Source of the DNA: Escherichia coli
GTDB taxonomy: Bacteria > Pseudomonadota > Gammaproteobacteria > Enterobacterales > Enterobacteriaceae
Strand: one strand, 5' to 3'
Length of the DNA: 64,000 nucleotides
Assembly: GCF_041248615.1 (NCBI RefSeq)
Contig: NZ_CP158426.1
Part shown: positions 1-64,000 of the stretch, in pieces
Layout: each line of letters opens with the position of its first letter
Position numbering within the stretch: position 1 is the first letter of the stretch
Program-made: the position numbers and the translations under genes
Notes under the pieces: generated by a model
What the model saw: the letters and a program-made list of their open reading frames with translations, nothing else
What the model was told of the DNA's origin: nothing
Database searches by the model: none

Positions 1-534
1 TTCCAGCGTATCAAGGCGTTCCTGATAAGTACGTGTGGTGATGATATTGCCGTAAAACTCCGGCGAGGTGTCGAGGTTGTGGTTGTAGTAATCCAGCCCG
101 GCGTTCGCAAGGCGCTGCGCCTGAGATTCACTCAACGTACCCAGCGTCATACACGCCTCCAGGCCCATCGCTTTTACTCCCTGCACCATTTGTTCCAGGT
201 AGGGCATATCGCGTTCGTGGGGATTCTTCCACGCCGCGCCCATGCAGAAGCGCGTCGATCCTGCCGCTTTCGCTTTGCGCGCCGACTCCAGCACCTGTTC
301 AACTTCCATCAACCGCTCGGCTTCCAGCCCGGTTTTGTAGCGCGAGCTTTGCGGGCAGTATTTGCAATCTTCCGGACAAGCTCCGGTCTTAATTGACAGC
401 AAAGTGCTGACCTGCACCTGACGTGGATCGAAATGCTGACGATGCACCTGCTGCGCTTCAAACAGCAGATCCAGCAACGGTTTTTCAAATAATTCTGTGA
501 CTTGCGACAATGTCCAGCGTGGGCGGTGAGCCAT
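1..534 (-). CDS. bioB: biotin synthase, N-terminal part (gene runs off the window start)
   Basis: Reverse translation from ATG at 534 reads [20 protein letters not shown]... with a radical-SAM CxxxCxxC motif; divergent from bioA across a palindromic operator. Confidence 0.9.
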
Positions 535-578
535 GGGGCTTCTCCAAAACGTGTTTTTTGTTGTTAATTCGGTGTAGA

Positions 579-614
579 CTCGTAAACCTAAATCTTTTCA
601 ATTTGGTTTACAAG
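579..614. promoter_or_regulatory. bio operator (BirA binding palindrome) in the bioB-bioA divergent promoter region
   Basis: Inverted repeat CTCGTAAACC...GGTTTACAAG between the divergent bioB and bioA starts. Confidence 0.6.
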
Positions 615-620
615 TCGATT

Positions 621-1910
621 ATGACAACGGACGATCTTGCCTTTGACCAACGCCATATCTGGCACCCATACACATCCATGACCTCCCCGCTACCGGTTTA
701 TCCGGTGGCGAGCGCCGAAGGTTGCGAGCTAATTTTGTCTGACGGCAGACGCCTGGTTGACGGTATGTCGTCCTGGTGGGCGGCGATCCACGGTTACAAT
801 CACCCGCAGCTTAATGCGGCTATGAAGTCGCAAATTGATGCCATGTCGCATGTGATGTTTGGCGGTATCACTCATGCGCCAGCCATTGAGCTGTGCCGCA
901 AACTGGTGGCGATGACGCCGCAACCGCTGGAATGCGTTTTTCTCGCGGACTCCGGTTCCGTAGCGGTGGAAGTGGCGATGAAAATGGCGTTGCAGTACTG
1001 GCAAGCCAAAGGCGAAGCGCGCCAGCGTTTTCTGACCTTCCGCAATGGTTATCATGGCGATACCTTTGGCGCGATGTCGGTGTGCGATCCGGATAACTCA
1101 ATGCACAGTCTGTGGAAAGGCTATCTGCCAGAAAACTTGTTTGCTCCCGCCCCGCAAAGCCGCATGGATGGTGAATGGGATGAACGCGATATGGTGGGCT
1201 TTGCCCGCCTGATGGCGGCGCATCGTCATGAAATCGCCGCAGTGATCATTGAACCGATTGTCCAGGGCGCAGGTGGGATGCGCATTTACCATCCGGAATG
1301 GTTAAAACGAATCCGCAAAATGTGCGATCGTGAAGGTATCTTGCTGATTGCCGACGAGATCGCCACCGGATTTGGTCGTACCGGTAAACTGTTTGCCTGT
1401 GAACATGCAGAAATCGCGCCGGACATTTTGTGCCTCGGTAAAGCCTTAACTGGCGGCACGATGACCCTTTCCGCCACGCTCACCACGCGCGAGGTTGCGG
1501 AAACCATCAGTAACGGCGAAGCCGGCTGCTTTATGCATGGGCCAACTTTTATGGGCAATCCGCTGGCCTGCGCAGCAGCAAACGCCAGCCTGGCGATTCT
1601 TGAATCTGGCGACTGGCAGCAGCAGGTGGCGGCTATTGAAGCGCAGCTACGCGAGCAACTTGCCCCCGCCTGTGACGCCGAAATGGTTGCCGATGTGCGC
1701 GTACTGGGGGCAATCGGTGTGGTCGAAACCACTCGTCCGGTGAATATGGCAGCGCTGCAAAAATTCTTTGTCGAACAGGGTGTCTGGATCCGGCCTTTTG
1801 GCAAACTGATTTACCTGATGCCGCCCTATATTATTCTCCCGCAACAGTTGCAGCGTCTGACCGCAGCGGTTAATCGTGCGGTGCAGGATGAAACATTTTT
1901 TTGCCAATAA
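621..1910 (+). CDS. bioA: adenosylmethionine-8-amino-7-oxononanoate aminotransferase
   Basis: ATG at 621, protein [20 protein letters not shown]..., PLP aminotransferase class III; 429 aa. Confidence 0.95.
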
Positions 1911-1968
1911 CGGGAAGTCAGCGTGAGGGTTTCTGGCTACACTTTCTGCAAACTAGAAAGGAGGGTTC

Positions 1969-2445
1969 ATGAAACTCATCAGTAATGATCTGCGCGATGG
2001 CGATAAGTTGCCGCATCGTCATGTCTTTAACGGCATGGGTTACGATGGCGATAATATTTCACCGCATCTGGCGTGGGATGATGTTCCTGCGGGAACGAAA
2101 AGTTTTGTTGTCACCTGCTTTGACCCGGACGCGCCAACCGGCTCCGGCTGGTGGCACTGGGTCGTTGTTAACTTACCCGCTGATACCCGCGTATTACCGC
2201 AAGGGTTTGGCTCTGGTCTGGTAGCAATGCCTGACGGCGTTTTGCAGACGCGTACCGACTTTGGTAAAGCCGGATACGGTGGCGCAGCGCCGCCGAAAGG
2301 CGAAACCCATCGCTACATTTTTACCGTTCACGCGCTGGATGTAGAACGTATTGATGTCGATGAAGGTGCCAGCGGCGCGATGGTCGGGTTTAACGTCCAT
2401 TTCCACTCTCTGGCAAGCGCCTCGATTACTGCGATGTTTAGTTAA
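1969..2445 (+). CDS. ybhB: PEBP/YbhB-family protein
   Basis: 158-aa ORF with RBS AGGAGG upstream; last host gene before attR. Confidence 0.9.
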   Translation: MKLISNDLRDGDKLPHRHVFNGMGYDGDNISPHLAWDDVPAGTKSFVVTCFDPDAPTGSGWWHWVVVNLPADTRVLPQGFGSGLVAMPDGVLQTRTDFGKAGYGGAAPPKGETHRYIFTVHALDVERIDVDEGASGAMVGFNVHFHSLASASITAMFS

Positions 2446-2535
2446 TCACTCTGCCAGATGGCGCTATGCCATCTGGTATCACTTAAAGGTATTAAAAACA
2501 ACTTTTTGTCTTTTTACCTTCCCGTTTCGCTCAAG

Positions 2536-2550
2536 TTAGTATAAAAAAGC
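2536..2550. other. attR core (lambda 15-bp common core, reverse orientation)
   Basis: Exact match to reverse complement of GCTTTTTTATACTAA, flanked by host sequence on the ybhB side and lambda P-arm sequence inside. Confidence 0.88.
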
Positions 2551-2694
2551 TGAACGAGAAACGTAAATGATATAAATATCAATATATTAAATTAGATTTT
2601 GCATAAAAAACAGACTACAAAATACTGTAAAACACAACATATGCAGTCACTATGAATCAACTACTTAGATGATATTAGTGACCTGTAACAGAGC
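2551..2694. promoter_or_regulatory. attP P arm (Int arm-type, IHF, Xis/Fis binding region) retained at attR
   Basis: AT-rich sequence adjacent to the core that matches my recollection of the lambda P arm. Confidence 0.6.
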
Positions 2695-2695
2695 A

Positions 2696-2737
2696 TTAGC
2701 GCAAGGTGATTTTTTGTCCTCTTGCGCTAATTTTTTG
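2696..2737 (+). terminator. tI/sib-like rho-independent terminator in the P-arm region
   Basis: Perfect 10-bp stem TTAGCGCAAG/CTTGCGCTAA with 15-nt loop followed by TTTTTT. Confidence 0.55.
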
Positions 2738-3227
2738 TCAACTCACTGGGTTAGTTGAATTTACAACCATGCTCAGTATCTCGATAAGCGCAGGGAGATG
2801 ATGCAGTGGTGGGCGGACTGGCTTGATGAAAGTGTGCTGTAATCCTCATATCCAACCTAAGAGATATGCACAATTTTGTGAATAAGATATTGAGAATTAG
2901 CAAAAGTTTTATTTTGCGTATCATCAATTCAGAATACAAAGTCACATGCTAATGTTCTGCATTGGTATCTTTTGCTTATCCATGTCTACATTATCGCCAA
3001 AATAATAGGTTTTGCCTATCAATTATTTGAATTACTTCCATGAAATTATAACGCACTTGTAATTTTTGATTATTTTTACCTCTCAAGTGTTTTGTTTCTT
3101 CTATCTCTTTGTATTTTTAGCGAAAGTATGCCATATTGCATTCTAATATAACGTGGCGTTGTTTCTGTTTAATGATTTAAATAGTTCAACATAATATTTG
3201 CTAACAAATTATATCCAAGCAAATCAT

Positions 3228-4373
3228 ATGATATTATCATTACAATATATTAGAGGAATAGCATCATTACTTGTTGTTTTATTCCACTTCAGATTCTTGC
3301 TAAATGAGCACTACTCTCAGAAAGATTTGGGTGACCTATTATTTGGGAATGGGCTGTCTGGAGTTGATATATTCTTCATATTAAGTGGATTTATCATCGT
3401 ATACTCAACAAGAAAGAAGGAAGTTAATGATACTTTCTCATTCTCAATTAGAAGAATATTTAGAATATACCCATTACTAATCACATGCTGTTGCATGTAT
3501 TACATAATAAACACTCAATTTCTAACCTATGCTACAGTTGAAAACTTTAGAACCTTACTTATTTCCATCATTCCATTAAATATAAACTGGAATGAAGGCG
3601 CTCCATTCTTTGCCTATAATCTTTTGTACCCGGCCTGGACGATAACATATGAAATTGGTTTCTATGTTTTTTTCGGGGTATCAATGTCTATTTCGCATAA
3701 ATACAGAACAATTATCTGTTCTGTTTTTATAATCATGGTGGTCTCATTTACACAATACTATGTAAATGGAAATATATCATTTTCAGGTGATGTTAGTGCA
3801 GGGTTATTTACAGATAACTGGTTATTAGGATATACAAATGTTATTACATCTCCAATGATGTATGAATTCGTTATTGGGATGTTTCTTTCTGAAATATTTA
3901 CAAACATCAACGAAAGCAAAAGTATTAAAAGGATACTTTCAAAGTATTCGCTTCAAATACTATGGATTTCATGTGGTATATCCATAATATTATTCATTAT
4001 CCAGCGACCTTATGGGCATGGATTGAATGGATTTGGGACTATGGCGATGATACTTATTGCATCATCATTAGTATATGAATACTGCAATATAACACCCAAA
4101 ATAAAAATATTTAATTTCCTTGGTGAAATATCATATTCTTTATATCTAATTCACGCCGTGATACTTGCTTTGTTCTTCTATTATAAGGCAGACCTTGCTG
4201 AAATTGGCATAACTGGTGGATTTTCTGTGTTTTTTTCCTTGGTTATTATCTCAATAACTGCATCATATCCAATATATATTCTCATTGAAAAGCCAATGAT
4301 AAATATAGGTAAACGTTTAATTGACAAGAGAAATAAGAGCATTAACAAAAAAGAAACCGAAATAACAGCGTGA
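3228..4373 (+). CDS. integral membrane acyltransferase, family 3 (putative O-antigen/polysaccharide O-acetyltransferase)
   Basis: Very hydrophobic multi-TM protein; N-terminal R/H motif YIRGIASLLVVLFH typical of acyltransferase family 3; ATG at 3228 chosen over the track's TTG at 3198; AT-rich codon usage. Confidence 0.7.
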   Translation: MILSLQYIRGIASLLVVLFHFRFLLNEHYSQKDLGDLLFGNGLSGVDIFFILSGFIIVYSTRKKEVNDTFSFSIRRIFRIYPLLITCCCMYYIINTQFLTYATVENFRTLLISIIPLNINWNEGAPFFAYNLLYPAWTITYEIGFYVFFGVSMSISHKYRTIICSVFIIMVVSFTQYYVNGNISFSGDVSAGLFTDNWLLGYTNVITSPMMYEFVIGMFLSEIFTNINESKSIKRILSKYSLQILWISCGISIILFIIQRPYGHGLNGFGTMAMILIASSLVYEYCNITPKIKIFNFLGEISYSLYLIHAVILALFFYYKADLAEIGITGGFSVFFSLVIISITASYPIYILIEKPMINIGKRLIDKRNKSINKKETEITA

Positions 4374-4410
4374 TAATGACAAAGTTAGTGCCGGGATACC
4401 CCGGCACTAT

Positions 4411-5748
4411 TTAATCTATTTCGTAAGTGACAGTGATTATCACTTCTGCATTATTACCCAAAACATTTTGATATATATTCATATTACCTGATAATGTAGT
4501 TGCTCCAGTAAGAGTTATATAACTACTATTTGCATCAACCCTTGGAAGTAAAGCGGTAACTGCTGTTGTTAAATTATTATAGTAGCCTGTACTTCCAACA
4601 TATGCAGCTTTATTGCTTGATACATATGGTAACCCTCCAATTCTGAAACCATCTCCTGACCCAATTAAAGTTATACCAAGGTGACATGTTGCCGTTATGA
4701 TATTGCCACTCCTGACATAATTTCCTTTCTGCTGATAATATGTGGCATTACCACCTACAGTCGGAATCCAAACTCCAGTTTCTATATCACCACATGACCA
4801 GTCTTCTGCTGTTGTTAGTTTTCCAGTAACAATAAATTTACTTCCACCACCAGAATTATAAGGAACAAAAATTGGATTTATTCTTGCATAAGTGTTACCG
4901 GTCTGCTCATTAAGATCATTTCTATCAATAAGAACTTGACCATTTTCGAAGTTTGAAATCTGGCAGTCTGTTACACTCCAGTCTCTTAACTTCACATCAG
5001 CATCCATGACACCAATAAGCTTACCAGCATTACCAATTTTTTCTTTATGCATATTTACATACACATTTCTTACCGTAACAGACTGAGGGAACAGATAATT
5101 AGCAGGATTAGTTTTATCACTTAAAACAGATATTACCCAAGGTCTGTATTGAGTACTTACTTCACAATAAAATCCATCAATAAGCGTTCCAGATGCCGCT
5201 GGCCCAAGTAGTATTCCACCTGTAGAGTGATGCGCACTACCTCCAATTACTCTCCCCTTAACGCAGTTAATATAGGCAAAACATCCTAAATCTTGATTGT
5301 CATAGGCTGACATAGCACAGTCTCTAACTGTTACTCGAGAATTTCCTCCGTCATAAGCTGAGCCATCAGTTTTCTTACCAACTATTGATATAAAGTTACC
5401 AATAGCAACTCGACTATAAAAAGTTTTTTTATAACACCCCTCAATTAAAATATCCCAGTTTTCAAACTGAGCATATATATCATAAATGCTGGCATTCCCA
5501 TAATCTATGAAATCACAATATCTTATTTTCGGCGTATAAACGGCACTTTTTATCTTTATACCACCTAATGCTCTCTCCCCACCTGTGAATCTAATGCCAG
5601 TAACGGTGTAATCGCCTTGATAGAAATTATCTGCGGTAGGATTATTTTCGTCAGAATCATCACCCAATATAATAGCAAATTCACTCCCTGAATAATTAAT
5701 TGTCGCCCCCTTATTTGAATATATAGTTACAGGTCTTATAAACTCCAA
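4411..5748 (-). CDS. beta-helix-like protein of unknown function (possible tailspike/depolymerase-like domain); lacks an ATG start, possibly frameshifted or truncated
   Basis: 445-codon ORF whose first codon is TTG; Gly/Asn/Thr/Val-rich repetitive sequence; in-frame upstream TGA; upstream out-of-frame ATG (5831) separated by an A7/T7 tract. Confidence 0.45.
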   Translation of the reverse strand: MEFIRPVTIYSNKGATINYSGSEFAIILGDDSDENNPTADNFYQGDYTVTGIRFTGGERALGGIKIKSAVYTPKIRYCDFIDYGNASIYDIYAQFENWDILIEGCYKKTFYSRVAIGNFISIVGKKTDGSAYDGGNSRVTVRDCAMSAYDNQDLGCFAYINCVKGRVIGGSAHHSTGGILLGPAASGTLIDGFYCEVSTQYRPWVISVLSDKTNPANYLFPQSVTVRNVYVNMHKEKIGNAGKLIGVMDADVKLRDWSVTDCQISNFENGQVLIDRNDLNEQTGNTYARINPIFVPYNSGGGSKFIVTGKLTTAEDWSCGDIETGVWIPTVGGNATYYQQKGNYVRSGNIITATCHLGITLIGSGDGFRIGGLPYVSSNKAAYVGSTGYYNNLTTAVTALLPRVDANSSYITLTGATTLSGNMNIYQNVLGNNAEVIITVTYEID

Positions 5749-6140
5749 AGAATTACTTATCAGATACTCTCCATAAGGAAAAAAATCTCAACTGGTGGTG
5801 AGTACTTTGGTCTGGAGTTTACGTAATTCATAATATTGATTACACCAACATCATAGATAATCGCCACCTTCTGGCGAGGAGCTCCTGATGCAATTAATCG
5901 CCAGGCCTACGCCCATTATTCATGGGTAAATTTTGGACGGAGCCCCCAATTCCATCCTCAATTCTCCCTCGCACTGAGGAGTAGTAAGTGCAATTATTTA
6001 AAAAATCGCAAACAGAATATTATCATTTATTCTTGCATTCTGTTAATTAAAACCACACATAAAAACGTTGATACTTGATAAGTAAGTAGAGTATTATTAA
6101 TGGTTTTAATAACGAACCTTTTAATCATGAGAAGCCTCAA

Positions 6141-7166
6141 ATGACTAGTACCAATAACATAACAAGAAAAAAAATGGATGGAGTAACAATCTTAAGATTT
6201 ATAGCTGCTTTTTATGTGTTTATTTTTCACATTAACATGAGAGTCCCCGTTAATTTTGGAGAGCTTATTAATAAAACCATTAGCAATGGCGTCATTGGCA
6301 TGAGTATTTTCTTCATGCTTTCTGGTTTTGTTTTGACTTATAATTACTATGGTTCCTTGTCAAACAATTACTTCAGGAAGCGAATAGCAAGAATATTTCC
6401 AGCCTATTTATTTTGTGGGCTTTTAACCCTCCCATTTTTGTTATCCAGCGATGCAAGCTTTTTAAAAATGATTGCAAGCATATTCTTGTTTGTTACTGGA
6501 ATGCAATCATGGATTTATCAGACCTTCGATTTTTGGAATTTTAGCGGTACCTGGTCAATATCAGTGGAATTGTTTTTTTATGCCCTGTTTCCATTTTTGA
6601 TAAAAAACATCAACAAAAACAATGTAATTTATGTTTTACTTTTTTCATATTTATCTTCAGCATTATTAATCCCATTATCTGATATAATTCAGGGACCTGT
6701 AGTTTGGTCCGTATATTACGCAACTCCAATATACAGGTTACCAGAATTTGTGGTGGGCGTCTGTATCGCAATACTTTTTTTAAATGGCTATCGTGTTAAC
6801 CATTATACATGGCTATTAAGCATTTTATTATTTCTGTATGCTACCACCCAGCAAAACAATAACTCCATGGGGGTGAACTATCTCACAATTCCTGCGATAT
6901 CAATTATGTTATTGCACCTGGCAAAAATCAACATCAAAAACAACATTGCAAACAGAGCGATCATTTACTTTGGAGATATAAGTTATTCGTTTTATTTGAT
7001 GCAATTACCTATATTATATTACCTGGATCATAATAAAAACTCATTTATTCTTAACTATGGTCTTTTTAGCTGGCTTGTACTTTTTGTTATTAATACTGCA
7101 ATGGCATCATTATCTTATCACTTTCTGGAGAAGAACGATAAAATCAGAAAAATAATTACATCCTGA
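6141..7166 (+). CDS. integral membrane acyltransferase, family 3 (second copy, divergent sequence)
   Basis: 341-aa hydrophobic protein with motif ILRFIAAFYVFIFH; AT-rich. Confidence 0.7.
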   Translation: MTSTNNITRKKMDGVTILRFIAAFYVFIFHINMRVPVNFGELINKTISNGVIGMSIFFMLSGFVLTYNYYGSLSNNYFRKRIARIFPAYLFCGLLTLPFLLSSDASFLKMIASIFLFVTGMQSWIYQTFDFWNFSGTWSISVELFFYALFPFLIKNINKNNVIYVLLFSYLSSALLIPLSDIIQGPVVWSVYYATPIYRLPEFVVGVCIAILFLNGYRVNHYTWLLSILLFLYATTQQNNNSMGVNYLTIPAISIMLLHLAKINIKNNIANRAIIYFGDISYSFYLMQLPILYYLDHNKNSFILNYGLFSWLVLFVINTAMASLSYHFLEKNDKIRKIITS

Positions 7167-7167
7167 T

Positions 7168-7193
7168 TTATTAGGGGGGTACCCCCCTAATAA
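7168..7193. terminator. 26-bp perfect palindrome, candidate bidirectional terminator between convergent genes
   Basis: TTATTAGGGGGGTACCCCCCTAATAA lies between the stop of the + strand acyltransferase (7166) and the stop of the - strand tail fiber assembly gene (7208). Confidence 0.5.
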
Positions 7194-7207
7194 TACACCA
7201 CATAATT

Positions 7208-7603
7208 TCAACGTATTATCTCTGGCCTTTCTGGCCAGGTTATTTCTGGAATTAAGGACAAATCCACTGACATTAAATTATTAACATATTCCTTCCATAA
7301 CAAAAGATTGTTCTTGTTATTTTCACTTATAATACCGAGTAACAAATCTGACTGCCAGTTCATAATTAAACCATTAGCACTATCCAGCAGACACTGTCTT
7401 TCATTCTCTGCCTCACGAAGTAATTCATCATGTGTTTTTGGCGGCTGCGTAGGTGACGAAAGCTTTCCCTTATCATAGAACCAACCAATTCTTACATTAT
7501 CGGATACAGGTATAACTAACGCATTAGTTGGTTGCCAGGCACTCTCACCATCCCATACCGCAATATTGGTAACAACACCATTTTCTATAACGGCATAGTT
7601 CAT
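7208..7603 (-). CDS. tail fiber assembly protein (Tfa-like chaperone)
   Basis: Protein MNYAVIENGVVTNIAVWDGE... resembles the Tfa family N-terminus; immediately downstream of the tail fiber gene with TGATG overlap. Confidence 0.7.
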   Translation of the reverse strand: MNYAVIENGVVTNIAVWDGESAWQPTNALVIPVSDNVRIGWFYDKGKLSSPTQPPKTHDELLREAENERQCLLDSANGLIMNWQSDLLLGIISENNKNNLLLWKEYVNNLMSVDLSLIPEITWPERPEIIR

Positions 7604-8712
7604 CACGCATACTCCCAAATGATTGCAATACCAGCCATTCCGCTACCTCCGGCACGCTGCTGCGTCGCTCCACCGTAGACACAGGCACCACCGCCTCCAC
7701 CACCATGGCCATTAGCATTAATACCTTCGCCTACAATGGCTTGTGACCCAGCCCCCGCACCAAGGATTGAATCGCCGCCAGGCCCCCCCATCGCCAGACT
7801 GCCGGAATACCGAACGCCTGGTGAGCTATAACCGCTTCCAGACCCGATAATATTTGCACCTGTAAATCCCGGCTCAGTATATGCTCCATACGGACCAACA
7901 ACCCCTGGAGCAGTTCCTTCAGCAAGAACATCCCCACCAAGGCCACCTTTGGCAATTATGGTATTGCCGAAAGAGGTTGTTCCCCCGGGAGCACCAACCG
8001 ACGCACTTGCACCAGTGCCACCATATCCGATTGTCACAGTAGTTACGGTTGGATTATCCACGCGAGCTTTAACATACTCCCCGGACATCCCCCCGCCACC
8101 ACAAGCAGCATTATTGGGATAACCGACCTGACAACCACCACCGGCCCCACCACCACCAACAATTTCAACAATAATAAATTTTGTGCCTTTTGTCGGAGTG
8201 TATGTACCTGAGCTTTTAAACACCTGACACTGTATAAGCCTCCCGGAGCCATCTCCCAAACCAAGGTATGCGAGAATGTCATCAATAGTATTTTTGCCGA
8301 TAATATCACGGCCTACCTTAGTGAGGTCGGTCTGCGCAGCCTTATCTGTGCCAGTGAAATACGGTAGCTTATTTGCACCTGTCGCCAGTCCGGCCAGAGC
8401 CGTCAACGTGGCATCAAGCGCCTGATAATCCTTACCGAATGCAGAAGACATTTTGGTAATGAATCCATTCAGGTCGCCATCATCCAATACATCCAGTCCG
8501 CTTTTGTTTGCTGTGTACTGTGCAAGTGCTGCAGCAATAAAGCTGGCCTGCCGAATAACCTTATTGACTTGCGCACTGGAGGCTTTCCCTGCTGTAAATC
8601 CGGATAAAAGCGCGGGCAACGCTTCCCATTCCTCCTGCGATATAACATTGGCATTTCGATCCGTTGCAAACGCTTTAAAGTCATTTTTCGCCATCAGAGT
8701 AATACTCCCCAT
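7603..8712 (-). CDS. tail fiber protein with glycine-rich C-terminal domain
   Basis: 369 aa; conserved fiber N-terminal region then GGxGG-rich repeats; follows baseplate genes. Confidence 0.7.
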   Translation of the reverse strand: MGSITLMAKNDFKAFATDRNANVISQEEWEALPALLSGFTAGKASSAQVNKVIRQASFIAAALAQYTANKSGLDVLDDGDLNGFITKMSSAFGKDYQALDATLTALAGLATGANKLPYFTGTDKAAQTDLTKVGRDIIGKNTIDDILAYLGLGDGSGRLIQCQVFKSSGTYTPTKGTKFIIVEIVGGGGAGGGCQVGYPNNAACGGGGMSGEYVKARVDNPTVTTVTIGYGGTGASASVGAPGGTTSFGNTIIAKGGLGGDVLAEGTAPGVVGPYGAYTEPGFTGANIIGSGSGYSSPGVRYSGSLAMGGPGGDSILGAGAGSQAIVGEGINANGHGGGGGGACVYGGATQQRAGGSGMAGIAIIWEYA

Positions 8713-9374
8713 GCTCCTACATCAAAACCACTGATGAATTCGTTATCCATATCAAAACCAAAAAATTTTGAGCCTTCCGATGGGGTTTCCACCGAAGGTG
8801 TTTCAATGCCACCCGCCCATACCCCGGCAGCTTTTACTGTGAGATACCCCTGTTTAATTGCCGCAATTAACTCACGCGATACATCTGAAATATCAGTATC
8901 AGGAAAGACCCAGACCGATATCGTCATGTCCTGGTTATCGACTATCTGCATTCGCAGTCCGGATCCTACTGTCGCCGCGTCAAGAATTGCTGGAAGCGAA
9001 TCATTCCGTCCGTCCCAGTTATTAATCGCAATCTTCGCTTTAAGGATGACACGATAAGTTTCATCGCTGAGGTACATGTATCCGGAATCAGGATCGTATG
9101 GCCCCTGCCATACACCCTGATCATATCCAAGCCCGTCGGTATCCCAGCTGAAATAGACACCTGAGATAGGCTGGCTGACAACACGGCTACGTCCGATCCA
9201 CAATCCAAGAATGTCAAGTTGCACACCAACCGCAGAGTCAATATCAAATGCAGTAATCAGCCCTCTGGTGGCAGCCGCAACATCAATAAGCGGCCGGGTC
9301 ATCAGATCAACATGTGCAAGAAATTTAGGTTTGGTGGCGTGGTAGTTCGTGATCAGTTCGGTGTATTTGCTCAT
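8694..9374 (-). CDS. baseplate/tail protein (gpI or Mu gp48-like)
   Basis: 226-aa ORF between the baseplate J-like gene and the tail fiber gene; position-based. Confidence 0.55.
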   Translation of the reverse strand: MSKYTELITNYHATKPKFLAHVDLMTRPLIDVAAATRGLITAFDIDSAVGVQLDILGLWIGRSRVVSQPISGVYFSWDTDGLGYDQGVWQGPYDPDSGYMYLSDETYRVILKAKIAINNWDGRNDSLPAILDAATVGSGLRMQIVDNQDMTISVWVFPDTDISDVSRELIAAIKQGYLTVKAAGVWAGGIETPSVETPSEGSKFFGFDMDNEFISGFDVGAWGVLL

Positions 9375-10570
9375 GACTCCACCGTTATAACGATATTTTC
9401 CGGTGTACAGGACGCAGATTCGTTGTATCTGATATCAATGTTTGATGACGACAAAGCCCCCGGGGATTTCCCAATCGTCAGTTCCTGAATATCGTAATAG
9501 CGTGCATTCCCGCCACTCACCACGCCAAGATTCGCCGGTGAGTAAATGCGACTTAAAAGGACCGAATCACCAATCATCAGACTATTGATATAGTCGGAAA
9601 TAGCCTGCTGGATCTGCTGCCCTATCTGTGAGGTATAACCCGTAAAAACTTTTAATTTAATCCGGGCATAAACAGGTACATCACTGGAACGCGAGAATTT
9701 GATTACATGGGGATTGCCGTATTTATCCGGAACCGTAACGGATGTTGTACCGTGAGTGGCTGTCCCCTGGCCTTTATTCCCTCTAATAGCCTGAGCAATA
9801 TCCGTCACATCACCGCCATCCACAATTACAGCAACAGAGTGTGGCGGTAACCCGTTACCGTCCTCCGAACCAGTATCGTTTTCATAGAGTTTGTGGCGGG
9901 TTACACCGGTAACATTAGAAACAGCACCATCCAGTGCTTCAAATGGGGTTATTGATGGCAACGCAACACTTTGCGACTGGCGGATACGTAACTCCGCATC
10001 AGTTTCTGCTGGAGTGCCTACAGTAGCTGCAGCAGGATTGGTTACCGAAACCCAGCCACGGGTTGGCGTATTAATTTCAGTGATAGTTCCAGCCAGCGCC
10101 GCCACTGCACCACTGACGGAACATTTTGCGGTCACCATCACTGTACCATCCACGCCGACCACCACTGAAGCAGGCAAACGCCATATCACATTATTACCAT
10201 CTTTCACGCTGCCATTAATGATGGTTGTTCCGGCAGTTCCTGTAAGAAGCAAATCAACCGTAGAATTCGTCGCGCCTTTACGTGAAATACCATTTATTTT
10301 CACGTTACTGGTCAGCGCAGCCCCATAGCCGGTTGCCGGTGAAAAACAGTTGTAGACAGTTATCGCCATATTATTGGCATCATGAATCGCCAGCGCCATC
10401 AGAGCCACCATCTGGCCGTCTTTGCTGTCCGGTTCGAGGTAGGCATCACTGCCATAAATCTGCTGAAAATAGCTAATCAGGGTGCTGAGTATCGTCTGAT
10501 AATCAGGCGCACTGATCCCCTCCGCGGTTACCTTTGCAGATAAACCGAGAGAATCAAGGTTCAGAGCCAT
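9371..10570 (-). CDS. baseplate J-like protein
   Basis: 399-aa ORF in conserved W-J-I order of contractile-tail baseplate clusters. Confidence 0.7.
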   Translation of the reverse strand: MALNLDSLGLSAKVTAEGISAPDYQTILSTLISYFQQIYGSDAYLEPDSKDGQMVALMALAIHDANNMAITVYNCFSPATGYGAALTSNVKINGISRKGATNSTVDLLLTGTAGTTIINGSVKDGNNVIWRLPASVVVGVDGTVMVTAKCSVSGAVAALAGTITEINTPTRGWVSVTNPAAATVGTPAETDAELRIRQSQSVALPSITPFEALDGAVSNVTGVTRHKLYENDTGSEDGNGLPPHSVAVIVDGGDVTDIAQAIRGNKGQGTATHGTTSVTVPDKYGNPHVIKFSRSSDVPVYARIKLKVFTGYTSQIGQQIQQAISDYINSLMIGDSVLLSRIYSPANLGVVSGGNARYYDIQELTIGKSPGALSSSNIDIRYNESASCTPENIVITVES

Positions 10571-10923
10571 TACGCCTCCGATGTAACAGTCGTTATTCCA
10601 TAAAGAGTGTCGATTTCAGCGGAAAACATGACACGTCGGGTCGTGGTATCCACCGTCGTATTGAAAGAGAGGATTGATTTAACGCCCTGCGTTTCGAGGA
10701 TGCGTTTTCTGATCGCCAGGTTGTAAGTTTCCGGTTTTTGCCTGCCCAGCACGGACTGGATCCACGGAGTCCCCTCGGTGGTGTCGAGAAACCATTGCCC
10801 ATACCACAATTCGAATCGCGTTTTTACCGCCTGCGCCACGGCCTCCGGTGAGTTAATCAGCCAGGTGTCATCACCGCTGCCAAAGGTGTAATCGCCATCG
10901 GCGTCTTCACGTCTGTATCGCAT
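10570..10923 (-). CDS. baseplate wedge protein (GPW/gp25-like)
   Basis: 117 aa, tightly coupled between spike and J-like genes. Confidence 0.6.
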   Translation of the reverse strand: MRYRREDADGDYTFGSGDDTWLINSPEAVAQAVKTRFELWYGQWFLDTTEGTPWIQSVLGRQKPETYNLAIRKRILETQGVKSILSFNTTVDTTTRRVMFSAEIDTLYGITTVTSEA

Positions 10924-11675
10924 CAGTTTACTCCGTCGGTATTGCTTCCACCGCGCTGAACACCACCATGAGTGTGCGTATCATCGATTGGCTTGCCGTT
11001 AGCCTTCACGCTACCCAAAAACTCAACAGCACCAGTGATTTTTGAAGCCACACCAGAAACAACAGACCCCACCATGCCACCCATCCAGGTTAACAGGCCA
11101 TGAATGGTTACTTTCTCAGAAAAATCAGCCAGAGGAGCAACCACATCAAGACCACCCGGAGCGACAATTTTAATTTTCCTGGTGTCAGGATTAAGCTCAA
11201 AATAGGTGCTGCCGTCGTCACTACGCAACTGTGTGGCACTGGTATTAATACCGCTAATCTTCCTCGCCTGCGACTGGGGACCGACAATACAAAACGCATC
11301 CGATAAATCATGCATTCTGTCATCGACCGGCTCCTGTATCCCGCCACTCTGCCACCAGAAATCAATACAACGATCGGCAAAAACGACAAGACACTCATCC
11401 CCGGCTTTTACCGGAAAAGTCAACGTACAGCCTCCGCCGCGCGGGAATACCACTGGTACATCCACCAGCAATGGGTAATTTTGGGTAATGCGGTTGCCGT
11501 CATTATCCTTTTCAACCGAACGGATAGCAGGCTGCACAACTGCCGTCACCGCATCAGGATCGAATGACTGAATAATGCCAGGCAAGGCGACACGGATCTG
11601 GTTCTTTGTTGTTTCCCGTTCAGATTTGAATGTTTCGGCAAGGTCGCCGCTGCGGGTCTGGTCAGATACTGCCAT
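10923..11675 (-). CDS. baseplate spike/assembly protein V-like
   Basis: 250 aa, Gly-rich C-terminus, precedes the W-like gene. Confidence 0.6.
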   Translation of the reverse strand: MAVSDQTRSGDLAETFKSERETTKNQIRVALPGIIQSFDPDAVTAVVQPAIRSVEKDNDGNRITQNYPLLVDVPVVFPRGGGCTLTFPVKAGDECLVVFADRCIDFWWQSGGIQEPVDDRMHDLSDAFCIVGPQSQARKISGINTSATQLRSDDGSTYFELNPDTRKIKIVAPGGLDVVAPLADFSEKVTIHGLLTWMGGMVGSVVSGVASKITGAVEFLGSVKANGKPIDDTHTHGGVQRGGSNTDGVN

Positions 11676-11694
11676 TTAGTAGGCTCCAGAAAGC

Positions 11695-11720
11695 AAAAAA
11701 CCCGCCATCCGGCGGGTTTT
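11695..11720 (-). terminator. rho-independent terminator downstream of the lipoprotein gene
   Basis: Stem CCCGCC/GGCGGG with loop ATCC, flanked by A6 on one side and T4 on the other (T6 on the reverse strand). Confidence 0.6.
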
Positions 11721-11740
11721 ATGTGACTAATTTGATCTTT

Positions 11741-12466
11741 TCAGTTTATAAGCCCCATCTTACCGGCGCTTCGATAGTTAATTACATCGCCTGAAGAGCC
11801 GCAAGGCACAGCTACAGTCGACATTTTGACAAATCCTTTACCGCCCTGCTTTTGGCATAAAGTGGCATGCATTTTTGCTAAACGCGCAGCATGACCAAAA
11901 TCAATTTTGGTTCCGTAAGTTGAATCTCGTAGAGCTGCTTTTTTTGCAATTCCAGTAATATTTTTGTCTTTAATTACAGATGCAAACAAACTCAAATCAT
12001 TTCCAATTTGATTGAAGCAAGTACGATTAATATCAACATCGGCATACGCTGAAATGCGTTTGCAATCTGAGATCTGAGAAAGCACAGATGTGTTAACCAG
12101 TTGCAAATTTAATTTGTAGTCACCGACATAGGTATAAACTTTGTTAGGGTCCGTGGTTCCCGGATAACGAGTTACGAATGGAATGCTGTTGTACGCATCT
12201 CGCAAAGATTCTGCACCCTTACTTTTAAGCTCGTTCCCAACACCAGCAACGATAACCTCTGGATGTGAAACTTCAAATTGAGACTTTTCTTCGCGCTGTA
12301 TTTGAAGCCTGCTTTTCTGGCTCTCCTCAACTTGCTTATCGTACGCTTGTTTTTCTTCATTTTTTTGGGATAGCCATTTTTCCTGCGCTTTAGCACCATT
12401 AGGATCCCAACTACATGAAGTTAAAAAAAGAGAAAATACGATTGTGGTTATCGCAAGCCTGCTCAC
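11741..12466 (-). CDS. predicted lipoprotein of unknown function, inserted within the baseplate gene cluster
   Basis: Signal peptide with lipobox MSRLAITTIVFSLFLTSC; E/K/Q-rich coiled-coil-like segment then Cys-containing C-terminal domain; AT-rich relative to neighbours; own terminator. Confidence 0.6.
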   Translation of the reverse strand: MSRLAITTIVFSLFLTSCSWDPNGAKAQEKWLSQKNEEKQAYDKQVEESQKSRLQIQREEKSQFEVSHPEVIVAGVGNELKSKGAESLRDAYNSIPFVTRYPGTTDPNKVYTYVGDYKLNLQLVNTSVLSQISDCKRISAYADVDINRTCFNQIGNDLSLFASVIKDKNITGIAKKAALRDSTYGTKIDFGHAARLAKMHATLCQKQGGKGFVKMSTVAVPCGSSGDVINYRSAGKMGLIN

Positions 12467-12468
12467 TA

Positions 12469-13533
12469 TTATGCACCTCGATTCATCGCTGACTGGCTAG
12501 GAATATCACTAGCACCTCGAGCAAAGCACATCATATCCATGTACCACGCCTGGCCCCTTGTGTCGCCAGTGTACATAATCCCGCGCACAATATAAACGCC
12601 ATCCGTTGCGATGCTGGCAGGTTGTGCTGTGGTGCCGCTGAGTGTGATATTTCCGTCCGTGTTCTGGTCGGTGATCTGCCCACCAGCCATCGCAATATCA
12701 TTGTTCGACAGCGCGGTGCGGTACACGGAAGCCTGATCCAGCTGAATAAGCCCGTTAACCCGGATGTTCGGATTAATAAGCGCGCGGACGTTTACGCCGT
12801 TACCGATAGTCTGCTGCGGCATGCCAATAAGCCCGGTAGCGCTGTTGAGCACAATCGCTTCATGAACATATTCGTTATTCGCCACCATCTGGCGCTGACC
12901 GTCCACGAATTGCCATGTTGCGCCACATTGCCCGGCTACGTTATCCATTAGATGCCGCGTCATGCCAAAGAGCACCCGCCCCCGGGGGAATACAGTAGCA
13001 GGCATTTCAGGCGTCAGGCCTTCGGTCGCACCTTTGGCTTCGAAGTCTTTCATCAGCGCACGGTTCACATCAGCGACCGTGTAACCGGCAGCCAGCGTCT
13101 GTGAGGTTATACTGGTGGCAAAAGCCAGATCAGTATCTGCTGCCTGAATCAGGACGTAGGAATCAACCGGACTGTCTTTTCCTGTGACCGAGTAGCGAAT
13201 TTCACCGCTGAAAATCAGTCCGTAGTTGCGGCCATCTCTCTGGCCCACGTCCGCCGCGTCAACTTCCCGCACGGTCCCTACGTCGCTTGCTGACACCTCC
13301 GGCGCGATACCGTCGTAACCGGCAATCAGACGCACTTTCGAAAATTCCTGCCCGGTGATTCGGTTCACAGTATCTGCCGAGAGGTTATAAATTTTGATAG
13401 TCCCTACCCGGGACGCGCTGCTGATGTTGAACCAGTCGATCGTAAAGGTGACTTTGAAATCACTTAGCTCAATTCCCTGACCGTTCCCGTCCACAAGCTG
13501 CAGCTCGAAATGTCTCATCCAGTTCTGTGACAT
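12469..13533 (-). CDS. tail/baseplate structural protein (hub-like by position)
   Basis: 354-aa ORF between tape-measure-proximal genes and the spike gene. Confidence 0.45.
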   Translation of the reverse strand: MSQNWMRHFELQLVDGNGQGIELSDFKVTFTIDWFNISSASRVGTIKIYNLSADTVNRITGQEFSKVRLIAGYDGIAPEVSASDVGTVREVDAADVGQRDGRNYGLIFSGEIRYSVTGKDSPVDSYVLIQAADTDLAFATSITSQTLAAGYTVADVNRALMKDFEAKGATEGLTPEMPATVFPRGRVLFGMTRHLMDNVAGQCGATWQFVDGQRQMVANNEYVHEAIVLNSATGLIGMPQQTIGNGVNVRALINPNIRVNGLIQLDQASVYRTALSNNDIAMAGGQITDQNTDGNITLSGTTAQPASIATDGVYIVRGIMYTGDTRGQAWYMDMMCFARGASDIPSQSAMNRGA

Positions 13534-13535
13534 GC

Positions 13536-13838
13536 TTACTCCGTTGATACCAGTAAATGACTGAGGCCGCCCAGATCAGTTTTCGTGGGATAATCCTGTG
13601 TGTTGTCATCGCAGACCACCACCAGCTTAAAACCAAGTCCCATACAGGCGTACTGCGCCAGCAGGTCAGCACCAGTGACGAGAGGAATACCGGAGATTAC
13701 CGGCTCCCCTCTGTCGTTCTGCAGGTCCATAATCCAGTACAGATCGCGCCATATGATGCTAATCCGCCAGGTAACACCACCCAGGACGATGCTGAACTGC
13801 TGGTTGTCCGCTGTCAGCGGAATTTCCTGAATTGTCAT
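13536..13838 (-). CDS. tail protein, small
   Basis: 100-aa ORF translationally coupled to neighbours in the tail cluster. Confidence 0.4.
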   Translation of the reverse strand: MTIQEIPLTADNQQFSIVLGGVTWRISIIWRDLYWIMDLQNDRGEPVISGIPLVTGADLLAQYACMGLGFKLVVVCDDNTQDYPTKTDLGGLSHLLVSTE

Positions 13839-14425
13839 TAGCCGCCCCCCAGTAATGACGCCACGTTACCCGTGATGCTTTTCAGCAGTGAAGTATCTGG
13901 AGGCTTTGTGGTTTTGTTGCCGCTATTCTGTACCGCCGACGTGCTGGCCCCTTCCTTCATGTTGGTTTTATCCGCGACGGTAATCTGCTGTGTCCGGGAG
14001 ATAAGGACCTCCCTCAGGGTGAGGACGGCGGACAGGACGTTTTCGGTTGTCTTGTCCGTCGTCACTTCCAGCGCCCGGATCAACATGTTGCTGTACAGTC
14101 GTTTACCGGTTACCACATCGAAGGGGATACGGCTTTCCTGCAGATCCAGTAGCTCCTGATACGTCTGCTGAGGACTCAGGCCGAGCAGGCTGGTAGCCGT
14201 CAGATTACTGGCAAAATCCAGCAATGCGCCGCCACCGGCGAAACCAACCTCCATCACCACTTCTGACGGTTTTTTATAGGCATGATCAGCGACAGCGGCC
14301 CCAACCTCTACCGGATGCTCTGTTATTTCAAGCATATCTGTATGCTTCTCTGAAATAACAACACTGGGAACAATCATTCCTATTTTTCTGCTCTGCTGAT
14401 GAAAAAGTGTAGAGAGAATATCCAC
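13838..14425 (-). CDS. tail protein of unknown function
   Basis: 195-aa ORF immediately after the tape measure gene, coupled stop/start. Confidence 0.4.
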   Translation of the reverse strand: MDILSTLFHQQSRKIGMIVPSVVISEKHTDMLEITEHPVEVGAAVADHAYKKPSEVVMEVGFAGGGALLDFASNLTATSLLGLSPQQTYQELLDLQESRIPFDVVTGKRLYSNMLIRALEVTTDKTTENVLSAVLTLREVLISRTQQITVADKTNMKEGASTSAVQNSGNKTTKPPDTSLLKSITGNVASLLGGG

Positions 14426-16413
14426 TAACCCACCCTCACCTGATTACTTCGCATGACCTGAGCATTTGCAGACTGTTGCCGACGTGCAACCTCATTACCG
14501 ACAGCGTGCGGATCTCCGCCACCGTAAATGTGGTAGGTATTTTGCTGGTTAACCTCTGTCACTTTGCCACTAATTCCCGCCACGGCAGCCTTATTAATCA
14601 GCTCTCGAGAATAGATATTTCTTCCATTCTCATGCTGGATAATGCTGCTCATCAATGCTGACATGGTTTGCGGATCGCTCATATTCAGGGCAGCCCGGGG
14701 ATCCACTCCCAGTCGTTGCGATACAGCCCTGATATACGCAGTTGTGTTGTTATTATCAGACGCAGGTGCCCAGGTAGAGATAATTTTCTCCACACTGTTT
14801 ATTCCCCGTCCGGCGTACAGCATTAACTGACGAGCAAGAGCCCGTAATCCATCAAAGGCAGTTTCAAATCTGGCAAATCGCCCGCCCGGGCGTTCAAGAG
14901 AAGCCCCTGCCTGACCAGCAAAATTAAGGTTTCCCGGATTGTTATTCCGTTCTCCTCGTTTCGTAGCCTGTGCATGTTGTTCCGGCTCATCATCACCAAA
15001 CCAGCCGCGTACCGTCCGGCCCACACTGCGGGGATCAAATCCCCAGTGCTCTTTAATCCAGTCGGCAGTACTGTTAGCGCTGTCTGTAACCATCGGCATC
15101 GCTGACGGATTTTCGCTGCCCTGATTAAGTATCTGTTTGCCGATGCTGACGGCATCAGCCCAGCGGCCATCTTTGATAGCGTTGAGCAGGTCGGCGATCA
15201 TGTTCAGCATTTTGCTGAATTCGCCCATCTGGTCGATGAAGTTGCTGAAATCCCACTTCAGGGACCATGATTTGGGGTCAATATTGAGCAGTTTCGCCAG
15301 CGCTTTCACCAGGTCGTTAACGGTCGTTTTAAGGTCACGAACCATCTTCAGCGCGGCATCAACCTCCGGTTTCCACTTGCCCCAGTCAATCAGGCTGTCG
15401 CCGCCTTCCTTCCAGGTCTGATAGTCCTCCCACAGGAGGGCAATCCCCGCCGCCAGCGCGGTAATGAGGCCAATCGGCGACATCCAGAACGTACTGTTCA
15501 GAATGCGCAGCGCAATCGTCAGTGCGCCAAACAGCGAGATCAACTCCCGCGTTTGCTTATCCAGCGATTGCCACCAGGTGATGAGGCCTGATGTCCCCTC
15601 AATCAGTCTGAAGAACAGCCGCCCGATAATATCCCCGAGCGCCAGAATGCCTTTTATGGCTTTCGTCAGGGTCTGCTCGATACGCGGGAAGTTGTCCAGG
15701 ATATGGCGGCGCAGTGTGTCCAGCGAACCCGCAAGCCCACCCGCAAGATTAGAGCCGATTTTGTCACGGGCCATGCCTGCCATCGCGCCAAACTCACGCA
15801 GGGAGGTCATAAATTTGTTGGAGCTTCTGGCCGCCTCGTCAGCATTGAAGCCGATAGCTTTCGCCATTGCGCTGTACTGCCCGGAGAAGCCACCCACACC
15901 GCGACGCATAGCCAACAGGGTATTTTCGTCAATGCCCAGCATCTGCGCATACTGGTTAGCACGGTAATACGGCATGTCGCTGAGCTTCTGGCCTACCCCT
16001 GTAAAAATAGCGGCCATGTCACGCATGTTACCGCTGGCATCCCGTGTCTGTACCCCCAGACGATTCAGAAATCCCTCCGCCCCGGGATTATTACGAATAA
16101 ACCGGGAGAGGTTTTCCAGAGAAGATCGCGCAGCGTCCACGCTGCCGCCAACCTGCGAAACCGCATAGCCAATAGACTGAATTCCCTGGACTGTCGCGCC
16201 GGTGCGCTGTGACGCCCAGTAAAGATTATCCAGGCCGGAGGCGATCTTAGCCGTGAAGGCCACCACGGACAGCGCCGCTCCTTCGACGGCCAGCCCCATT
16301 TTGATGACATTTGCAGTTGTACCGGCGAGGACAGAACCGAATTTTTTCGCTCCTGCATCATCCACACTGAAGCCAAGCGAGACAAGGAAATCTTTAATAG
16401 TCTCGGCGTTCAT
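14425..16413 (-). CDS. tail tape measure protein
   Basis: Long Ala/Gly/Leu-rich protein following the chaperone gene; start MNAETIKDF with RBS GGAGAGAGG. Confidence 0.7.
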   Translation of the reverse strand: MNAETIKDFLVSLGFSVDDAGAKKFGSVLAGTTANVIKMGLAVEGAALSVVAFTAKIASGLDNLYWASQRTGATVQGIQSIGYAVSQVGGSVDAARSSLENLSRFIRNNPGAEGFLNRLGVQTRDASGNMRDMAAIFTGVGQKLSDMPYYRANQYAQMLGIDENTLLAMRRGVGGFSGQYSAMAKAIGFNADEAARSSNKFMTSLREFGAMAGMARDKIGSNLAGGLAGSLDTLRRHILDNFPRIEQTLTKAIKGILALGDIIGRLFFRLIEGTSGLITWWQSLDKQTRELISLFGALTIALRILNSTFWMSPIGLITALAAGIALLWEDYQTWKEGGDSLIDWGKWKPEVDAALKMVRDLKTTVNDLVKALAKLLNIDPKSWSLKWDFSNFIDQMGEFSKMLNMIADLLNAIKDGRWADAVSIGKQILNQGSENPSAMPMVTDSANSTADWIKEHWGFDPRSVGRTVRGWFGDDEPEQHAQATKRGERNNNPGNLNFAGQAGASLERPGGRFARFETAFDGLRALARQLMLYAGRGINSVEKIISTWAPASDNNNTTAYIRAVSQRLGVDPRAALNMSDPQTMSALMSSIIQHENGRNIYSRELINKAAVAGISGKVTEVNQQNTYHIYGGGDPHAVGNEVARRQQSANAQVMRSNQVRVG

Positions 16414-17043
16414 TATCCTCTCTCCATTTCTCAATGCGCCGCTGGTTATCCGCTTTTACCGCCAGATGGTCATTCAAGAGAGCAATGTCGTACAAATCGA
16501 CAGAGCCATCTTTAAGTGCTGTATAAGGAATTAACCCGGCGTCAACCGGATTGAGAAGGTAGGACAGCCCGTCCGGCAGGCTGTTAAACGTCAGCCCTGT
16601 TGCAGGCTCTGCGTCGTGCTGGTAAGGGGTGTAGGCAAAAAATTTCCCAGCGAATCGGCGACCACCCGCGCCACCAGCTGCAGCATGACCAGCAGGTCAA
16701 TATCATCAAACATCAGTTCGCCCTGGGTAAATACCGGCACCCATCCGTCCATATGACGCCGCGATACCACCGCAAGACAGGGATGAATAATCGCATCGGT
16801 GTCATCTTCGGTCAGGGAAGACAGTTCCTCAGCGATACGCGGGAGCATGGTTTCAAACACCGGTTTTAACTGCTCGAATTTCACGGTGTCGATTTTGCCG
16901 TCAGCAGGCAAACGGGAGCGAATGCTCCCGAAATCTGACATCATTCCCGCCAGTACCGGCAGAAGTTTGCGGGTCACTTTCAGCTGGTCAAAAACGCTGA
17001 GTTTTGCCACGCGATATTTCACGCCTTTGATTTCGAATTCCAT
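16394..17043 (-). CDS. tail assembly chaperone, predicted -1 frameshift fusion product (long form)
   Basis: From the slippery site (about 16639..16645) the -1 frame stays open for ~80 codons to a TAA at 16394..16396 overlapping the tape measure start. Confidence 0.5.
16591..17043 (-). CDS. tail assembly chaperone (short form)
   Basis: 150 aa, between tube and tape measure genes; contains slippery heptamer A_AAT_TTT near its 3' end. Confidence 0.55.
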   Translation of the reverse strand: MEFEIKGVKYRVAKLSVFDQLKVTRKLLPVLAGMMSDFGSIRSRLPADGKIDTVKFEQLKPVFETMLPRIAEELSSLTEDDTDAIIHPCLAVVSRRHMDGWVPVFTQGELMFDDIDLLVMLQLVARVVADSLGNFLPTPLTSTTQSLQQG

Positions 17044-17046
17044 GTA

Positions 17047-17487
17047 TTAAAACTCCCCGAGAACCTGGTCAATCTTGCCGCAGTCAAACACCCACGGCAT
17101 CGTATTACCGGTTTTAGCGTTGGCATTATCCGGTTGTTTCTGGAACGCAACACTGCGTGCCGTGATGATGTCGCCGCTGACCTTGTTGCGGATCACGATA
17201 ACGTTATTCCCCCATGTGGCAGAAGACTGGCTCTGTGCGTTATACGCCAGCGACAATTTTTTATTTGTCGGTGATGTCTTCAGAAGGTTAACGGTAATCG
17301 TCCCGCTTTTATCTGCATGGAGGCTGTGCATCACTTCACCATCAGCACCGATGGTCATGGTGTTTTTAGGACCGCCCATCGCAACCACAATCCCCTCTTC
17401 AGAACTTGCAGAACCGTACCCGAGGTCAATCGAACCGGTCGGGCCGGTCAGCGTCGCAGTGACATCCATAAAAGAATAGGTAGACAT
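17047..17487 (-). CDS. tail tube protein
   Basis: 146 aa directly downstream of the sheath gene. Confidence 0.6.
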   Translation of the reverse strand: MSTYSFMDVTATLTGPTGSIDLGYGSASSEEGIVVAMGGPKNTMTIGADGEVMHSLHADKSGTITVNLLKTSPTNKKLSLAYNAQSQSSATWGNNVIVIRNKVSGDIITARSVAFQKQPDNANAKTGNTMPWVFDCGKIDQVLGEF

Positions 17488-17497
17488 TCACTTCCCC

Positions 17498-18643
17498 TTA
17501 GCGAACAACGTTAATCTGTACGTCAGCGTAATGAACCGCGCCTGCAAGTTTTATTGCAGCCTGAATCACCGGAGCCTTACGGGCTTCACGTTCTGATTGT
17601 GCCTGTTCATCCAGCGGCTGGGCGTATACGTAATAACCTTTGGGCAGTGTGTCACCTGATGACAACTGACCAAGGTCGCCCCCGTTCCATACGCCCGGAG
17701 CAATCAGTCCATTCTGAACGGCCTGATCCAGTGATTTTTCAACATTTGATAACAGTCGGGTAATACCAGCTTCAGTCTGGGGAACTTTCGTGGTGCTGGT
17801 ATAAAGCAGGTTATAGAGGTTGGTCTGCACATAATTCTGTAACCAGTCCAGGCCGTGGCGTTCATCAAAGAAATCGCCGTTAGCCATCACTCCCTGCTGG
17901 AGGATAGCCGTATCATTCTGGTAGTACACGAATACATTGCAGTTTTTTGCATCAAGTGCCGATGCCTGGCTGACTGTCAGTGTTTCATACCCGACACCCG
18001 GCTCCTGCTTAAACTTGAGCGTAATCGCGGTATTACTGCCATTGAAATTAACCGTGAATACCCGGCCAAATGCAGATAACGCAGCGTATTTATTACCCGA
18101 TGAATACTGAATAAAACTGCGTGAATATCCGGCGGTTTTCAGTTTTGATGCCAAATCATCGCTGGATGCAGTCTGCAGGCATTTATCATCGCTTGTCGTA
18201 ATCGCCAGAATACGGCTTACAGAAGAGGATTCGATCGCCGCAGCCACTTTCAGCCAGTCTGCATCCGGAATATCTTCATCGTCTGCAATCCCCAGCCCAT
18301 ACCATGAAGTATAATCGAGCATGGCATTCACAGCCTGCTCCAGCGTCTCAGGCGTGGCCTGTTCGCTGTCACCCTTCGTTTTCACCCAACGACCAACAAA
18401 AACCTCCTGAGGTTTCGGTGATTGTGAGAAAAACACCTGCGCAGCCTTATATTCTGGTGATTCCACGCCAAAATCTTTTCCAATATCTTCCGCGGCAGAA
18501 TAACGGCGAATGCGCTCACTTACCGGAATGATTGTGGACGGGCCGAGAATGAGTAATGCACCAAAATTTCGCCCTGATGCTGCACGCGGCGACATGATCA
18601 CATCAACATTAACAACGTTTGATACAGGCAAGCCCTGTGCCAT
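17498..18643 (-). CDS. contractile tail sheath protein
   Basis: 381 aa, position and size typical of short sheath proteins; precedes the tube gene. Confidence 0.65.
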
Positions 18644-18646
18644 AGC

Positions 18647-19210
18647 TTAATCTCCGAAAAAGATGACTGGTGCTTCCACCAGCGATTTAATACCGTACTC
18701 GCGCACAACCTTCCGGCGCAGGCGCACCGTCATATCGTAGCGGCGGACCCATTGCTGATTAATAAGTTCAGGGAAGGGGGTCAGACCTGTGTAATCGCCA
18801 AGAGACAGCCCCAGCGCATTCAGTGCTGCATTGTTCTGCGGTACAGATATACCGTCACGAAACCGGGACGCATACACCATCCCCGCCGGACCATAAAACG
18901 AAGCCATACACTCAATCGTTTCATGCCGCCAGAGCTTAGAGCCATCATCGGTCTGTCTGGTGAATGCCGGACTGTCATCACCTGACCATCCGATAACCCC
19001 AAGCGCACACCAGTTCGTTTCAGCCGGTAGCAGTGGCGGCTGCTCTTTCTGCCAGCGCGGGCGAACCATCCCGGCAGACAGACCGGAAACGTTACGCATC
19101 CACTGGCTTAACAGCCTGTCGAGCGCTTCGTCATAATCCGGATCGCCACTGGTTGGTATCAGCCATCCGCGCTCTGTACTGGTGTTATTGCTCAACCGGA
19201 ATTCCCCCAT
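18647..19210 (-). CDS. tail/neck protein of unknown function
   Basis: ORF between head-completion genes and sheath; start re-assigned to internal ATG (MGEFRL...). Confidence 0.4.
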   Translation of the reverse strand: MGEFRLSNNTSTERGWLIPTSGDPDYDEALDRLLSQWMRNVSGLSAGMVRPRWQKEQPPLLPAETNWCALGVIGWSGDDSPAFTRQTDDGSKLWRHETIECMASFYGPAGMVYASRFRDGISVPQNNAALNALGLSLGDYTGLTPFPELINQQWVRRYDMTVRLRRKVVREYGIKSLVEAPVIFFGD

Positions 19211-19574
19211 CAAACGGCAGCAACTCACAATGCGCCTGAACGAATCCGGCACCATAAGCTGTATACGGGTCGACGAAGGTCACACGATAATCACGGCCCT
19301 GATACGTCACGATATCGGCATCACGGCCAGTCTGTCCCTGCGTCAGTCGCTCAGTCGTCACAATCAGAATTGCACCGCTGATTACCTGCCCTGCCTGCAT
19401 ACGGCGGTTTTCCAGAGAGCGATCAACAGTTACGACTCCGGCAAACTGCTTTTTAACTTCGCTGTCGCTGCCGATCCCGTCCTCATCCACCGTTTGCACT
19501 CGGCGTGTTACCCACAAATTGAAGTCGCAAAAATCGGGGTCAAAAAGCACATCTGTTACATCAAGAGTCGGCAT
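19185..19574 (-). CDS. head-tail joining protein (hypothetical)
   Basis: 129-aa ORF in the head-to-tail cluster. Confidence 0.4.
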   Translation of the reverse strand: MPTLDVTDVLFDPDFCDFNLWVTRRVQTVDEDGIGSDSEVKKQFAGVVTVDRSLENRRMQAGQVISGAILIVTTERLTQGQTGRDADIVTYQGRDYRVTFVDPYTAYGAGFVQAHCELLPFDGGIPVEQ

Positions 19575-20115
19575 CTTTATCCCTCACTACATGGGTAATA
19601 GCTCTGCGATATTGCCCGGTGTCAATTAATGGTTTCGCCAGATCGGTTCCGGGAGATTCGCCAGCAGCACGCCGGGCAAGTTCCAGTGTTGCCCCCTTGC
19701 GCCCCCGACGAGCCCGGGCTTCAACAGTACTGTCAGCAAGCGGCGTAAAGCCGGTAATGGTCATGTAACGCCTGACACCATTAACGGCCAGCGTTCCGGC
19801 ACGGTTGAGTGCGCCTTCTGCTCCCGCAGCATTACCATCCAGTGCAGCCTGCGCCGCGGCTTTGAGCTGCGGCACCGTCTGCTCTTCTGCCGATTTAACG
19901 CCGGGGGCCAGGTGAGGTCGTGGCGGGATGTTCTGCTCTGGTGAGCCGTATTCGTTGAGGTAACCGATGCCCGCATTACCAAACGGAACATCATCCCGCT
20001 CGCTGTCTTCCGAAGGGATGCCGACCAGCACATCTTTTTTGGTTAACGACCTGAGCGCATCCAGAATGGCCTTAGCGTTATCCACCCTCGTTGTTACACC
20101 GCTTTTGAAACTCAT
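19561..20115 (-). CDS. head-tail joining protein (hypothetical)
   Basis: 184-aa ORF overlapping neighbours by a few codons. Confidence 0.4.
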
Positions 20116-20519
20116 AGCTGGCGACCGCCTGCACCGAACATCGTGATCAACTGATAAAATTCAGCGCCATATCGGGTGTTATTCCAGAAACCTGCATCAG
20201 GATTCAGCGTCGCGCTGGTGTCATAACTGACGCTTACCTTATCCACGGACTTTGAGGACTGAACACCATTGGTTGAACCGCCCGAACCACCAGCCAGCAT
20301 CGCCCGGCTGTCTGCCGCCCAGAGCGTCATGTAGTGCGCAACGAACAACCCGGCAAAGTGAGGAAACAACTTTTTGCCGGTGACGTTTTCGCTCAGCAGT
20401 TCATCGGCCAGATTCAGACGAAACTGGATTTGCGCTTCGGGATATTTGGCAGGGTCAGCAAACTGCGGGAAGTCGCGGCGAAAATCACTTACCGCTGGCA
20501 GACTTTGATTCTTTGGCAT
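20112..20519 (-). CDS. head-tail connector/adaptor (hypothetical)
   Basis: 135-aa ORF downstream of the major capsid gene. Confidence 0.4.
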
Positions 20520-20706
20520 TTTTTACCTCGTTACGCGCGTCTGTGGCTTTGCCAACGGATACTTCCGCGTGCGCACGAGTGAACCAGTGCGTGGCAACGT
20601 CTTCCTCCACAGCATGACGGCCTTTAACAAACTCGCGCCGTGAACCGTCGGGAAGCGTGAGCACAAACGGGGTATGTACGTGTATTACTGCATTATTTTT
20701 TGCCAT
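20485..20706 (-). CDS. small hypothetical protein
   Basis: 73-aa ORF between capsid and connector genes; start uncertain. Confidence 0.3.
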
Positions 20707-20747
20707 CGGGTCATCCTTAATGGCCCCGCCAGGGGGCCATGTGGCTG

Positions 20748-21689
20748 TTAAATGCCATCAACGTACGAAATGGTTTCTTTGTACACTGGCTCGACTGCAC
20801 CCAGCTTGCCGTAGTAAGTGACGATCTGATACAGACCGCGATACTGCACCGGCACGCTCTGAAGCGGAACCAGCGGGTAGCGGACGTATTTTTTATCGTT
20901 GGTGTACGCAACCATGCGATCCTTATTCCCCACACCACGGCCTTTCAGCCATTTAACCGCGCGGATATTCAGCGGAATACCGTTCTGGTGATAGCTGATG
21001 GTGTTGGTCTGAAGGTACGTCAACAGGGACTGGTTACCCGCAGATGAAACGATGATGCTGGACAACAGAGCAAACTGCTCAGGCGGGATCAGCAAATCAC
21101 GCGGAACCACAGAGTAACCGGAAGCGGCCCACGCATCAGACAGCACCTGGTTAATGCTTGCGCGGATTTCGTCCGGTGTTGAGGTTGCCCACGTTTTGGC
21201 AGCGTTGTTGACAGGCACACCGTCCAGGGTAACAAGACCTTTCAGGTTTAATGCGGAATCGCCAACATACACCTGTTCATCGTTATCCATCTGCCATTTC
21301 AGTTGCATCCCGTCATACTTCTGCGTATCGATCGGGCGTCCGACCTGCTGAGCAGCCTGCAATTCTATGACCGTCCAGCCAAGTTCCATCCCCCACAGGT
21401 TCAGCGGGTTACCGGATTTGCCGATATCCACGTTTACGCCAGCAATAGCGGTTGAGTCTTTGCCTACCCAGTTTTTGCCATTCGGATTTGCACCAGTACC
21501 CGCAGCGGCGAAGCTGGTATTCGTCCAGCTGGAAATGTCATCTGCGATGGAGACATCTTCACGCAGTTGGATATCGCGGGTCCAGGTGTACCCCACCAGT
21601 GGCAGGTTCAGCGTCTGGTCGAGTCGCTCCAGCTCCCCGATGAGAAAGGCACCAGAGCTGTCAACGGTTGCCTGATCAAAAGTAATCAT
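20748..21689 (-). CDS. major capsid protein
   Basis: 313 aa, follows scaffold-like and small head protein genes. Confidence 0.6.
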   Translation of the reverse strand: MITFDQATVDSSGAFLIGELERLDQTLNLPLVGYTWTRDIQLREDVSIADDISSWTNTSFAAAGTGANPNGKNWVGKDSTAIAGVNVDIGKSGNPLNLWGMELGWTVIELQAAQQVGRPIDTQKYDGMQLKWQMDNDEQVYVGDSALNLKGLVTLDGVPVNNAAKTWATSTPDEIRASINQVLSDAWAASGYSVVPRDLLIPPEQFALLSSIIVSSAGNQSLLTYLQTNTISYHQNGIPLNIRAVKWLKGRGVGNKDRMVAYTNDKKYVRYPLVPLQSVPVQYRGLYQIVTYYGKLGAVEPVYKETISYVDGI

Positions 21690-21700
21690 TCGTCTGTTCC

Positions 21701-22207
21701 TTAAATCTTCCAGGAAATTTCTGCATTGCCGTCAGCATCACCGGCACCTGTGAATTCAGCGTTGGTCAGCACCACGTTTTTGCCACTGACTGACGTGGCC
21801 ATGAATCCACCCAGCGGCACTTTGATGGATTCATCAGTGGAGACGACAACGTATACCGGGTCGCCTTTTTTGATGGTGCTGGCATCAAAATCAGAACCGA
21901 GATTAACGGTCACGTAGCCACGCTTCATTGCGTCGCCCGGGAAGTTCTTGCCACTCCCCACCTGGCGAACCATGTCCGGCTGCGAAGTGGTCGGATAAGG
22001 GCGCACATAGATCCCCTTCACCTTGTCTGCGGTATCACCATCTGCCAGCGGCACGAAAAAACCGTCATCATCGTATTTACCAGCCAGCCCATAGGCAGCA
22101 AAGGCGTTATCGGATTTAAGGACCACCGGTTCGACGGTTAAGTCCTGCGGGCGAGAGACAGCCCCGGCAATGCCAACAGGCATCCGGTACAGAAATACAT
22201 TATTCAT
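21701..22207 (-). CDS. head structural/decoration protein (hypothetical)
   Basis: 168-aa ORF immediately upstream of the major capsid gene. Confidence 0.45.
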   Translation of the reverse strand: MNNVFLYRMPVGIAGAVSRPQDLTVEPVVLKSDNAFAAYGLAGKYDDDGFFVPLADGDTADKVKGIYVRPYPTTSQPDMVRQVGSGKNFPGDAMKRGYVTVNLGSDFDASTIKKGDPVYVVVSTDESIKVPLGGFMATSVSGKNVVLTNAEFTGAGDADGNAEISWKI

Positions 22208-22210
22208 TTT

Positions 22211-23431
22211 TTACCCTTTACGGTTTGCCCAGAATTCAGCGTTTTGTTTGTTCAGGGAAGCGATACTGGTCATGCCCATATTTGGGCGCTGTGCATCGCC
22301 GGTGGTGGCGCGGGTGTTTCGCCCTTTGGCAATCTCAGACACGGCATTAAACGCCATGTCGACTGATTGTTTCGGCAATTTGCGGATATCCGCATCACCG
22401 ACTATCTGGCGAACCAGCGTTTTGTCAGCAGAAGCCAGAACCTCGCGTTTGAACGCGGTCGGTTTCATCTTACGGCTCAGATCGATACCCGGAACGATAA
22501 CTTCGGCACGCCAGGCTGAGTCACCAGTAATCGTGGTTTCCTCTTCATCGTCCTCGCCGTCACCGGTCGGATTATCGTCAGGCTTATTATCGTTATCGCC
22601 CGTGGCATTTCCTTCCAGCTTAGCCAGCAGGGCTTTCAGTAATGTTTTGAGGTCATCATCACTGTCGCCGGTTGGACCTCCACCCATCTCTGGTGCTTTG
22701 TCCGGTAGTGGTTGCTGCGGGGACAGGTTGATATTGAGATTAACGCCCTGCGGCAAATCCCCCTCATCTCCTGTAACCGATGCGGGAGCCGACTCCACCA
22801 GTTCGTTCATGGTGTCGGCATCTCCTGTCTTGATGGCCGCACGCATGCGGTTCCACCAGTTTTTCTTTTGATTTGCCATTGTGTCTCTGTCTCCAATTGC
22901 ACAACGATTTCCGGCTCTGCCTTTAGGGACAAGAGCCACATGGTTTCCGGTAATATCGACCTGCTCAGCTTTACCTGGCTCGGTCTGCTCGTACTCCGCG
23001 TCATAGCCGCACGACACTTCGCGCAGGCCATCTTCGATAAGCTGAATGGCGTTTTCGTCTTTGACGATAAGGTCAGCCAGCATCAAATCAGACTGCTCAC
23101 CCGTCCCGCGCCGGACATTCTGGAGGTGCCCGACAGCAAGCTCTTTCCAGTTCTCGGGATTTACCAGCCGCACATTCCCGTTTTCATCTTCAGGATGCAG
23201 AATCGTGATGCTCATCCCTTCGAATGAGGCAAGCGTGGCCGGATGGAATACCTGCTCAGGAGAACGCGTGACGACTATTTCACCGAACTTATCGGGTTTC
23301 AGTTTTGGCAGGTCATCAGCACCATAGAGCTGCTTACCTGTTCGTCCTATCGGCACGTCTCTGCACAGCAACGAGCCGTCAGCCAGCTGATAGCGGGTTT
23401 CCCCCAGCCGGGTATTGAAAAAATATTTCAT
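22211..23431 (-). CDS. head scaffolding or maturation protease-like protein
   Basis: 406 aa with acidic Gly/Asp-rich C-terminal region, between the head morphogenesis and capsid genes. Confidence 0.5.
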   Translation of the reverse strand: MKYFFNTRLGETRYQLADGSLLCRDVPIGRTGKQLYGADDLPKLKPDKFGEIVVTRSPEQVFHPATLASFEGMSITILHPEDENGNVRLVNPENWKELAVGHLQNVRRGTGEQSDLMLADLIVKDENAIQLIEDGLREVSCGYDAEYEQTEPGKAEQVDITGNHVALVPKGRAGNRCAIGDRDTMANQKKNWWNRMRAAIKTGDADTMNELVESAPASVTGDEGDLPQGVNLNINLSPQQPLPDKAPEMGGGPTGDSDDDLKTLLKALLAKLEGNATGDNDNKPDDNPTGDGEDDEEETTITGDSAWRAEVIVPGIDLSRKMKPTAFKREVLASADKTLVRQIVGDADIRKLPKQSVDMAFNAVSEIAKGRNTRATTGDAQRPNMGMTSIASLNKQNAEFWANRKG

Positions 23432-23445
23432 GTGTTACCTGCGAT

Positions 23446-24180
23446 TCAGGCGGGATAAGATTGGGAGGTGGGAAAAACGATTTCTTTATAACAACGACAA
23501 TTCGGGAGCTCGCCAGCGTGACCGGTCATGCCGTCAAGCGTTGGAGGTTTGCCCCATTCGACAAATTTACCTTCCATTTCCCGATGAGAATGCCTGACGT
23601 CACCATCTTCGGCTGTACGCCAAATATAACCATTCGAACCAATTGACAGCGCACGCGCCTGATCCAGCGCGCCGGTTGCACGTCCAAGTTCAGTACGGGC
23701 AATCAGGTCAGCTCTGGACTTTGCTATATCACCCGATGCGGCTATTTCTTTAGCAAAATGTTCTGCTCTCCCACCGGTCACAACAGCTTCTATCGCCCGA
23801 TTCTGGATGTCGTACACCCTGTCAGCCGCCTCGAGGGGGAGCGATTTGATGTACTTGACCTGTTCGGCGATGATGGATTGCATCACCTGGCCCACAGGAG
23901 CGCTTTCCACAAGATTGCGGAGCTCGCGACTGATGTTCTTGCTGTGTTGCCGCCAAACTTTCTCGTTCTGCCGGGTTAGGTCCGCAGTAAAGTTTTCCGC
24001 GACCTTTGTCGCCCAGGGGGTGATGATTTCACTGTAGCGTTCCAGCGCCTCAATAATTTCCGTGATACTGTCATTTGAACCATCGTAGCGACCATTTACG
24101 ATGTCTCCGACCGCCCGCGCTATCCTGCGTAGGCTGGTTCGATAGCGGATTTCCGCCTGACGGTTCCTGCGGTTCGTCAT
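23446..24180 (-). CDS. minor head/head morphogenesis protein (Mu F / SPP1 gp7-like)
   Basis: C-terminal motif ...DGDVRHSHREMEGKFVEWGKPP...NCRCY; start uncertain, ORF overlaps the portal 3' end. Confidence 0.6.
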   Translation of the reverse strand: MTNRRNRQAEIRYRTSLRRIARAVGDIVNGRYDGSNDSITEIIEALERYSEIITPWATKVAENFTADLTRQNEKVWRQHSKNISRELRNLVESAPVGQVMQSIIAEQVKYIKSLPLEAADRVYDIQNRAIEAVVTGGRAEHFAKEIAASGDIAKSRADLIARTELGRATGALDQARALSIGSNGYIWRTAEDGDVRHSHREMEGKFVEWGKPPTLDGMTGHAGELPNCRCYKEIVFPTSQSYPA

Positions 24181-25537
24181 CAGGTTCGCCGATGCCGGGC
24201 GGCGCTTCATCTTCGGCATTCTCGATGTCCTCGTCGGTAATGGATGCCCCGATGCCGGTTACGTCAGAATTTTCGCGCAAATCAGTCATAGCGGCTTTCA
24301 GTGTCATCAGACCATCACCCAGCGCTGTACTGATTGCGTTGGTGGTATTTAACGCCACCGTTGAACGATCGACATCAGACATTTGCCAGAGCGGGTTAAA
24401 CTCAAACGTGAAATCATCCGGGAGCGGCTTGCCAAGTTCCGAACGATGCATGATGTCCAGTATCCGCCGCACCGGAAGACGTAAACGTCTCTCCTGCAAC
24501 GAACTGATGCGGTCGTAATAGTTGGCAAGGTCTGCATCACCGGTAGAAAATCCTTTCGGGGACTGTCCAAACAGCCGCACCAGTGGGATACCAACAGCGC
24601 CACTAATCTGTTCTGCAAACTGTGAAAGGATGTCATCCAGACCACTGAAGCTGTACTGATGAGTTTCAAACTTATCCCGCGAGTCCATGAGCGTCATGCC
24701 TTCATTGCTCTGGAACTGTCGAATCAGGTCTATATTCTTCAGCAACGCTTCATACGCAGGACCACCAAGTGCGATAAGCTCGCGTAGCTTCTCCACGCTG
24801 TAGGTACGCAAATGCGCTTTGTAGACCAGCTGCGCCGCGCCGACAGTAGCGCTGTCGAACGCGGTAAGACGATCCCAGATACGCTCTACAACCGACATTC
24901 CCCATTCGTTCTCGGTCATCTTCTGCTGAAATGGCAGCGTGACGCCATCAAAGCGAATCAGTCGACTGTGATGAATGCGCCAGGCAGGAATTCCCGTTGC
25001 TGTGGTCACCACATCGTAAAACTCAGGTTTACCCAGGTCCGGCCCCATATCTTTAATGCGGCGGGTCAGTACCGGGTCAATCATCCAGCGGTCGAGCGGG
25101 AGAATCCCCTTAAACTTGCCCTTACCGATGGTTTCGGGTCGCAGCGGGGTCATTGGTGCCTGCCCCTCAATCATGATGAAACCCACCGCGCCGCCGTAGA
25201 GGCGCGACCATTTCAGCACGTCATTCAGCGCATCCCAGATTTGCAACTCATCCAGTTGTGATTCGAGAATGCCACGATCTTTTGCATCAATTTCCGAAGT
25301 GATGCGAATGCCTTTGCGGGTCATATCATCTGGGATAGCATCGACCGCTTCGCCGATGATCCAGGACGAACGATAGGACCATTCCACCAGCATGCGGTTA
25401 CGACTGGTGAAATTAGCCCGGTAGGTGGATGCTGAGTGCTGGTTAGGTGTCTGCATCCCTACGCGGGCAATAAAATTCTCATAACCATCAGCTGTGGCCT
25501 GCGCAGTTCGCCGCAGGGCTTGTTTGTTTCGTGCCAT
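24071..25537 (-). CDS. portal protein
   Basis: 488 aa immediately downstream of the terminase large subunit with ATGA-type coupling. Confidence 0.7.
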   Translation of the reverse strand: MARNKQALRRTAQATADGYENFIARVGMQTPNQHSASTYRANFTSRNRMLVEWSYRSSWIIGEAVDAIPDDMTRKGIRITSEIDAKDRGILESQLDELQIWDALNDVLKWSRLYGGAVGFIMIEGQAPMTPLRPETIGKGKFKGILPLDRWMIDPVLTRRIKDMGPDLGKPEFYDVVTTATGIPAWRIHHSRLIRFDGVTLPFQQKMTENEWGMSVVERIWDRLTAFDSATVGAAQLVYKAHLRTYSVEKLRELIALGGPAYEALLKNIDLIRQFQSNEGMTLMDSRDKFETHQYSFSGLDDILSQFAEQISGAVGIPLVRLFGQSPKGFSTGDADLANYYDRISSLQERRLRLPVRRILDIMHRSELGKPLPDDFTFEFNPLWQMSDVDRSTVALNTTNAISTALGDGLMTLKAAMTDLRENSDVTGIGASITDEDIENAEDEAPPGIGEPDDEPQEPSGGNPLSNQPTQDSAGGRRHRKWSLRWFK

Positions 25538-27159
25538 CAGGCCTGTCTCCCTAGCAGCTCCCAGATGTTCAGGGCTGAATTCATTGGGGCATAGTTGATC
25601 ATCACCGAGTCGGCAAGGTTTGGCGATCGGGTTCCATCAGGCTGTTTATCAATAACGATTTTTCCCACACCATTAATGGAATAGGTCGGCTGCGAAAGCT
25701 CGATGATGAGTTTATCTTTGAGTGCCATGCTACTGCTGATTGAGATGATTTCGTCCGGGTTGTAAGCCATACCTTCAACCACGGCGCGCCAGGTATTCTG
25801 AAAAAGTTTACGTAACCGCCACCAGCTCTGGGCTTTGGCGTTAGCGAAGAAGTCCTTGTTCAGACGTGCGGCTTGCCCGTTGTCCCCGCGAACAGCTTCA
25901 TCATCTGGATCAAATACCGCGCCACTACCTCGAAACGGTGTGGCGAGTATTGACGGTCGACGCGCAACGTTACGCAGTTCGTTGATAGCGCGTGCATCGC
26001 CGCGAACGCCAGCGCCCAGCCCGTCCTCGTCAAAGCGAAACTCTTCGAGGTTGTCCTGTTCGCAAAAACCGAAAACCTTCTCGACGGACTGATAAATGTC
26101 ACTGCCCACACCGGACCATTCCCGCACATTTTCCAGGAGGAAGCCATGACGGGTGGAAAATGCATTTTTGTCCCTGCCTTCGTCGGCGACATCCATCGCG
26201 CCAAGTCGTTTGCCTGTTGGCTGGATACCCAGTTTGATATGTGCATCAACGGCAGCCTGTACCCATTCGGATGGAATCAGGACGCCTTCCGCTGATGCGC
26301 TGTAGTTCAGATCAAGTTCCTGTGCCACCACCACCGGATTATCGATTTTCTCGCATTCCCTGCGATACCACTCTTCATCCTTGCGAGGATCATCCCGCCA
26401 GTGGAATGTGAATACCGGTATCTTCCCGCCATGACGCTTCTGAGCGAACGGGTTCGCCATGCCGTTAACTGAACTCAGGTCAATACGGCAACGCGTCGTT
26501 TGTGACAACGCCGCATCAATCAGCAGAGGACGCTGAAGGAATGCAGCCTCATCAACCAGATAAAGCGTGGTACGGTCACCACGACCAATATTATCGCCAG
26601 CCTCGCCTTTGATAACGGCACCAGTTTCAGGAAACTCAACACGCATATATGGCGCGTGCTTCTTCTCGCTCCACGAACCGCGAAACTCTACAGGTAGTGT
26701 TTCCACGAACTTGCGCGCCTTCCAGAACAATGCTTTCGGGTCACCGGTGCTGTCGACGTATTCCTCTTTACGGGAGCCGAAACCGATAACCATTTCTTTG
26801 TTGAAGAGACAAAGCGAGCAGGCCAGTCCGATCGCGGTCCAACTGAGCCCCATTTCACGGGATTTTTCGGTAATACCATTCTCCCTATTGCCCCAGCGTT
26901 CCATAATCCAGTGGATCCACTCCTCCTGCTTAGGGAAGAGTAAAAACGGAATGGTCACCGGCAGGCCATAATCAATATTACGCGGGTCCGTTGTCATGCC
27001 CCAGTCGATGATGAACTGAGCCGGGTTGGTTCGGTAAAACTGTTTTAGTGCTGGCAATATTTCAGGGTTCTGGCGAATGCGCTGTAAGCGTTCCATCCGC
27101 CATTCAAAAACCATCTGGTAATCAGGATTTTTAAAATCGAAGGGGAATGGTAACGGCAT
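25537..27159 (-). CDS. terminase large subunit
   Basis: 540 aa with ATPase and nuclease-type regions; follows the small subunit. Confidence 0.8.
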
Positions 27160-27161
27160 AC

Positions 27162-27713
27162 TTAGCCCATCATTTTTCTATACGCCTCTGCAGCCTGCTC
27201 CGGCGTTAAGTTGGTAATTTCTGTTCTGACTGGTCCTCCATCAGCGCCAGTCACTTCATTTTTGACGTTGTCTTTAAACGCCTGAACAGAAACATGACGC
27301 CCAAGCAACTCAAGGTTTTTAACCTTATCAGGCCATTTGATTTTCTTCAGAAGTGCGGCGCTATCTGCGGATACCATCTCCATGACATCCATTCCTGATA
27401 GCGTTGTGCGCCATACCTTAGGCCAGTCTTTAATGGGTTTTAGATCACCGTTTTGCAGGAGAATGTCGAGCACATCCATCTGGTCGATTTCAATAAGGCG
27501 ATTAAGTACATATTCTGCATTAATACCAACAAGATCATTGCGTTGCGCTTTCAGTTCAGCGATTCTGAATTGTATGTCAGGTTTTGACAGGTTTTCGGAT
27601 GCGGTACGGTTAGCTGTCTTTGCGCTGTACCCCGCCCGAATAGCCGCTTGCGTGGCGTTTAAATCGATGAGGTACTCGCGACAGAACATTTCTTGCTTGT
27701 CGGTGAGTGCCAT
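27162..27713 (-). CDS. terminase small subunit
   Basis: Start [15 protein letters not shown]..., typical small terminase N-terminus; ATG at 27713. Confidence 0.75.
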
Positions 27714-27782
27714 TACTTTTCCTAACACTGAGGTAATTTATTCTTGGACAGTTACTACATAACTATCAATGCAATACAAATC

Positions 27783-27932
27783 ATGCTTGCGAAGAGCAAT
27801 GGTTTTTACTTGATCGCCTGGTCTAATCAAAACCGCACAGCAAGCTCGAAAGAAGAGCTTGCTCGTATTTTGGCGTCAGAATTTAGTATCACTAATCTCG
27901 AAGCTACCAACTACGTTGCCGATCTGAACTAA
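27783..27932 (+). CDS. small hypothetical ORF antisense to the late operon
   Basis: 49 codons from ATG at 27783; no recognisable motif. Confidence 0.2.
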   Translation: MLAKSNGFYLIAWSNQNRTASSKEELARILASEFSITNLEATNYVADLN

Positions 27933-28114
27933 CTTTTTTGCGGCCATCAAATCGGAACTGCTGTAGTTGATGGCCAATCATTCCTGCTAGCTAATTCGTT
28001 ACTCTGTTGTTTATTCTGCAGGTTTTTCTGTCTACTCTGCAGGTATCTTCAACGACTCATTCCAAATGGTCAGGTGGTTATTGTGCGCTGAGATGCGCGT
28101 TGAAATTCAGATGT

Positions 28115-28140
28115 GAAAAGGCCCCGCTAAAAGCGAGGCC
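28115..28140 (-). terminator. rho-independent terminator after the unknown gene downstream of Rz
   Basis: Reverse-strand hairpin GGCCTCGC-TTTTA-GCGGGGCC followed by UUUU. Confidence 0.5.
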
Positions 28141-28157
28141 ATAAATCACTTGATATC

Positions 28158-28532
28158 TTACTGAGAACGCTGGAGTAATCCGCGCTGAGCGAGAACTAGA
28201 ACAATGTCATAAGACCCTTGCCTGTCTTTATAGCAAGTTTTATCAACTAACTCAGCTTTGCTAATTCCGGGTAAATCAAGAATCAGATTCGCAACTTCAA
28301 TTGCCCTTTGGTACAACTTACCGATCTTTTTCTCCCCATGATGTGGTTTTACATTCTTCAGATAACCGCTATCCGCCAGAGCGAGAAACGTTGCCCTTGG
28401 GCATCCCTTCTTTCTTGCCGATTCGCTTTCTGTAACCTCAGCGACAGCAGCATCCCATGCATCACGCGGGGATATTGAATTATCAGCAACCAAATAATAA
28501 GCAATTAAAGCGGCGCGCGCGTATTGAGACAT
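28158..28532 (-). CDS. hypothetical protein between the lysis cassette and terminase genes
   Basis: 124 codons from ATG at 28532 (MSQYARAALIAYYLV...); lower G+C by eye; own terminator. Confidence 0.5.
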   Translation of the reverse strand: MSQYARAALIAYYLVADNSISPRDAWDAAVAEVTESESARKKGCPRATFLALADSGYLKNVKPHHGEKKIGKLYQRAIEVANLILDLPGISKAELVDKTCYKDRQGSYDIVLVLAQRGLLQRSQ

Positions 28533-28570
28533 AATGCATCCATATACAAAAATCTTATGATAAGACTTTT

Positions 28571-29014
28571 CTAATATGAACACTGTGATCTCACATACTC
28601 TTGCAGGCCATTCAATTGGTTAGTTATGGTTTCGATGCGCTCTCTGAGAACGAAATAATCCCGTTGAGCGGTGTCAGTAAGTCTGGGGCTGGCGCCATCA
28701 TCCACGCCGGAGGCGGCGGTGGTTTTATGCATGTCCGGACAGACTGCTTTGACGCGCAGCCACTTACGACCAGCAGAAACATCAGCACGAATACTTTCGA
28801 TAGTCGCGTTAGCATCAGCAAGCTCCTTTGTGTATCTGGCGTCGAGTTCTGCTACATCACGTTGACGCTTCTGCATGTCAGCGATGATGTACGTGGCTTT
28901 ATCGCGCTGTTCTTTATAGGTAATGGCGTTATCACGGTAATGATTAACAGCCCATGACAGACAGACGATGATGCAGATAACCAGAGCGGAGATAATCGCG
29001 GTTAACCTGCTCAT
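28571..29014 (-). CDS. Rz: i-spanin Rz
   Basis: N-terminal TM segment then coiled-coil periplasmic domain; overlaps endolysin stop. Confidence 0.75.
28624..28821 (-). CDS. Rz1: o-spanin Rz1 lipoprotein, nested in the +1 frame of Rz
   Basis: Lipobox LLVVSGC and proline-rich mature region [11 protein letters not shown]. Confidence 0.7.
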
Positions 29015-29508
29015 TGCTGCCCCCACAAACAGACTTCACGCTCAATCTCACGGCGAGTCATCAGCCCTTTCCATTGCTTACCGCCAGCGTATGTCCAGCG
29101 ACGTAGCTGGTCACATGCGCCTTTGATATCGCCCTGGTTTATTTTGCGAAGAAGCGTCGATGTTCTGAAATTGCCAGCACCCACGTTGTAGACGAACGAG
29201 TAAAGAGCGCCGCGCGTTGTTTCCGGTATATCGACTTTGATGTACGGGTTAATTTGTCTGGCGACCGTGGCAAGGTCTTTATTCAGGAGGGCTTTGCATT
29301 CTGCTTCGGTATACGTTTTACCGGGAATGATGTCTTTTCCTGTATGCCCGTGACATACAGTCCATACGCCAACGATATCTTTGTATGGTATGTAGCTGAC
29401 ACCTTCCAGACCATCGTTACCACCTGGACCAGTGATTAACACTGATGCTATAGCAATAGCCCCGCCACCAATAGCAGCTGCAACAGCTTTTCGTAATGAT
29501 GGAGGCAT
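29011..29508 (-). CDS. R: SAR endolysin (lysozyme), phage 21 R-like
   Basis: 165 aa; N-terminal Gly/Ala-rich signal-anchor-release segment [20 protein letters not shown] then lysozyme domain. Confidence 0.85.
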
Positions 29509-29723
29509 TATTCACCTCTCGCAGCCTTTCTTCTGTCTTCTCTGATTTTGAAGTACAGATTTGTCAGATAAGTCAAAAAGCCCAGAACTAGACTTCCCAG
29601 CACACCAATTGCAGCCCACTGTGACGGACTGACCTGATCCAACCACTGTAAAAACCAGTATCCCGCACTACCAGCGGATGTTCCGTAGGCAATGCCAGTA
29701 GAGATTTTGTCCATTGATTTCAT
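29508..29723 (-). CDS. S: pinholin/antiholin S with dual start, phage 21 S-like
   Basis: 71 aa [29 protein letters not shown]... with two TM segments and Met1/Met4 dual-start motif. Confidence 0.85.
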
Positions 29724-29841
29724 AGCAACGCCTCCGCAAGTAACGGATTGCGTAGTTCTTATATTGGGAAGGGGAAAAAAGAAGGCCGCGGCATAACTAT
29801 CACTGATGAGTTCAGGATAGCCAGTGGCTACGGCTCAGTTA

Positions 29842-29917
29842 TGGTGCTGGTTAACGGACTTGAACCGCTACCCATTCGCTTACAAGGCGACTGCTCTACC
29901 ATTGGAGCTAAACCAGC
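29842..29917 (-). tRNA. tRNA-like gene, anticodon UGU (Thr) by manual folding
   Basis: 76-nt cloverleaf: acceptor GCTGGTT/AACCAGC, D arm GCTC-CAATGGTA-GAGC, anticodon loop CTTGTAA (U33, A37), T arm AGCGG-TTCAAGT-CCGTT, 3' ACCA; one anticodon-stem mismatch. Confidence 0.55.
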
Positions 29918-29922
29918 ATGTT

Positions 29923-29997
29923 TGGCGGGACAGCGTGGACTCGAACCACGATAAGAAGGTTAACAGCCTTCCGTAATGACCTTTATACGACTGACCC
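29923..29997 (-). tRNA. tRNA-like gene, anticodon GUU (Asn), possibly degenerate
   Basis: Anticodon arm GAAGG-CTGTTAA-CCTTC and T arm CGTGG-TTCGAGT-CCACG are perfect; acceptor stem has one mismatch and the D stem is short. Confidence 0.45.
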
Positions 29998-30001
29998 AAA
30001 T

Positions 30002-30043
30002 AAAAAAAGCCACCGTTGCAACTTAAGAGTCACTAACGGCAGC
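30002..30043 (-). terminator. tR'-like terminator downstream of Q
   Basis: Reverse-strand hairpin followed by U7 just upstream of the tRNA genes. Confidence 0.45.
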
Positions 30044-30088
30044 TTATGCCAATAGTGTTGCTCATTTGCTCAATGATGTCAACACGTT

Positions 30089-30577
30089 CTATGCTACATG
30101 TTTAATTTTCTCTACACGTTTCCGATTTTTAAACGCACTATCCAGAACCGGGTAAATCATAAACAACGAGGCATTAAGGATTTCGTCAACTTCCCGTCGA
30201 CAGGTTGCGAGCGATGGTTTTTGAATGCGCCCGCCGCCACGGCATAACATCTTGCGAGGTCTTGCGACGCGATGATAGTAAGATGCAATGGCGTGCTTGG
30301 AAGAGCCATGAGCGTAGTAGCTGAGGAGGATTCCAAAGGCTTTCTTGTCAATGTACATGACGGAATCGACGACCTGAGAAATCAACATTCCATCATCATC
30401 ATTACACATTGGCCTTGTCATAACTCTTCCCGGCTCTACGCTCTCCATGAACTTCGCTATTACGCTGCTCATGCGCTTTTCCAGACGACCTGAATAAACC
30501 CATGCGCCCCACAGTTCAAGCCAGCCATTCAGCCACTCATGCTGTTCTTTGGTGAGGTTTAGTTCTCTTATGCCCAC
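30089..30577 (-). CDS. Q: late gene antiterminator Q (non-lambda type)
   Basis: 162 aa, GTG start at 30577; Cys-containing C-terminal region; occupies the Q position between nin genes and the lysis cassette. Confidence 0.65.
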
Positions 30578-31124
30578 GCGCCTTCTCCCTGTACCTGAAT
30601 CAATGTGAGATTTCCGCAGAACACTGCCCCAGTATCGATATACATCTGGTTGGCAAATTTGAGTGGTTTCACTGCTGGCGTATGACCAAAGATAAACGTG
30701 TCCGCGCCTTTAATTTCTTTAACGATCCCGTCTTGTGAGTTGCTGATTCGTTCGCGGTTCCAGATTACCTGCTGATGATCAACTGGCTTTCCAAATTCGT
30801 ATTCGTCACAAGGATAATCGGCGTGGCAGATGACATATTTTTTACCTTTGCTCACCAGTTCGATGATTAACGGAAGTTCTTCTGCTTTATGGGCAAGAGC
30901 TTTAGCCAGAATTTCTTTGTCGTAATCGAGATTAAAGAACCAGCCACCGCCATTAAGCAGCCAGTGATTAACGTTTCCACGCTCTGATAAGCCATCAATC
31001 ATCATTTGTTGTCGAATCCAATCGTATCCAGTTTGTTCATAAGGTTCGTGTAGCATCCGTGCAGATCGCCAACCACCCAAATATTTCGGTATTTGCTGCC
31101 ATCAATTCTTTCGTAGATATTCAT
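30568..31124 (-). pseudogene. ninI: ninI (lambda Ser/Thr phosphatase) disrupted by an internal deletion and frameshift
   Basis: N-terminal 40 codons ([40 protein letters not shown]) end at TGA 31002..31004; the C-terminal 160 aa ([15 protein letters not shown]...) lie in another frame; the GDxVDRG and GNHE motif region is absent. Confidence 0.6.
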
Positions 31125-31732
31125 GCAGCCTCACTTCTGCTGTTTCGCAGTTTTTTAAGTTTCTGTTGATACTCCGCCTTGATGGCCCTGCACTCTTCGA
31201 CAGTCCAGCGATGGCGGTTATGGTTTGATTCGATTTCGTCTACTGCTTCCTGCCCGATGCGGTTAATCAGTTCGACGCGATACGGAACGAGATTTCCGCT
31301 TTTGTGCTGGTTGCACACCACGCATTGCTTGTGAATATTGCGTTCATCAAATCGGAGTTGAGGCGCCGCAGCAGTTGTCCGGTAATGCCCGGCATCCCAC
31401 TGAGCAGACGTGAGCGTTCCGCACGAGATACATGGTAAGTCGCGGTCTCTTTCTCTGATGAAGGCGTTTACGGCTTGTTGGGCTTGTTTAATCCAGTAAC
31501 TGCGGGGCTTTAAGGCGAGTTTTCGAATCTTAAGTTTATCTTTCTGTTTCTGCTCCTCTCGTCGTCGTTTCTTCTCTGCTGCCTTTTCCGCTTTTTCGCG
31601 TTCTTTGCTTCGTCGTTCGAGTGCTATCTTGGTTCCACACTCTGGAGAGCACCACCACTGATTGGCGAATGCAGGGTGAAACCATTCCCGACATTCATCG
31701 TTTTTACATCGTCTTCGCGCTGGTTTAGCCAT
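31121..31732 (-). CDS. ninG: NinG (Rap) recombination-promoting nuclease
   Basis: 203 aa [33 protein letters not shown]..., matches my recollection of lambda NinG. Confidence 0.85.
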
Positions 31733-31755
31733 CGTCTTCTTCCTCGTACATCGAG

Positions 31756-31896
31756 CTATTCGGATCGCTCATCAGTTCTGCGCAGCAATGCGCAGCACAC
31801 GTGAACTTCAAGCACATGCAGCTTCTGACCGCAGTTAGCGCACGTTAAAGCTCGCTCGACGCTTCCTTGTTCGTAACTTCGATTTGGGTCAATCAC
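31756..31896 (-). CDS. ninF: NinF-like small Cys-rich protein with altered C-terminus (apparent frameshift relative to lambda NinF)
   Basis: GTG start overlapping ninE stop; encodes ...[23 protein letters not shown] then diverges; the lambda-like C-terminus [20 protein letters not shown] is in another frame. Confidence 0.45.
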
Positions 31897-32075
31897 CTTG
31901 TATTCCTCGCACGTTCTCTAAGCCACCGGATATCCCACAGGTGAGCCGTGTAGTTGAAGGTTTTTACGTCAGATTCTTTCGGGATTGGCTTGCGTTTATT
32001 TCTGGAGCGTTTCGTTGGAAGGTATTTGCAGTTTTCGCAGATGATGTCGGTGAAACTTCGTCGCTGTCGCCTCAT
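31893..32075 (-). CDS. ninE: NinE
   Basis: 60 aa [60 protein letters not shown]. Confidence 0.75.
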
Positions 32076-32599
32076 GCCGCCCTCCTGACGCCCTGCCCGA
32101 TCGCCATCAATGCCGCTTTGGATACGGTAGTAAACATCCGTCGAGGACTGATGAACGGTCGCCAAATCAGCAGCATGGAGCCTTTGCTGTTTCCCTTCTT
32201 CTCCAGCCCTGTCGATGGTTCGATAAAATTAATCCGTCCATCAGTGATAATGCGAACTTCGTCGACACTCTCCAGAGCCTTGCTGAACCATCCGACTGAC
32301 ATATCCTCTGGCACAAGCATAACTACCGTCTGTCGCTGTTGTATGCACTGCTCAGCGGCTTTTTCCACCCACGGCCTGATATTGCTGTACGGCGGGTTAT
32401 TCCAGATTGCACCGTGGCTTACCCACTCAGAATTTAGCGCGTCGTCAGCCTCAGTTAGCCAGTGAGCGCACAGAGCATTTTTGTCGCTCGCTGCCGAATC
32501 CAGCCAGAATCCAAACTCAATATCCAGTGCATCAAAAAGCCAAAGCGGCGTTTGCCAGCAGTCCTTGTCGTGTGCTGGCGTATTTGATTTGATAGTCAT
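32072..32599 (-). CDS. phage DNA N6-adenine methyltransferase (Dam-like), in the position of lambda ninC/ninD
   Basis: 175 aa from ATG at 32599; catalytic motif NPPY ([11 protein letters not shown]). Confidence 0.75.
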
Positions 32600-33036
32600 G
32601 CAGCCCGATCTCCCCATCGCGCTTTCCATTCGAGAGCTAGTCGCGCTTCGTCTGACCACTTAACGCCACGCTCTGTACCGAATGCCTGTATAAGCTCTAA
32701 TAGCTCCGCAAATTCGCTTACACGCATCCTGCTGGTTGACTGGCCTATTACCACAAAGCCATTCCCGGCAAGGTTAGGAACAACGTCCTGCTGCTTTAAT
32801 GCTGCTGTAAAAACGCACTTCCAGCTTTCTGCATCCAGCCAGCGACCATGCCATTCAACCTGACGAGAGACGTCACCAAGGCAAGCCCAAAGCTTTCGAT
32901 TCTGGTCTAAGCTGCGGTTGCGTTCCTGAATAGTTACTACGATTGGTTTGGTTGGGTCTGGAAGGATTTGCTGTACTGCGTGAATAGCGTTCTGCTGATG
33001 TGCTGGAGATCGAATTTCAAAGGTTAGTTTTTTCAT
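32596..33036 (-). CDS. ninB: NinB (Orf) recombination mediator
   Basis: 146 aa MKKLTFEIRSPAHQQNAIHAVQQILPDPTKPIVVTIQERNRSLDQNRKLWA... Confidence 0.85.
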   Translation of the reverse strand: MKKLTFEIRSPAHQQNAIHAVQQILPDPTKPIVVTIQERNRSLDQNRKLWACLGDVSRQVEWHGRWLDAESWKCVFTAALKQQDVVPNLAGNGFVVIGQSTSRMRVSEFAELLELIQAFGTERGVKWSDEARLALEWKARWGDRAA

Positions 33037-33116
33037 GACTTCCCTCTCCCCCAAATAAAAAGGCCTGCGATTACCAGCAGGCCTGTTATTAGCTCAGTGA
33101 TGTAGATGGTCATCTT

Positions 33117-33389
33117 TTAACTCCATATACCGCCAATACCCGTTTCATCGCGGCACTCCTTAAAAATTAGGTTCGTGCTCATCTTTCCTTCCCGTTCTTC
33201 CTTGGTAGCAAACCGGTAATACACCGTTCGCCAGACCTTACCTTCGATAACCAGAAGACCTGCCCGTGCCATTTTAGCCGCGGCCTGATTTATGCTGGTT
33301 ACTGTTGCGCCTGTTAGCGCGGCAACGTCCGGCGCACAGAAGCTATTATGCGTCCCCAGGTAATGAATAATTGCCTCTTTGCCCGTCAT
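33117..33389 (-). CDS. ren: Ren exclusion-protection protein
   Basis: 90-aa ORF immediately downstream of P; sequence recalled as lambda Ren-like; true start may be slightly upstream. Confidence 0.75.
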   Translation of the reverse strand: MTGKEAIIHYLGTHNSFCAPDVAALTGATVTSINQAAAKMARAGLLVIEGKVWRTVYYRFATKEEREGKMSTNLIFKECRDETGIGGIWS

Positions 33390-34087
33390 ACACTTGCTCC
33401 TTTCAGTCCGAACTTAGCTTTGAGTTCTGCGATCTTCGCCAGAGCCTGTGCACGATTTAGAGGTCTACCGCCCATAACAGGAAGTTGTTTTACTGGTTCA
33501 GGTATCGTCTCACCACGGTTAATTCGCGCTGTCATACAGGTCAGTTCATCGGCAGCCTTGCGCCGTAATTCCGCGTCAGTCAGCGCATTGGCCCGCATGT
33601 TCTGGTACAAGTTGGTAACCAACCAGTAATGCGCGTTCGATTTCCACGGATAAGACTCTGCATCCGGATACAGGCCACGCTTCCGGCAATACTCGTAAAC
33701 CATATCAACCAGCTCGCTGACGTTTGGCAGCCCGGCGTTAACGGATGCTTCTTCCCGGCACCAGGCGACAAACTGCCCGGGTGATGGCAGGAATGGTCGA
33801 TTCTGCCGACGGGCTACGCGCATTCCTGCGTTAACCTGTTCCATTGTGGTGATCCCGTTTTCCCGGAAAGCCAGAACCCACTGGCGGCGGATTTCGTTCA
33901 GTTCATTCTGGTCACGGTTAGCCAGGCTCGCCGGGAAAGTTGCCAGTAACTGGCTGAACACACCGTTGATGATCTGCGCTACCTGCTGTACCTGCGGCTT
34001 TTCGTCGTACTGTTCCGGCATGTTGTTGGCGATCCGACGCATCTGCTCACGGTCAAAGTTAACCATCTGTGCGGCGATGTTTTTCAT
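33386..34087 (-). CDS. P: replication protein P (DnaB helicase loader)
   Basis: 233 aa MKNIAAQMVNFDREQMRRIANNMPEQYDEKPQVQQ..., lambda P-like. Confidence 0.9.
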   Translation of the reverse strand: MKNIAAQMVNFDREQMRRIANNMPEQYDEKPQVQQVAQIINGVFSQLLATFPASLANRDQNELNEIRRQWVLAFRENGITTMEQVNAGMRVARRQNRPFLPSPGQFVAWCREEASVNAGLPNVSELVDMVYEYCRKRGLYPDAESYPWKSNAHYWLVTNLYQNMRANALTDAELRRKAADELTCMTARINRGETIPEPVKQLPVMGGRPLNRAQALAKIAELKAKFGLKGASV

Positions 34088-34983
34088 AAATCCACCCCGT
34101 AAATCCAGTCAGTGTTTGTCAGGTCGAGTTTTGGTTTGCTGGCTATCATGCCTGCCTGTTGCTTGTTACGGTTGATTTCGAGCTGGGTCCACTTGTCGCG
34201 GAGTTTGGCCGGACTCAGCACGTTACCGGACCAGAAGTTGTCCTGGCATGCCCAGCGGAACAGTACACACATATCGCGGTGGTTACGTCCGTCACGTTCA
34301 CGCATCAGGCGGATATCGTTAGCCCACCCTGCAAAATTCGGTTTTCTGGCTGATGGCGCGATGGTCTTCACCATGTCAAACATCCACTCTGCGGCGGTCA
34401 GGTCTTCTGCTGTCCCCCACTTGCTGCCGCTCTGAATTGCAGCATCCGGTTTCACCACAGGAAGATCGTTTTCTGGCTGGTCAGAGGATTCGCCAGAATT
34501 CTCGGACGAATAATCTTTTCTTTTTTCTTTTGTAATAGTGTCTTTTGTGTCCCTCTGTTTTGAGGGATAGCAATCCCCCAATTTGAGGGATGTTTTATCC
34601 CTCGTTTTAGGGGATTTTCCCTCGTTTTGAGGGATACACCATTCTGAGATGTTTTTATTTGGTCCAAACATGCCGCCTTGCTGCTTGATAATATTCATTC
34701 TGACGAGTTCTAACTTGGCTTCATTGCACCGTTTGACAGGTAACTTTGTAATCTCGCTAAGTTGAGAATCGGTGATTCTGTCCATTGGTTTATTCCACCC
34801 ATAGGTTTTACGCAGAATGGCAAGCAGCACTTTAAACTGTCGCTTGGTCAGATCTGCGCCTGAATAAGCCTCAAGCAGCATATTTGATAGTCTGGCGTAA
34901 CCATCATCGAGATCTGCCACATTACGCTCCTGTCCGGCAAAGTTACCTCTGCCGAAGTTGAGTATTTTTGCTGTATTTGTCAT
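34084..34983 (-). CDS. O: replication initiator O
   Basis: 299 aa from ATG at 34983, MTNTAKILNFGRGNFAGQERNVADLDDGYARLS...; contains the iteron array. Confidence 0.9.
   Translation of the reverse strand: MTNTAKILNFGRGNFAGQERNVADLDDGYARLSNMLLEAYSGADLTKRQFKVLLAILRKTYGWNKPMDRITDSQLSEITKLPVKRCNEAKLELVRMNIIKQQGGMFGPNKNISEWCIPQNEGKSPKTRDKTSLKLGDCYPSKQRDTKDTITKEKRKDYSSENSGESSDQPENDLPVVKPDAAIQSGSKWGTAEDLTAAEWMFDMVKTIAPSARKPNFAGWANDIRLMRERDGRNHRDMCVLFRWACQDNFWSGNVLSPAKLRDKWTQLEINRNKQQAGMIASKPKLDLTNTDWIYGVDL
34550..34635. repeat. ori-lambda iterons (four ~19-bp direct repeats) inside O, next to an AT-rich tract
   Basis: Four repeats of the form TCCCTC-N-GAGGGAT; adjacent AT-rich tract 34500..34549. 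Confidence 0.75.
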
Positions 34984-35017
34984 AATGACTCCTGTGGATT
35001 GATCCAGTCTTTCTACA

Positions 35018-35296
35018 TCAGGCCTCAAAACTGTTGCAGCAGTCTTGAGGCTTTTCTTTTGTCAGCACCATGGCTACTTTCTTTGCTAGCTTTGCTAATT
35101 CCTCGTCTTCAACACCCCACTCCAGCACAGCCAGAAGCATGGCCATCTTTGGGATAAAGCTGTCTTTCCATCGCGAAATTTGCGATTCATTAATCCCTAA
35201 TGCATCAGCAACCTTTCGCTGACCACGTACAGCAATTCGATTCAGGATGTTGCTTGTGATTGCATTCGCTTTCTTGCGAGTACTTGTAAGTTGCAT
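35018..35296 (-). CDS. cII: CII transcriptional activator
   Basis: 92 aa from ATG at 35296 with RBS AAGGAAA; HTH ...ALGINESQISRWKDSFIPKMAMLLAVLEWGV resembles lambda CII. Confidence 0.75.
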   Translation of the reverse strand: MQLTSTRKKANAITSNILNRIAVRGQRKVADALGINESQISRWKDSFIPKMAMLLAVLEWGVEDEELAKLAKKVAMVLTKEKPQDCCNSFEA

Positions 35297-35352
35297 ATGT
35301 AAGTATTTCCTTAACAAATAAGAAGTTATACGCACCAACTGATGCGCGTTGT

Positions 35353-35398
35353 ATTCCCGCATTTCGGCGGGAATAAGGACCATGACTGTTAAAGAGCA
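35353..35398 (-). promoter_or_regulatory. nutR (boxA plus boxB hairpin)
   Basis: Reverse strand TGCTCTTTAACA (boxA-like) then hairpin TTCCCGCCGAAATGCGGGAA; same boxB sequence as nutL. Confidence 0.6.
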
Positions 35399-35404
35399 AT
35401 TTGC

Positions 35405-35590
35405 TTATGCCGCTTTGCGATAAGCACTTTCTTGATACTTCAGGGCGCCAGCTGTAACGACTTCCAGTCGATAGGCGTCTTTCTCTGGGATGACTTCCTT
35501 CCACTGAGAAACTGCTGCATCGCTAATGCCTAACGCTTTAGCTACCGCACGCTGGGTTCCGAAGTGGTCGATAACATCTTTCTTGTACAT
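35405..35590 (-). CDS. cro: Cro repressor
   Basis: 61 aa with HTH ...QRAVAKALGISDAAVSQW...; divergent from cI across the operator region. Confidence 0.7.
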   Translation of the reverse strand: MYKKDVIDHFGTQRAVAKALGISDAAVSQWKEVIPEKDAYRLEVVTAGALKYQESAYRKAA

Positions 35591-35670
35591 AGACTCGCTC
35601 CGAAATTAAAGAACACTTAAATTATCTATCAAAGGAATCTTAAGTCAAGTTTATTTAAGATGTCTTAACT
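35591..35670. promoter_or_regulatory. OR operator region with pR and pRM
   Basis: TTAA-centred inverted repeats (ATCTTAAGT...ATTTAAGAT); reverse-strand -35 TTGACT (35643..35648) and -10 ATAATT (35620..35625) with 17-bp spacing, upstream of cro. Confidence 0.6.
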
Positions 35671-36321
35671 ATGAATACACAACTGATGGGTGAGCGTATT
35701 CGCGCTCGCAGAAAAGAACTTAAGATTAGGCAGGCTGCCCTTGGCAAGATGGTTGGCGTGTCTAATGTTGCTATTTCCCAATGGGAGCGTTCTGAAACTG
35801 AGCCCAATGGCGAAAACCTATTGGCTTTAGCCAAGGCTTTACAGTGCTCCCCTGATTACTTGTTGAAAGGAGAAGATAGTCTTTCAAACATTGCCTATCA
35901 CAGCAGGCATGATCCAAGAGGTTCGTATCCTCTAATTAGTTGGGTAAGCGCAGGATGTTGGATGGAAGCTGTAGAGCCATATCATAAGCGTGCAATAGAT
36001 AACTGGTACGATACAACCGTAGATTGTTCAGAAGATTCGTTTTGGCTGGACGTAAAGGGTGATTCGATGACGGCTCCAGCCGGTCTTAGCATCCCGGAAG
36101 GGATGATAATACTAGTCGATCCTGAAGTAGAACCTCGTAATGGGAAGCTGGTAGTGGCAAAGCTCGAAGGAGAAAACGAGGCAACTTTCAAGAAGTTAGT
36201 TATTGATGCTGGCAGAAGGTTTCTAAAACCACTTAACCCACAATATCCGATGATTGAGATCAACGGGAACTGCAAAATCATCGGTGTAGTTGTCGATGCA
36301 AAAATAGCAAACCTTCCATAA
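35671..36321 (+). CDS. cI: CI repressor (HTH plus S24 LexA-like autopeptidase domain)
   Basis: 216 aa; N-terminal HTH ...QAALGKMVGVSNVAISQWER...; C-terminal domain ...GDSMTAPAGLSIPEGMIILVD...KIIGVVV resembles the 434/21-type repressor. Confidence 0.85.
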   Translation: MNTQLMGERIRARRKELKIRQAALGKMVGVSNVAISQWERSETEPNGENLLALAKALQCSPDYLLKGEDSLSNIAYHSRHDPRGSYPLISWVSAGCWMEAVEPYHKRAIDNWYDTTVDCSEDSFWLDVKGDSMTAPAGLSIPEGMIILVDPEVEPRNGKLVVAKLEGENEATFKKLVIDAGRRFLKPLNPQYPMIEINGNCKIIGVVVDAKIANLP

Positions 36322-36345
36322 GGGGCATTCGCCCCTTTTTTTCTT
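36321..36345 (+). terminator. rho-independent terminator after cI
   Basis: Hairpin AGGGGCATTCGCCCCT followed by TTTTTTT, overlapping the cI stop. Confidence 0.55.
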
Positions 36346-36365
36346 TCCTTTAAAAATCAAAGCAA

Positions 36366-36447
36366 AACTTAAACTTCGCAATAAAATTTAAGTTTTCTTC
36401 AAAAACACTCTTGACCAATAATTAAAGAAATCTTAAATTTAAGTCAT
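36366..36447. promoter_or_regulatory. OL operator region with pL
   Basis: Inverted repeats AAACTTAAA...TTTAAGTTT and perfect palindrome CTTAAATTTAAG; -35 TTGACC (36411..36416) and -10 TAAATT (36434..36439), 17-bp spacing, directed toward N. Confidence 0.55.
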
Positions 36448-36484
36448 CAGCAGGACGCTGGTAGCCAAACGGAACAGATTGGCA

Positions 36485-36527
36485 GGCTCTTTAACATTGA
36501 TGGGATTGTCCCGCCGAAATGCGGGAA
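36485..36527 (+). promoter_or_regulatory. nutL (boxA plus boxB hairpin)
   Basis: GCTCTTTAACA then hairpin TCCCGCCGAAATGCGGGA, upstream of N. Confidence 0.6.
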
Positions 36528-36633
36528 CCAAAGAGTAGTTGGCTTTGGGGTGACGTGAAGTGCAGCTGCACGACGGCAACCGGAAGATAAGCACCCGGCG
36601 CGTCACCGCCAAAGTCAATCATCGGAGGTCAAC

Positions 36634-36933
36634 ATGGCAGTAGTCATTACATATCTGGCTGACGATAACGCCAGAAATCGCCGCAGAGCACGCAGACAGG
36701 CTCAACGTGAACAGGCAATGCAAGAACAGCGACTGGCGCGAAAGATTGCGCTAAAGCTCTCTGGTTGCGTCAGAGCAGATAAAGCAGCATCACTCGGAAG
36801 CCTTCGCTGCAAGAAGGCAGAAGAGGTCGAGAGTAAACGGAATCGTATTTACTACCGCAAGCCACGCAGTGAAATGGGTGTGACTTGTGTTGGTCGCCAG
36901 AAAATGAAATTAGGCAGTAAGCCACTTATTTGA
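36634..36933 (+). CDS. N: antiterminator N (phage 21-like)
   Basis: 99 aa with N-terminal arginine-rich motif NARNRRRARRQAQRE and C-terminus ...YYRKPRSEMGVTCVGRQKMKLGSKPLI resembling N proteins. Confidence 0.75.
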   Translation: MAVVITYLADDNARNRRRARRQAQREQAMQEQRLARKIALKLSGCVRADKAASLGSLRCKKAEEVESKRNRIYYRKPRSEMGVTCVGRQKMKLGSKPLI

Positions 36934-36944
36934 GAGGAATTAAT

Positions 36945-37568
36945 ATGTCATCAATCCGCTTAACTACGAGAATGAAAGAGGAAATCGCTCGTAACGCTTT
37001 AATTAAGTCTGGGGTTTTCACTGAACTTGAAGAAGTAACAAAGTTAAAGAACCAGCTTGCACTTGACGCCAGAGTTATTGCGTTTGGCGGTAAAAAGAAA
37101 ACTGAGGAAGTGGATCAGTTATCATCCAAGTTGGTAGCTATAAGTGAAGAACTTGAAAAGATGGGATGTTCATTTTACTCATACGATGTTCGTTCTACTT
37201 CAATTTATCTGACTGTATCTGGCAGAAGGGTTGGATGGCTTTCATATGGGAAAGACGGCAACGGCGAAGATATATTGCTCCCTGCTCCGAACAAAGATAA
37301 ATGCATGTTTAGCGCAGAACACGAAATAACAAAAAGGTTTGATGAAATCTGCGCATTGCAACAAAAACTTGAAGCCAAGAAAAAGGATATCGAATCAAAT
37401 GTATGGGCTGCTTTGAACTCAGTCACAACAGTTAAGCGACTTATTGAAGTTTGGCCTGAAAGCAAAGAGTTGCTACCAAAAGAAGCAGATAAAGCAAGTA
37501 CAGCACTTCCTGCTTTACGGGTAGAAGATTTGAATAAGATGATTGGACTTCCTTCCGAGGCCGCATAG
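36945..37568 (+). CDS. hypothetical protein (207 aa) immediately downstream of N
   Basis: ATG at 36945 with RBS GAGAGGA; no motif I can assign; followed by a terminator. Confidence 0.5.
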   Translation: MSSIRLTTRMKEEIARNALIKSGVFTELEEVTKLKNQLALDARVIAFGGKKKTEEVDQLSSKLVAISEELEKMGCSFYSYDVRSTSIYLTVSGRRVGWLSYGKDGNGEDILLPAPNKDKCMFSAEHEITKRFDEICALQQKLEAKKKDIESNVWAALNSVTTVKRLIEVWPESKELLPKEADKASTALPALRVEDLNKMIGLPSEAA

Positions 37569-37584
37569 TCGGCCTTTATTTTTG
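37558..37584 (+). terminator. rho-independent terminator after the post-N gene
   Basis: Stem AGGCCG/CGGCCT with loop CATAGT followed by TTTATTTTT. Confidence 0.5.
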
Positions 37585-37605
37585 GCATAAACAACAGAGG
37601 TGAAT

Positions 37606-37740
37606 ATGAACGCAGTTGAATTTGCAAAATGGATGGCAGAGCAAGATATCACAGGAGCCGACGAAAAGGCTGTGTACTACATGGCTCTGCTATGGATTCA
37701 CAAAGCAAAAGAGGCTGCAAATGCTCTTGGAGGTGAGTGA
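37606..37740 (+). CDS. small hypothetical protein (44 aa)
   Basis: ATG at 37606 with RBS AGAGGTGA; stop overlaps the next ORF start. Confidence 0.35.
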   Translation: MNAVEFAKWMAEQDITGADEKAVYYMALLWIHKAKEAANALGGE

Positions 37741-37925
37741 TGTGCGAGTTTTATGAAGCAGATATCAAACGCCCAGAAATGGCAAGTGATGCGACATTAC
37801 GTGATTACTTCGCAGCAAAGTTCATGCAGGGAGTTTGTGCAAATCCAGACAGGCTTTATGACAACGAACCACTTGCTAAAGAAGCTTATGCGATGGCAGA
37901 CGCAATGCTCAAAGCTCGCGAATAA
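37740..37925 (+). CDS. small hypothetical protein (61 aa)
   Basis: ATG at 37740 overlapping the previous stop (ATGA-type coupling). Confidence 0.4.
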   Translation: MCEFYEADIKRPEMASDATLRDYFAAKFMQGVCANPDRLYDNEPLAKEAYAMADAMLKARE

Positions 37926-38059
37926 GCACTGTGTATTCATTCCAACGAGTGAATACACGGAGCAATGTCGCTCGTAACTAAACAGGAGCCGACTTGTTCT
38001 GATTATTTGAAATCTTCTTTGCCCTCCGATGTGAGGGCAATTTTTTTGATGGAGGATAT

Positions 38060-39025
38060 ATGAGTGAAGTAACAGATTTAGTTGTTATTGAAAAAGCAAA
38101 TGCAATGACTGTATTTCAGTCTGCCGACCAGATTGAAGAAATCCTTCAAAAGGTTGAACGTGAAGTTATGTCCTTTGTGCCTGATATCACAACGGCAAAG
38201 GGCAGAAAGGAGATCGCTTCTCTGGCGTATAAAGTTGCGCAGACGAAAACATATCTCGATGGTCTTGGCAAAGACCTTGTTGCTGAACTGAAGGAAATTC
38301 CAAAGCTAATTGATGCCAACCGCAAGACAGTGCGTGATCGCCTTGATGAGCTGAAAGCCAAGGCACGCCAGCCTCTTACTGATTATGAGGAAGAACAGGC
38401 GCGGATTAAAGCCGAAGAGGAAGCTAAGGCAGCAGCTGAAGCCCTCGCAAAGCAAATTGAGTCTGACCATGAAATAGCGATTTTGATGGATCGCGAATTT
38501 GACCGCAAAAGAGAAGAGGCAAGACTCAAAGTGGAGCAGGAAAAGCGAGAGCATGAAGAACTCTTAAAAAGAGAAGCTGAAGAGAAAGCCAGAGCAGAAG
38601 CCGAAGCAAAGGCAAAAGCCGAAATTGAAGCAGCAGCAAGGCGAGAAGCAGAAGCTAAGGCAGCAGCGGAACGTGCAGAGCGTGAACGCATTGAAGCCGA
38701 GCAACGAGCACAGCGCGAAGCAAAAGAGGCAGCAGAACGAGCTGAAAGAGAAAAGCAGGCAGCAATTGAAGCAGAACGCCGAAAAGCACAGGAGGAGGCT
38801 GAACGAATCCGTCGCGATGCTGAAGCAAAAGAGCAAGCCAGAATAGCAGAAGAAAAAAGAATCAAGGAAGAAGAGCGTAGAGCAAAGGATAAAGCTCACC
38901 GGAAAGAAGTAAATAACAAAATACTTGCTGACCTTATCAAGGTTGGCGCATCAGAAGATGTTGCTAAAAATATCATAACAGCCATCGTAAAAGGCGAAGT
39001 ATTCGCAACAAAAATAACCTACTAA
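38060..39025 (+). CDS. coiled-coil protein with E/K/A/R-rich low-complexity core, probable recombination-module component
   Basis: 321 aa; central ~150 aa of AEAKAKAEIEAAARREAEAKAAAERAER-type repeats; upstream of the Sak4-like ATPase. Confidence 0.5.
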   Translation: MSEVTDLVVIEKANAMTVFQSADQIEEILQKVEREVMSFVPDITTAKGRKEIASLAYKVAQTKTYLDGLGKDLVAELKEIPKLIDANRKTVRDRLDELKAKARQPLTDYEEEQARIKAEEEAKAAAEALAKQIESDHEIAILMDREFDRKREEARLKVEQEKREHEELLKREAEEKARAEAEAKAKAEIEAAARREAEAKAAAERAERERIEAEQRAQREAKEAAERAEREKQAAIEAERRKAQEEAERIRRDAEAKEQARIAEEKRIKEEERRAKDKAHRKEVNNKILADLIKVGASEDVAKNIITAIVKGEVFATKITY

Positions 39026-39049
39026 TAAAACCAACATAAGGAACCACCC

Positions 39050-39196
39050 ATGATTTACGCAATCGCGGGAGGCGCTCGCATGGGTGCCTTCCAACTAAAT
39101 GAATCTTTACTTGAACGAATCACCCGTAAATTACGTGACGGATGGAAACGCCTTATCGACATACTTAATCAGCCAGGAGTCCCCAAAAATGGATAA
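39050..39196 (+). CDS. small hypothetical protein (48 aa)
   Basis: ATG at 39050 with RBS AAGGAACC; below the ORF-track length cutoff. Confidence 0.3.
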   Translation: MIYAIAGGARMGAFQLNESLLERITRKLRDGWKRLIDILNQPGVPKNG

Positions 39197-39302
39197 AACA
39201 CTTATGGCTATCCAGACTAAATTCACTATCGCCGCTTTTATTGGCGATGAAAAGATGTTTCGTGAGGCCGTCGAAGCCTACAGAAAATGGAGGTCAAAAT
39301 GA
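39189..39302 (+). CDS. small hypothetical protein (37 aa)
   Basis: ATG at 39189, in frame with track ORF 39099..39302. Confidence 0.25.
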   Translation: MDKTLMAIQTKFTIAAFIGDEKMFREAVEAYRKWRSK

Positions 39303-39487
39303 TTCCGGTAGAACTGGCGAAAACTCCAGAGTTAAGTCGATTAAAAAGAGAATATCACATTGCTGAGGCTCGTTACTGGCGTAAAGCGGGAGATAAATCA
39401 AAGAAACAACTTTGCTTATGGCAGGCACAAAGAGAGCGCATGAATGAGCGTGAGTTTCTTTCCTCCCCATCCGAATTACCATTCTGA
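39299..39487 (+). CDS. small hypothetical protein (62 aa)
   Basis: ATG at 39299 (MIPVELAKTPELSRLKREYH...), overlaps previous stop. Confidence 0.35.
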   Translation: MIPVELAKTPELSRLKREYHIAEARYWRKAGDKSKKQLCLWQAQRERMNEREFLSSPSELPF

Positions 39488-39495
39488 GGCAAATT

Positions 39496-40176
39496 ATGGG
39501 AACTGCGACATTAATACTCGGTGAATCTGGCACCGGAAAATCAACCAGCATGAGAAATATCAATCCAGAGGAAGCAATACTTATAAAACCAATAGGCAAG
39601 CCGCTTCCATTTAAATCAAAAGACTGGCTGGCATGGGATGCCAGAGCAAAAAAAGGAACCGTAGTTACCACTGACAAATGGGACGTAATAGTTGCCGTAA
39701 TTAAGCGTGCTCACGAATACGGGAAAAGAATCGTTATTGTTGATGACTTCCAGTATGTGATGAGCAATGAGTTTATGCGCCGCTCAGAAGAAAAATCGTT
39801 TGATAAATTCACTGAGATAGGCCGCCACGCATGGGAGGTGATTAAGGCTGCACAGGATGCACCTGATGACCTGAGAGTCTATTTTCTTGCGCACACCGAA
39901 GAAACCCCTATGGGGCGTGTGAAAATGAAGACTATCGGCAAAATGCTGGACGAGAAAATCACTGTCGAAGGCATGTTTACTATAGTTCTTCGCACCCTTA
40001 CCCGCGATGACCAGTTCTTTTTCACCACGAAAAACAACGGTGCAGACACTGTTAAATCCCCAATGGGAATGTTTGATTCTAATGAGATTGATAACGATCT
40101 CTCTTTCGTCGATGCCACTGTTTGTGATTACTACGGCATCAATAATGTTCATCAAATTAAGGAAAACGCCGCATGA
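39496..40176 (+). CDS. Sak4-like RecA-fold ATPase (phage single-strand annealing/recombination protein)
   Basis: 226 aa; Walker A LILGESGTGKST near the N-terminus and Walker B-like IVIVDD; size and position match Sak4-type recombinases. Confidence 0.65.
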   Translation: MGTATLILGESGTGKSTSMRNINPEEAILIKPIGKPLPFKSKDWLAWDARAKKGTVVTTDKWDVIVAVIKRAHEYGKRIVIVDDFQYVMSNEFMRRSEEKSFDKFTEIGRHAWEVIKAAQDAPDDLRVYFLAHTEETPMGRVKMKTIGKMLDEKITVEGMFTIVLRTLTRDDQFFFTTKNNGADTVKSPMGMFDSNEIDNDLSFVDATVCDYYGINNVHQIKENAA

Positions 40177-40760
40177 GCAACGTGATTTTTACTTATAACG
40201 AAGAAGCAGCACTGACCGCAGGGCAAGGTGGTTTTATTAACGAAACTGGTGCTCATATCATTACCATTACTGAAGCAGAACTAAAGCAATCAGAAAAAGG
40301 AGCCAAATTTATTGAGTTTTCTGGCGAATCTGACGACGGACGTAAAATCCAATATCTTAGCGTCTGTGTTCAGAAAAATGACGGAACGGAAAACAAATTT
40401 GGCGCAAATGTCGTTCACGCCATGATGGGGTGTGCCGGGATTGGACAATTAACGCAACATATGGTTTCCGCCAGTAAATTTGTTGCTCCTGAGTTTCATG
40501 GAAAGAAAATCGGGTTAGTGCTCCAGAAAGTATTAACCACAAACAAAAAGACTGGCGCAGACAGCTACCAGATGGAAATACGCATCCCGTTTATTGCACA
40601 AACAGGTCAAACCCTTAAAGAAAAGGCGGAAGGCAAGCAACCAGAAACTATCGCCAACATGGTTGCCAGCCTCAAAGATAAAGACAATCGCTCTAAAAAC
40701 GTAAGCCAGAATCATGCAGATGATTATGGTTACAGCCAGAACGATTACCCTCCATTCTAG
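40173..40760 (+). CDS. putative single-stranded DNA-binding partner protein with SSB-like acidic C-terminal tail
   Basis: 195 aa ending ...HADDYGYSQNDYPPF, resembling the SSB C-terminal tip (DDDIPF); coupled to the Sak4-like gene. Confidence 0.5.
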   Translation: MSNVIFTYNEEAALTAGQGGFINETGAHIITITEAELKQSEKGAKFIEFSGESDDGRKIQYLSVCVQKNDGTENKFGANVVHAMMGCAGIGQLTQHMVSASKFVAPEFHGKKIGLVLQKVLTTNKKTGADSYQMEIRIPFIAQTGQTLKEKAEGKQPETIANMVASLKDKDNRSKNVSQNHADDYGYSQNDYPPF

Positions 40761-40785
40761 ATTATTGCAAAATAAGGATTCCATT

Positions 40786-41082
40786 ATGCCAGCGCCTCTG
40801 TATGGTGCGGATGACCCGCGCAATTGCTCCGGTAGCTCCAAGGCGGAGGTGCTGGAAAATATCAAAAACAATTTCGACGCGTTTCTTGCTCTGACACCAG
40901 AAACAAAAGCAGAACGGATGTACCGACGCGATATACAACTCGCGCTAAAACAGGAGAAGGACCGAACAAACGAAACAGCAATGAGACCGTTGCGAAAAGC
41001 GACAATAGACAAATTCCCTGAATATATCGACCCGCGCCTGCGTAATTACCGCTCACGCTATGGCGCTATCAGTAATGACTGA
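40786..41082 (+). CDS. hypothetical protein (98 aa)
   Basis: ATG at 40786 with RBS AAGGA; track ORF starts earlier at a non-ATG codon. Confidence 0.4.
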
Positions 41083-41092
41083 GGAATTTACA

Positions 41093-41260
41093 ATGAGAGG
41101 ACTTGCATACAATCCCGGCATTCTTCCGGCAGAAATGATTATTCGCCAACGCGTAAAGCCAATGCCATCGAGAGAGGAATTGCTTAAGAGAAATTCTTTT
41201 CCGTCAGTAAATCAAAACAAATATCTGAATGCGATGTGGCGCAAAGGAGGCAAGCAGTGA
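41093..41260 (+). CDS. small hypothetical protein (55 aa)
   Basis: ATG at 41093 ([19 protein letters not shown]...). Confidence 0.3.
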
Positions 41261-41556
41261 GTGTATATCTTATTGATAAACGTCGACGTGGGCAACAAAT
41301 ACCACCTGTAGGAATTCCGAATCACACATGGTTTTGCGTACTTGATATCGATGGTATGGATGCGTTGGTTGACACTCGTCATTACTGCGATACCGCAACA
41401 GCTACTCCGGCGAAAGCAAAGAAAATGGCTGCTCTGATAGAAAACTGGACTCCACCTGATGGTTGGTGCAATGGGAATGATCGAGATTGGCATGAAAAAA
41501 TGAAGGGCTATATCTGCGATTTCTTACGTAAATGCAACGGCTTCAGGGTGATGTGA
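41257..41556 (+). CDS. hypothetical protein (99 aa), GTG start
   Basis: GTG at 41257 preceded by strong RBS AAAGGAGG. Confidence 0.35.
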
Positions 41557-41557
41557 C

Positions 41558-42175
41558 ATGAACAAGATTGACTATCAGGCACTGCGTGAAGCGGCAGAGC
41601 AGGCAATGCATGACGACTGGGGATTTGACGCAGACCTTTTCCATGAATTGGTAACACCATCGATTGTGCTGGAACTGCTGGATGAACGGGAAAGAAACCA
41701 GCAATACATCAAACGCCGCGACCAGGAGAACGAGGATATTGCGCTAACGGTAGGGAGGCTTCGCGTTGAGCTGGAAGGCAAAGACAGCAAAATAGCCAAT
41801 CTTACCGCCGAACGCGATGCTCTTCGTGAAGGTGAGATGGGCGACGCTAGGCATAGCAACACACGGGCCGCAGCTGATATCTACTTCCAACTGGTCGAGG
41901 AGTGCGAAATTCCTGCTGGCGGATCTCTGGTCGAGTACGTTGACGATATGCGCGAGAAGCTGGAAGCTGCAGAGAAGCGCATTGCAGAGTTAGAAAGTGG
42001 TTCTCAGGCACAAAAGTTAGTTGAAGCAATCATTGTTGCGATAGAAAACGAACAGGAAAGGCTTTTTGATGAAGATTACCTAATGGATTCGAAAGAATGC
42101 ATTGACGTAATTCGTGAAGAAGTAAAGCGATGGAATGATTCCCGTGCCGCTGGCATTCGCATCAAAGGAGAGTGA
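41558..42175 (+). CDS. Ea22-like early protein
   Basis: N-terminus MNKIDYQALREAAEQA... and coiled-coil core typical of lambdoid Ead/Ea22 family proteins. Confidence 0.55.
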   Translation: MNKIDYQALREAAEQAMHDDWGFDADLFHELVTPSIVLELLDERERNQQYIKRRDQENEDIALTVGRLRVELEGKDSKIANLTAERDALREGEMGDARHSNTRAAADIYFQLVEECEIPAGGSLVEYVDDMREKLEAAEKRIAELESGSQAQKLVEAIIVAIENEQERLFDEDYLMDSKECIDVIREEVKRWNDSRAAGIRIKGE

Positions 42176-42176
42176 T

Positions 42177-42719
42177 ATGACCACTATAACCGATAAGAAA
42201 CAGTATCCCAGCGAGCAATATCTTAATGAGCTGATCACCAACATAGAGTTTGCTGCAAGGGCACCAGTTGAAGTCGTGAGAGCGATGGCAGCAGAGCTAC
42301 AGAAGCGGCGCGAAGCTGATAGTGCAGAACCTGCAAGTAATCATGAAGAGTTGCCGCTTGATTATCTCCAAGGTCAAAAAGATGGTCTTGAATGGGCTGC
42401 GCAGCTTGCAGAAGCAAATCACCCACAAACTGGCGACTGGCTTTACGATGACCCGCTGGAGCTGGCTAAAGCTATCAGAAAAGGTCCTGACATGCCCGAA
42501 TTCGATGGACCAACTCCGGTAACTCCGGATGGTTGGATAAGCTGTAGTGAGCGAATGCCCGCTCAAGATGATTGGATTTTAATTTATTCAAAGCACGGCG
42601 AGTATATGGCAGGACAGGTACAAGGGGAATACGTGGAGTTGAGCGACGGCACTTTATCGTGGTTAGGGAACGCCTTGTACTGGATGCCTCTACCGGAACC
42701 GCCGCAGGAGGTGAAGTGA
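42177..42719 (+). CDS. hypothetical early protein with DUF551-like C-terminal domain
   Basis: ATG at 42177; C-terminus ...DGWISCSERMPAQDDWILIYSKHGEY...WMPLPEPP. Confidence 0.45.
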   Translation: MTTITDKKQYPSEQYLNELITNIEFAARAPVEVVRAMAAELQKRREADSAEPASNHEELPLDYLQGQKDGLEWAAQLAEANHPQTGDWLYDDPLELAKAIRKGPDMPEFDGPTPVTPDGWISCSERMPAQDDWILIYSKHGEYMAGQVQGEYVELSDGTLSWLGNALYWMPLPEPPQEVK

Positions 42720-42997
42720 TGGACTCCTTCGCGAAATATACGATTATTGACTGGATAGCCTTCCTTCAGGTTTTACTCATCTGGTTTTATATGGCTTACA
42801 GGAGTGGACAGTGGATTGTCAGTATAGCCTGTAGCAAGGGATGGCGTTGGTGGAACCGAAAGAATAAAAAAGCACTGGCATTGGATTCGTTTTACGAAGC
42901 ATTCAATCTTAACAGCCTTCAGCCTGGTTCTGTCGTTGTAGTCACCACTCAAAGCGGCATGACGATACAAATTCACAAGCCAAAGGATGAAAAATGA
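42719..42997 (+). CDS. small membrane protein
   Basis: 92 aa with one hydrophobic helix (IIDWIAFLQVLLIWFYMAY) then basic segment. Confidence 0.4.
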   Translation: MDSFAKYTIIDWIAFLQVLLIWFYMAYRSGQWIVSIACSKGWRWWNRKNKKALALDSFYEAFNLNSLQPGSVVVVTTQSGMTIQIHKPKDEK

Positions 42998-43083
42998 TGT
43001 GGCCTATATGCGTTAATTGCGGACGGATGTGCCTATCTGGATGGTGCCGAAAGTGCGACAAATGCACGAAGAAAAGACAATAA
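42997..43083 (+). CDS. tiny Cys-rich zinc-ribbon-like peptide (28 aa)
   Basis: MWPICVNCGRMCLSGWCRKCDKCTKKRQ with four CxxC-type pairs; below the ORF-track cutoff. Confidence 0.3.
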   Translation: MWPICVNCGRMCLSGWCRKCDKCTKKRQ

Positions 43084-43142
43084 CAATCCTCGCACTCGCG
43101 GGGATTTCTTTTATCTGAACTCGCTACGGCGGGTTTTGTTTT

Positions 43143-43454
43143 ATGGAGATGATTATGGCCTGTTCAACATTCACCACTTTAACGTTACAGAAATACCAGC
43201 CAGACCCTGAAGATTTATACTCACTGTGTGGCGGAAATCATGGTAAAGCCGCCATGATCGAATGTAAGGACAAAATCCACATATGCCTTAATTGCGTTGA
43301 TGTCCTCGTTGATATCAAAAATGAAAGAGAAGATAAAAAGCGTAGCGAGGCTATTCGCGCCTTAGATTCATGGATGCGAGATGGGTATAGTGCTGCGCAA
43401 ATTTATGACTTAGCCATTTCAAAAGGCGAAATACCAGGAGTGCGCATCGAATAA
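43143..43454 (+). CDS. hypothetical protein with Cys cluster (103 aa)
   Basis: Contains C...C...CLNC; last early-left ORF before xis. Confidence 0.4.
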   Translation: MEMIMACSTFTTLTLQKYQPDPEDLYSLCGGNHGKAAMIECKDKIHICLNCVDVLVDIKNEREDKKRSEAIRALDSWMRDGYSAAQIYDLAISKGEIPGVRIE

Positions 43455-43494
43455 GACGTAACCAATATTCGAATTGAAGAACTGAAAGAACACC

Positions 43495-43518
43495 AAGCCG
43501 CCTGATGGCGGTTTTTTC
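43495..43518 (+). terminator. rho-independent terminator upstream of xis
   Basis: Hairpin GCCGCC-TGAT-GGCGGT followed by TTTTTT. Confidence 0.5.
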
Positions 43519-43544
43519 TTGCGTGTAATTGCGGAGACTTTGCG

Positions 43545-43763
43545 ATGTACTTGACACTTCAGGAGTGGAATGCACGCCAGCGACGCCCAAGAAGCCTTGA
43601 AACAGTTCGTCGATGGGTGCGCGAATGCAGGATATTCCCTCCTCCGGTTAAGGATGGAAGAGAATATCTGTTCCACGAATCAGCGGTAAAGGTTGACTTA
43701 AATCGACCAGTAACAGGTAGCCTTTTGAAGAGGATCAGAAATGGGAAGAAGGCGAAGTCATGA
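43545..43763 (+). CDS. xis: excisionase
   Basis: 72 aa MYLTLQEWNARQRRPRSLETVRRWVRECRIFPPPVKDGREYLFHESAVKVDLNRPVTGSLLKRIRNGKKAKS, lambda Xis; overlaps int start. Confidence 0.92.
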   Translation: MYLTLQEWNARQRRPRSLETVRRWVRECRIFPPPVKDGREYLFHESAVKVDLNRPVTGSLLKRIRNGKKAKS

Positions 43764-44811
43764 GCGCCGGGATTTACCCCCTAACCTTTATATAAGAAAC
43801 AATGGATATTACTGCTACAGGGACCCAAGGACGGGTAAAGAGTTTGGATTAGGCAGAGACAGGCGAATCGCAATCACTGAAGCCATACAGGCCAACATTG
43901 AGTTATTTTCAGGACACAAACACAAGCCTCTGACAGCGAGAATCAACAGTGATAATTCCGTTACGCTACATTCATGGCTTGATCGCTACGAAAAAATCCT
44001 GGCCAGCAGAGGAATCAAGCAGAAGACACTCATAAATTACATGAGCAAAATTAAAGCAATAAGGAGGGGGCTGCCTGATGCTCCACTTGAAGACATCACC
44101 ACAAAAGAAATTGCGGCAATGCTCAATGGATACATAGACGAGGGCAAGGCGGCGTCAGCCAAGTTAATCAGATCAACACTGAGCGATGCATTCCGAGAGG
44201 CAATAGCTGAAGGCCATATAACAACAAACCCTGTCGCTGCCACTCGCGCAGCAAAATCAGAGGTAAGGAGATCAAGACTTACGGCTGACGAATACCTGAA
44301 AATTTATCAAGCAGCAGAATCATCACCATGTTGGCTCAGACTTGCAATGGAACTGGCTGTTGTTACCGGGCAACGAGTTGGTGATTTATGCGAAATGAAG
44401 TGGTCTGATATCGTAGATGGATATCTTTATGTCGAGCAAAGCAAAACAGGCGTAAAAATTGCCATCCCAACAACATTGCATGTTGATGCTCTCGGGATAT
44501 CAATGAAGGAAACACTTGATAAATGCAAAGAGATTCTTGGCGGAGAAACCATAATTGCATCTACTCGTCGTGAACCGCTTTCATCCGGCACAGTATCAAG
44601 GTATTTTATGCGCGCACGAAAAGCATCAGGTCTTTCCTTCGAAGGGGATCCGCCTACCTTTCACGAGTTGCGCAGTTTGTCTGCAAGACTCTATGAGAAG
44701 CAGATAAGCGATAAGTTTGCTCAACATCTTCTCGGGCATAAGTCGGACACCATGGCATCACAGTATCGTGATGACAGAGGCAGGGAGTGGGACAAAATTG
44801 AAATCAAATAA
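43741..44811 (+). CDS. int: tyrosine integrase (lambda Int)
   Basis: 356 aa MGRRRSHERRDLPPNLYIRNNGYYCYRDPRTGKEFGLGRDRRIAITEA... with catalytic R...HxxR...Y region; adjacent to attL. Confidence 0.95.
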   Translation: MGRRRSHERRDLPPNLYIRNNGYYCYRDPRTGKEFGLGRDRRIAITEAIQANIELFSGHKHKPLTARINSDNSVTLHSWLDRYEKILASRGIKQKTLINYMSKIKAIRRGLPDAPLEDITTKEIAAMLNGYIDEGKAASAKLIRSTLSDAFREAIAEGHITTNPVAATRAAKSEVRRSRLTADEYLKIYQAAESSPCWLRLAMELAVVTGQRVGDLCEMKWSDIVDGYLYVEQSKTGVKIAIPTTLHVDALGISMKETLDKCKEILGGETIIASTRREPLSSGTVSRYFMRARKASGLSFEGDPPTFHELRSLSARLYEKQISDKFAQHLLGHKSDTMASQYRDDRGREWDKIEIK

Positions 44812-44884
44812 TGATTTTATTTTGACTGATAGTGACCTGTTCGTTGCAACAAATTGATAAGCAATGCTTTTTTATAATGCCAAC
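44812..44884. promoter_or_regulatory. attP P' arm (Int arm-type and IHF H' sites) retained at attL
   Basis: Sequence between int stop and core that matches my recollection of the lambda P' arm. Confidence 0.6.
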
Positions 44885-44899
44885 TTAGTATAAAAAAGC
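44885..44899. other. attL core (lambda 15-bp common core, reverse orientation)
   Basis: Second exact copy of TTAGTATAAAAAAGC followed by host ybhC-proximal sequence. Confidence 0.88.
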
Positions 44900-44945
44900 A
44901 GGCTTCAACGGATTCATTTTTCTATTTCATAGCCCGGAGCAACCT

Positions 44946-46229
44946 GTGAACACATTTTCAGTTTCCCGTCTGGCGCTGGCATTGGCTTTTGGCGTGACGC
45001 TGACCGCCTGTAGCTCAACACCGCCCGATCAACGTCCTTCTGATCAAACCGCGCCTGGTACCTCTTCTCGCCCGATTCTGTCGGCAAAAGAAGCGCAGAA
45101 TTTCGATGCTCAACACTATTTTGCATCCCTGACACCAGGTGCGGCAGCGTGGAATCCTTCCCCGATTACCCTGCCTGCACAACCTGACTTTGTTGTCGGC
45201 CCGGCGGGTACTCAAGGTGTAACGCATACCACGATTCAGGCGGCGGTAGATGCGGCAATTATCAAGCGTACCAACAAGCGCCAGTATATTGCCGTGATGC
45301 CTGGTGAGTATCAGGGAACGGTGTATGTCCCTGCCGCTCCGGGTGGAATTACTCTGTACGGTACAGGTGAAAAACCGATTGATGTGAAGATTGGGCTTTC
45401 CCTTGATGGGGGCATGAGCCCCGCCGACTGGCGTCACGACGTCAACCCGCGCGGCAAATATATGCCAGGTAAACCAGCGTGGTATATGTACGATAGCTGC
45501 CAGAGCAAACGCAGCGACAGTATCGGCGTTCTCTGCTCTGCGGTCTTCTGGTCACAAAACAATGGCCTGCAACTGCAAAACCTGACCATCGAAAACACGC
45601 TGGGCGATAGCGTAGATGCGGGTAACCATCCGGCGGTGGCACTGCGTACTGATGGCGACAAAGTGCAGATCAATAACGTCAACATTCTCGGTCGTCAGAA
45701 TACCTTCTTTGTCACCAACAGTGGTGTGCAAAACCGTCTGGAAACCAACCGTCAGCCGCGTACTCTGGTGACCAACAGTTACATTGAAGGGGATGTGGAT
45801 ATCGTTTCTGGTCGCGGCGCAGTGGTGTTCGATAACACCGAATTCCGCGTGGTGAACTCCCGTACCCAGCAAGAAGCGTATGTGTTTGCACCGGCTACGC
45901 TGTCCAACATTTACTACGGTTTCCTCGCCGTAAACAGCCGTTTCAATGCTTCCGGTGATGGCGTGGCGCAACTGGGCCGCTCGCTGGATGTTGATGCCAA
46001 TACCAACGGTCAGGTGGTGATCCGTGATAGTGCCATCAACGAAGGTTTTAACACAGCCAAACCGTGGGCTGATGCGGTGATCTCTAATCGTCCGTTTGCG
46101 GGTAACACCGGCAGCGTTGATGATAACGACGAAGTACAGCGCAATCTGAATGACACTAACTACAACCGCATGTGGGAATACAATAACCGCGGCGTGGGTA
46201 GCAAAGTGGTTGCAGAGGCGAAGAAGTAA
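44946..46229 (+). CDS. ybhC: outer membrane lipoprotein YbhC (pectinesterase-like fold)
   Basis: GTG start; signal peptide with lipobox LTACS; 427 aa. Confidence 0.9.
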   Translation: MNTFSVSRLALALAFGVTLTACSSTPPDQRPSDQTAPGTSSRPILSAKEAQNFDAQHYFASLTPGAAAWNPSPITLPAQPDFVVGPAGTQGVTHTTIQAAVDAAIIKRTNKRQYIAVMPGEYQGTVYVPAAPGGITLYGTGEKPIDVKIGLSLDGGMSPADWRHDVNPRGKYMPGKPAWYMYDSCQSKRSDSIGVLCSAVFWSQNNGLQLQNLTIENTLGDSVDAGNHPAVALRTDGDKVQINNVNILGRQNTFFVTNSGVQNRLETNRQPRTLVTNSYIEGDVDIVSGRGAVVFDNTEFRVVNSRTQQEAYVFAPATLSNIYYGFLAVNSRFNASGDGVAQLGRSLDVDANTNGQVVIRDSAINEGFNTAKPWADAVISNRPFAGNTGSVDDNDEVQRNLNDTNYNRMWEYNNRGVGSKVVAEAKK

Positions 46230-46271
46230 AAAAGAAAACCCGATAGTCTGAACCATCGGGTTAATGAAACT

Positions 46272-46298
46272 GGGCGCTATATTTCATAGCGCCTTTTT
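46272..46298. terminator. hairpin plus T-run terminator between convergent ybhC and ybhJ
   Basis: GGCGCTATATTTCATAGCGCC followed by TTTTTTT; a second hairpin (46237..46262) faces the other way. Confidence 0.5.
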
Positions 46299-48560
46299 TT
46301 ACATCTGACGGTTTTTATTGAAGTTAATCAAACTACCCGCCTTGATAATCTCGCGCTCTTCGGCCGTCAGGCTTTCCATGTAAAGCGTAATTTCCGTTAC
46401 CGGCGCATCTTCATGGATCACATAACCTTTAAACGTCGTACCCGGATTATCCAGCGCTGCTTTAATGCCAGGGATGTAAATGTAATCACCTACGTCAAAG
46501 TTCGGTGCTTCCGCCATTTGCAGCGGTAACATCCCCCAGTTGATGACGTTAGAACGGTAGCGTTTAGTCGCGTACTCCTCGGCAATATTCGCCAGACCGC
46601 CAATCACACGCTGGCAGCTCGCCGCCTGCTCACGCGCAGAACCATCGCCTGGTTTCACCGCATAGACCATGCTGCCAATTTCAGTTTGCAGCGGATCAAT
46701 ATGCTCCTGACCAGCAATCTGCTTAATGCGCGCAAACACCTCTGTCAGCTCGCTGACATTCCCCGCCAGACGCTGATTTTCCAGTTCAGCAGTCGCTTTA
46801 CTTCTGCCAACATAACCTGGATCGCGACGTGACAGGGTAAACTCCGCCAGACCAATCGGATTTGAACGATAAGAAGAGGTTTCACCGGAAGGAATCAATT
46901 CGTCGGTGGTGGTCACTTCGTCGAGGATCTTCGAGCACACTTTGAGGACGATATTGTCAGTCAGCGCACCCAATTCCGGCCAGTCTTTAATGTTCGGTCC
47001 GTAAATCAGCGGTTGCTGAGTTGCCCCTTTCACAAAGCCCTGATAAACACGGTTTTTATACGGCGTTACATCGAAGGCGTACTCCGGCACGTTGTCCCAG
47101 CAATCAAGTTCGCTGGCAGAGGTTAAATAGCCACCGTTTGCCGCAGTCGCAGCGATAGAACGAGCGTCCATCAACGCCACCGCTGACATCTGCCCATTAG
47201 CTGGCTTAGAGCCTTCGCGGTTCGGGAAGTTACGTGTGGTGTGGCGAATACTCAAACCGTTGTTGATTGGCGTATCGCCCGCGCCAAAGCATGGGCCGCA
47301 GAACGCGGTTCTGATGATTGCGCCTGCGCCAATCAAATCTGCTACCACACCTTTTTTGGCGAGATCCATAAACACCGGCTGTGATGACGGGTAAACCGCT
47401 AACGAGAAGGTGTCATTGCCACAGGATTGACCGCGCAGTGCATTCGCCGCCGCGATGACGTTTTCGTAGTTACCGCCAGAACAGCCCGCGATAATCCCCT
47501 GCTGCACTTTCAGGCGACCGTTTTCGACTTTATCCAGCAGCGAGAGTTTGGCTTTACCGTGCGCCACGCGCTCGGACTCAATTTCAATCTCACGCAGAAT
47601 ATCGGTCAGGTTCTGGTTCAGCGTGTCGATTTCATACACGTTGCTCGGGTGAAACGGCAGCGCAATCATTGGTTTGATGGCGCTTAAATCAACGCTGATG
47701 CAGCCATCGTAGTACGCCATCGGTTGAGGGTTAAGCTGGCAGTAATCCTGGCCGCGACCGTGCAGCGCCAGCCAGTTATGGACTTCTTCATCGGTTTGCC
47801 AGACAGAACTTAAACAGGTCGTTTCCGTGGTCATAACGTCAACGCTGTTACGGAAATCGGTAGAGAGCGCAGCAACACCGGGACCTACGAATTCCATCAC
47901 TTTGTTTTTGACGTAGCCGTTTTTGAACACGGCACCGATGATAGCCAGCGCCACATCCTGTGGCCCCACATACGGCGCTGGTTTTCCGGTCAGATGCACC
48001 GCAACAACTCCCGGATAGTCGATATCCCAGGTGTCATTAAGCAATTGTTTTACCAACTCGCCGCCGCCCTCACCGACTGCCATTGTCCCTAATGCACCGT
48101 AACGGGTGTGGCTGTCTGACCCGAGGATCATTTTGCCGCCGCCTGCCATCATCTCACGCATATATTGATGGATGACCGCAATATGCGGAGGCACAAAAAT
48201 ACCGCCATAACGCTGAGCCGCCGATAAACCAAAAACATGGTCATCACCGTTAATGGTGCCACCGACGGCGCAAAGTGAGTTATGGCAGTTGGTCAGCACA
48301 TACGGCAGCGGGAAACGTTCCATACCGGACGCTTTAGCGGTCTGTACAATACCAACAAAGGTAATATCGTGAGAGGCTAATGAATCAAACTTAATTTTAA
48401 GTTTATCCATATTTCCGGACGTATTATGAGAAGAGAGAATAGACCAGGAAATAGTGCCTTTTTTTGCTTCTTCTTTTTTAATTTCGCCGGTGAAATGTTC
48501 TTCGGCAATTATTTCGTTATTACTGGCGAGAAACACGCCTTTTTCAGATAACTTGATCAT
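46299..48560 (-). CDS. ybhJ: aconitase-family protein YbhJ
   Basis: 753 aa from ATG at 48560 ([12 protein letters not shown]...). Confidence 0.9.
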
Positions 48561-48742
48561 CAAATGCTCCAGATATCTGCGCACCGAGAAGTGCGCAGAA
48601 AGATAATAAATGGATATACTCTAAATAATTCGAGTTGCAGGAAGGCGACAAGCGAGTGAATCCCCAGGAGCTTACATAAGTAAGTGACTGAGGTGAGCGA
48701 ACGCAGACGCAGCACATGCAACTTGAAGTATGACGAGTATAT

Positions 48743-50176
48743 TTACAGCATGTTCCAGCCGATCAGCATATTCCACCACCACACGCCGAGGGTGATATGC
48801 ACCAGGAAGGTTAATATCGTCAGTACCGCACCGACCAACCACCAGGATTTAATATCGTTATAACCCACGCCAAAGATGACCGGACCTGCCGCGCCGCCAT
48901 AGTGAGTAACCATGCCGCCATAGGAGTTGGAGAACAACAGTGCCAGCGCGGTTAACATTAACGGTGCGCCGGAGACGTTCGCCAGCATGGCAAATACCGG
49001 TAACATAGCAACGATATAGGCACTACCGGAAGCGAAGAAATAACGAACGATGATGCTGAGGAAAATAATAACGAAGAAAGCAACGTTACCGTGACCATCA
49101 AATGCCAGGTTATTTTTAAAGACTTCAGCTAACCATTCGAAGAATTTAACTTTCGATAATAAGGAGCTTAAGCCGATAATACCGCCGTACCAGATTAAGG
49201 TATTCCAGCCGCCTTTATTTTTAACCACGTCTTCCCAGGTAACGATACCCAGCAGCAGCATGGTCGCCATAACAACGATTGCCACGGTGGATTCATCAAC
49301 CCCCAGGGACTTACTGAAAATCCAGCCCAGCAGCGCCAGCACAAAGACACCGAGCAGCATTTTTTCGCGGATTTTCATCGGTCCCAGTTCGGCAAGGCCC
49401 GCTTTGGCGATGGTTTTATTATCCACCTTCTTAATTTCTGGCGGATACATGGTGTAAATCACCAGCGGGGTGACCAGCAGCATAATGATGCCCGGCAATC
49501 CGGCGGCCAGCGCCCATCCACCCCAGCTAATTTGCAGGTGCAGAATGTCGTTGATCATTTTCAGCGCCAGAATGTTCCCCGCCATTGCGGTAAAGAACAT
49601 ATAGCTGGTGGTTTTGGTGACCATGTAAATGGACATCATCAGGTAATGTCCAACACGACGCGGACTTTTTTCCGGTTCTGACCCCAAAGCCACCGCCACG
49701 CTGTTGATGATCGGTAACACAATGCCGCCCGCACGCGCGGTGTTAGACGGTGTTGCCGGAGCCAGTACCAGATCGAGGAATACCGTAACGTAACCCAGAC
49801 CCAGCGTGGTGTTACCGATTTTACCAATCAGCAGATAGGCAATACGTTTACCTAAGCCGGTGGTCACAAATGCGGCGCTTAAGGTAAACGCCGAGAACAC
49901 CAGCCAGGTGGTACCTGAAGAGTAACCGCTTAATACGGCGGTGGTTTTAAACGCACCGTCGGATAAGTTACCGACCACCACCATGGAGGCAGCAACGGCA
50001 ATTAACAGTACGACAGGTTCCGGGAAAGGCTTGATAACCAGCCCCACAATGGCCGCCAGGTAAATACCAAAAAGCACCCACGCCAGTTCGCTTAATCCTG
50101 CCGGAGCTGGCATAAAGCCAATAATACATGGGATCGCTAATATCAGAATTAGCTTCCATAACGATTTTTTATTCAT
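48743..50176 (-). CDS. ybhI: inner membrane transporter YbhI (anion/Na+ symporter-like)
   Basis: 477-aa polytopic membrane protein. Confidence 0.9.
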   Translation of the reverse strand: MNKKSLWKLILILAIPCIIGFMPAPAGLSELAWVLFGIYLAAIVGLVIKPFPEPVVLLIAVAASMVVVGNLSDGAFKTTAVLSGYSSGTTWLVFSAFTLSAAFVTTGLGKRIAYLLIGKIGNTTLGLGYVTVFLDLVLAPATPSNTARAGGIVLPIINSVAVALGSEPEKSPRRVGHYLMMSIYMVTKTTSYMFFTAMAGNILALKMINDILHLQISWGGWALAAGLPGIIMLLVTPLVIYTMYPPEIKKVDNKTIAKAGLAELGPMKIREKMLLGVFVLALLGWIFSKSLGVDESTVAIVVMATMLLLGIVTWEDVVKNKGGWNTLIWYGGIIGLSSLLSKVKFFEWLAEVFKNNLAFDGHGNVAFFVIIFLSIIVRYFFASGSAYIVAMLPVFAMLANVSGAPLMLTALALLFSNSYGGMVTHYGGAAGPVIFGVGYNDIKSWWLVGAVLTILTFLVHITLGVWWWNMLIGWNML

Positions 50177-50251
50177 TTAAAATCCTGTTCTTTCTGTATG
50201 ACTCATACAGAAGTCCTTTATTGATTGTCCTTATCCTGACAACGAATTTTT

Positions 50252-51304
50252 TCAGGGAAGAAAAACTTCACCGGAAAATATTTTTCTGGTTGTCCGAATA
50301 ACAGATGCGCGTAACGTCGTGGCATCCTGACCTTCATTACTTAAATGAACGTCGAGCGCACCACTGGGGTGTTCAATATTGATATTGCCGTATCCTACAG
50401 AAGGGACGATTTGTCGGGTGACGGTGCCTTCCAATGCACAACTACTGGAAATGGCAATAGCACCGGTTATCGCCAGCGCGCGATGGCAAGAATGCGGCAT
50501 AAAATAACGCACATTAATTGCTCCGCCTTTCTGCGCTGGAGAAATAAGCACAGGTTTAGGGATAACCATATTACTGACATCGCCTAATCCCATTGCTTTA
50601 CCCGCTTGTAGACGGATAGATTCAATGCGGGCTAATAATGCTTTGTCGGCATCCAGCTCCGCCGGTAATTCATAGCCTGTTTTTCCCAGATATTCAGCAG
50701 GAATAATGACAACTGGCATCGCCATATCGATACAGGTCACCGGGACATCGTCAAAATAATCAATCTGATTATCAGTCGGGAAGATTTTTCCGGTTTTGGT
50801 TCCGGCGGCATTCAGGAAAGTGAGCGCAACCGGTGCGGCAGTACCCGGTACGCCGTCAATTCTGGCGCTACCCTCGTACTCGACAACACCATTTAGCGTT
50901 TGCACATCAGCTTCGATGAACGTACCCGTATTGACGTTGCGGATACGTACGCGGGTAACTGGCGAAGTCGCTGCAATCAAACCATTTTCAATGGCGAATG
51001 CCCCAACCCCAGACAACATATTGCCGCAGTTTGGTGTTGTATCGACACGCTGCTCATGGACAATAACCTGAGCAAACAGATAATCGACATCTGCACGCGG
51101 ATCGCTGGAGCGGCTAATAATGGCGACTTTACTGGTCAGCGGATTACCGCCGCCAATACCGTCAATTTCCAGATCGTTACCGGAACCCATAATTGCCATC
51201 AATATTTTATCGCGCTGCGTTTGATCTTCGGGTAAATGTTCCGCTAACAGGAACGCGCCCCTCGAGGTTCCACCTCGCATCATCACGCAGGGTATTTTTT
51301 TCAT
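50252..51304 (-). CDS. ybhH: PrpF-family isomerase YbhH
   Basis: 350 aa MKKIPCVMMRGGTSRGAFLL... Confidence 0.9.
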   Translation of the reverse strand: MKKIPCVMMRGGTSRGAFLLAEHLPEDQTQRDKILMAIMGSGNDLEIDGIGGGNPLTSKVAIISRSSDPRADVDYLFAQVIVHEQRVDTTPNCGNMLSGVGAFAIENGLIAATSPVTRVRIRNVNTGTFIEADVQTLNGVVEYEGSARIDGVPGTAAPVALTFLNAAGTKTGKIFPTDNQIDYFDDVPVTCIDMAMPVVIIPAEYLGKTGYELPAELDADKALLARIESIRLQAGKAMGLGDVSNMVIPKPVLISPAQKGGAINVRYFMPHSCHRALAITGAIAISSSCALEGTVTRQIVPSVGYGNINIEHPSGALDVHLSNEGQDATTLRASVIRTTRKIFSGEVFLP

Positions 51305-51487
51305 AATAATGCCCTCAATTTAAAAACATAACTTATTGCGATATGGTTACATTAAGGGCAAAACATCTCTAATGACTTTAGCTCAACGATTAATAACATT
51401 TTTTCATTAATTTAAGTTGGCTAAATGCAGTTAAAATTTTTAACGGCCAGCCACCCAAAATCGACGCTTCCATTTTCCGGAGTAATA

Positions 51488-52441
51488 ATGAAGCATGAAT
51501 TATCAAGTATGAAGGCATTTGTCATACTGGCAGAGTCCAGTTCATTTAACAATGCTGCTAAATTACTCAATATTACGCAACCTGCATTAACGCGAAGAAT
51601 AAAAAAGATGGAGGAAGATTTACACATTCAACTATTTGAGCGTACAACTCGCAAGGTTACGTTAACAAAAGCAGGAAAAAGGTTGCTCCCGGAGGCGCGG
51701 GAATTAATAAAAAAATTCGATGAAACGCTTTTTAATATTCGTGATATGAATGCTTATCATCGTGGTATGGTGACGTTAGCGTGTATTCCGACCGCAGTAT
51801 TTTATTTTTTACCGCTGGCAATCGGTAAATTTAATGAGCTGTATCCCAATATTAAAGTGCGGATTCTGGAACAAGGCACGAATAATTGCATGGAATCGGT
51901 GCTGTGTAACGAATCAGACTTTGGCATAAACATGAACAACGTCACAAATTCATCCATTGATTTTACCCCACTGGTCAACGAGCCGTTCGTGCTGGCCTGT
52001 CGGCGTGACCATCCATTGGCCAAAAAGCAGCTTGTAGAATGGCAGGAGTTAGTGGGTTACAAAATGATTGGCGTACGCTCCTCCAGCGGCAACCGACTGT
52101 TGATAGAACAACAGCTGGCCGACAAGCCCTGGAAGCTGGACTGGTTTTACGAAGTGCGTCATCTTTCGACGTCATTAGGACTGGTGGAGGCGGGACTGGG
52201 GATTTCGGCGCTTCCTGGTCTGGCAATGCCCCATGCACCCTATTCTTCGATTATTGGTATCCCGCTGGTGGAACCGGTTATACGTCGGACATTGGGGATT
52301 ATTCGCCGCAAAGATGCCGTGCTTTCTCCGGCAGCTGAACGCTTTTTTGCCTTGCTGATTAATTTGTGGACTGACGATAAAGACAATTTGTGGACCAATA
52401 TCGTCGAACGCCAGAGACATGCGTTACAGGAGATAGGTTAA
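51488..52441 (+). CDS. ybhD: LysR-family transcriptional regulator YbhD
   Basis: ATG at 51488 (MKHELSSMKAFVILAESSSFNNAAKLLNITQPALTRRIKKMEEDL); HTH then substrate-binding domain. Confidence 0.9.
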   Translation: MKHELSSMKAFVILAESSSFNNAAKLLNITQPALTRRIKKMEEDLHIQLFERTTRKVTLTKAGKRLLPEARELIKKFDETLFNIRDMNAYHRGMVTLACIPTAVFYFLPLAIGKFNELYPNIKVRILEQGTNNCMESVLCNESDFGINMNNVTNSSIDFTPLVNEPFVLACRRDHPLAKKQLVEWQELVGYKMIGVRSSSGNRLLIEQQLADKPWKLDWFYEVRHLSTSLGLVEAGLGISALPGLAMPHAPYSSIIGIPLVEPVIRRTLGIIRRKDAVLSPAAERFFALLINLWTDDKDNLWTNIVERQRHALQEIG

Positions 52442-52481
52442 TACACCGGCGCAGGAGAGACTGCGCCGGGTAAATCAGCGG

Positions 52482-53513
<1,032 letters not shown>

Positions 53514-53631
53514 CTAAAATTAGTCGCTTTTGGCGGTGAATGCTGAATTAAAACGCAGAATTTTGTCCGATAGTGGTATCGGTGTACCATTCGCGCAGAC
53601 GAAAATTCTTAACCTTAATCTGGAATACGCC

Positions 53632-54450
53632 ATGACCACACGCGTGATTGCTCTCGACTTAGACGGCACCTTATTGACCCCGAAAAAGACCCTGCTTCCT
53701 TCATCGATAGAAGCCCTGGCCCGCGCTCGCGAAGCAGGCTATCAATTAATCATCGTCACAGGTCGCCATCACGTCGCTATTCATCCTTTTTATCAGGCGC
53801 TGGCGCTGGATACACCTGCTATTTGCTGTAATGGCACCTATTTGTATGATTATCATGCAAAAACAGTGCTGGAAGCGGACCCAATGCCCGTTAATAAAGC
53901 CCTGCAACTCATTGAGATGCTGAATGAACACCACATTCACGGTCTGATGTATGTCGATGATGCAATGGTCTATGAGCACCCGACCGGGCATGTCATTCGC
54001 ACGTCTAACTGGGCGCAAACCCTGCCGCCGGAACAGCGTCCGACTTTCACACAAGTCGCTTCTCTGGCTGAAACGGCGCAACAAGTTAACGCCGTATGGA
54101 AGTTCGCCCTGACGCACGATGACCTGCCGCAATTGCAGCATTTTGGTAAGCATGTCGAACATGAACTGGGACTTGAGTGTGAATGGTCCTGGCACGATCA
54201 GGTTGATATTGCACGCGGCGGCAACAGCAAAGGTAAACGTTTGACGAAATGGGTTGAGGCACAAGGTTGGTCGATGGAAAACGTCGTGGCATTCGGCGAT
54301 AACTTTAATGATATCAGTATGCTGGAAGCCGCTGGTACAGGCGTGGCGATGGGCAACGCCGATGACGCGGTAAAAGCGCGCGCCAACATTGTGATTGGTG
54401 ATAACACCACCGACAGCATTGCCCAGTTCATTTATAGCCACCTGATTTAA
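53632..54450 (+). CDS. ybhA: HAD-family phosphatase YbhA (pyridoxal phosphate phosphatase)
   Basis: ATG at 53632; HAD motif I VIALDLDGTLL. Confidence 0.9.
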   Translation: MTTRVIALDLDGTLLTPKKTLLPSSIEALARAREAGYQLIIVTGRHHVAIHPFYQALALDTPAICCNGTYLYDYHAKTVLEADPMPVNKALQLIEMLNEHHIHGLMYVDDAMVYEHPTGHVIRTSNWAQTLPPEQRPTFTQVASLAETAQQVNAVWKFALTHDDLPQLQHFGKHVEHELGLECEWSWHDQVDIARGGNSKGKRLTKWVEAQGWSMENVVAFGDNFNDISMLEAAGTGVAMGNADDAVKARANIVIGDNTTDSIAQFIYSHLI

Positions 54451-55509
54451 TCAGGCGGTTATCGACACACTTTTAATTTGCGCGTACAGCCACAGGCCTG
54501 GTTTGATCGCCAGTTCATCCCTGGCCCACGGGCTGATACGCGCCCACAGCGTTTTACCGCCGACTTCCAGCTCCACTTCCACCTGGCCGTTGTCGTCATA
54601 ACTATTAACAACTTTTGCCCGCAATACGTTACGAATGCTGGTTTGCTGCGGCGGTTGTAAAACCAGAGAAACATCTGAAGCCTGAATGCGGATGCGTAGC
54701 GCAGCTTGCAGCGGTTCGTCCAGCTTATTGACCCACAAATGCTGATCGCCCAGCGCCAGCGCGGTCATCGCGTAATGCGGATGATGCTCAAGCACCGTCA
54801 CTTTCAGAATGCTACTTTGTTGCTCTTTCGGCAGCCACGGATTCATCACGCTACTGCCCCACACTTCCTCCAGCACGCCAAAGGCTTTCACCTGACCGTT
54901 TTCCAGTACCATCACTCTGTCTGCCAGATGGAGGATCTCATCCAGCGAATGGCTGACATACAACATCGGAATGTTGATTTCCCGTGTCAGCCGTTGCAGA
55001 TAAGGCAACAGTTCGCGTTTACGCGGAATATCCAGTGACGCCAGCGGTTCATCCAGCAACAGCAATTCCGGTGCTGTCAGCAAAGCCCGACCAATCGCCA
55101 CGCGCTGTTTTTCGCCTCCGGACAGGCTGCCTGGTAAACGGTCAAGCAACGGTTCAATGCCTAAAAGCGCCACCAGCTTATCGAACTGATCGACCATACT
55201 TTTCGACATGCCGTAGCGCAGATTGCCACGCACTTTGTAATGCGGGAACAGCCGCGCATCCTGAAAAACATAGCCAACGCGACGCTTTTCCGGCGTCAGG
55301 CAGATACCTTTTTCGGCATCATTTAGTACCCGCCCATTGAGGACAATCCGCCCTTTTTGCGGGCGCGTCAGTCCACTGATGGCGTTAATCAGCGAAGTTT
55401 TTCCGGCACCGGAGACGCCAAAGATAGCAGTGATACCATTGGCGGGCAGCGTTTCATTAATGGTCAGGCAATGGTTGCCCAACGTCTGGGAAAAATTCAG
55501 TTCCAGCAT
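54451..55509 (-). CDS. modC: molybdate ABC transporter ATP-binding protein
   Basis: Walker [13 protein letters not shown] signature LSGGEKQR, C-terminal molybdate-binding domain. Confidence 0.95.
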
Positions 55510-55511
55510 GA

Positions 55512-56201
55512 TTAGCGCCCCGCCCGTTCACGGCTGATTCTGGCCAGCCATTCTGAAATCAACAGGGAGATCATCGCCAGTGCAATAGAAATAATGCACA
55601 GTCTCGCCGCGCCACTTTCCCCGCCGGGGGTCTGGATCAGGGTATACATGGCAGAAGGAATGGTTCGCGTTTCACCAGGAATGTTCGACACAAAGGTGAT
55701 GGTTGCACCAAACTCACCGAGAGAACGAGCAAAAGCCAGTACCGTACCAACAATAATGCCCGGTAAGGTCAGCGGTAACGTGATAGTAAAGAAAACGCGC
55801 CAGCGCCCGGCACCCAGTGTTCTTGCGGCCTGTTCCAGTTTGACATCAACCCCTTCCAGCGCCAGACGAATTGCCCGCACCATCAGCGGAAACGACATGA
55901 CGGCGGCAGCGAGAACCGCGCCGCGCCAGCTAAAGGCGAAGGTAATGCCAAACCAGTCATACAGACGTTCACCGATAAATCCGCGCCGTCCCATCGAAAC
56001 TAATAATAAGTAACCGACGACCACGGGCGGTAACACCAGCGGTAGATGCAGTACGCTATCGAGCAGAGCTTTGCCCGGAAACGTGCAACGCACCAGTAAC
56101 CAGGCAAAAAAGATCCCAAACGGCAGGCTAAACAGCACAGCCAGGGAAGAAACTTTCAGGCTTAGTAAAACCGCCTGCCATTCTGGATCGGTCAGTATCA
56201 T
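55512..56201 (-). CDS. modB: molybdate ABC transporter permease
   Basis: 229-aa membrane protein, coupled to modA and modC. Confidence 0.95.
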
Positions 56202-56974
56202 TACTTGGTTGTAAATCCGTAACGTTTAAAGATTTCCGCAGCCTGCGGCCCCTTCAGATAATCATAAAATGCTTTCACTGTCGCATTGTTATGCCCTTCC
56301 ACAACAGCAACCGGGTATTCCACTTTTTTATGTGAATCTTCCGGGAAGGTGGCAACCACTTTTACCCCTTTGCTGGCAACTGCGTCAGAACCGTAAACAA
56401 TACCCAGCGGCGCTTCATTGCGTTCGACCAACGCCAGCGCGCCACGAACATCTTCCGCCGGAGCCAGTTTCGGGGAGAGCGTATCCCATGCGCCCAGTTT
56501 TTGCAGTGCTTCTTTTGCATAAATGCCAGCGGGAACATGTTCCGGATCGCCAACCGCCAGGCGACCGCCATTCAGCAGTGAAGTCCAGTTGGTTTTGCTG
56601 TCGATGGTGAAATCTTTCTGCTCACTGGCTTTCGGTGCTACAACGACCAGGCTATTGCCGAGCAGTGTCTGACGCGTAGCTGTATCGATCGCTTTTTTAT
56701 CAACCGCATAATCCATCCATTTCTGATCGGCAGAAATAAACAGATCCGCAGGGGCTCCCGCTTCAATCTGACGGGCGAGAGTAGATGACGAAGCGAAAGA
56801 AGAAACCACATCCACGCCTTTCTCTTTTTTATACTGCGTAGCAATGTCCTGCATTGCGTTAGTCAGTGATGCGGCGGCGAACACCGTGATTTTCCCTTCA
56901 TCTGCCAGTGCATTGCCAGCAACAGCGAAAGAGAGTGCCGCCCCGGCAAACAAGTTCAACCATTTACGAGCCAT
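56201..56974 (-). CDS. modA: molybdate-binding periplasmic protein
   Basis: 257 aa with signal peptide MARKWLNLFAGAALSFAVAGNALA. Confidence 0.95.
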   Translation of the reverse strand: MARKWLNLFAGAALSFAVAGNALADEGKITVFAAASLTNAMQDIATQYKKEKGVDVVSSFASSSTLARQIEAGAPADLFISADQKWMDYAVDKKAIDTATRQTLLGNSLVVVAPKASEQKDFTIDSKTNWTSLLNGGRLAVGDPEHVPAGIYAKEALQKLGAWDTLSPKLAPAEDVRGALALVERNEAPLGIVYGSDAVASKGVKVVATFPEDSHKKVEYPVAVVEGHNNATVKAFYDYLKGPQAAEIFKRYGFTTK

Positions 56975-56982
56975 TGGTAACC

Positions 56983-57017
56983 CCTTAATGTAACGTTATG
57001 TAGGCGTCAATATAACG
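56983..57017. promoter_or_regulatory. ModE operator in the modABC promoter
   Basis: Reverse-strand sequence CGTTATATTGACGCCTACATAACGTTACATTAAGG just upstream of modA. Confidence 0.6.
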
Positions 57018-57140
57018 GCAAGTTCGGAATTTTCCCAGCAGTTATTGCTAACCTTTGTGAGGTAGATGAGAAAAAATATCGGCAGGAAAAGCAGGAAGTT
57101 GAGAAAAAGAAAATGCCCGACTAAGCGGGCATTCAGGGAA

Positions 57141-57308
<168 letters not shown>

Positions 57309-57418
57309 TCATGAGACTATTCTAACCGCTAAGCACAGAAAAGCACTCCCCTTTTGTGCGGTCAGCTTTGCGTGGCGTTCGTTTTCCGTCACAATAAGAC
57401 TTTTGCCAGGACATTGTT

Positions 57419-58207
57419 ATGCAGGCCGAAATCCTTCTCACCCTTAAGCTCCAACAAAAATTATTCGCCGACCCGCGCCGCATTTCGCTACTAAAACACA
57501 TTGCGCTTTCCGGTTCCATTAGCCAGGGAGCGAAAGATGCCGGTATCAGCTATAAAAGCGCCTGGGATGCCATTAACGAGATGAATCAGTTAAGTGAGCA
57601 TATTCTGGTTGAGCGCGCAACAGGCGGTAAAGGTGGAGGCGGCGCAGTACTGACCCGCTATGGTCAGCGACTGATTCAGCTCTATGACTTACTGGCGCAA
57701 ATCCAGCAAAAAGCCTTTGATGTGTTAAGTGACGATGACGCCCTGCCGCTGAACAGCCTGCTGGCCGCGATCTCACGTTTTTCACTGCAAACCAGCGCCC
57801 GTAACCAGTGGTTCGGTACCATCACCGCCCGCGATCATGATGACGTTCAACAGCATGTTGATGTCTTACTGGCTGATGGAAAAACACGCCTGAAAGTCGC
57901 AATTACCGCACAAAGCGGCGCACGTCTGGGGCTGGATGAAGGCAAAGAAGTGTTGATATTGCTAAAAGCGCCGTGGGTAGGCATTACTCAGGACGAAGCG
58001 GTCGCACAAAACGCCGACAACCAATTACCGGGTATTATTAGTCATATTGAGCGCGGCGCAGAGCAGTGCGAAGTATTAATGGCGCTACCCGACGGGCAAA
58101 CACTGTGCGCCACAGTGCCGGTAAATGAAGCGACTTCTCTTCAGCAAGGACAGAATGTCACGGCCTACTTTAATGCCGACAGCGTGATTATCGCCACGCT
58201 ATGCTAA
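57419..58207 (+). CDS. modE: molybdate-responsive transcriptional regulator
   Basis: 262 aa; N-terminal HTH then tandem Mop domains. Confidence 0.95.
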   Translation: MQAEILLTLKLQQKLFADPRRISLLKHIALSGSISQGAKDAGISYKSAWDAINEMNQLSEHILVERATGGKGGGGAVLTRYGQRLIQLYDLLAQIQQKAFDVLSDDDALPLNSLLAAISRFSLQTSARNQWFGTITARDHDDVQQHVDVLLADGKTRLKVAITAQSGARLGLDEGKEVLILLKAPWVGITQDEAVAQNADNQLPGIISHIERGAEQCEVLMALPDGQTLCATVPVNEATSLQQGQNVTAYFNADSVIIATLC

Positions 58208-58274
58208 GCGTGTTGACAATTTGTTATGAAACACGTATCCCTGTCAGTAATCGCTGCACAAAATGAGATATAAA

Positions 58275-59747
58275 ATGTCATCGTTGCAAATTTTGCAAGG
58301 CACGTTTCGTCTTAGCGACACAAAAACGCTGCAATTGCCTCAGCTAACGTTAAACGCGGGTGATAGTTGGGCGTTTGTCGGTTCGAATGGAAGCGGGAAA
58401 TCGGCCCTGGCCCGCGCGCTGGCGGGGGAACTTCCGCTTTTGAAAGGTGAACGGCAAAGCCAGTTTTCCCACATCACTCGTCTCTCCTTCGAGCAATTGC
58501 AAAAGCTCGTCAGCGACGAATGGCAGCGGAATAACACCGATATGCTTAGTCCTGGCGAAGATGACACCGGGCGTACCACGGCTGAGATCATTCAGGATGA
58601 AGTAAAGGATACTCCGCGTTGCATGCAACTGGCGCAGCAGTTCGGTATTACCGCCCTCCTCGACCGACGCTTTAAATACCTTTCCACTGGCGAGACACGA
58701 AAAACCCTGCTGTGTCAGGCGCTGATGTCGGAGCCTGACTTGTTGATTCTTGATGAGCCGTTCGATGGCCTGGATGTTGCCTCACGTCAGCAGCTGGCTG
58801 AGCGACTCGCCTCGTTACATCAGTCCGGTATTACTCTGGTACTGGTGCTCAATCGCTTCGATGAGATCCCGGAGTTTGTCCAGTTTGCTGGCGTGCTGGC
58901 GGATTGCACGTTAGCGGAAACTAGCGCTAAAGAGGAACTGCTCCAACAAGCACTCGTCGCGCAACTGGCGCATAGTGAACAGCTTGAAGGTGTACAACTG
59001 CCGGAGCCGGATGAACCTTCAGCACGTCACGCCTTACCCGCCAACGAACCGCGCATTGTGCTGAACAACGGCGTGGTTTCTTATAACGATCGCCCCATTC
59101 TTAATAACCTTAGCTGGCAGGTGAATCCAGGCGAGCACTGGCAAATTGTCGGGCCAAATGGCGCGGGAAAATCGACGTTATTAAGCCTGATTACTGGCGA
59201 TCATCCGCAAGGTTACAGCAACGATTTGACGCTTTTCGGACGACGTCGCGGCAGCGGCGAAACCATCTGGGATATCAAAAAGCATATCGGTTACGTCAGC
59301 AGTAGTTTGCATCTGGATTACCGGGTCAGCACTACCGTGCGTAATGTGATCCTTTCTGGCTATTTTGATTCGATTGGCATTTATCAGGCCGTTTCGGATC
59401 GCCAGCAAAAACTGGTGCAGCAGTGGCTGGATATTCTCGGCATTGATAAACGCACGGCTGACGCTCCGTTCCATAGTCTTTCCTGGGGGCAACAACGCCT
59501 GGCGCTGATCGTCCGTGCACTGGTGAAACATCCGACGTTGCTTATTCTCGATGAACCACTACAGGGGCTTGATCCGCTCAATCGCCAGCTTATCCGCCGT
59601 TTTGTTGATGTGCTGATTAGCGAAGGTGAAACGCAATTGTTGTTTGTTTCGCACCACGCTGAAGATGCGCCTGCCTGTATTACCCATCGTCTTGAGTTCG
59701 TGCCAGACGGCGGACTCTATCGCTATGTGCTGACAAAAATAAATTGA
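58275..59747 (+). CDS. modF: ABC-type ATPase ModF (two ATP-binding domains)
   Basis: ATG at 58275 (MSSLQILQGTF...); Walker A GSNGSGKS and GPNGAGKST. Confidence 0.92.
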   Translation: MSSLQILQGTFRLSDTKTLQLPQLTLNAGDSWAFVGSNGSGKSALARALAGELPLLKGERQSQFSHITRLSFEQLQKLVSDEWQRNNTDMLSPGEDDTGRTTAEIIQDEVKDTPRCMQLAQQFGITALLDRRFKYLSTGETRKTLLCQALMSEPDLLILDEPFDGLDVASRQQLAERLASLHQSGITLVLVLNRFDEIPEFVQFAGVLADCTLAETSAKEELLQQALVAQLAHSEQLEGVQLPEPDEPSARHALPANEPRIVLNNGVVSYNDRPILNNLSWQVNPGEHWQIVGPNGAGKSTLLSLITGDHPQGYSNDLTLFGRRRGSGETIWDIKKHIGYVSSSLHLDYRVSTTVRNVILSGYFDSIGIYQAVSDRQQKLVQQWLDILGIDKRTADAPFHSLSWGQQRLALIVRALVKHPTLLILDEPLQGLDPLNRQLIRRFVDVLISEGETQLLFVSHHAEDAPACITHRLEFVPDGGLYRYVLTKIN

Positions 59748-59765
59748 GTCGGTAGTGCTGACCGT

Positions 59766-59796
59766 GCCGGAGGCGGCCTAAGCGCCCTCTCCGGCC
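59766..59796. repeat. REP-like GC-rich palindromic element followed by a T-run in the modF-galE intergenic region
   Basis: GCCGGAGGCGGCCTAAGCGCCCTCTCCGGC; T8 at 59832..59839. Confidence 0.4.
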
Positions 59797-59915
59797 AACG
59801 GTTCGACGCATCCAGGCATGAAACCGCGTCTTTTTTTTCAGATAAAAAGCGCAATCATTCATAAACCCTCTGTTTTATAATCACTTAATCGCGCATAAAA
59901 AACGGCTAAATTCTT

Positions 59916-59931
59916 GTGTAAACGATTCCAC
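59916..59931. promoter_or_regulatory. gal external operator OE (GalR/GalS site)
   Basis: GTGTAAACGATTCCAC upstream of galE. Confidence 0.7.
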
Positions 59932-60009
59932 TAATTTATTCCATGTCACACTTTTCGCATCTTTGTTATGCTATGGTTATTTCATACCATAAGCCTAATG
60001 GAGCGAATT

Positions 60010-61026
60010 ATGAGAGTTCTGGTTACCGGTGGTAGCGGTTACATTGGAAGTCATACCTGTGTGCAATTACTGCAAAACGGTCATGATGTCATCATTCTTG
60101 ATAACCTCTGTAACAGTAAGCGCAGCGTACTGCCCGTTATCGAGCGTTTAGGCGGCAAACATCCAACGTTTGTTGAAGGCGATATTCGTAACGAAGCGTT
60201 GATGACCGAGATCCTGCACGATCACGCTATCGACACCGTGATCCACTTCGCCGGGCTGAAAGCCGTTGGCGAATCGGTACAAAAACCGCTGGAATATTAC
60301 GACAACAATGTCAACGGCACCCTGCGCCTGATTAGCGCCATGCGCGCCGCGAACGTCAAAAACTTTATTTTTAGCTCCTCCGCCACCGTCTATGGCGATC
60401 AGCCCAAAATTCCATACGTTGAAAGCTTCCCGACCGGCACACCGCAAAGCCCTTACGGCAAAAGCAAGCTAATGGTGGAACAGATCCTCACCGATCTGCA
60501 AAAAGCCCAGCCGGACTGGAGCATTGCCCTGCTGCGCTACTTCAACCCGGTTGGCGCGCATCCGTCGGGCGATATGGGCGAAGATCCGCAAGGCATTCCG
60601 AATAATCTGATGCCATACATCGCCCAGGTTGCTGTAGGCCGTCGCGACTCGCTGGCGATTTTTGGTAACGATTATCCGACCGAAGACGGTACTGGCGTGC
60701 GCGATTACATCCACGTAATGGATCTGGCGGACGGTCACGTCGTGGCGATGGAAAAACTGGCGAACAAGCCAGGCGTACACATCTACAACCTCGGCGCTGG
60801 CGTAGGCAGCAGCGTGCTGGACGTGGTTAATGCCTTCAGCAAAGCCTGCGGCAAACCGGTTAACTATCATTTTGCACCGCGTCGCGAGGGCGACCTTCCG
60901 GCCTACTGGGCGGACGCCAGCAAAGCCGACCGTGAACTGAACTGGCGCGTGACGCGCACACTCGATGAAATGGCGCAGGACACCTGGCACTGGCAGTCAC
61001 GCCATCCACAGGGATATCCCGATTAA
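60010..61026 (+). CDS. galE: UDP-glucose 4-epimerase
   Basis: ATG at 60010; MRVLVTGGSGYIGSHT Rossmann motif. Confidence 0.95.
   Translation: MRVLVTGGSGYIGSHTCVQLLQNGHDVIILDNLCNSKRSVLPVIERLGGKHPTFVEGDIRNEALMTEILHDHAIDTVIHFAGLKAVGESVQKPLEYYDNNVNGTLRLISAMRAANVKNFIFSSSATVYGDQPKIPYVESFPTGTPQSPYGKSKLMVEQILTDLQKAQPDWSIALLRYFNPVGAHPSGDMGEDPQGIPNNLMPYIAQVAVGRRDSLAIFGNDYPTEDGTGVRDYIHVMDLADGHVVAMEKLANKPGVHIYNLGAGVGSSVLDVVNAFSKACGKPVNYHFAPRREGDLPAYWADASKADRELNWRVTRTLDEMAQDTWHWQSRHPQGYPD
60029..60044. promoter_or_regulatory. gal internal operator OI
   Basis: GTGGTAGCGGTTACAT within the 5' end of galE. Confidence 0.7.
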
Positions 61027-61035
61027 GGAACGACC

Positions 61036-62082
61036 ATGACGCAATTTAATCCCGTTGATCATCCACATCGCCGCTACAACCCGCTCACCGGGCAATGGAT
61101 TCTGGTTTCACCGCACCGCGCTAAGCGCCCCTGGCAGGGGGCGCAGGAAACGCCAGCCAAACAGGTGTTACCTGCGCACGATCCAGATTGCTTCCTCTGC
61201 GCAGGTAATGTGCGGGTGACAGGCGATAAAAACCCCGATTACACCGGGACTTACGTTTTCACTAATGACTTTGCGGCCTTGATGTCTGACACGCCAGATG
61301 CGCCAGAAAGCAACGATCCGCTGATGCGTTGCCAGAGCGCGCGCGGTACCAGCCGGGTGATCTGCTTTTCACCGGATCACAGTAAAACGTTGCCAGAACT
61401 GAGCGTTGCGGCATTGACGGAAATCGTCAAAACCTGGCAGGAGCAAACCGCAGAACTGGGGAAAACATACCCATGGGTGCAGGTCTTTGAAAACAAAGGT
61501 GCGGCGATGGGCTGCTCTAACCCGCATCCGCACGGACAGATTTGGGCAAATAGCTTCCTGCCTAACGAAGCTGAGCGTGAAGACCGCCTGCAAAAAGAAT
61601 ATTTTGCCGAACAGAAATCACCAATGCTGGTGGATTATGTTCAGCGCGAGCTGGCAGACGGTAGCCGTACCGTTGTCGAAACCGAACACTGGTTAGCCGT
61701 TGTGCCTTACTGGGCTGCCTGGCCGTTCGAAACGCTACTGCTGCCCAAAGCCCACGTTTTGCGGATCACCGATTTGACCGACGCCCAGCGCAGCGATTTG
61801 GCGCTGGCGTTGAAAAAGCTGACCAGTCGTTATGACAACCTCTTCCAGTGCTCCTTCCCCTACTCTATGGGCTGGCACGGCGCGCCATTTAATGGCGAAG
61901 AGAATCAACACTGGCAGCTGCACGCGCACTTTTATCCGCCTCTGTTGCGCTCCGCCACCGTACGTAAATTTATGGTTGGTTATGAAATGCTGGCAGAGAC
62001 CCAGCGAGACCTGACCGCAGAACAGGCAGCAGAGCGTTTGCGCGCAGTCAGCGATATCCATTTTCGCGAATCCGGAGTGTAA
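61036..62082 (+). CDS. galT: galactose-1-phosphate uridylyltransferase
   Basis: 348 aa; HPH active-site motif (NPHPHGQ). Confidence 0.95.
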
Positions 62083-62085
62083 GAA

Positions 62086-63234
62086 ATGAGTCTGAAAGAA
62101 AAAACACAATCTCTGTTTGCCAACGCATTTGGCTACCCTGCCACTCACACCATTCAGGCGCCTGGCCGCGTGAATTTGATTGGTGAACACACCGACTACA
62201 ACGACGGTTTCGTTCTGCCCTGCGCGATTGATTATCAAACCGTGATCAGTTGTGCACCACGCGATGACCGTAAAGTTCGCGTGATGGCAGCCGATTATGA
62301 AAATCAGCTCGACGAGTTTTCCCTCGATGCGCCCATTGTCGCGCATGAAAGCTATCAATGGGCTAACTACGTTCGTGGCGTGGTGAAACATCTGCAACTG
62401 CGTAACAACAGCTTCGGCGGCGTGGACATGGTGATCAGCGGCAATGTGCCGCAGGGTGCCGGGTTAAGTTCTTCCGCTTCACTGGAAGTCGCGGTCGGAA
62501 CCGTATTGCAGCAGCTTTATCATTTGCCGCTGGACGGCGCACAAATCGCGCTTAACGGTCAGGAAGCAGAAAACCAGTTTGTTGGCTGTAACTGCGGGAT
62601 CATGGATCAGCTAATTTCCGCACTCGGCAAGAAAGATCATGCCTTGCTGATTGACTGCCGCTCACTGGGGACTAAAGCAGTTTCCATGCCGAAAGGTGTG
62701 GCTGTCGTCATCATTAACAGTAACTTCAAACGTACCCTGGTTGGCAGCGAATACAACACCCGTCGTGAACAGTGCGAAACTGGTGCGCGTTTCTTCCAGC
62801 AGCCAGCGCTGCGCGATGTCACCATTGAAGAGTTCAACGCTGTTGCGCATGAACTGGACCCAATCGTGGCGAAACGCGTGCGTCATATCCTGACTGAAAA
62901 CGCCCGCACCGTTGAAGCTGCCAGCGCGCTGGAGCAAGGCGACCTGAAACGTATGGGCGAGTTGATGGCGGAGTCTCATGCCTCTATGCGCGATGATTTC
63001 GAAATCACCGTGCCGCAAATTGACACTCTGGTAGAAATCGTCAAAGCTGTGATTGGTGACAAAGGTGGCGTACGCATGACCGGCGGCGGATTTGGCGGCT
63101 GTATCGTCGCGCTGATCCCGGAAGAGCTGGTGCCTGCCGTACAGCAAGCTGTCGCTGAACAATATGAAGCAAAAACAGGTATTAAAGAGACTTTTTACGT
63201 TTGTAAACCATCACAAGGAGCAGGACAGTGCTGA
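62086..63234 (+). CDS. galK: galactokinase
   Basis: 382 aa; GHMP kinase motifs (PxGxGLSSSA). Confidence 0.95.
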
Positions 63235-64000
63235 ACGAAACTCCCGCACTGGCACCCGATGGTCAGCCGTACCGACTGTTAACTTTGCGTAACAACGCAG
63301 GGATGGTAGTCACGCTGATGGACTGGGGTGCGACTTTACTTTCAGCCCGTATTCCGCTTTCCGATGGCAGCGTCCGCGAGGCGCTGCTCGGCTGTGCCAG
63401 CCCGGAATGCTATCAGGATCAGGCCGCGTTTCTGGGGGCCTCTATTGGTCGTTATGCCAACCGTATCGCCAATAGCCGTTATACCTTTGACGGTGAAACC
63501 GTGACGCTTTCGCCAAGTCAGGGCGTTAACCAGCTGCACGGCGGCCCGGAAGGGTTCGACAAACGTCGCTGGCAGATTGTGAACCAGAACGATCGTCAGG
63601 TACTGTTTGCCCTGAGTTCAGATGATGGCGATCAGGGCTTCCCGGGTAATCTCGGTGCGACGGTGCAATATCGTCTGACCGACGATAACCGTATCTCCAT
63701 TACTTATCGCGCCACAGTTGATAAACCTTGCCCGGTGAATATGACTAATCACGTCTATTTCAATCTTGACGGCGAGCAGTCTGACGTGCGCAATCACAAG
63801 TTGCAGATTCTGGCGGACGAATATCTGCCGGTTGATGAAGGCGGCATTCCGCTCGACGGCCTGAAATCTGTCGCCGGAACGTCTTTTGATTTCCGCAGCG
63901 CCAAAATCATCGCCAGTGAGTTTCTTGCCGACGACGATCAGCGCAAAGTGAAAGGTTACGATCACGCATTCTTGTTACAGGCCAAAGGCGATGGCAAGAA
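63228..64000 (+). CDS. galM: aldose 1-epimerase (mutarotase), N-terminal part; continues beyond window end
   Basis: Starts at 63228 overlapping the galK stop; [38 protein letters not shown]... Confidence 0.9.

Follow-up and report, generated by a model that had tools for sequence, protein, structure and literature searches.

A C/T polymorphism in the biotin operator of Escherichia coli, with C widespread and apparently ancestral

The biotin operator, bioO, is among the best-studied operators in bacteria. Two BirA monomers carrying biotinoyl-5'-AMP form a dimer that occupies the two half-sites of bioO cooperatively; the operator overlaps both promoters of the divergent biotin genes, so that bound BirA represses bioA and bioBFCD together, and derepression follows when biotin is limiting or when apo-AccB is in excess (PMC5640590, PMC4462617). 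The published BirA consensus (PMC545781, citing Rodionov 2002) has the half-site TTGTAAACC, with T at the place that matches base 581 of the sequence described here. Table 1 of the same paper contains predicted BirA sites, acGTcAACC and GGTTgACgA, in which that place is taken by the same base as in our sequence.

We analysed a 64-kb stretch of E. coli DNA, referred to below as the window, which is matched at 100% identity over 24 kb by NZ_LT599825.1 (E. coli NRZ14408). An inverted-repeat search found, between the divergent genes bioA and bioBFCD, two arms of 15 nt (577-591 and 602-616) that are 87% complementary and separated by a gap of 10 nt. The BirA consensus TTGTAAACC-N16-GGTTTACAA has a single match in the entire window, at 580-613 and with C581 as its one mismatch, where 0.05 matches would be expected by chance. 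Moreover, the intergenic sequence is orthologous to that of K-12, whose operator has been characterised experimentally (90 of 91 positions, 39 of 40 within the operator). Taken by its repeat, its placement and this orthology, the element is bioO, the BirA-controlled biotin operator of Enterobacteriaceae; the birA gene falls beyond the window. The features of the region are collected in Table 1. An ORF of 466 codons starting at an ATG at 510 (510-1910) extends bioA upstream in frame and overlaps the bioB start on the opposite strand; it is the annotated start at 621, rather than ATG 510, that is conserved.

Table 1. Features of the window discussed in the text; both promoter entries are read from the sequence.
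Feature	Position	Strand	Remarks
bioB, 5' part	1-534	minus	start codon 532-534; annotation of NZ_LT599825.1
Putative bioA -10 hexamer	575-580	plus	TAGACT; directly 5' of 581
bioO, biotin operator	577-616		40 bp; imperfect inverted repeat between divergent bioB and bioA
bioB-proximal half-site	579-588	plus	CTCGTAAACC; variable base C581, T in K-12
Putative bioBFCD promoter	-35 at 613-608, -10 at 590-585	minus	-35 TTGTAA, 17-nt spacer, -10 TAGGTT
bioA-proximal half-site	605-614	plus	GGTTTACAAG; A612 is the partner of 581
bioA	621-1910	plus	ATG at 621; 99% identity to E. coli BioA
Prophage excisionase gene	43542-43760		
Prophage integrase gene	43738-44808		adjoins ybhC

The window also holds a 42.4-kb lambdoid prophage (2536-44899), inserted between ybhB and ybhC, where phage lambda has its attachment site, and flanked by two exact 15-bp copies of GCTTTTTTATACTAA (2536-2550 and 44885-44899), which we take to be the lambda att core. 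This version of the prophage is rare, since only 4 of 5,426 genomes match 80% or more of the first 24 kb. It carries genes for tRNA-Thr and tRNA-Asn (29842-29997) and, close to the tail-fibre genes at the end nearer to bio, two genes of the acyltransferase family (3228-4373 and 6141-7166), which could be cargo modifying surface polysaccharide. The annotation marks frameshifts in its Ser/Thr phosphatase gene and in ren. A prophage likewise sits at attB in E. coli 042, a strain of phylogroup D.

The two half-sites of the operator are not exact mirror images. The bioB-proximal one reads CTCGTAAACC and the reverse complement of its counterpart is CTTGTAAACC, so that C581 faces A612 as a mismatched pair in the palindrome. 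The earlier note on this DNA had singled out the same one-base asymmetry and had given T as the base at this position in K-12. Both points were confirmed by alignment of positions 535-625 with K-12 W3110, in which a single difference was found among 91 bases, at column 47 (position 581), where the window has C and the reference T; a base shared with the reference, which would have spoken against the claim, was not seen.

The frequency of each base was obtained from the 5,419 complete E. coli genomes that contain the region, in a collection of 5,426. For a query of 91 nt one mismatch corresponds to 98.9% identity, hence matches in the band at or above 99% are identical. Of the 5,419 genomes, 1,918 (about 35%) have the exact 91-mer with C581 and 3,225 the version with T581, whereas A581 is found once (E. 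coli MP1, NZ_CP139039.1) and G581 in none; around 275 genomes differ at positions other than 581. C581 is the second major allele of E. coli. As the C differs from the K-12 reference, it might be supposed to reflect a private mutation, a sequencing or assembly error, or a lesion of the operator-constitutive type. The identical 91-mer in 1,918 complete genomes excludes both a mutation private to the window strain and an error at 581. An operator-constitutive mutation, for its part, would be expected as a rare and derived change, but C was found in those 1,918 genomes and in every non-Escherichia sequence sampled, making six genera in all with the same base, and we attach a negligible probability to any reading of this kind. 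Seven of the 5,426 complete genomes gave no match to the 91-mer, which suggests deletions of the bio region, and two of the matches are located on plasmids.

Local haplotypes were examined by exchanging the variable base within longer sequences. A 401-mer of the UTI89 type with T substituted had no exact match in the 5,419 genomes, and neither had a 401-mer of the K-12 type with C substituted, the best match in each case being at 99.8%, that is, one mismatch. Recurrent mutation on either the UTI89-type or the K-12-type local haplotype was accordingly not seen within E. coli in these genomes. Because the exchanged 401-mers lack exact matches, position 581 is best described in E. coli as an old SNP linked to the local haplotype, not a recent mutation. 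In E. albertii, among contigs that encode one identical BioA, two have C, as does the type strain, one has T and one has A, all of them on albertii-type flanks; these three states imply at least two changes of the position within the genus. The other arm positions are invariant among the Escherichia sequences compared, with the exception of 579 in MOD1-EC7003. Within the operator spacer, T replaces C599 in E. coli E69, Salmonella, Citrobacter and Kosakonia, and G replaces A601 in E. coli MB06232.

To place the two alleles in a wider frame, outgroup operators were taken from contigs encoding BioA homologues; a scan of the genome collection with a degenerate pattern of the BioB N-terminus returned six species. 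Base 581 is C in 12 of 12 sequences from Salmonella, Citrobacter, Kosakonia, Kluyvera and Phytobacter, a sample comprising S. enterica together with five sequences from Citrobacter (in two BioA clusters), two from Kosakonia, two from Kluyvera and one from Phytobacter, with Klebsiella, Enterobacter and more distant Enterobacterales lying outside it. S. enterica subsp. diarizonae is among the carriers of C, as are Escherichia sp. MOD1-EC7003, the E. albertii type strain and the E. coli strains UTI89, IAI39 and E69. T is found in E. coli K-12, IAI1, O157 FRIK1989 and MB06232, in E. whittamii and in Escherichia sp. E1V33. At the partner position, 612, every one of the 29 sequences compared has A. 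We take UTI89 to belong to phylogroup B2, IAI39 to F, K-12 to A, IAI1 to B1 and O157 to E; the link between allele and phylogroup rests on these five reference strains, phylogroup D being outside the sample. The window strain is B2-like, because its ybhC protein is identical to that of UTI89.

The simplest reading of this distribution is that the asymmetric operator with C was the ancestral state in Escherichia and its neighbours, and that K-12 owes its T to a derived C-to-T transition, which would have arisen on the branch leading to phylogroups A, B1 and E. The 35:60 split between C and T in E. coli, in a comparison that leaves phylogroup D aside, fits a rise of T on that branch. Against this polarity, however, T also occurs in E. 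whittamii, in Escherichia sp. E1V33 and in one E. albertii, so that more than one change, or some recombination, would be needed. The same distribution admits a more adventurous proposal, namely that the natural enterobacterial bioO is deliberately asymmetric. The T that makes it symmetric would then have arisen or spread in more than one Escherichia lineage (E. coli A/B1/E, E. whittamii, Escherichia sp. E1V33 and some E. albertii) under selection for a changed biotin set-point or bioA:bioBFCD balance. We regard this proposal as quite doubtful. If it were true, the thermodynamics of BirA and bioO in K-12 would describe a derived operator, and a third of E. coli, like the other Enterobacteriaceae sampled, would use the C operator instead.

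Sequence conservation around the site bears on the function of the C operator. Across six genera there is hardly any variation in the operator arms or at the bioA start, whereas the sequence adjoining the operator on its left varies freely; apart from 581, both 12-bp arms are nearly constant in the same comparison. Retention of the arms next to a diverging flank indicates that the operator, C included, is under purifying selection. The persistence of C across genera argues against an operator-constitutive defect or a loss of regulation, and, because BirA has faced this form of its site across the family, we infer that the C operator is fully functional and gives normal repression. Any difference between C and T would probably be modest and quantitative.

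A stronger effect through BirA has nevertheless to be weighed. The earlier note had raised the idea that the change weakens repression of the bio operon, and in its developed form this reading holds that the bioB-proximal half-site is impaired by the C·A mismatch; repression of bio in C strains (B2 and F E. coli, Salmonella and others) would then be looser than in K-12-type strains, or would have a higher biotin set-point. C departs from the consensus TTGTAAACC and lowers the complementarity of the arms from the 14 of 15 positions seen in K-12 to 13 of 15. As binding is cooperative over two half-sites (PMC5640590), the energy of each half-site contributes directly. Conservation of C in every non-Escherichia sequence sampled would, on the other hand, be unexpected for a defective site, and the same base recurs in predicted BirA sites of other taxa (PMC545781). 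With C on the same side of the operator in at least six genera, the claim of weakened repression found no support, and we judge the regulatory reading to be rather improbable.

Base 581 falls within the terminal 12 bp of the operator. Footprinting by Streaker and Beckett in 1998 reportedly placed the contact region in these terminal 12 bp, and Barker, Kuhn and Campbell are said to have described operator mutants. A position that lies in this reported contact region and departs from the consensus could entail a measurable loss of affinity when it is C. Our literature search did not find position-specific data for bioO (operator-constitutive mutations, footprint contacts, start sites, or the operators of Salmonella and Citrobacter), nor data on BirA binding or expression for either allele.

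The position of 581 relative to the promoters opens another route by which the base could act, that is, by altering basal promoter strength or the bioA:bioBFCD ratio, and not mainly through BirA. The base is the first one after the putative -10 element of bioA and lies 4 nt downstream of the putative -10 of bioBFCD, between that -10 and the transcription start of a promoter whose TTGTAA-17-TAGGTT arrangement is found on the minus strand; it thereby adjoins both promoters as we place them. The hexamer at 575-580 has the form TAnnnT in 9 of 9 taxa aligned, being TAGACT in Escherichia, Salmonella, Citrobacter and Kosakonia, TATACT in Kluyvera and TATGAT in Phytobacter, and it keeps a fixed distance from the operator arm despite its diverging surroundings. 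Such a conserved TAnnnT would fit a -10 element of the bioA promoter. The promoter positions are, however, inferred from sequence, a consensus promoter and terminator scan of 480-680 called neither bio promoter, and bases at such positions are usually of small effect. We therefore consider a promoter polymorphism unlikely.

The explanation that we prefer combines a conventional operator with an old allele. The element at 577-616 would seat a dimer of BirA-biotinoyl-5'-AMP and thereby block the overlapping divergent promoters of bioA and bioBFCD. C581 would belong to an ancestral, naturally asymmetric bioB-proximal half-site inherited vertically in a B2-like lineage, and the T of K-12 would be a later C-to-T transition that makes the 581/612 pair symmetric. 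That the window carries a functional bioO with an ancestral, vertically inherited C, and that the K-12 base is the derived one, seems to us very probable as a whole. The earlier note had also considered a harmless strain polymorphism; the harmlessness is supported, but the direction has to be reversed, C being widespread and apparently ancestral and the T of K-12 derived.

For a known operator, C581 is natural variation of an ordinary kind; the base difference can already be seen in thousands of public genomes, and taken by itself it matters little. What it corrects is perspective: with the K-12 operator as the probable derived form, a non-K-12 base at 581 should not be taken for a regulatory lesion. 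Where the BirA-bioO interaction is modelled, or bioO is used in biosensor parts, in B2 or F strains of E. coli, in Salmonella or in Citrobacter, the C version would be the apt one. A measured difference between C and T in affinity or promoter output would make a small, clean case of natural operator tuning.

Compared with BirA sites described elsewhere, the asymmetry of the window operator has parallels at several evolutionary distances. The predicted sites of Geobacter bioF and Desulfuromonas bioB, in delta-proteobacteria, have a TcGT half-site with the same departure on one side only (PMC545781 Table 1), but these are computational predictions from distant taxa and have an N14 spacer. Much closer are the bio operators of Salmonella enterica, Citrobacter, Kosakonia, Kluyvera and Phytobacter, which present the same asymmetric pair, with ..TCGTAAACC towards bioB and GGTTTACAAG towards bioA. 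Their right arm and bioA start are identical to those of the window, and the differences are confined to the central spacer of 16 bp (T in place of C599, for example) and to the DNA outside the operator. The bioO of K-12 occupies the same locus, shares 39 of 40 operator bases and is identical over the rest of the 91-bp intergenic stretch; it differs at operator base 5, where it has T and the window C, and is the more symmetric of the two, with 14 of 15 arm positions complementary against 13 of 15.

Follow-up and report, generated by a model that had tools for sequence, protein, structure and literature searches.

Several described phages and prophage remnants are close to the locus analyzed here. 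Salmonella phage SEN34 (genus Brunovirus) is a lambdoid phage with myovirus morphology by electron microscopy (PMC5261728), and the urinary coliphage 923, whose nearest neighbor is vB_EcoM-683R1, was found to be a myovirus by TEM (PMC12945033). JEP4, an Escherichia phage of the genus Lederbergvirus, is a P22-like podovirus with lambda int, and 'Wanchaivirus' PDP110P2 (OZ035745.1) combines lambda int/attP with a contractile-tail virion module. In E. coli B, REL606, and BL21, the attB-lambda site holds a 12.1-kb defective prophage, called lambdaB here as in PMC4395058. Against this background, the prophage found in the window (the whole 64-kb stretch of DNA that was analyzed) is very probably one temperate phage genome in essentially complete form, which lambda Int inserted at the canonical attB-lambda. 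Its features are listed in Table 1.

The window contains exactly two copies of the lambda 15-bp core, GCTTTTTTATACTAA, located at 2536-2550 and 44885-44899 on the minus strand; 0.01 matches would be expected by chance. The prophage extends over 42,349 bp between the two copies. Its host neighbors are bioA-ybhB on the bio side (ybhB, 1969-2445) and ybhC (44946-46229) on the gal side, toward which int lies. The junctions read P-O-B' toward bio and B-O-P' toward ybhC, with B and B' flanks that we take to be those of K-12 attB. The P' arm is identical to lambda attP throughout; the P arm differs by four substitutions and two 1-bp indels, one of them close to the core. Int and Xis match their lambda counterparts over the full length (tblastn). 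A preliminary description of this DNA had placed two exact lambda cores around 42.4 kb between ybhB and ybhC and had read int, xis, and both att arms as those of lambda. These assignments are confirmed, with 100% identity for the P' arm and 97% for the P arm; a departure from the lambda core or another host locus was considered, and the cores are exact and lie at attB-lambda. Judged on whole-arm identity, both arms probably retain the Int arm-type, IHF, Xis, and Fis sites required in lambda, and for excision, Int and Xis would recombine the two hybrid att sites with the help of host IHF and Fis.

Table 1. Features of the prophage (positions in the window)
Feature	Position	Strand	Evidence
Lambda 15-bp core, bio-proximal junction (P-O-B'; attR, lambda convention)	2536..2550	-	exact match
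attP P arm	2551..2740	-	204/210 vs lambda attP
O-antigen-type acetyltransferase 1, low-GC cargo	3228..4373	+	phrog_3333, E=1.5e-71
N-terminally truncated P22-type tailspike	4411..5748	-	82% identical to aa 205-648 of 648-aa tailspike
O-antigen-type acetyltransferase 2	6141..7166	+	phrog_3333, E=2e-40
Tail fibre assembly protein	7208..7603	-	RefSeq annotation of near-identical record
Tail fibre, continuous 369-aa ORF	7603..8712	-	myovirus-type N-terminus, glycine-rich C-terminus
Baseplate and tape-measure genes: DUF2612, J-/W-type wedge, spike, hub, plug, tape measure	8694..16413	-	
Lipoprotein gene, variable slot of baseplate cluster	11741..12466	-	lipobox ...FLTSC
Tail chaperone, tube (DUF3277), sheath (DUF3383)	16591..18643	-	98-100% aa to 611R5
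Neck/head genes: major capsid (DUF2184), DUF2213, Mu F-like, portal (DUF1073), TerL, TerS	18647..27713	-	
Lysis cassette: S21 pinholin, R21 SAR endolysin, Rz	28571..29723	-	
tRNA-Thr and tRNA-Asn	29842..29997	-	ARAGORN, Rfam; pair as in phage 21
Q21 antiterminator and pR'/QBE	30038..30577	-	
nin region: ninI, ninG, ninF, ninE, N6-adenine methyltransferase, ninB, ren	30568..33389	-	
Replication genes P, O	33386..34983	-	97-98% aa
Immunity region: cII, nutR, cro, OR, cI, OL, nutL, chimeric N	35018..36933	.	
nutR	boxA 35390-35397, boxB 35354-35373		
OR	35605-35670		
OL	36386-36438		
nutL	boxA 36486-36493, boxB 36509-36526		
Chimeric N	36634-36933		
pL-operon accessory genes: Nmad5-family protein, small ORFs, 321-aa coiled-coil protein, cIII, kil	36945..39302	+	
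Recombination module Sak4-SSB-Abc2, in place of Red	39496..41082	+	phrog_2872, phrog_743, phrog_656
xis and int of lambda	43545..44811	+	99% aa each
attP P' arm and second core (B-O-P'; attL, lambda convention)	44812..44899	-	177/177 vs lambda

The gene order is int-xis-pL operon-N-cI-cro-cII-O-P-nin-Q-lysis-virion, with blocks that are more than 95% identical to lambda. By its lambda-type gene order and lambda-recombinable blocks, the prophage qualifies as a lambdoid phage in the functional sense. It shares int, xis, attP, ori, O, P, and the nin genes with lambda at 97-99%, and cI, cro, the OR operators, Q, pR', the tRNAs, S, and R with phage 21 at 96-100%. Unlike lambda and phage 21, it is devoid of siphovirus virion genes, Red, rex, and b-region genes, and its whole-genome similarity to these two phages is 14-16%. 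All such similarities are VIRIDIC-like estimates, to be read against a genus threshold of at least 70% intergenomic nucleotide similarity; at about 14% to lambda, the prophage falls outside the genus Lambdavirus. The overall anatomy given in the preliminary description, that is, lambda int/xis/att, O/P replication, an imm21-type repressor, Q and lysis genes, Sak4, and a contractile-tail module, is essentially borne out.

The immunity region is composite. The cI and Cro proteins are 99% and 97% identical, respectively, to those of phage 21 (tblastn), in agreement with the earlier reading of cI. Two of the OR operators match phage 21 exactly and one has 2 mismatches, while OL2 has 1 mismatch and the second OL site has 2-3. 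With respect to cI, cro, and the operators, the region is of the imm21 type; with respect to N and boxB it is not. Overall, the N protein reaches no more than 69% identity to phage 21 N, because its N-terminal 33 residues, holding the arginine-rich motif, are unrelated. Phage 21 boxB was not found in the prophage with up to 3 mismatches allowed; nutL and nutR have one boxB type in common, which differs from it. Both the arginine-rich motif and the boxB sites are unlike those of lambda as well as phage 21. N is a chimera of another arginine-rich motif, with matching non-21 boxB sites, and a 21-like C-terminal part. The proposed likeness of N to phage 21 holds for the C-terminal 66 residues alone, and fails for the motif and both boxB sites. 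As a naturally occurring chimera, it retains the phage-21 C-terminal part, whereas its RNA-binding motif has changed in concert with both boxB sites. Immunity would be maintained by the phage-21-type CI with its matching OR and OL, SOS-driven induction would act via the LexA-like domain of CI, and early antitermination would depend on the chimeric N at its own boxB sites.

The accessory genes of the pL operon were assigned from RefSeq names, and cIII and kil from tblastn; matches to phrog_1965 and phrog_1376, both families without known function, fall in this block. Downstream, matches to Sak4 (E=3.9e-108) and SSB (E=1.8e-66), with Abc2 next in line, support the earlier statement that Red is replaced by a Sak4-type module. 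The arrangement is that of a core-only RecA-like ATPase adjoining its cognate SSB, and recombination would be carried out by Sak4-SSB-Abc2.

In the replication and nin regions, the encoded proteins are close to those of lambda (O 98%, P 97%, NinB 99%, NinG 98%, and Ren 92%, tblastn). The attribution of these genes to lambda fits the 92-99% identity, but phage 21 is equally close for all five. Four ori-lambda iterons at 34551-34635 have 0, 0, 0, and 1 mismatches, and replication is expected to be of the lambda type, with O and P acting at ori-lambda. Frame changes in tblastn alignments show that ninI, ninF, and ren (near its end) are frameshifted; these three genes are dispensable in lambda. 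The N6-adenine methyltransferase of the nin region belongs to TIGR01712. Late control is of the phage-21 type: Q is 99% identical to that of phage 21, and the 45-nt pR'/QBE stretch has 1 mismatch. No RNA family besides the two tRNAs was detected in a Rfam gathering scan of the whole window. The lysis proteins S (100%) and R (96%) are those of phage 21, as proposed, and Rz is about 65% identical to both lambda and phage 21. Late expression would be driven by Q21, and lysis by the S21 pinholin and the R21 SAR endolysin.

The virion module contains a myovirus-type gene set (phrog_205, 280, 6, 120, and 196 for sheath, tube, wedge J/W, and hub), the sheath being matched at E=1.6e-135. PHROGs 6, 120, 196, and 817 are found in the baseplate and tape-measure block, and PHROGs 264, 146, and 324 in the neck/head block, where every ORF is open and the Mu F-like protein has a PF04233 domain. 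The proposed set of sheath, tube, baseplate J/W/V, and Mu F-like genes is thus supported by PHROG and Pfam matches with the exception of the gpV-like spike, whose TIGR01644 match is below the cut-off. A siphovirus-type virion module was considered, and sheath, tube, and baseplate wedge genes were found instead. With sheath, tube, wedge J/W, hub, and a candidate spike, the module appears to encode a contractile tail, and the virion would be a contractile-tailed particle of the SEN34/vB_EcoM-611R5 type. On induction, the prophage would be expected to produce myovirus particles.

The virion modules of vB_EcoM-611R5, 606R2, and 683R1 (ON470588 and relatives) are nearly identical to that of the prophage. 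From DUF2612 to TerL, the identity to vB_EcoM-611R5 is 97.5% at the DNA level and 97-100% for proteins, except for the tape measure (75%, as compared with 97-99% for other genes of the baseplate block). Unlike the prophage, these phages have an unrelated early region with a DNA polymerase and a helicase and no lambda int, and the whole-genome similarity is about 40%; since the vB_EcoM-611R5 record includes tadA/yfhH-side host genes, it is located at another locus. SEN34, a member of the lambda supercluster 'temperate 26', shares the virion module and its gene order with the prophage, with proteins 65-96% identical and 81.5% DNA identity, while the early regions mostly differ. Like the prophage, it combines sheath, tube, baseplate, and Mu F-like genes with the lambdoid early order CII, O, P, NinB, NinG, Q, and its integrase is separated from the tail fibre genes by an O-acetyltransferase. 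It differs in the integrase, attachment site, immunity region, lysis genes, and Q, and has Red-type recombination genes whereas the prophage has Sak4. The virion gene set and order (DUF1073, DUF2213, DUF2184, DUF3383, DUF3277, J/W baseplate) are those of Brunovirus, but at about 36% similarity to SEN34, as against the threshold of 70%, the prophage does not belong to this genus. The lipoprotein gene in the baseplate cluster is absent from 611R5 and SEN34, and its product has no family match in the four libraries searched. The tail fibre is chimeric: 611R5 and SEN34 match its N-terminal 26-42% at 81% identity, and its C-terminus is common to the E. coli B remnant. RefSeq makes a gene and a pseudogene of it, yet the ORF is continuous in the window.

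Two O-antigen-type acetyltransferases adjoin the att site, the first in a block with a GC content of 0.36-0.38; both would most likely modify the host O-antigen, a putative lysogenic conversion. Between them lies a 445-codon gene, the product of which has no match in Pfam, PHROG, NCBIfam, or PADLOC and was at first a candidate for a new protein family. Homology search identified it as a fragment of a P22-type tailspike, whose full-length homolog has the PF09008 and PF12708 domains. It was also considered whether the low-GC cargo (2.5-7.2 kb) or the accessory genes encode a defense system: ten candidates gave no PADLOC match, and this reading was dropped once the cargo was resolved into two O-acetyltransferases and the truncated tailspike.

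The tailspike fragment is a fossil of a podovirus virion module. JEP4 has the gene order tailspike-attP-int, in agreement with the position of the fragment in the window. It matches the prophage at 99.2% DNA identity in kil-Sak4-SSB-Abc2, 98.5% in int-attP, 98-99% over the int-attP end plus pL operon, and 92.8% in the block of cro-cI-OL-nutL and the N-terminus of N, and differs from it by podovirus virion genes, DnaB-type replication, and lambda-type lysis genes. The prophage is very probably a recombinant out of the common E. coli lambdoid gene pool, in which the int-attP end and pL operon are those of P22-like podoviruses such as JEP4, the immunity and late-control genes are of the phage-21 type, and the virion module is of the Brunovirus type. 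The fossil may also show that attB-lambda prophages swap whole virion modules, here from podovirus to myovirus type, leaving one int-attP-cargo end in place.

LambdaB is identical to the window at 99.0% in 1-8121, 100% in 24785-27714 (a portal fragment, TerL, and TerS), and 98.5% in 43454-46229 (xis, int, att, and ybhC). It lacks the tail, baseplate, and head genes of 8122-24784 and nearly all early and lysis genes, and is a deletion derivative of a phage of this type. The tail fibre C-terminus is shared with the remnant, the DNA up to 8121 being 99% identical to REL606, and the same protein accession of the tail fibre assembly protein is found in E. coli B. We put the chances at even that the prophage represents, in intact form, the phage from which lambdaB was left behind, in which case the laboratory B lineage once held a contractile-tailed lambdoid phage at attB-lambda. 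The literature searched, outside of which are the 2009 B genome papers, has no statement of such an origin of lambdaB. As a clean, nearly complete reference, the prophage can be used for reading lambdaB in every BL21 and REL606 genome.

A cryptic prophage, non-inducible or non-infective, that merely looks complete is an unlikely explanation. It would have entered the same path of decay as the lambdaB remnant and the sibling copy in TUM12357, in which lysis genes and Q are deleted (another sibling is SCU-171); three frameshifted genes, the tailspike fossil, the chimeric tail fibre flagged in RefSeq, the P arm indels, and the plain deletions in near relatives at attB-lambda all point this way. 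Yet the frameshifts are confined to dispensable genes, the regulatory sites are present, and the genes for excision, immunity, replication, late control, lysis, and the virion are all open, with 96-100% identity to reference phages. The window is not an exact copy of NZ_LT599825.1, from which it differs in four patches, by 48 substitutions and 3 indels altogether; the integrity of the genes was therefore checked again on the window, where each of the 30 virion and lysis ORFs is open. The term 'intact-looking' used earlier is thus apt for these ORFs, but not for ren, ninI, ninF, or the truncated tailspike in the b-region. From the identities, open reading frames, and regulatory sites observed, we infer that the prophage is inducible.

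The other alternative, an assembly artefact or a pair of adjacent elements, for example a lambda-like remnant next to an unrelated myovirus prophage or tailocin, seems highly improbable. The att-proximal 5.6 kb (cargo, tail fibre assembly gene, and fibre C-terminus) does differ in GC content and is common to a different-looking element in E. coli B, but the latter is itself derived by deletion from the arrangement seen here. There are two cores only, each function occurs in one copy, and an independent complete genome has the same contiguous arrangement, with 99.9% identity, as do CM136170, CP182378, and CP182371. A tailocin does not fit, since head, portal, and terminase genes are present.

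A single phage of this kind is not the unusual combination that it had been taken for: SEN34 was already described, and the virion module is found in 723 of 5426 complete E. coli genomes (13%), at attB-lambda in at least 6 of the 30 best-matching ones; 247 E. coli prophages have 80% or more of it. The lambdoid mix is ordinary, the contractile-tail type is already described, and the prophage adds one member to a populated lineage; as a discovery, one more mosaic among lambdoid prophages with SEN34-type contractile tails carries little weight. PDP110P2 already joins lambda int/attP (98.3% identical to the prophage) to the same kind of virion module. Its record is unannotated under a siphovirus genus name, and a siphovirus was considered, but tblastn finds sheath (75% amino acid identity to the prophage), tube (84%), and baseplate J (71%), in addition to the major capsid (79%) and portal (69%). 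It differs from the prophage by a far more diverged virion module and a different terminase (35%), with a whole-genome similarity of about 35%. The prophage also illustrates how, in nature, lambda Int/attP is combined with three virion architectures, those of sipho-, podo-, and myoviruses.

The prophage is lambdoid in its organisation and SEN34-like in its virion, and it falls outside the formal genera Lambdavirus and Brunovirus, the latter typified by SEN34. A VIRIDIC-like estimate gave whole-genome similarities of 14% to lambda, 16% to phage 21, 20% to the P22-like podovirus JEP4, 35% to phage PDP110P2, 36% to SEN34 and 40% to vB_EcoM-611R5, none of the six reaching the 70% genus threshold; lack of a genus is the normal condition among lambdoid mosaics. 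The preliminary description was largely right about the anatomy of the prophage but wrong about its rarity and its N protein. Worth recording are the connection with the lambdaB prophage, a tailspike fossil and an N/boxB chimera.

Features of the prophage and its flanks (window coordinates)
Feature	Position (strand)	Remarks
REL606-aligned stretch	1-8121	99.0% identical
Lambda core, bio side	2536-2550 (-)	attR
Low-GC block	2.5-7.2 kb	two O-acetyltransferases and a 445-aa ORF
445-aa ORF	4411-5748 (-)	open; annotated hypothetical
Tail fibre	7603-8712	one continuous 369-aa ORF
Virion module	8694-27713	DUF2612 protein; J-type and W-type baseplate wedge proteins; spike (gpV match 33 bits, below cut-off 46.75); baseplate hub; plug; tape measure; tail chaperone; tube DUF3277; sheath DUF3383 (phrog_205, E=1.6e-135); neck proteins; major capsid protein DUF2184; DUF2213 protein; Mu F-like protein (PF04233); portal DUF1073; TerL; TerS
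Predicted lipoprotein	11741-12466 (-)	241 aa, lipobox FLTSC
REL606-aligned stretch	24785-27714	portal fragment, TerL, TerS; 100% over 2930 bp
DUF6979 gene	28158-28532	phrog_5039, family of unknown function
Single-base change from NZ_LT599825.1	29920	
Patches differing from NZ_LT599825.1	31748-32458, 38761-38947, 40754-40780, 42757-43132	early region
ninF frameshift	31795	extra G
nutR boxB	35354-35373	
nutL boxB	36509-36526	
N	36634-36933	chimeric
Nmad5-family gene	36945-37568 (+)	phrog_1965, family of unknown function
REL606-aligned stretch	43454-46229	xis, int, att, ybhC; 98.5% identical
Lambda core, ybhC side	44885-44899 (-)	attL

The integration site is that of lambda. The core GCTTTTTTATACTAA, for which 0.01 matches are expected by chance in the window, occurs in two exact copies, with bioA-ybhB outside one and ybhC-ybhJ outside the other, confirming the description of 42.4 kb inserted between ybhB and ybhC. 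Read along the phage strand, the junction on the bio side is P arm-core-CTTGAGCG (P-O-B') and that on the ybhC side is TTGAAGCCT-core-GTTGGCATTATAAAAAAGC (B-O-P'), the names attR and attL following the lambda convention; int is gal-proximal, as it is in lambda lysogens. The P' arm matches lambda at 177/177 positions and the P arm at 204/210, the differences including two 1-bp indels, of which one is near the core, and Int and Xis are each 99% identical to their lambda counterparts, as the first reading had it. A lambda-type int adjoins ybhC in 1887 of 5426 complete E. coli genomes (query, window 44300-45400), and thus attB-lambda is occupied in about one third of sequenced strains. The lambda int/attP cassette is promiscuous across phage types, being found in the siphoviruses lambda, HK97, 434 and HK106, in the podoviruses JEP4, Huey and vB_EcoP-720R6, and in PDP110P2.

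Protein identities come from tblastn searches with all ORFs of the window, the targets being lambda, phage 21, vB_EcoM-611R5 and SEN34. O (98%), P (97-98%), NinB (99-100%), NinG (98-99%) and Ren (92-93%) do resemble lambda proteins, as proposed, but are equally near to phage 21. The assignment to phage 21 holds for cI (99%), the S protein, a 71-aa dual-start pinholin (100%), and the SAR endolysin R (96%); Cro (97%) and Q (99%) are also of this type, and the prophage has the same tRNA-Asn and tRNA-Thr pair as phage 21. Two proteins are near neither phage, cII (56% to lambda) and Rz (~65%). In place of exo-bet-gam we found Sak4 (phrog_2872), SSB (phrog_743) and Abc2 (phrog_656), in agreement with the proposed replacement of Red. 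The regulatory sites agree with these module-by-module identities: the OR operators are of phage-21 type (two exact, the third with 2 mismatches), OL has at least two such operators, the 45-nt pR'/Q-binding stretch departs from phage 21 at one position, and the four ori-lambda iterons within O have 0, 0, 0 and 1 mismatches.

The N protein had been likened to that of phage 21. This holds for residues 34-99 (94% identical), whereas residues 1-33, where the arginine-rich motif DNARNRRRARRQAQREQ lies, show no relationship to phage 21 N. No phage 21 boxB sequence occurs in the prophage, even allowing 3 mismatches; instead both nut sites contain the identical hairpin TCCCGC-CGAAAT-GCGGGA, a non-21 boxB with a 6-bp stem and the loop CGAAAU, preceded by the boxA GCTCTTTA. 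The block from cro through cI, OL and nutL to the N-terminus of N is 92.8% identical to JEP4, in which the same combination of boxB and RNA-binding motif also appears to be present. Directly after N, the pL operon contains a putative nucleotide-modification gene of the Nmad5 family, present at the same site in the TUM12357 prophage and without a match in PADLOC.

On its gene content the virion module is of contractile-tail rather than siphovirus type. The sheath, tube, baseplate J and W and Mu F-like proteins noted at first reading were all recovered; the V protein is represented by a sub-threshold match of the spike. The combination of such a module with lambda integration had been called unusual, which is not borne out. 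The module DNA is 97.5% identical to the deposited phages vB_EcoM-611R5, 606R2, 683R1 and 689R2 and 81.5% identical to Salmonella phage SEN34, and matches were found in 723 of 5426 complete E. coli genomes, 247 of them covering at least 80% of the module. The CII, O, P, NinB, NinG and Q genes of SEN34 are lambdoid, and there is even an O-acetyltransferase between its tail fibre genes and its integrase; it is a myovirus by electron microscopy, and its authors assigned it to a newly defined lambda cluster, 'temperate 26' (PMC5261728). The induced urinary coliphage 923, whose nearest neighbour is vB_EcoM-683R1, is a myovirus by TEM (PMC12945033).

The module is paired with different backbones. 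In 611R5, which sits at another locus, the early region that goes with it is of the DNA-polymerase type. A sibling prophage in E. coli SCU-171 shares the virion module, and its cI, Cro, cII and Q proteins are identical to those here, but it adjoins torS and has a RecT/SieB/Ral-type pL operon and another integrase (77% DNA identity), a clean case of a swap of the integration and recombination modules. The TUM12357 prophage occupies attB-lambda and shares the pL operon; Q and the lysis genes have been lost from it. Six of the best 30 matches to the right 25 kb run through the core into ybhC, so at least six genomes have the module at attB-lambda. In PDP110P2 (OZ035745.1) a module of the same type (sheath 75%, tube 84%, baseplate J 71% aa identity) adjoins lambda int/attP. 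The record is named Wanchaivirus, an HK106-type siphovirus genus, a label that conflicts with its sheath, tube and baseplate J genes.

The predicted lipoprotein, absent from 611R5 and SEN34, is encoded between the baseplate hub and spike genes, at a variable position where those two phages have other small genes; four libraries gave no family for it, and it could be a moron or serve in superinfection exclusion. Between TerS and the DUF6979 gene, where lambda and phage 21 have bor and other morons, ~440 bp contain no ORF of at least 50 aa and no Rfam match.

The 445-aa ORF has no match in Pfam, PHROGs, NCBIfam or PADLOC. By homology search it corresponds to the C-terminal two-thirds of a ~650-aa P22-type tailspike, with 82% identity to residues 205-648 of a protein bearing PF09008 (head-binding) and PF12708 (pectate-lyase fold), and is an N-terminally truncated tailspike without the head-binding domain; its 90%-identity cluster has 200 member sequences. 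JEP4 has the same gene order, tailspike-(conversion gene)-attP-int, and is 98.5% identical to the window at the int-attP end and 99.2% over kil-Sak4-SSB-Abc2. The simplest reading, we infer, would be that the int-attP-cargo end and the pL operon came from a lambdoid phage of podovirus type, whose virion genes later gave way to the Brunovirus-type module. The chimeric tail fibre fits this reading: its N-terminus is of myovirus type (81% to 611R5 and SEN34), while its C-terminus and the assembly protein belong to the att-proximal block shared with REL606.

In E. coli B, REL606, BL21 and their derivatives, which carry the published 12.1-kb prophage lambdaB (PMC4395058; PMC3032704), that block recurs at 99.8% identity. 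Since three stretches of REL606 align with the window, lambdaB derives from this phage type by deletion; missing from it are window 8122-24784 and almost all of the early and lysis genes. A REL606 pseudogene (25716-26474 of that locus), named 'anti-CBASS protein Acb1 family protein' in RefSeq, aligns with the stretch (24785-25537) that encodes the N-terminal part of the window's DUF1073 portal protein, and thus the name looks like an annotation artefact.

All 30 listed virion and lysis ORFs are open. Frameshifts affect ren (at ~residue 85 of 96), ninI (between residues 40 and 59) and ninF, the extra G in ninF being missing in the RefSeq sister strain; all three genes are dispensable in lambda. 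That strain is E. coli NRZ14408 (NZ_LT599825.1), near-identical but a sister strain, since 48 substitutions and 3 indels separate it from the window; gene integrity was therefore assessed on the window sequence itself. Apart from the single-base change, the 51 differences fall in four patches, and the ~45 kb outside them, host flanks included, are identical, a pattern that points to gene conversion in patches, with other lambdoid prophages as partners.

Follow-up and report, generated by a model that had tools for sequence, protein, structure and literature searches.

A lambda tI/sib-like terminator hairpin parted from int in a mosaic Escherichia coli prophage

The prophage at the lambda attachment site and its integration module

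The whole stretch of Escherichia coli DNA that was analysed, 64,000 nucleotides in length and called the window below, contains bioA-ybhB, attR, a 42.3-kb prophage, attL and ybhC, in this order. bioB is incomplete at the window start and is on the - strand. bioA (510-1910) and ybhB (1969-2445) are both on the + strand and are directed at the hairpin which is the subject of this work; an additional hairpin follows ybhB at 2451-2477. On the other side of the prophage the host gene ybhC starts past the second att core. E. coli NRZ14408 (NZ_LT599825.1) matches the window with an identity of 100%.

The 15-bp att core GCTTTTTTATACTAA is present in exactly two copies in the window, both in the same orientation, where 0.01 matches would be expected by chance. 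The copies, each an exact match to the core (O), are at 2536-2550 (attR) and at 44885-44899 (attL), read on the - strand. When 2551-44899 was removed in silico, the remaining 201-nt attB was 100% identical to the unbroken ybhB-ybhC sites of other E. coli, and such an unbroken attB site was found in 3489 of 5426 complete genomes. The attR junction between 2451 and 3200, comprising the end of ybhB, the core, the P arm, sib, an integrase remnant and the start of an acyltransferase gene, recurs with 99.5% identity in strains of E. coli B (REL606, BL21) and in E. coli C, and at least 80% of its length was present in 49 of the same 5426 genomes.

The end at 2536 could be identified as attR because the segment next to it, 2551-2694 (+), is a lambda P arm adjoining bioA/ybhB. 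Read in the int-sense direction, it is colinear with the P arm of lambda attP and includes the homologues of two lambda Int arm-site footprints, int 2 (about 2639-2658) and int 1/P1 (about 2671-2690). The placement of the hairpin on the P-arm side at attR, proposed previously in a sequence-only reading of this DNA, was thus correct. The P' arm at attL (44812-44884, +) is 100% identical to lambda from the int stop to the core. The P arm differs from that of lambda by two substitutions and one 1-bp deletion. The deletion is at 2563-2569, where lambda GTAAAATG is replaced by GTAAATG and the A-run 2565-2567 is one base shorter than the AAAA of lambda. It is located between the core and the IHF H2-like sequence TATCAATATATTA, is unique among the 10 aligned attP sequences, and changes by one base how the sites near the core are spaced.

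The int gene (43741-44811, +) codes for a protein of 356 amino acids, 353 of which are identical to lambda Int, and the preceding xis gene (43545-43763, +) for 72 amino acids, of which 71 are identical to lambda Xis; both proteins are thus 99% identical to their lambda counterparts. Identity to lambda begins about 90 bp upstream of xis and includes the pI/cII site, which is the same as in lambda: the cII-binding repeat TTGC-N6-TTGC of pI is at 43519-43532 (+), a short way ahead of the xis ATG; in the phage 434 record its homologue bears the label pI/CII. The site is closely preceded, at about 43497-43518 (+), by another hairpin with a T-run, GCCGCCTGATGGCGGTTTTTT, which is identical to lambda and is an annotated terminator in the 434 record.

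Genes for the two regulators of int were found elsewhere in the prophage. The cII-like activator gene (35018-35383, -; PF05269 Phage_CII, E = 5e-44) probably has its true start internally. At the head of the pL operon is an N-like antiterminator gene (36634-36933, +), which matched phrog_271, 'anti-termination protein N-like', with E = 8e-36; its product had no match in Pfam and is distinct from lambda N. From the N-like gene an unbroken series of + strand ORFs extends to xis and int. The prophage also encodes a P22-type Cro and a repressor with an S24 peptidase domain. Judged by homology, the components of a two-promoter input to int, a cII-dependent pI and an N-antiterminated pL, appear to be in place, and so do all the other components of the lambda circuit.

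The prophage as a whole is a mosaic. Its xis-int-att module is that of lambda, the cro/repressor region is of P22 type, and there is a lambdoid replication region and a Q antiterminator. The structural genes are closest to those of myoviruses with sheath and baseplate (vB_EcoM-611R5, 97%; Salmonella SEN34, 80%). In its P22-type cro and repressor, its non-lambda N-like protein and its myovirus structural genes the phage differs from lambda, with which it shares the chromosomal site and the parting of int from sib upon integration.

Between 2759 and 2842 (+) we found the last 27 codons of an integrase of the HK620/IME10/N7 (IntS-like) type, IYNHAQYLDKRREMMQWWADWLDESVL and the stop codon, 25 of 26 residues being identical to the int 3' ends of HK620, IME10 and N7. 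This remnant, called a C-terminal pseudogene by PGAP, directly follows sib in the orientation of lambda int; it is common to 434, PhiR70_1, vB_EcoP-720R6 and the Salmonella phages 29485 and SI8, and it is absent in lambda. It has the look of a scar left by an exchange of integration modules long ago. An ORF on the opposite strand (2751-2945, -, 64 amino acids) had no match in Pfam or PHROG. The region 2750-7500 is a low-GC island (29-39% GC versus about 54% in the host flank) with two Acyl_transf_3 genes, at 3198-4373 (+) and 6141-7166 (+), and with an ORF of 444 amino acids (4411-5748, -) for which the Pfam, PHROG and NCBIfam searches gave no match. The island is probably lysogenic-conversion cargo, in the place that the b region has in lambda.

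The hairpin and its counterparts in lambda, HK022 and HK97

The hairpin extends from 2695 to 2731 on the + strand. Its 12-bp stem is formed by the 5' arm AUUAGCGCAAGG (2695-2706) and the 3' arm UCUUGCGCUAAU (2720-2731), and is topped by a U x C mismatch (2707/2719), a 3-bp apical helix (2708-2710/2716-2718) and a 5-nt loop (2711-2715). A run of six T (2731-2736), the first of which doubles as the last base of the stem, gives the structure the form of an intrinsic terminator, tI, and GTCA follows directly at 2737-2740. The sequence-only reading, which had put the hairpin and T6 at 2696..2737, came within 1 nt of these limits (2695-2736). It had also given the distance from int in the prophage as about 42 kb, in agreement with the 42.1 kb measured here from the int stop, a distance that follows from the position of int at 43741-44811.

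The 47-nt RNA of the hairpin has a predicted folding energy of -19.1 kcal/mol, to be compared with a mean of -7.4 kcal/mol for shuffled sequences (z = -5.5), and none of 200 shuffles folded as well. In a custom scan of both strands of the whole 64-kb window for perfect stems (10 bp or more) that enclose a loop of no more than 20 nt and precede five or more T, the only match was this hairpin, on the + strand only; 100 dinucleotide-preserving shuffles scanned in the same way gave none. A chance origin is excluded by the folding z-score and the shuffles. The hairpin was not listed by a general terminator scan of the window, because the stem and loop rules of that scan bar an internal mismatch. 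We also considered a bidirectional terminator and rejected it: the - strand does fold (-17.8 kcal/mol), but there is no T-run after its stem, the T-run being present on the + (int-sense) strand only.

Comparison with lambda placed the hairpin within a longer colinear segment. Window 2532-2740 is 97.1% identical to lambda 27534-27742 (J02459), and homology stops right after TTTTTTGTCA, window position 2740 corresponding to lambda 27534. To mimic the excised circle, the attL side was joined to the attR side and the product was aligned globally to lambda J02459. The excised junction proved to be colinear with lambda through int stop, P', core, P and hairpin, with the P' arm and the core identical. 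The distance from the int stop to the beginning of the stem, on the int-sense strand, is 233 nt. The claim that in the excised circle the hairpin is directly downstream of int-P'-core was thereby confirmed. Failure to align with lambda sib/tI had been named beforehand as an outcome that would speak against the identification; in the alignment the hairpin does align, with two differences only.

The lambda tI/sib element (about 27534-27590, just past the P arm of attP) has the same distance to the int stop, the same place beyond P'-O-P and the same strand, and the T6 run, the GTCA and both lower-stem halves are shared. The two differences are one extra T in the loop of the window hairpin and a T-to-C change at 2719. 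Outside the element the window differs from lambda in the region past GTCA and in the 1-bp deletion of the P arm.

The homologous position carries an explicit sib annotation in two other phages. The HK022 record (X51962) has a 50-nt 'sib transcription processing site', ACAGAGCATTAGCGC...GCGCTAATTTTTTGT, which corresponds to window 2688-2738, and the HK97 record (AF069529) has a 'sib retroregulation site' at the same aligned position, again window 2688-2738. Relative to this 50-nt site (ACAGAG...TTTTGT) the window has one substitution and one inserted T, and sib follows int-attP at an equal distance. Unlike the window, HK022 has another att core and another Int specificity, and the downstream flanks of both HK022 and HK97 are unrelated to that of the window. 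In the phage 434 and O276 records the homologous place is labelled 'terminator'. Phage 434 (OL657226) has the same hairpin after attP, and just downstream of it the same remnant of an HK620-type integrase 3' end (window 2759-2842). It differs from the window in the core-proximal half of the P arm, which has diverged in 434, and in having a lambda-like loop (T5) and a T at window position 2719.

We think it very probable that 2695-2736, together with the flanking ACAGAG and UUUUGU, is the orthologue of lambda tI/sib and forms the last element of an xis-int-attP-sib module in a mosaic prophage at att-lambda. We speak of an orthologue rather than of mere resemblance because the alignment to lambda and the sib annotations of HK022 and HK97 coincide. 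It must be noted that lambda sib biology in another prophage is already known and belongs to the textbooks.

Conservation of the element among lambdoid phages

The element was compared in an alignment of 17 phages: lambda, 434, HK022, HK97, HK106, JEP4, ev099, Huey, mEp332, 611R6, a phi80 record, PPompW, an Stx1a phage, BP-4795, JLK-2012, Salmonella phage 29485 and the phage of the window. Mean pairwise identity was 94% for the hairpin with both lower-stem halves (2687-2740) and 39% for the following 20 nt (2741-2760). In the alignment of 10 attP sequences the sib segment (2687-2740) had a mean pairwise identity of 96%, and the core-proximal P arm (2551-2632) one of 75%. The T6 run is invariant in the 17 phages. 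The lower-stem halves are as well conserved as the stem itself, the changes in them being A-to-G substitutions that keep a wobble pair, plus one G-to-A in PPompW. Past GTCA there are at least seven unrelated sequences among the 17 phages, and in many lineages homology between phages breaks 2-4 nt after GTCA. No other part of the att region is as well conserved in these alignments as the sib element, which marks a sharp module boundary, as judged from the 94% identity in the hairpin against 39% in the next 20 nt and 75% in the core-proximal P arm.

The extra loop T and C2719, by which the window hairpin differs from lambda, also occur in BP-4795, JLK-2012, HK106 and the phi80 record, therefore they are common natural variants.

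Conservation of this kind could in principle reflect a role of the DNA itself, either as an extension of attP that binds protein near P1 or as a preferred recombination joint, the RNA having no function. The counterpart of lambda's P1 Int footprint ends about 5 nt ahead of the hairpin, and the abrupt loss of homology 2-4 nt after GTCA in many lineages would suit a recombination joint. A sharp boundary is, however, equally expected if selection preserves a functional module, and an inverted repeat which is close to perfect and has a T-run after it on the int-sense strand alone follows the logic of an RNA terminator. The limit of minimal lambda attP is at about -152 relative to the centre of the core; here the stem begins 152 nt from that centre. 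The element is also situated just outside the P1 footprint homologue, which speaks against a DNA-level role. We consider an exclusively DNA-level role extremely improbable, and continue to regard the element as an orthologue of tI/sib.

In two phages the hairpin occurs in another setting. In BP-4795 and JLK-2012 (loci L007 and L016 of our collection, positions about 301-391) the hairpin is accompanied by part of the distal P arm; it shares the orientation of a type III effector gene (ORF84/espV) and lies about 200 nt downstream of that gene, not beside int-attP. The BP-4795 record has a second place which matches the hairpin. The occurrence of the hairpin after an effector gene means that the sequence alone is no guarantee of a retroregulatory role.

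Downstream of sib, phage 434 (locus L002, 1820-1870) and lambda (locus L001, 1735-1775) have a common motif, GCACAAAGCCTYGCAATCCAGTGCAAAG, which is marked in 434 as CII-binding repeats, on the strand directed back to attP. The motif is absent from the window, where homology to 434 stops near 2831.

Two predicted forms of the RNA and the probable control of int

The lower stem is made of two halves on either side of the terminator, ACAGAG (2688-2693, +), with which the annotated sib feature of HK022 begins, and UUUUGU (2733-2738), which with the following CA (to 2740, +) makes up the final bases of the conserved module. RNA that ends at 2736 was predicted to form the upper hairpin only, the lower stem being absent from the minimum-energy fold. 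A 75-nt read-through RNA (2676-2750) had a folding energy of -30.4 kcal/mol (z = -5.9), and in its fold ACAGAG 2688-2693 pairs with UUUUGU 2733-2738 below the terminator stem, as in lambda. The read-through duplex is thus predicted to have 6 + 12 + 3 = 21 bp, about two helical turns, with two single mismatches inside. When a 388-nt composite was folded, consisting of the last 60 nt of int, P', core, P, the hairpin and a further 50 nt, predicted pair probabilities were 0.81-1.0 in the upper stem and 0.87-0.98 in the lower stem. With its length of about 21 bp, the predicted duplex agrees with the model of the RNase III substrate established for lambda.

The alignment of the 17 phages was also inspected for covariation. 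Although 99% of its cells are paired, the element is nearly invariant: 17 of 23 pairs are constant, three vary on one side only, to a wobble pair, and none shows a compensatory change, so that the comparison speaks neither for nor against the fold. The hairpin structure rests on thermodynamics and lambda genetics. Rfam covariance models gave no match at E <= 1 between 2300 and 3300 on either strand. The 'Sib' RNAs of E. coli that a literature search brings up are antisense RNAs of toxin-antitoxin systems and are unrelated to phage sib.

A simpler view would be that the hairpin is a plain intrinsic terminator, which ends the int unit or marks the end of a module, with no retroregulation by RNase III. 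This would agree with the wording of the 434 and O276 records, with the lack of covariation specific to the lower stem, and with the fact that terminator anatomy is the sole part which is directly shown. It would leave unexplained, however, why the lower-stem halves, which are outside the terminator proper and are predicted to pair only in the read-through RNA, are conserved to an equal degree. The sib annotation of HK022 and HK97 spans exactly the extended segment, and the sequence is near-identical to that of lambda, for which mutations in sib and a dependence on RNase III are established. A plain terminator is in our opinion quite unlikely, and in what follows the element is treated as sib.

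In lambda, terminated pI transcripts retain a stable 3' hairpin. Transcripts from pL, antiterminated by N, form a longer duplex, which is cut by RNase III, and 3'-to-5' decay destroys the int message. By analogy, in the prophage of the window, as long as its DNA is not integrated, int-sense transcripts would cross P'-core-P and meet sib 233 nt past the int stop. Transcripts from pI, activated by cII, would end at the T-run and keep the protective 3' hairpin, so that Int would be made. N-antiterminated pL transcripts would read through, the lower stem would form, and the resulting duplex of about 21 bp would be cut by RNase III; 3'-to-5' decay of the int message would follow, and no Int would be made from pL. 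Read-through of tI by the N-like protein of this prophage is an assumption in this scheme. Integration by Int recombination has shifted sib to attR, 42 kb from int, therefore pL transcripts made after induction should escape sib and supply excision with Int as well as Xis.

We infer RNase III cleavage in the prophage, the efficiency of termination and the effect on Int from lambda, and what is seen here directly is the anatomy alone. The lowering of int mRNA from pL by the downstream element sib is mentioned in a summary statement (PMC5300877), which was the only source obtained by our literature search; no open full text giving the sib sequence or the cleavage sites was found in that search. 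As anatomy, the layout for lambda-type retroregulation proposed in the sequence-only reading is supported by the colinear excised junction, the int-xis-att module and the orthologous element. The proposal that the site acts only after excision has to be widened. It is right in so far as sib is separated from int in the prophage, but sib is active on any non-integrated phage DNA, be it an infecting or an excised genome.

It can be asked whether the relevant job of the hairpin in the lysogen is to stop read-through from bioA-ybhB before it enters the prophage with its low-GC acyltransferase cargo. bioA and ybhB on the + strand face the hairpin, and termination is confined to the + strand, on which an acyltransferase gene (3198-4373) comes next. 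Such an effect would, however, be a by-product of the geometry, compatible with retroregulation of int and not an alternative to it. The element is kept with int-attP whatever the insertion site or the downstream cargo may be, and with the hairpin at 2451-2477 there is already one after ybhB. As the main task of the element, protection against host transcripts seems very unlikely.

An extended version, in which sib does more than in lambda, may be considered as well. An outer helix of UAGUGA 2676-2681 and UCACUG 2743-2748, the latter from non-lambda downstream sequence, might lengthen the read-through duplex and alter its processing by RNase III, and the terminator might in addition shield the low-GC acyltransferase cargo of the lysogen from bioA-ybhB read-through, making sib a dual-use element at the end of the module. 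We find this unlikely.

Beyond correct annotation the identification of the element carries little weight. It does document that a phage with an otherwise unrelated immunity region and structural genes of the myovirus type has received the lambda xis-int-attP-sib cassette as a whole, together with the pI/cII site and the read-through stem. The break of homology among lambdoid phages 2-4 nt after sib fits the idea that sib is a selected part of the integration module. By analogy with lambda, the prophage of this strain should have lambda-like control of Int upon infection and upon induction.

Follow-up and report, generated by a model that had tools for sequence, protein, structure and literature searches.

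Composition and limits of the island

We found that the AT-rich island just inside attR of a prophage occupying the lambda att site of an O7 Escherichia coli strain is a composite, a reading to which we assign a probability of about 0.8: two independent lysogenic-conversion cassettes lie at the attR end of a lambdoid, myovirus-tailed prophage, one of them (cassette B) coming from a P22-like phage, and the 445-codon open reading frame (ORF) between two acyltransferase genes is a tailspike remnant. The window that we analyzed is a 64,000-nt stretch of NZ_CP158426.1 (GCF_041248615.1), and the positions of the features discussed are collected in Table 1.

Table 1. Features of the island and its surroundings, numbered from the first letter of the window.
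Feature	Position	Strand	Evidence
Lambda-type att core GCTTTTTTATACTAA, attR	2536..2550	-	Exact match
Lambda-type attP P arm with presumed sib/tI hairpin (2688-2738)	2551..2740	.	Identity to lambda; inverted repeat I2
IntS-type integrase relic, last 86 nt of gene	2757..2842	+	L022 homology; RefSeq pseudogene
AT1 upstream region, presumed promoter-bearing	2843..3227	+	Within 98.6% L022 block
AT1, intact AT3-only acyltransferase, 381 aa	3228..4373	+	Pfam, PHROG, motifs
Bidirectional terminator-like hairpin in the convergent AT1/tailspike ORF gap	4386..4409	.	Both strands
Tailspike pseudogene, codons ~170 to 649 of P22-like tailspike	4411..5854	-	L022 and P0002 homology
445-codon ORF, portion 3′ of frameshift	4411..5748	-	Open frame
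pin/gin-type DNA invertase relic, C-terminal HTH part only	5841..5945	-	pinE homology; RefSeq
AT2 upstream region, presumed promoter-bearing	5946..6140	+	99.7% conserved with L006
AT2, intact AT3-only acyltransferase, 341 aa	6141..7166	+	Pfam, PHROG, motifs
Perfect 26-nt palindrome TTATTAGGGGGGTACCCCCCTAATAA	7168..7193	.	Arms of inverted repeat I1
Tail fibre assembly gene (tfa), last of resident tail operon	7208..7603	-	phrog_188, phrog_136; RefSeq
Tail fibre gene, resident myovirus-tailed lambdoid prophage	7603..8712	-	phrog_11303 (E = 6.5e-84); phrog_863
Second att core copy, attL	44885..44899		Exact match to GCTTTTTTATACTAA

Base composition was 33.6% G+C across the island (2741–7207), against 54.2% for the host bioA–ybhB region and 49.3% for the rest of the prophage, and 31.1%, 32.1% and 35.9% for AT1, AT2 and the tailspike remnant, respectively; the much lower G+C content that the first-pass annotation had reported for the island was thus reproduced by calculation. 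The three ORFs that it had listed, AT1, AT2 and a 445-codon ORF on the reverse strand, were found where it had placed them. Its long AT-rich stretches described as non-coding consist in part of gene relics, which lie at 2757–2842, 5749–5854 and 5841–5945, the second of these being the frameshifted upstream portion of the tailspike gene.

The island adjoins attR, as had been proposed. Exact matches to the att core occurred at two sites, with 0.01 expected by chance, and the 205 nt from 2536 to 2740 were 97.6% identical to the attP P arm and sib region of lambda, HK629 and HK630; the inverted repeat I2 within this segment we take to be the lambda sib/tI hairpin. The slightly longer segment 2536–2845 is common to phage 434-type genomes at ~85% identity. 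At the other edge, the perfect palindrome noted earlier lies between the convergent AT2 and tfa genes, with its limits read by eye from the arm sequences of I1, and is probably a bidirectional terminator.

Two cassettes of separate ancestry

The segment 2757–5854 (3.1 kb) was 98.6% identical to L022, a P22-like prophage that sits intact at argW in a second O7 E. coli, in which the gene order is tRNA-Arg, intS, AT1 and a convergent, intact 649-aa tailspike gene with its head-binding domain. This homology begins within the 3′ end of intS, where RefSeq annotates a pseudogene lacking its N-terminus (2759–2842), and the integrase relic marks where the segment taken from a P22-like phage begins on the left. 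On the right, a microhomology at 5843–5855 joins the tailspike remnant to the pin relic, with CCAACATCAT common to both parental sequences. We infer that cassette B is a fragment of a P22-like (Lederbergvirus-type) argW prophage from an O7 E. coli, the right end of which would have joined the pin relic by recombination at the 10–13-nt microhomology; its left end falls in the integrase 3′ relic, next to the P arm of lambda type. Cassette B carries a single intact gene, AT1, and of the donor tailspike it has only what follows a break near codon 170, with the frame shifted.

The pin relic itself was 86% identical to pinE at the nucleotide level and has a G+C content of 49.5%. About 35 C-terminal codons are left, with two in-frame stops, and the N-terminal resolvase catalytic domain is absent; the translation ...E*WA*AWRLIASGAPRQKVAIIYDVGV aligns with PinE ...EQWAQAGRLIAAGTPRQKVAIIYDVGV, and RefSeq records an HTH pseudogene, interrupted by an internal stop, at this location. 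From this relic onward (5841–9000) the sequence was 99.7% identical to a sister prophage, L006, which has tfa, AT2 and the pin relic and lacks both AT1 and the tailspike. The AT2 gene also follows tfa in L007, a relative with 58% identity fills the same slot in L015–L019, and a protein identical to AT2 (WP_000204789.1) is encoded in a prophage at another site. These comparisons indicate that cassette A (5841–7207), in which AT2 is convergent to tfa and followed by the dead pin relic, is native to the resident phage type, and that the two acyltransferase genes were brought by two different ancestral phages on separate DNA segments.

Both membrane proteins belong to the AT3 family

The earlier assignment of both membrane proteins to acyltransferase family 3 (AT3) held. 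Pfam PF01757 (Acyl_transf_3, 326 positions) was matched over nearly the whole model by AT1 (E = 1.2e-30, positions 2–325) and AT2 (E = 4.7e-27, positions 3–315), and both matched phrog_3333 “O-acetyltransferase” (E = 2.7e-72 and 2e-40), with AT2 also matching phrog_6705 “O-antigen acetylase” (E = 1.7e-19). The family is defined by R/K-X10-H in TM1, by V-X-X-F-F-X-(I/V/L)-S-G-(F/W/Y) and by RXXR in the first cytoplasmic loop (PMC9558356). The N-terminal Arg/His motifs quoted in the first-pass annotation are present as R-X10-H in AT1 (R9–H20, RGIASLLVVLFH) and AT2 (R19–H30, RFIAAFYVFIFH), and the further motifs read VDIFFILSGF and RIFR in AT1 and MSIFFMLSGF (M replacing the first V) and RIAR in AT2. 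At a strict threshold, a crude Kyte-Doolittle scan detected six strongly hydrophobic segments in AT1 and seven in AT2, compared with the ~10 TM helices of the family, and a Pfam search found no SGNH domain in either protein. The length of AT1 is counted from the RefSeq ATG, the mechanical ORF beginning at TTG 3198.

AT1 and AT2 are distant relatives of one another (31% identity over 83 residues), and AT1 differs from the copy in L022 by three amino acids. A tblastn search of 50,697 phage records (E ≤ 1e-5) gave no characterized acetylase for either, the best annotated phage matches showing 28–39% identity, so that neither is close in sequence to a characterized enzyme such as Sf6 Oac, OafA/OafB or phiV10 Oac, and NCBIfam gave no match for either protein; the likeness to O-antigen acetylases is at the family level only (phrog_3333, phrog_6705). 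Their position, near a receptor-binding-protein gene and an att site, is typical of temperate-phage O-antigen acetylases, and the PHROG matches agree with this: AT1 lies between int and the tailspike gene in L022, its relatives at 52% identity lie between a P22-like tailspike gene and an integrase gene, and AT2 or its relative follows tfa in L006, L007 and L015–L019. Taken together, AT1 and AT2 are predicted to be ordinary phage-type surface-sugar acetyltransferase genes.

With respect to expression signals, promoter-like sites upstream of AT1 were no commoner than in shuffled sequence, and 2843–3227 contained no GATC sites. A candidate AT2 promoter, TTGATA-18-TATTAT, was seen at 6068–6097, in a scan that overall did not exceed chance. 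The hairpin downstream of AT1 has a 10-bp stem with seven G-C pairs and lies within the block shared with L022.

The 445-codon ORF is a tailspike remnant

A beta-helix-like fold had been suggested for the 445-codon ORF, and structure prediction agreed: the AlphaFold2 model (mean pLDDT 84.7) was all-beta and helix-like with a C-terminal beta domain, and the best Foldseek matches in the PDB were the Det7 and then the HK620 tailspikes (E from 9e-11 to 1e-6), with low TM-scores of 0.25–0.35. Together with 82–99% identity to full-length tailspikes, this points to a right-handed beta-helix domain. The ORF was 82% identical in amino acid sequence to residues 205–648 of P0002, a protein with Head_binding and Pect-lyase_RHGA_epim domains whose gene context is tailspike/AT3/integrase, and whose residues 1–184 match the N-termini of the Sf6 and P22 tailspikes in the PDB, making it a true P22-type tailspike. 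The ORF itself had no match in Pfam, PHROG, NCBIfam or PADLOC; Pfam misses it because it has lost the head-binding domain along with the beginning of the Pect-lyase domain.

Compared with the intact 649-aa gene of L022, the remnant was 98.6% identical in nucleotide sequence, the sole gap in the tailspike part being a single-base deletion at 5778, within a run of eight T. This deletion shifts the frame, leaving the upstream piece (5852–5778) out of register, and beyond it the 5′ end is replaced by the pin relic at 5843–5855. The remnant has no head-binding domain (PF09008 is absent from the window and present in P0002 and L022), and it lacks the first beta-helix rungs, an ATG and a Shine-Dalgarno sequence; translation could begin only at a TTG, for which there is no Shine-Dalgarno within 15 nt, and the first in-frame Met is residue 146. 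With the tailspike truncated near codon 170 and its frame shifted, the 445-codon ORF is a pseudogene remnant. The ORF is still open, with 19 synonymous and five non-synonymous codon changes relative to the intact copy, so that on sequence alone some residual expression from the TTG may occur. These data indicate that the ORF is a broken P22-like tailspike remnant and not a working partner of the AT3 genes.

Association with O7 and alternative readings

The O7 wzx gene was present in 94 of 5426 genomes, and in at least 48 of the 50 genomes with AT1, including the window strain and the one that harbors the intact donor phage; strain 8178, with AT2 but not AT1, belongs to O7 as well. The association is partly clonal, because derivatives of E. 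coli B account for many of these genomes. As far as this genomic association indicates, AT1 and AT2 would be likely to O-acetylate the O7 antigen. To our knowledge, the published O7 structure has no O-acetyl groups, which counts against O7 acetylation.

The first-pass annotation had raised the prospect of a single, undescribed module made up of all three genes and serving surface-polysaccharide modification or superinfection exclusion, with an active beta-helix protein that binds or cleaves polysaccharide. The 445 open codons, with a predicted beta-helix and C-terminal beta domain resembling enzymatically active tailspikes, speak for such a module, as does the fact that the P22 tailspike stays active when only its head-binding domain is missing. 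Here, however, the open frame begins only at residue 205 of the 649 in a complete tailspike, and the beginning of the Pect-lyase domain is missing as well; what is left upstream is out of frame and runs into the dead pin relic, and the start signals are as poor as described above. All three genes do occur together in 49 genomes, but these are ~99.8% identical, so the co-occurrence reflects recent common descent and not selection, and AT1 with the tailspike differs in ancestry from AT2. We regard the single-module proposal as very improbable. It is also quite unlikely, in our estimation, that the AT3 genes are inert leftovers, either unexpressed or non-functional, in the manner of the three relics (int, tailspike and pin) around them: the promoter scan was not above chance, but both ORFs are full-length and keep all AT3 signature motifs, AT1 is only three residues from the intact-phage copy, an identical AT2 protein persists in a prophage at another site, and both genes are equipped with an upstream region and a downstream hairpin of their own, as is typical of morons.

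That AT1 and/or AT2 acylate some other surface glycan, such as ECA, colanic acid, capsule, LPS core or peptidoglycan, seems unlikely to us, though it draws on several observations. E. coli B is rough. Both genes are intact in this strain, which makes no O-antigen, so AT1 and AT2 would be without an O-antigen substrate there; their persistence in E. coli B can be explained without selection, however, because the strain turned rough recently. AT3-only enzymes use many acceptors, for example WecH on ECA and IcaC on PNAG (PMC9558356), and some relatives are named “exopolysaccharide production protein ExoZ” in databases. Against this, each gene adjoins an O-antigen-directed receptor-binding gene, the classic seroconversion position, and the association with O7 is strong. 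Tailspikes of Lederbergvirus prophages follow the host O-serogroup (PMC10408124).

Comparison with known systems

The composite reading places the island beside several known phage arrangements. In Shigella phage Sf6 (tailspike gene 14, oac, int) and other P22-like seroconversion modules, an AT3-only gene lies between tailspike and int, as in L022, and the gene in such a module is expected to acetylate the O-antigen and thereby block the receptor that the phage itself uses. AT1 is not a close homologue of Sf6 Oac, whose gene was not retrieved by tblastn (E ≤ 1e-5) from the phage collection; the window cassette has moved into another type of phage at att-lambda, only relics are left of its int and tailspike genes, and its likely target is E. 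coli O7 rather than an S. flexneri backbone. Salmonella Lederbergvirus SI8 and its relatives share the order and orientation of tailspike, convergent AT3 (“ExoZ”), lambda-type attP and int, and the SI8 attP P arm is 80% identical to 2528–2829; the SI8 AT3, however, is 29% identical to AT1, and the SI8 tailspike is intact and functional. Coliphage Kapi1 (bioRxiv 10.1101/2021.04.09.439263) is likewise a temperate, P22-like phage at argW that uses and modifies O-antigen and has an uncharacterized acyltransferase-like gene between tailspike and integrase; the accessible part of its description does not identify the O-antigen-modifying gene, and Kapi1 was absent from the tblastn matches of AT1 and AT2 in the phage collection.

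Cassette A resembles the Mu, P1 and e14 modules (S/U-gin, stfE/tfaE-pinE) in keeping the tail fibre gene, tfa and a C-terminal pin fragment, but its invertase is dead and AT2 takes the position expected for the invertible segment, with tfa on one side and pin on the other. The same island, at 99.8% identity and at the same site (attB-lambda), occurs in the cryptic “lambda-B” prophage of E. coli B (REL606, BL21), a 12.1-kb element described as shared throughout the B lineage (PMC4395058). Most of the head, tail, lysis and early regions have been lost from the B copy, whereas the ~42-kb window prophage has all of these complete; it is the intact, full-length counterpart of what survives in E. 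coli B/BL21 as the 12-kb “lambda-B” remnant.

AT1 and AT2 would act as inner-membrane AT3-only enzymes taking acyl groups from cytoplasmic acetyl-CoA, and the O-antigen repeat unit, most likely that of O7, would be O-acetylated on the periplasmic side; because they are only distantly related, the two enzymes probably modify different positions. The altered receptor would block adsorption of O7-specific phages, and acetylation would shield the O-antigen of the lysogen from cognate tailspikes and change its antigenicity.

An AT-rich island in a lambdoid prophage at att-lambda

Two copies of the lambda att core place a prophage of ~42 kb at att-lambda in the window, which is 100% identical to E. 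coli NRZ14408 (NZ_LT599825.1). The annotated early genes are lambdoid (int, xis, cIII, kil, cI-like, cro, cII, O/P, nin, and Q) and are accompanied by lysis genes, and the tail is a contractile module with sheath/tube proteins (DUF3383, DUF3277), baseplate J, a tail fibre, and a tail fibre assembly gene. A deleted form of this prophage, its island 99.8% identical, persists in E. coli B, REL606, and BL21 and is the 12.1-kb "lambda-B" prophage of the BL21 genome paper (PMC4395058). Compared with window 8700–25500, deletion has removed the entire tail and the majority of head genes from the E. coli B prophage (REL606, locus L001). Its tail-fibre end abuts a truncated portal-region gene, annotated as an "anti-CBASS Acb1 family" pseudogene, and its acyltransferase island is intact.

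In the window, the tail-fibre gene is a single unbroken 369-codon ORF matched over its entire length by tail-fibre PHROGs, and its division in RefSeq into a "glycine-rich domain" CDS and a pseudogene is probably an annotation artefact. In RefSeq, genes for tRNA-Thr and tRNA-Asn lie between those for the Q antiterminator and the holin. Two further genes, that of the nin-region Ser/Thr phosphatase and ren, are listed there with frameshifts, so this otherwise complete-looking prophage may already be decaying. Several unusual cargo genes between the repressor gene and cIII, among them a "Nmad5 family putative nucleotide modification protein" and a 321-aa protein annotated as TolA-like, may be accessory or defence-related.

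The first-pass annotation had described an AT-rich island edged by a perfect palindrome and holding two family-3 acyltransferase genes (here AT1 and AT2) around a beta-helix-like gene. The composition was as described, with 33.6% G+C at 2741–7207 versus 54.2% in the host flank and 49.3% in the rest of the prophage, and the palindrome proved to be a 26-mer, its limits read from the arm sequences. A second hairpin is G+C-rich, and terminator-like hairpins were enriched overall (9 versus 2.8 expected). Promoter-like sites were no commoner than in shuffled sequence (26 versus 27.4 expected), so we make no promoter claim, and an Rfam scan of 2400–7700 at E ≤ 0.1 returned zero matches. Phase variation of the Dam/OxyR type, as in gtr operons, was considered and dropped because GATC sites are absent upstream of both AT1 and AT2. 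The island genes go unmentioned in the main text of the BL21(DE3) transcriptome paper.

Features of the island and its prophage, in window coordinates
Feature	Position	Strand	Remark
bioA and ybhB (host)	end at 2445		
lambda att core GCTTTTTTATACTAA	2536-2550 and 44885-44899		two copies; ybhC after second
Integrase 3' relic	2757-2845		
intS pseudogene	2759-2842		RefSeq
AT1	3228-4373	plus	Acyl_transf_3
Second hairpin	4386-4409		
445-codon ORF	4411-5748	minus	
T8 run with one-base deletion	5778		
P0002 residues 170-194	5852-5778		another frame (tblastn)
AT2	6141-7166	plus	Acyl_transf_3
26-mer palindrome	7168-7193		island edge
Tail-fibre gene	7603-8712	minus	RefSeq: CDS 7603-8451, pseudogene 8425-8694
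tRNA-Thr and tRNA-Asn	29842-29997	minus	RefSeq
Phosphatase gene and ren	30568-31124, 33109-33388		RefSeq
Cargo genes	36633-39024		

AT1 and AT2 are distinct family-3 acyltransferases

Both membrane proteins matched Pfam Acyl_transf_3 (E = 1.2e-30 for AT1 and 4.7e-27 for AT2) and PHROG families of O-acetyltransferase and O-antigen acetylase, and each contains all three AT3 signatures described in a review of the family, namely R/K-X10-H, FFxxSG(F/W/Y), and RXXR (PMC9558356). NCBIfam had no model for either protein, nor did PADLOC, which places neither in a catalogued defence system. We rejected the idea that AT1 and AT2 are duplicates, since they share 31% identity across just 83 residues.

Both genes occupy the classic seroconversion slot beside a receptor-binding gene. 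Relatives of AT1 at 52% identity are placed between a P22-like tailspike and an integrase at argW, and the Salmonella Lederbergvirus SI8 shows a similar order of tailspike, convergent AT3, lambda-type attP, and int. In many metagenomic contigs, a 58%-identical relative of AT2 fills the same convergent position, following the tail-fibre assembly gene in a baseplate module of the same kind.

The 445-codon ORF is the remnant of a tailspike gene

The ORF had zero matches in Pfam, PHROG, NCBIfam, and PADLOC, and after these profile libraries it was identified through a large protein search and genome context. An AlphaFold2 model built from an alignment of 19 homologues was all-beta (pLDDT 84.7), in line with the beta-helix-like fold first proposed, and its top PDB matches were phage tailspikes (Det7, HK620, CBA120 TSP2, and Klebsiella depolymerases). 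Full-length relatives in the protein search were 616–660 aa. The nearest, P0002 (648 aa, named "phage tailspike protein"), carries Head_binding (PF09008) and Pect-lyase_RHGA_epim (PF12708) domains; its residues 1–184 match the N-termini of the Sf6 and P22 tailspikes in the PDB, and its locus is a P22-like prophage in which it follows gp7, gp20, gp16, and mnt/arc and adjoins an integrase at the argW/yfdC site. P0002 is 82% identical to the entire ORF in an alignment starting only at its residue 205, and its residues 170–194 are encoded in the window in another frame, which together identify the ORF as the 3' portion of a gene that was once longer and has been disrupted.

In its own prophage (L003/L004, 12008–14008), P0002 is convergent with a 666-aa AT3-SGNH fusion acyltransferase, unlike the AT3-only AT1, so that closely related tailspikes have different acetylase architectures as partners. 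We also considered gp63.1 of phage St11Ph5 (56% identical to the remnant) as a guide to sugar specificity; its host is O5 and infection is apparently independent of O-antigen, and thus it offers no usable specificity information.

Two cassettes from different phages meet at a microhomology junction

A megablast search with AT1 and the ORF led to a single genome with an annotated "phage head-binding domain-containing protein," that of E. coli 2018-05-5CC. The order at this P22-like locus (L022) is tRNA-Arg, intS, AT1 (381 aa), a convergent intact 649-aa tailspike, HNH, arc, and P22-type ejection/tail genes. Window 2757–5854 is 98.6% identical to L022 8529–11628. The block begins within the last 86 nt of intS and spans the int-AT1 spacer, AT1 (3 amino-acid differences), the hairpin, and the tailspike back to ~codon 170. 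In the tailspike part the sole gap relative to L022 is the one-base deletion in the T8 run, which shifts the frame.

The right end of the block adjoins a fragment that matches the C-terminal portion of pinE at 86% identity. Its translation, ...E*WA*AWRLIASGAPRQKVAIIYDVGV, compared with ...EQWAQAGRLIAAGTPRQKVAIIYDVGV in PinE, is broken by two in-frame stops and lacks the catalytic domain. The PinE stretch ends in YDVGV where the tailspike has DDVGV, and the two parents have 13 nt in common, with CCAACATCAT exact in both; the common stretch marks a microhomology crossover at 5843–5855. On the left, the integrase 3' relic is ~85% identical to a relic beside the P arm of 434-type phages and may have been the source of homology for that crossover. 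In phage 434-type genomes (H124–H126), a ~90-nt relic of the 3' end of an IntS/P4-type integrase adjoins the sib/P-arm region, and it could be a recurrent recombination target for argW-type phage cassettes.

The other cassette belongs to the tail-fibre end of the prophage. Window 5841–9000 matches a sister prophage, located beside pphA in strain 8178, at 99.7% identity. Tail fibre, tfa, AT2, and the same pin relic are all present there, and AT1 and the tailspike are absent. The tfa-AT2-pin' unit is also present in a Mu/e14-type tail module of strain CFE299, and these two occurrences and the metagenomic contexts indicate that AT2 is the usual cargo closing the tail-fibre operon of phages of this type.

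The proposal that all three genes form one module could draw on their joint presence in 49 genomes, but this reflects descent at ~99.8% identity. Nor does the beta-helix gene appear to be a working partner: the ORF is without the head-binding domain and the first beta-helix rungs, its sole start is a TTG with no Shine-Dalgarno nearby, and a frameshift and the dead pin fragment precede it. The remnant differs from the intact tailspike by 19 synonymous and 5 non-synonymous codon changes, which fits a divergence that took place when both copies still worked, present-day constraint and divergence before truncation being inseparable in these counts. We conclude that the supposed partner is a tailspike pseudogene and that the island is a stack of two lysogenic-conversion cassettes of known type with recombination debris; the first-pass observation stands and its acyltransferase interpretation is supported, and its beta-helix partner is not.

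The O7 antigen as candidate substrate

Sf6 Oac and other AT3-only O-antigen acetylases (PMC9558356) suggest by analogy that AT1 and AT2 would transfer acetyl from cytoplasmic acetyl-CoA to an O-antigen sugar, thereby hiding the receptor that the cognate phage uses. Tailspikes of Lederbergvirus prophages reportedly follow the O-serogroup of the host (PMC10408124). Of 5426 complete genomes, 94 have the O7-type wzx found in REL606, as do at least 48 of the 50 AT1 genomes, a count that covers all but NZ_CP159453.1 and NZ_CP135658.1 and includes the window strain; the association is partly clonal. Among the genomes with both AT1 and O7 are several lineages outside B, in which the wzx allele is a different one, and 2018-05-5CC, host of the intact donor phage. 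About 17 genomes carry AT2 alone; strain 8178, which has AT2 only, is O7 as well. These distributions make the O7 antigen a candidate substrate of AT1 and AT2. A bolder and rather improbable extension is that the two are non-redundant acetyltransferases adding previously unreported O-acetyl groups to O7, jointly protecting O7 lysogens against O7-specific phages of two classes, that of the P22-like donor and that of the resident phage with its myovirus tail. A less likely addition to it is a headless tailspike remnant still expressed from the TTG, cell-associated and binding or trimming O7.

What appeared to be a new three-gene module thus follows an ordinary and well-understood pattern, acetyltransferase morons beside receptor-binding genes with debris of inter-phage recombination. 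The junctions record at base-pair resolution how a myovirus-tailed lambdoid phage captured a podovirus cassette via 10–13-nt microhomology. A further outcome is an intact P22-like prophage associated with O7, and its 649-aa tailspike is a candidate reagent specific for that antigen. The two acyltransferases, uncharacterised membrane proteins that all E. coli B/BL21 laboratory strains possess, receive a specific, testable assignment with the O7 antigen as predicted substrate, which could matter for glyco-engineering in BL21 derivatives.

Follow-up and report, generated by a model that had tools for sequence, protein, structure and literature searches.

In P22-like podoviruses (P22 gp9; Shigella phage Sf6 gene 14-oac-int), the tailspike gene is followed by a convergent acyltransferase gene and int. 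A functional tailspike of this type has a head-binding domain, a complete beta-helix with an N-terminal cap, and a single reading frame with its own start codon and ribosome-binding site. N-terminally shortened tailspikes, such as P22 TSP-deltaN, fold and remain enzymatically active. Switches of the Pin/Gin/Cin type rely on an intact invertase catalytic domain and inverted crossover sites; contingency loci, on a tract whose length varies independently of phylogeny and which gives a complete protein in the ON state; and programmed frameshift sites, on two frames and a slippery site that are conserved in functional homologues. The N4-like Escherichia phage St11Ph5 (Gamaleyavirus) was isolated on an O5-type host (St11Ph5 papers), and the activity of its tailspike gp63.1, that of a lyase, is a prediction only (PMC6393563).

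Here we analyse a beta-helix gene of Escherichia coli that has no ATG start codon and lies one frame away from an upstream ATG. The preliminary description of this gene, located within the 64,000-nt stretch of DNA analysed here (the window), left open whether it was a pseudogene or truncated tailspike remnant, a sequencing error at a homopolymer, a phase-variable switch or a programmed frameshift. An intact homologue and a mapped breakpoint now document the truncation, in line with the first of these options: positions 4411..5854 very probably represent a 5'-truncated, secondarily frameshifted tailspike pseudogene of the P22/Sf6 podovirus type, lying in a lambdoid prophage at att-lambda, at the att-proximal end. 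We searched the literature for an account of the remnant in REL606 or BL21 and found nothing specific, and the Hf4s preprint and a paper on tailspike modularity contained nothing specific on it.

Results

Reading frames at the locus

The minus-strand sequence and the ORF list both agree with the preliminary description on a 445-codon ORF whose first codon is TTG (5748..5746), and the sequence bears out the reported run of seven T residues (T7) at 5785..5779, A7 on the plus strand (Table 1). The in-frame TGA upstream of TTG 5748, previously placed at a distance of 16 codons, lies 14 codons away (5790..5788), with the 13 sense codons DFFPYGEYLISNS in between. ATG 5831 had been correctly recognized as the first codon of a short ORF (MNYVNSRPKYSPPVEIFFLMESI), but the stop of this ORF had been assigned to 5763..5765, where ATC (5765..5763) is the last sense codon; the stop is TGA 5762..5760. 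One extra T in the T7 run fuses the short ORF to the 445-codon ORF, as had been predicted, and the fused allele occurs naturally in strains Br_167 and Br_112 and in an intact gene of strain 2018-05-5CC.

PGAP lists the 445-aa frame as a CDS, and its product carries the RefSeq label 'hypothetical protein' (WP_029399677.1, WP_000394418.1). At least 1000 contigs carry this protein sequence, those of BL21 and REL606 among them. The ORF finder reports the 445-codon ORF from TTG because this codon is the first ATG, GTG or TTG past the stop created by the frameshift, and the PGAP call results from the longest-ORF convention only. Relative to every other copy examined, the remnant in the window has four substitutions of its own (5761, 5486..5487 and 5282), which amount to two amino-acid changes and one synonymous change, the latter converting the stop of the short ORF from TAA to TGA.

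Table 1. Features of the tailspike locus and of the surrounding prophage end (window coordinates).
Feature	Position	Strand	Description	Basis
Tailspike remnant, open part	4411..5748	-	Codons 205-649: most of the beta-helix and the C-terminal beta-sandwich	Comparison with intact homologue; fold model
Tailspike remnant, upstream part	5749..5854	-	Codons 169-204; in the other frame above the T tract; contains the Met177 codon	DNA and protein alignments
T7 homopolymer	5779..5785	-	Ancestral T8; 1-nt frame-breaking deletion	Allele alignment
Microhomology junction	5841..5854	-	Invertase remnant joined to tailspike	Four-way alignment (window, K-12 pinE, strain 8178 remnant, intact tailspike); BLAST end points
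Pin/Cin-type serine invertase remnant	5842..5955	-		pinE DNA identity; PinE translation; PGAP pseudogene calls
Hairpin, 10-bp, G+C-rich	4386..4409	.	Between the convergent tailspike remnant and acyltransferase gene; resembles a bidirectional terminator	
O-acetyltransferase gene, intact	3228..4373	+	381 aa; same gene follows the intact tailspike in 2018-05-5CC	phrog_3333, E=1.5e-71
IntS-type integrase 3' end	2757..2842	+	~28 codons; other end of captured fragment	Homology to 2018-05-5CC ends inside intS
Lambda att core, GCTTTTTTATACTAA	2536..2550	-	Prophage end; second copy at 44885..44899	

The 445-codon ORF is the 3' part of a tailspike gene

An intact homologue of 649 aa was found as the tailspike of a P22-like prophage in E. 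coli 2018-05-5CC, which contains genes for DNA-ejection proteins, Arc, HNH, the tailspike, a convergent acyltransferase and intS, followed by tRNA-Arg. The 445-aa ORF product is 99% identical to this protein. By BLAST, positions 5971-9070 of the 2018-05-5CC locus (L007) aligned with window 5854..2757 as a single block of 3,100 nt at 98.6% identity, comprising tailspike codons 169-649, the entire acyltransferase gene and the terminal 86 nt of intS. In the 649-aa protein, TTG 5748 corresponds to the internal residue Leu205, and ATG 5831 to the internal residue Met177. The earlier reading of ATG 5831 as the start of an ORF had missed that this is an internal Met codon and that the gene is truncated on its 5' side at 5854.

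The domain structure of the intact homologue shows what was removed. Pfam placed Head_binding (PF09008) at residues 4-114 and the pectate-lyase-like family PF12708 at residues 154-249, and homology to the window starts only at codon 169. The N-terminal region matched the Sf6 and P22 tailspike structures in a sequence search of the PDB. An AlphaFold model of the intact homologue, built from 23 homologues, was confident from residue 152 on and was matched by Foldseek to the tailspikes of Sf6, Dettilon, HK620, P22 and CBA120; together with the PF12708 match, this supports the beta-helix label of the preliminary description. In the model the beta-helix begins at about residue 154, with a capping helix at residues 170-181, and since TTG 5748 is codon 205, the TTG ORF lacks both the cap and the first beta-helix strands. 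Judged as a functional P22-like tailspike, the window copy has no head-binding domain, its beta-helix is incomplete (junction at codon 169, open frame from codon 205), and its frame is interrupted by a 1-nt deletion, with the native start absent. By descent it is a tailspike, and its receptor-binding part is homologous to bona fide tailspikes.

A tblastn search against phages aligned the 445-aa ORF to St11Ph5 gp63.1 (635 aa) from residue ~192 to 633 at 56% identity. When the missing T was restored and the window translation extended on its 5' side, it aligned continuously to gp63.1 residues 156-633 at 55% identity, with YVNSRPKYSPPVEIFFPYGEYLISNSLEFIRPV in the window opposite WVNSRAKYSAPISVIFPAGHYKYTTGINFTRPV in St11Ph5. 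In this alignment, tailspike homology passes through the TTG and the TGA, over the T tract and into the other frame. The 445-aa ORF was also 82% identical to cluster P0002, annotated as 'phage tailspike protein'. Among the 27 homologues found in a search of 5.8 billion proteins, the only ones shorter than 505 aa were the 445-aa truncated cluster and a single partial sequence; the rest had N-terminal anchor regions or PF12708. The 90% cluster of the 445-aa protein also holds fragments in a more advanced state of decay, of 112-228 aa, including ones of 121 and 213 aa in Shigella flexneri. A PHROGs scan of the 445-aa ORF alone found no family, and its family link comes from the intact homologue and BLAST only.

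The tailspike fragment is joined to a degraded invertase gene

On the 5' side of the tailspike fragment, window 5842..5952 matched pinE, the invertase gene of e14, over its 3' part, with 86-88% DNA identity in hundreds of K-12-like genomes. The translation of the remnant, ...WRLIASGAPRQKVAIIYDVGV, corresponds to PinE residues ~150 to 172. In all, the remnant spans approximately codons 135-172 of 184 (~38 codons of the C-terminal helix-turn-helix part), the catalytic domain is absent, and two in-frame stops lie just upstream of the WRLIASGAPRQKVAIIYDVGV part. Invertase and tailspike overlap in a 14-nt microhomology, ATGATGTTGGTGTA (window 5854..5841), read as Y-D-V-G-V in the invertase and as D-D-V-G-V in the tailspike. 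The two are fused in frame, on an invertase side that was already dead. In the alignment, the switch inside ATGATGTTGGTGTA bears the signature of microhomology-mediated illegitimate recombination.

Strains 8178 and T309.Ta3 carry related prophages at other sites, which share the tail fibre-tfa-acyltransferase-invertase remnant series up to window 5841/5842. These prophages have no tailspike block, and past 5841/5842 they continue into the invertase's own 3' end and then the prophage boundary. The same invertase remnant terminates related prophages elsewhere in the chromosome, beside pphA and beside tRNA-Pro. In a related prophage of strain B-JRPT-4119 (L006, 4938..6866), a 510-aa glycoside-hydrolase-family-55 protein comes directly after an stfP N-terminal 'pseudogene' and ahead of the same invertase remnant; this arrangement is another beta-helix-type receptor-binding module grafted behind a fibre N-terminus.

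With a Pin-like fragment just upstream, the 445-codon ORF was also considered as the silent cassette of an invertible tail-fibre switch. This candidate was rejected: the ORF is on the far side of the invertase remnant and is oriented like the tail fibre gene, the invertase catalytic domain is missing, and a search of the window for crossover sites with the AAACCNNGGTTT core gave 3 one-mismatch hits against 2.6 expected, that is, no gix/pix-like site above chance. Neither the intact catalytic domain nor the inverted crossover sites of a Pin/Gin/Cin switch were thus found.

The captured block lies at the end of a lambdoid prophage

The att core GCTTTTTTATACTAA had two exact matches, against 0.01 expected, and the sequence adjoining the copy at 2536..2550 is presumably the lambda attP P-arm. 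Between the two cores lies a lambdoid prophage of ~42 kb, flanked by ybhB-bioA and ybhC, whose int/xis are of the lambda type, whose early region is lambdoid and whose tail genes are of the myovirus type. At its att-proximal end, past the genes for the tail fibre and its assembly, is the tailspike remnant. At the other end of the captured block, PGAP calls the intS end a pseudogene (2759..2842). The acyltransferase gene within the block is intact in the window, Br_167 and 2018-05-5CC, with a dN/dS of 0.16, and it probably represents the selected lysogenic-conversion cargo, with the tailspike stub as a passenger.

Several further observations were made in this prophage. The gene at 6141..7166 (+) is a second O-acetyltransferase-like gene (phrog_3333, E=2e-40). 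It sits between the tail-fibre-assembly gene and the invertase remnant, the normal place of an invertible alternative fibre cassette, and brings the prophage to two putative LPS/O-antigen acyltransferases. For the tail fibre at 7603..8712 (-), PGAP calls a 'pseudogene' (8425..8694) and, separately, a 'glycine-rich domain protein' (7603..8451); the sequence is one unbroken 369-aa ORF with an ATG start, and the split is probably an artefact that arose in annotating a chimeric fibre. REL606 lacks a block of ~16.7 kb corresponding to window 8122..24784 (comparison with L002), with most head and tail morphogenesis genes, and the prophage of the window looks like the full form of the att-lambda prophage that is defective in E. 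coli B. Genes for tRNA-Thr and tRNA-Asn lie 5' of the lysis cassette (region list 29842..29997, 30568..31124 and 33109..33388), and the same list includes a Ser/Thr phosphatase gene and a ren gene that PGAP calls frameshifted.

Translation signals and selection argue against a domesticated gene

One alternative is that the 445-aa ORF has been domesticated as a genuine gene, with translation from TTG 5748 or through coupling, and yields a free beta-helix enzyme such as a virion-free O-antigen depolymerase. The PGAP call would fit such a gene, as would a promoter-like site upstream of the remnant (6046..6019) and the 445-codon frame, which has stayed open in the window, REL606 and Br_167. The PGAP call, however, reflects only the convention noted above, and because these copies diverge by no more than 0.3%, an open frame is what would be expected of a young pseudogene. 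Further, the proposed start is an internal Leu codon with essentially no Shine-Dalgarno sequence: anti-Shine-Dalgarno pairing 5' of TTG 5748 was -1.0 kcal/mol, weaker than for 98% of the 51 annotated genes in the window (median -6.5), and the value for ATG 5831 was -2.8 kcal/mol. The missing N-terminal cap in the model and the existence of further truncated copies, as in S. flexneri, also argue against a domesticated gene.

The pattern of substitutions was compared between and within the two groups of copies. Intact and truncated copies differed by 18-19 synonymous and 3-6 non-synonymous changes (dN/dS 0.05-0.09), a predominance of synonymous differences that arises because both descend from working phage genes. 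Within the truncated lineage the ratio was ~3 non-synonymous to 1 synonymous, near the neutral expectation; with only ~4 substitutions, this ratio is only suggestive, and it counts against domestication. Collectively, these data make a domesticated gene very improbable. Given a translation start somewhere, a soluble product of the truncated frame is conceivable by analogy with shortened tailspikes, and we give residual expression of a soluble beta-helix a slight chance.

The T7 allele is a derived deletion

The T tract was surveyed with an 80-nt probe against complete E. coli genomes, 50 of which matched. The match was 80 nt long in 47 (T7) and 81 nt long in three, the T8 genomes being 2018-05-5CC (intact gene) and the Brazilian strains Br_167 and Br_112, which carry the same att-lambda locus as the window. 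T7 was therefore present in 47 of the 49 genomes with the att-lambda locus, namely the window, REL606 and 45 others. These assemblies included numerous B derivatives that had been sequenced independently, as well as unrelated isolates of human, poultry, swan, seawater and milk origin. The stretch in the window is 100% identical to that of E. coli NRZ14408 (NZ_LT599825.1) and 99.7% identical to those of the E. coli B strains REL606 and BL21.

Polarity was read from an alignment of the window, REL606, Br_167 and Br_112 with the intact gene as the outgroup. Comparison with the homologous locus, a check proposed in the preliminary description, found T8, a single frame and an internal TTG in the intact prophage gene. 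Since both this outgroup and the Br_167 and Br_112 copies carry T8, T8 is ancestral. A derived A-to-G substitution at 5203 is common to the window and REL606, is absent from the T8 strains and co-segregates with T7. One inherited deletion therefore explains the distribution of alleles, and the aligned sequences indicate that T7 arose by a single 1-nt loss from T8 rather than by switching.

Two readings in which the tract acts as a switch were weighed against this result. In the broader one, the truncated beta-helix is a domesticated, virion-independent polysaccharide-binding or -degrading protein whose expression is toggled by T7/T8 slippage, between strains or at low frequency within clones, and which contributes, together with the O-acetyltransferase next to it, to surface remodelling or superinfection exclusion; we regard this as highly improbable. 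In the other, which is more doubtful again, the tract is simply a slipped-strand switch, with T7 as the OFF state and T8 as the ON state, giving a product of 485 aa from GTG 5867 or of ~473 aa from ATG 5831. Strains do differ in tract length at this one chromosomal locus, yet T7 travels with the derived SNP, a single deletion suffices, and 47 of the 49 genomes with the locus have T7 despite their diverse sources. Tract length is thus not independent of phylogeny, the T8 strains being ancestral both at the tract and at 5203. Nor does the ON state give a complete protein. The ORF that PGAP annotates in Br_167 and Br_112, 485 aa from a GTG equivalent to window 5867, still lacks tailspike codons 1-168 and begins inside the invertase pseudogene; whether started there or at the internal Met, the product would have neither the head-binding domain for attachment to the virion nor the first beta-helix strands. 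A run of 7-8 A/T nucleotides is also short relative to known contingency tracts.

Programmed ribosomal frameshifting on the T7 run, joining the ATG 5831 ORF to the long ORF, merits almost no credence: a U-rich slippery run does lie exactly where the two frames overlap, but a +1/-2 shift would be needed into a frame that the ancestral T8 gene reads unshifted, the two-frame layout is conserved in no homologue (the intact gene and that of St11Ph5 are single-frame here), and the upstream ORF is internal tailspike sequence with a weak Shine-Dalgarno, preceded by the dead invertase fragment. Homopolymers are error-prone on some sequencing platforms, but an assembly or sequencing error with a true tract of T8 is ruled out by T7 in 47 complete assemblies, independent REL606 and BL21 derivatives and unrelated field isolates among them, and T8 would still leave the gene incomplete.

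Discussion

The alignments fix the breakpoints of the captured block and the direction of change from T8 to T7, and they show that the TTG and ATG codons are internal. On this basis we propose that the resident prophage acquired, by illegitimate recombination over the 14-nt microhomology, a 3.1-kb block from a P22-like phage that comprises the 3' part of the tailspike gene, the O-acetyltransferase gene and the 3' end of intS. Tailspike codon 169 would thereby have been connected to the 3' end of a Pin/Cin-type invertase gene that had already degraded. The 168 codons removed would have included the native start and encoded the head-binding domain, linker and first beta-helix strand; the ribosome-binding site would have gone with them. 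In what we take to be a later step, one T was lost from the T8 run, 20 codons downstream of the junction, splitting what remained of the frame. The remnant probably gives no functional protein, and it was presumably the neighbouring intact O-acetyltransferase that kept the block in the population.

The locus is a case of ordinary prophage mosaicism and decay and not a regulatory switch, and the remnant has no bearing on recoding or phase-variation biology. For annotation, the 445-aa 'hypothetical protein' should read as a 5'-truncated, frameshifted tailspike pseudogene. The locus also offers a worked example of a receptor-binding module moving among P22-like, N4-like and lambdoid phage genomes, and of a 14-nt microhomology welding two unrelated gene fragments in frame.

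Comparison with known systems places each part of the locus. The order of tailspike, convergent acyltransferase and int in P22-like podoviruses is the same in the intact relative in 2018-05-5CC, whose tailspike resembles those of P22 and Sf6 in its head-binding domain and those of Sf6, HK620 and P22 in its beta-helix fold. In contrast, the window copy has lost codons 1-168, is fused to an invertase fragment and is frameshifted, and it resides in a lambdoid prophage with myovirus-type tail genes, which has no use for a P22-type head-binding tailspike.

The second likeness is to gp63.1 of St11Ph5, at 55-56% identity over the entire receptor-binding part (residues 156-633). Unlike the window copy, gp63.1 is read in one intact frame, and its N-terminal anchor, of ~155 aa, is a different one. 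The likeness is an instance of one receptor-binding module exchanged between unrelated phage types.

The third is to the Pin/Cin/Gin invertases (e14 pinE, P1 cin, Mu gin). The DNA 5' of the junction retains 86-88% identity to the 3' part of pinE and, as in e14, the invertase remnant is found a short way downstream of the tail fibre and tfa genes. Unlike these systems, the window keeps only the ~38 codons of the helix-turn-helix region, with stops, and has neither a catalytic domain nor a crossover site above chance; and unlike the silent cassette of an invertible segment, the tailspike ORF lies beyond the invertase and is oriented as the tail fibre gene.
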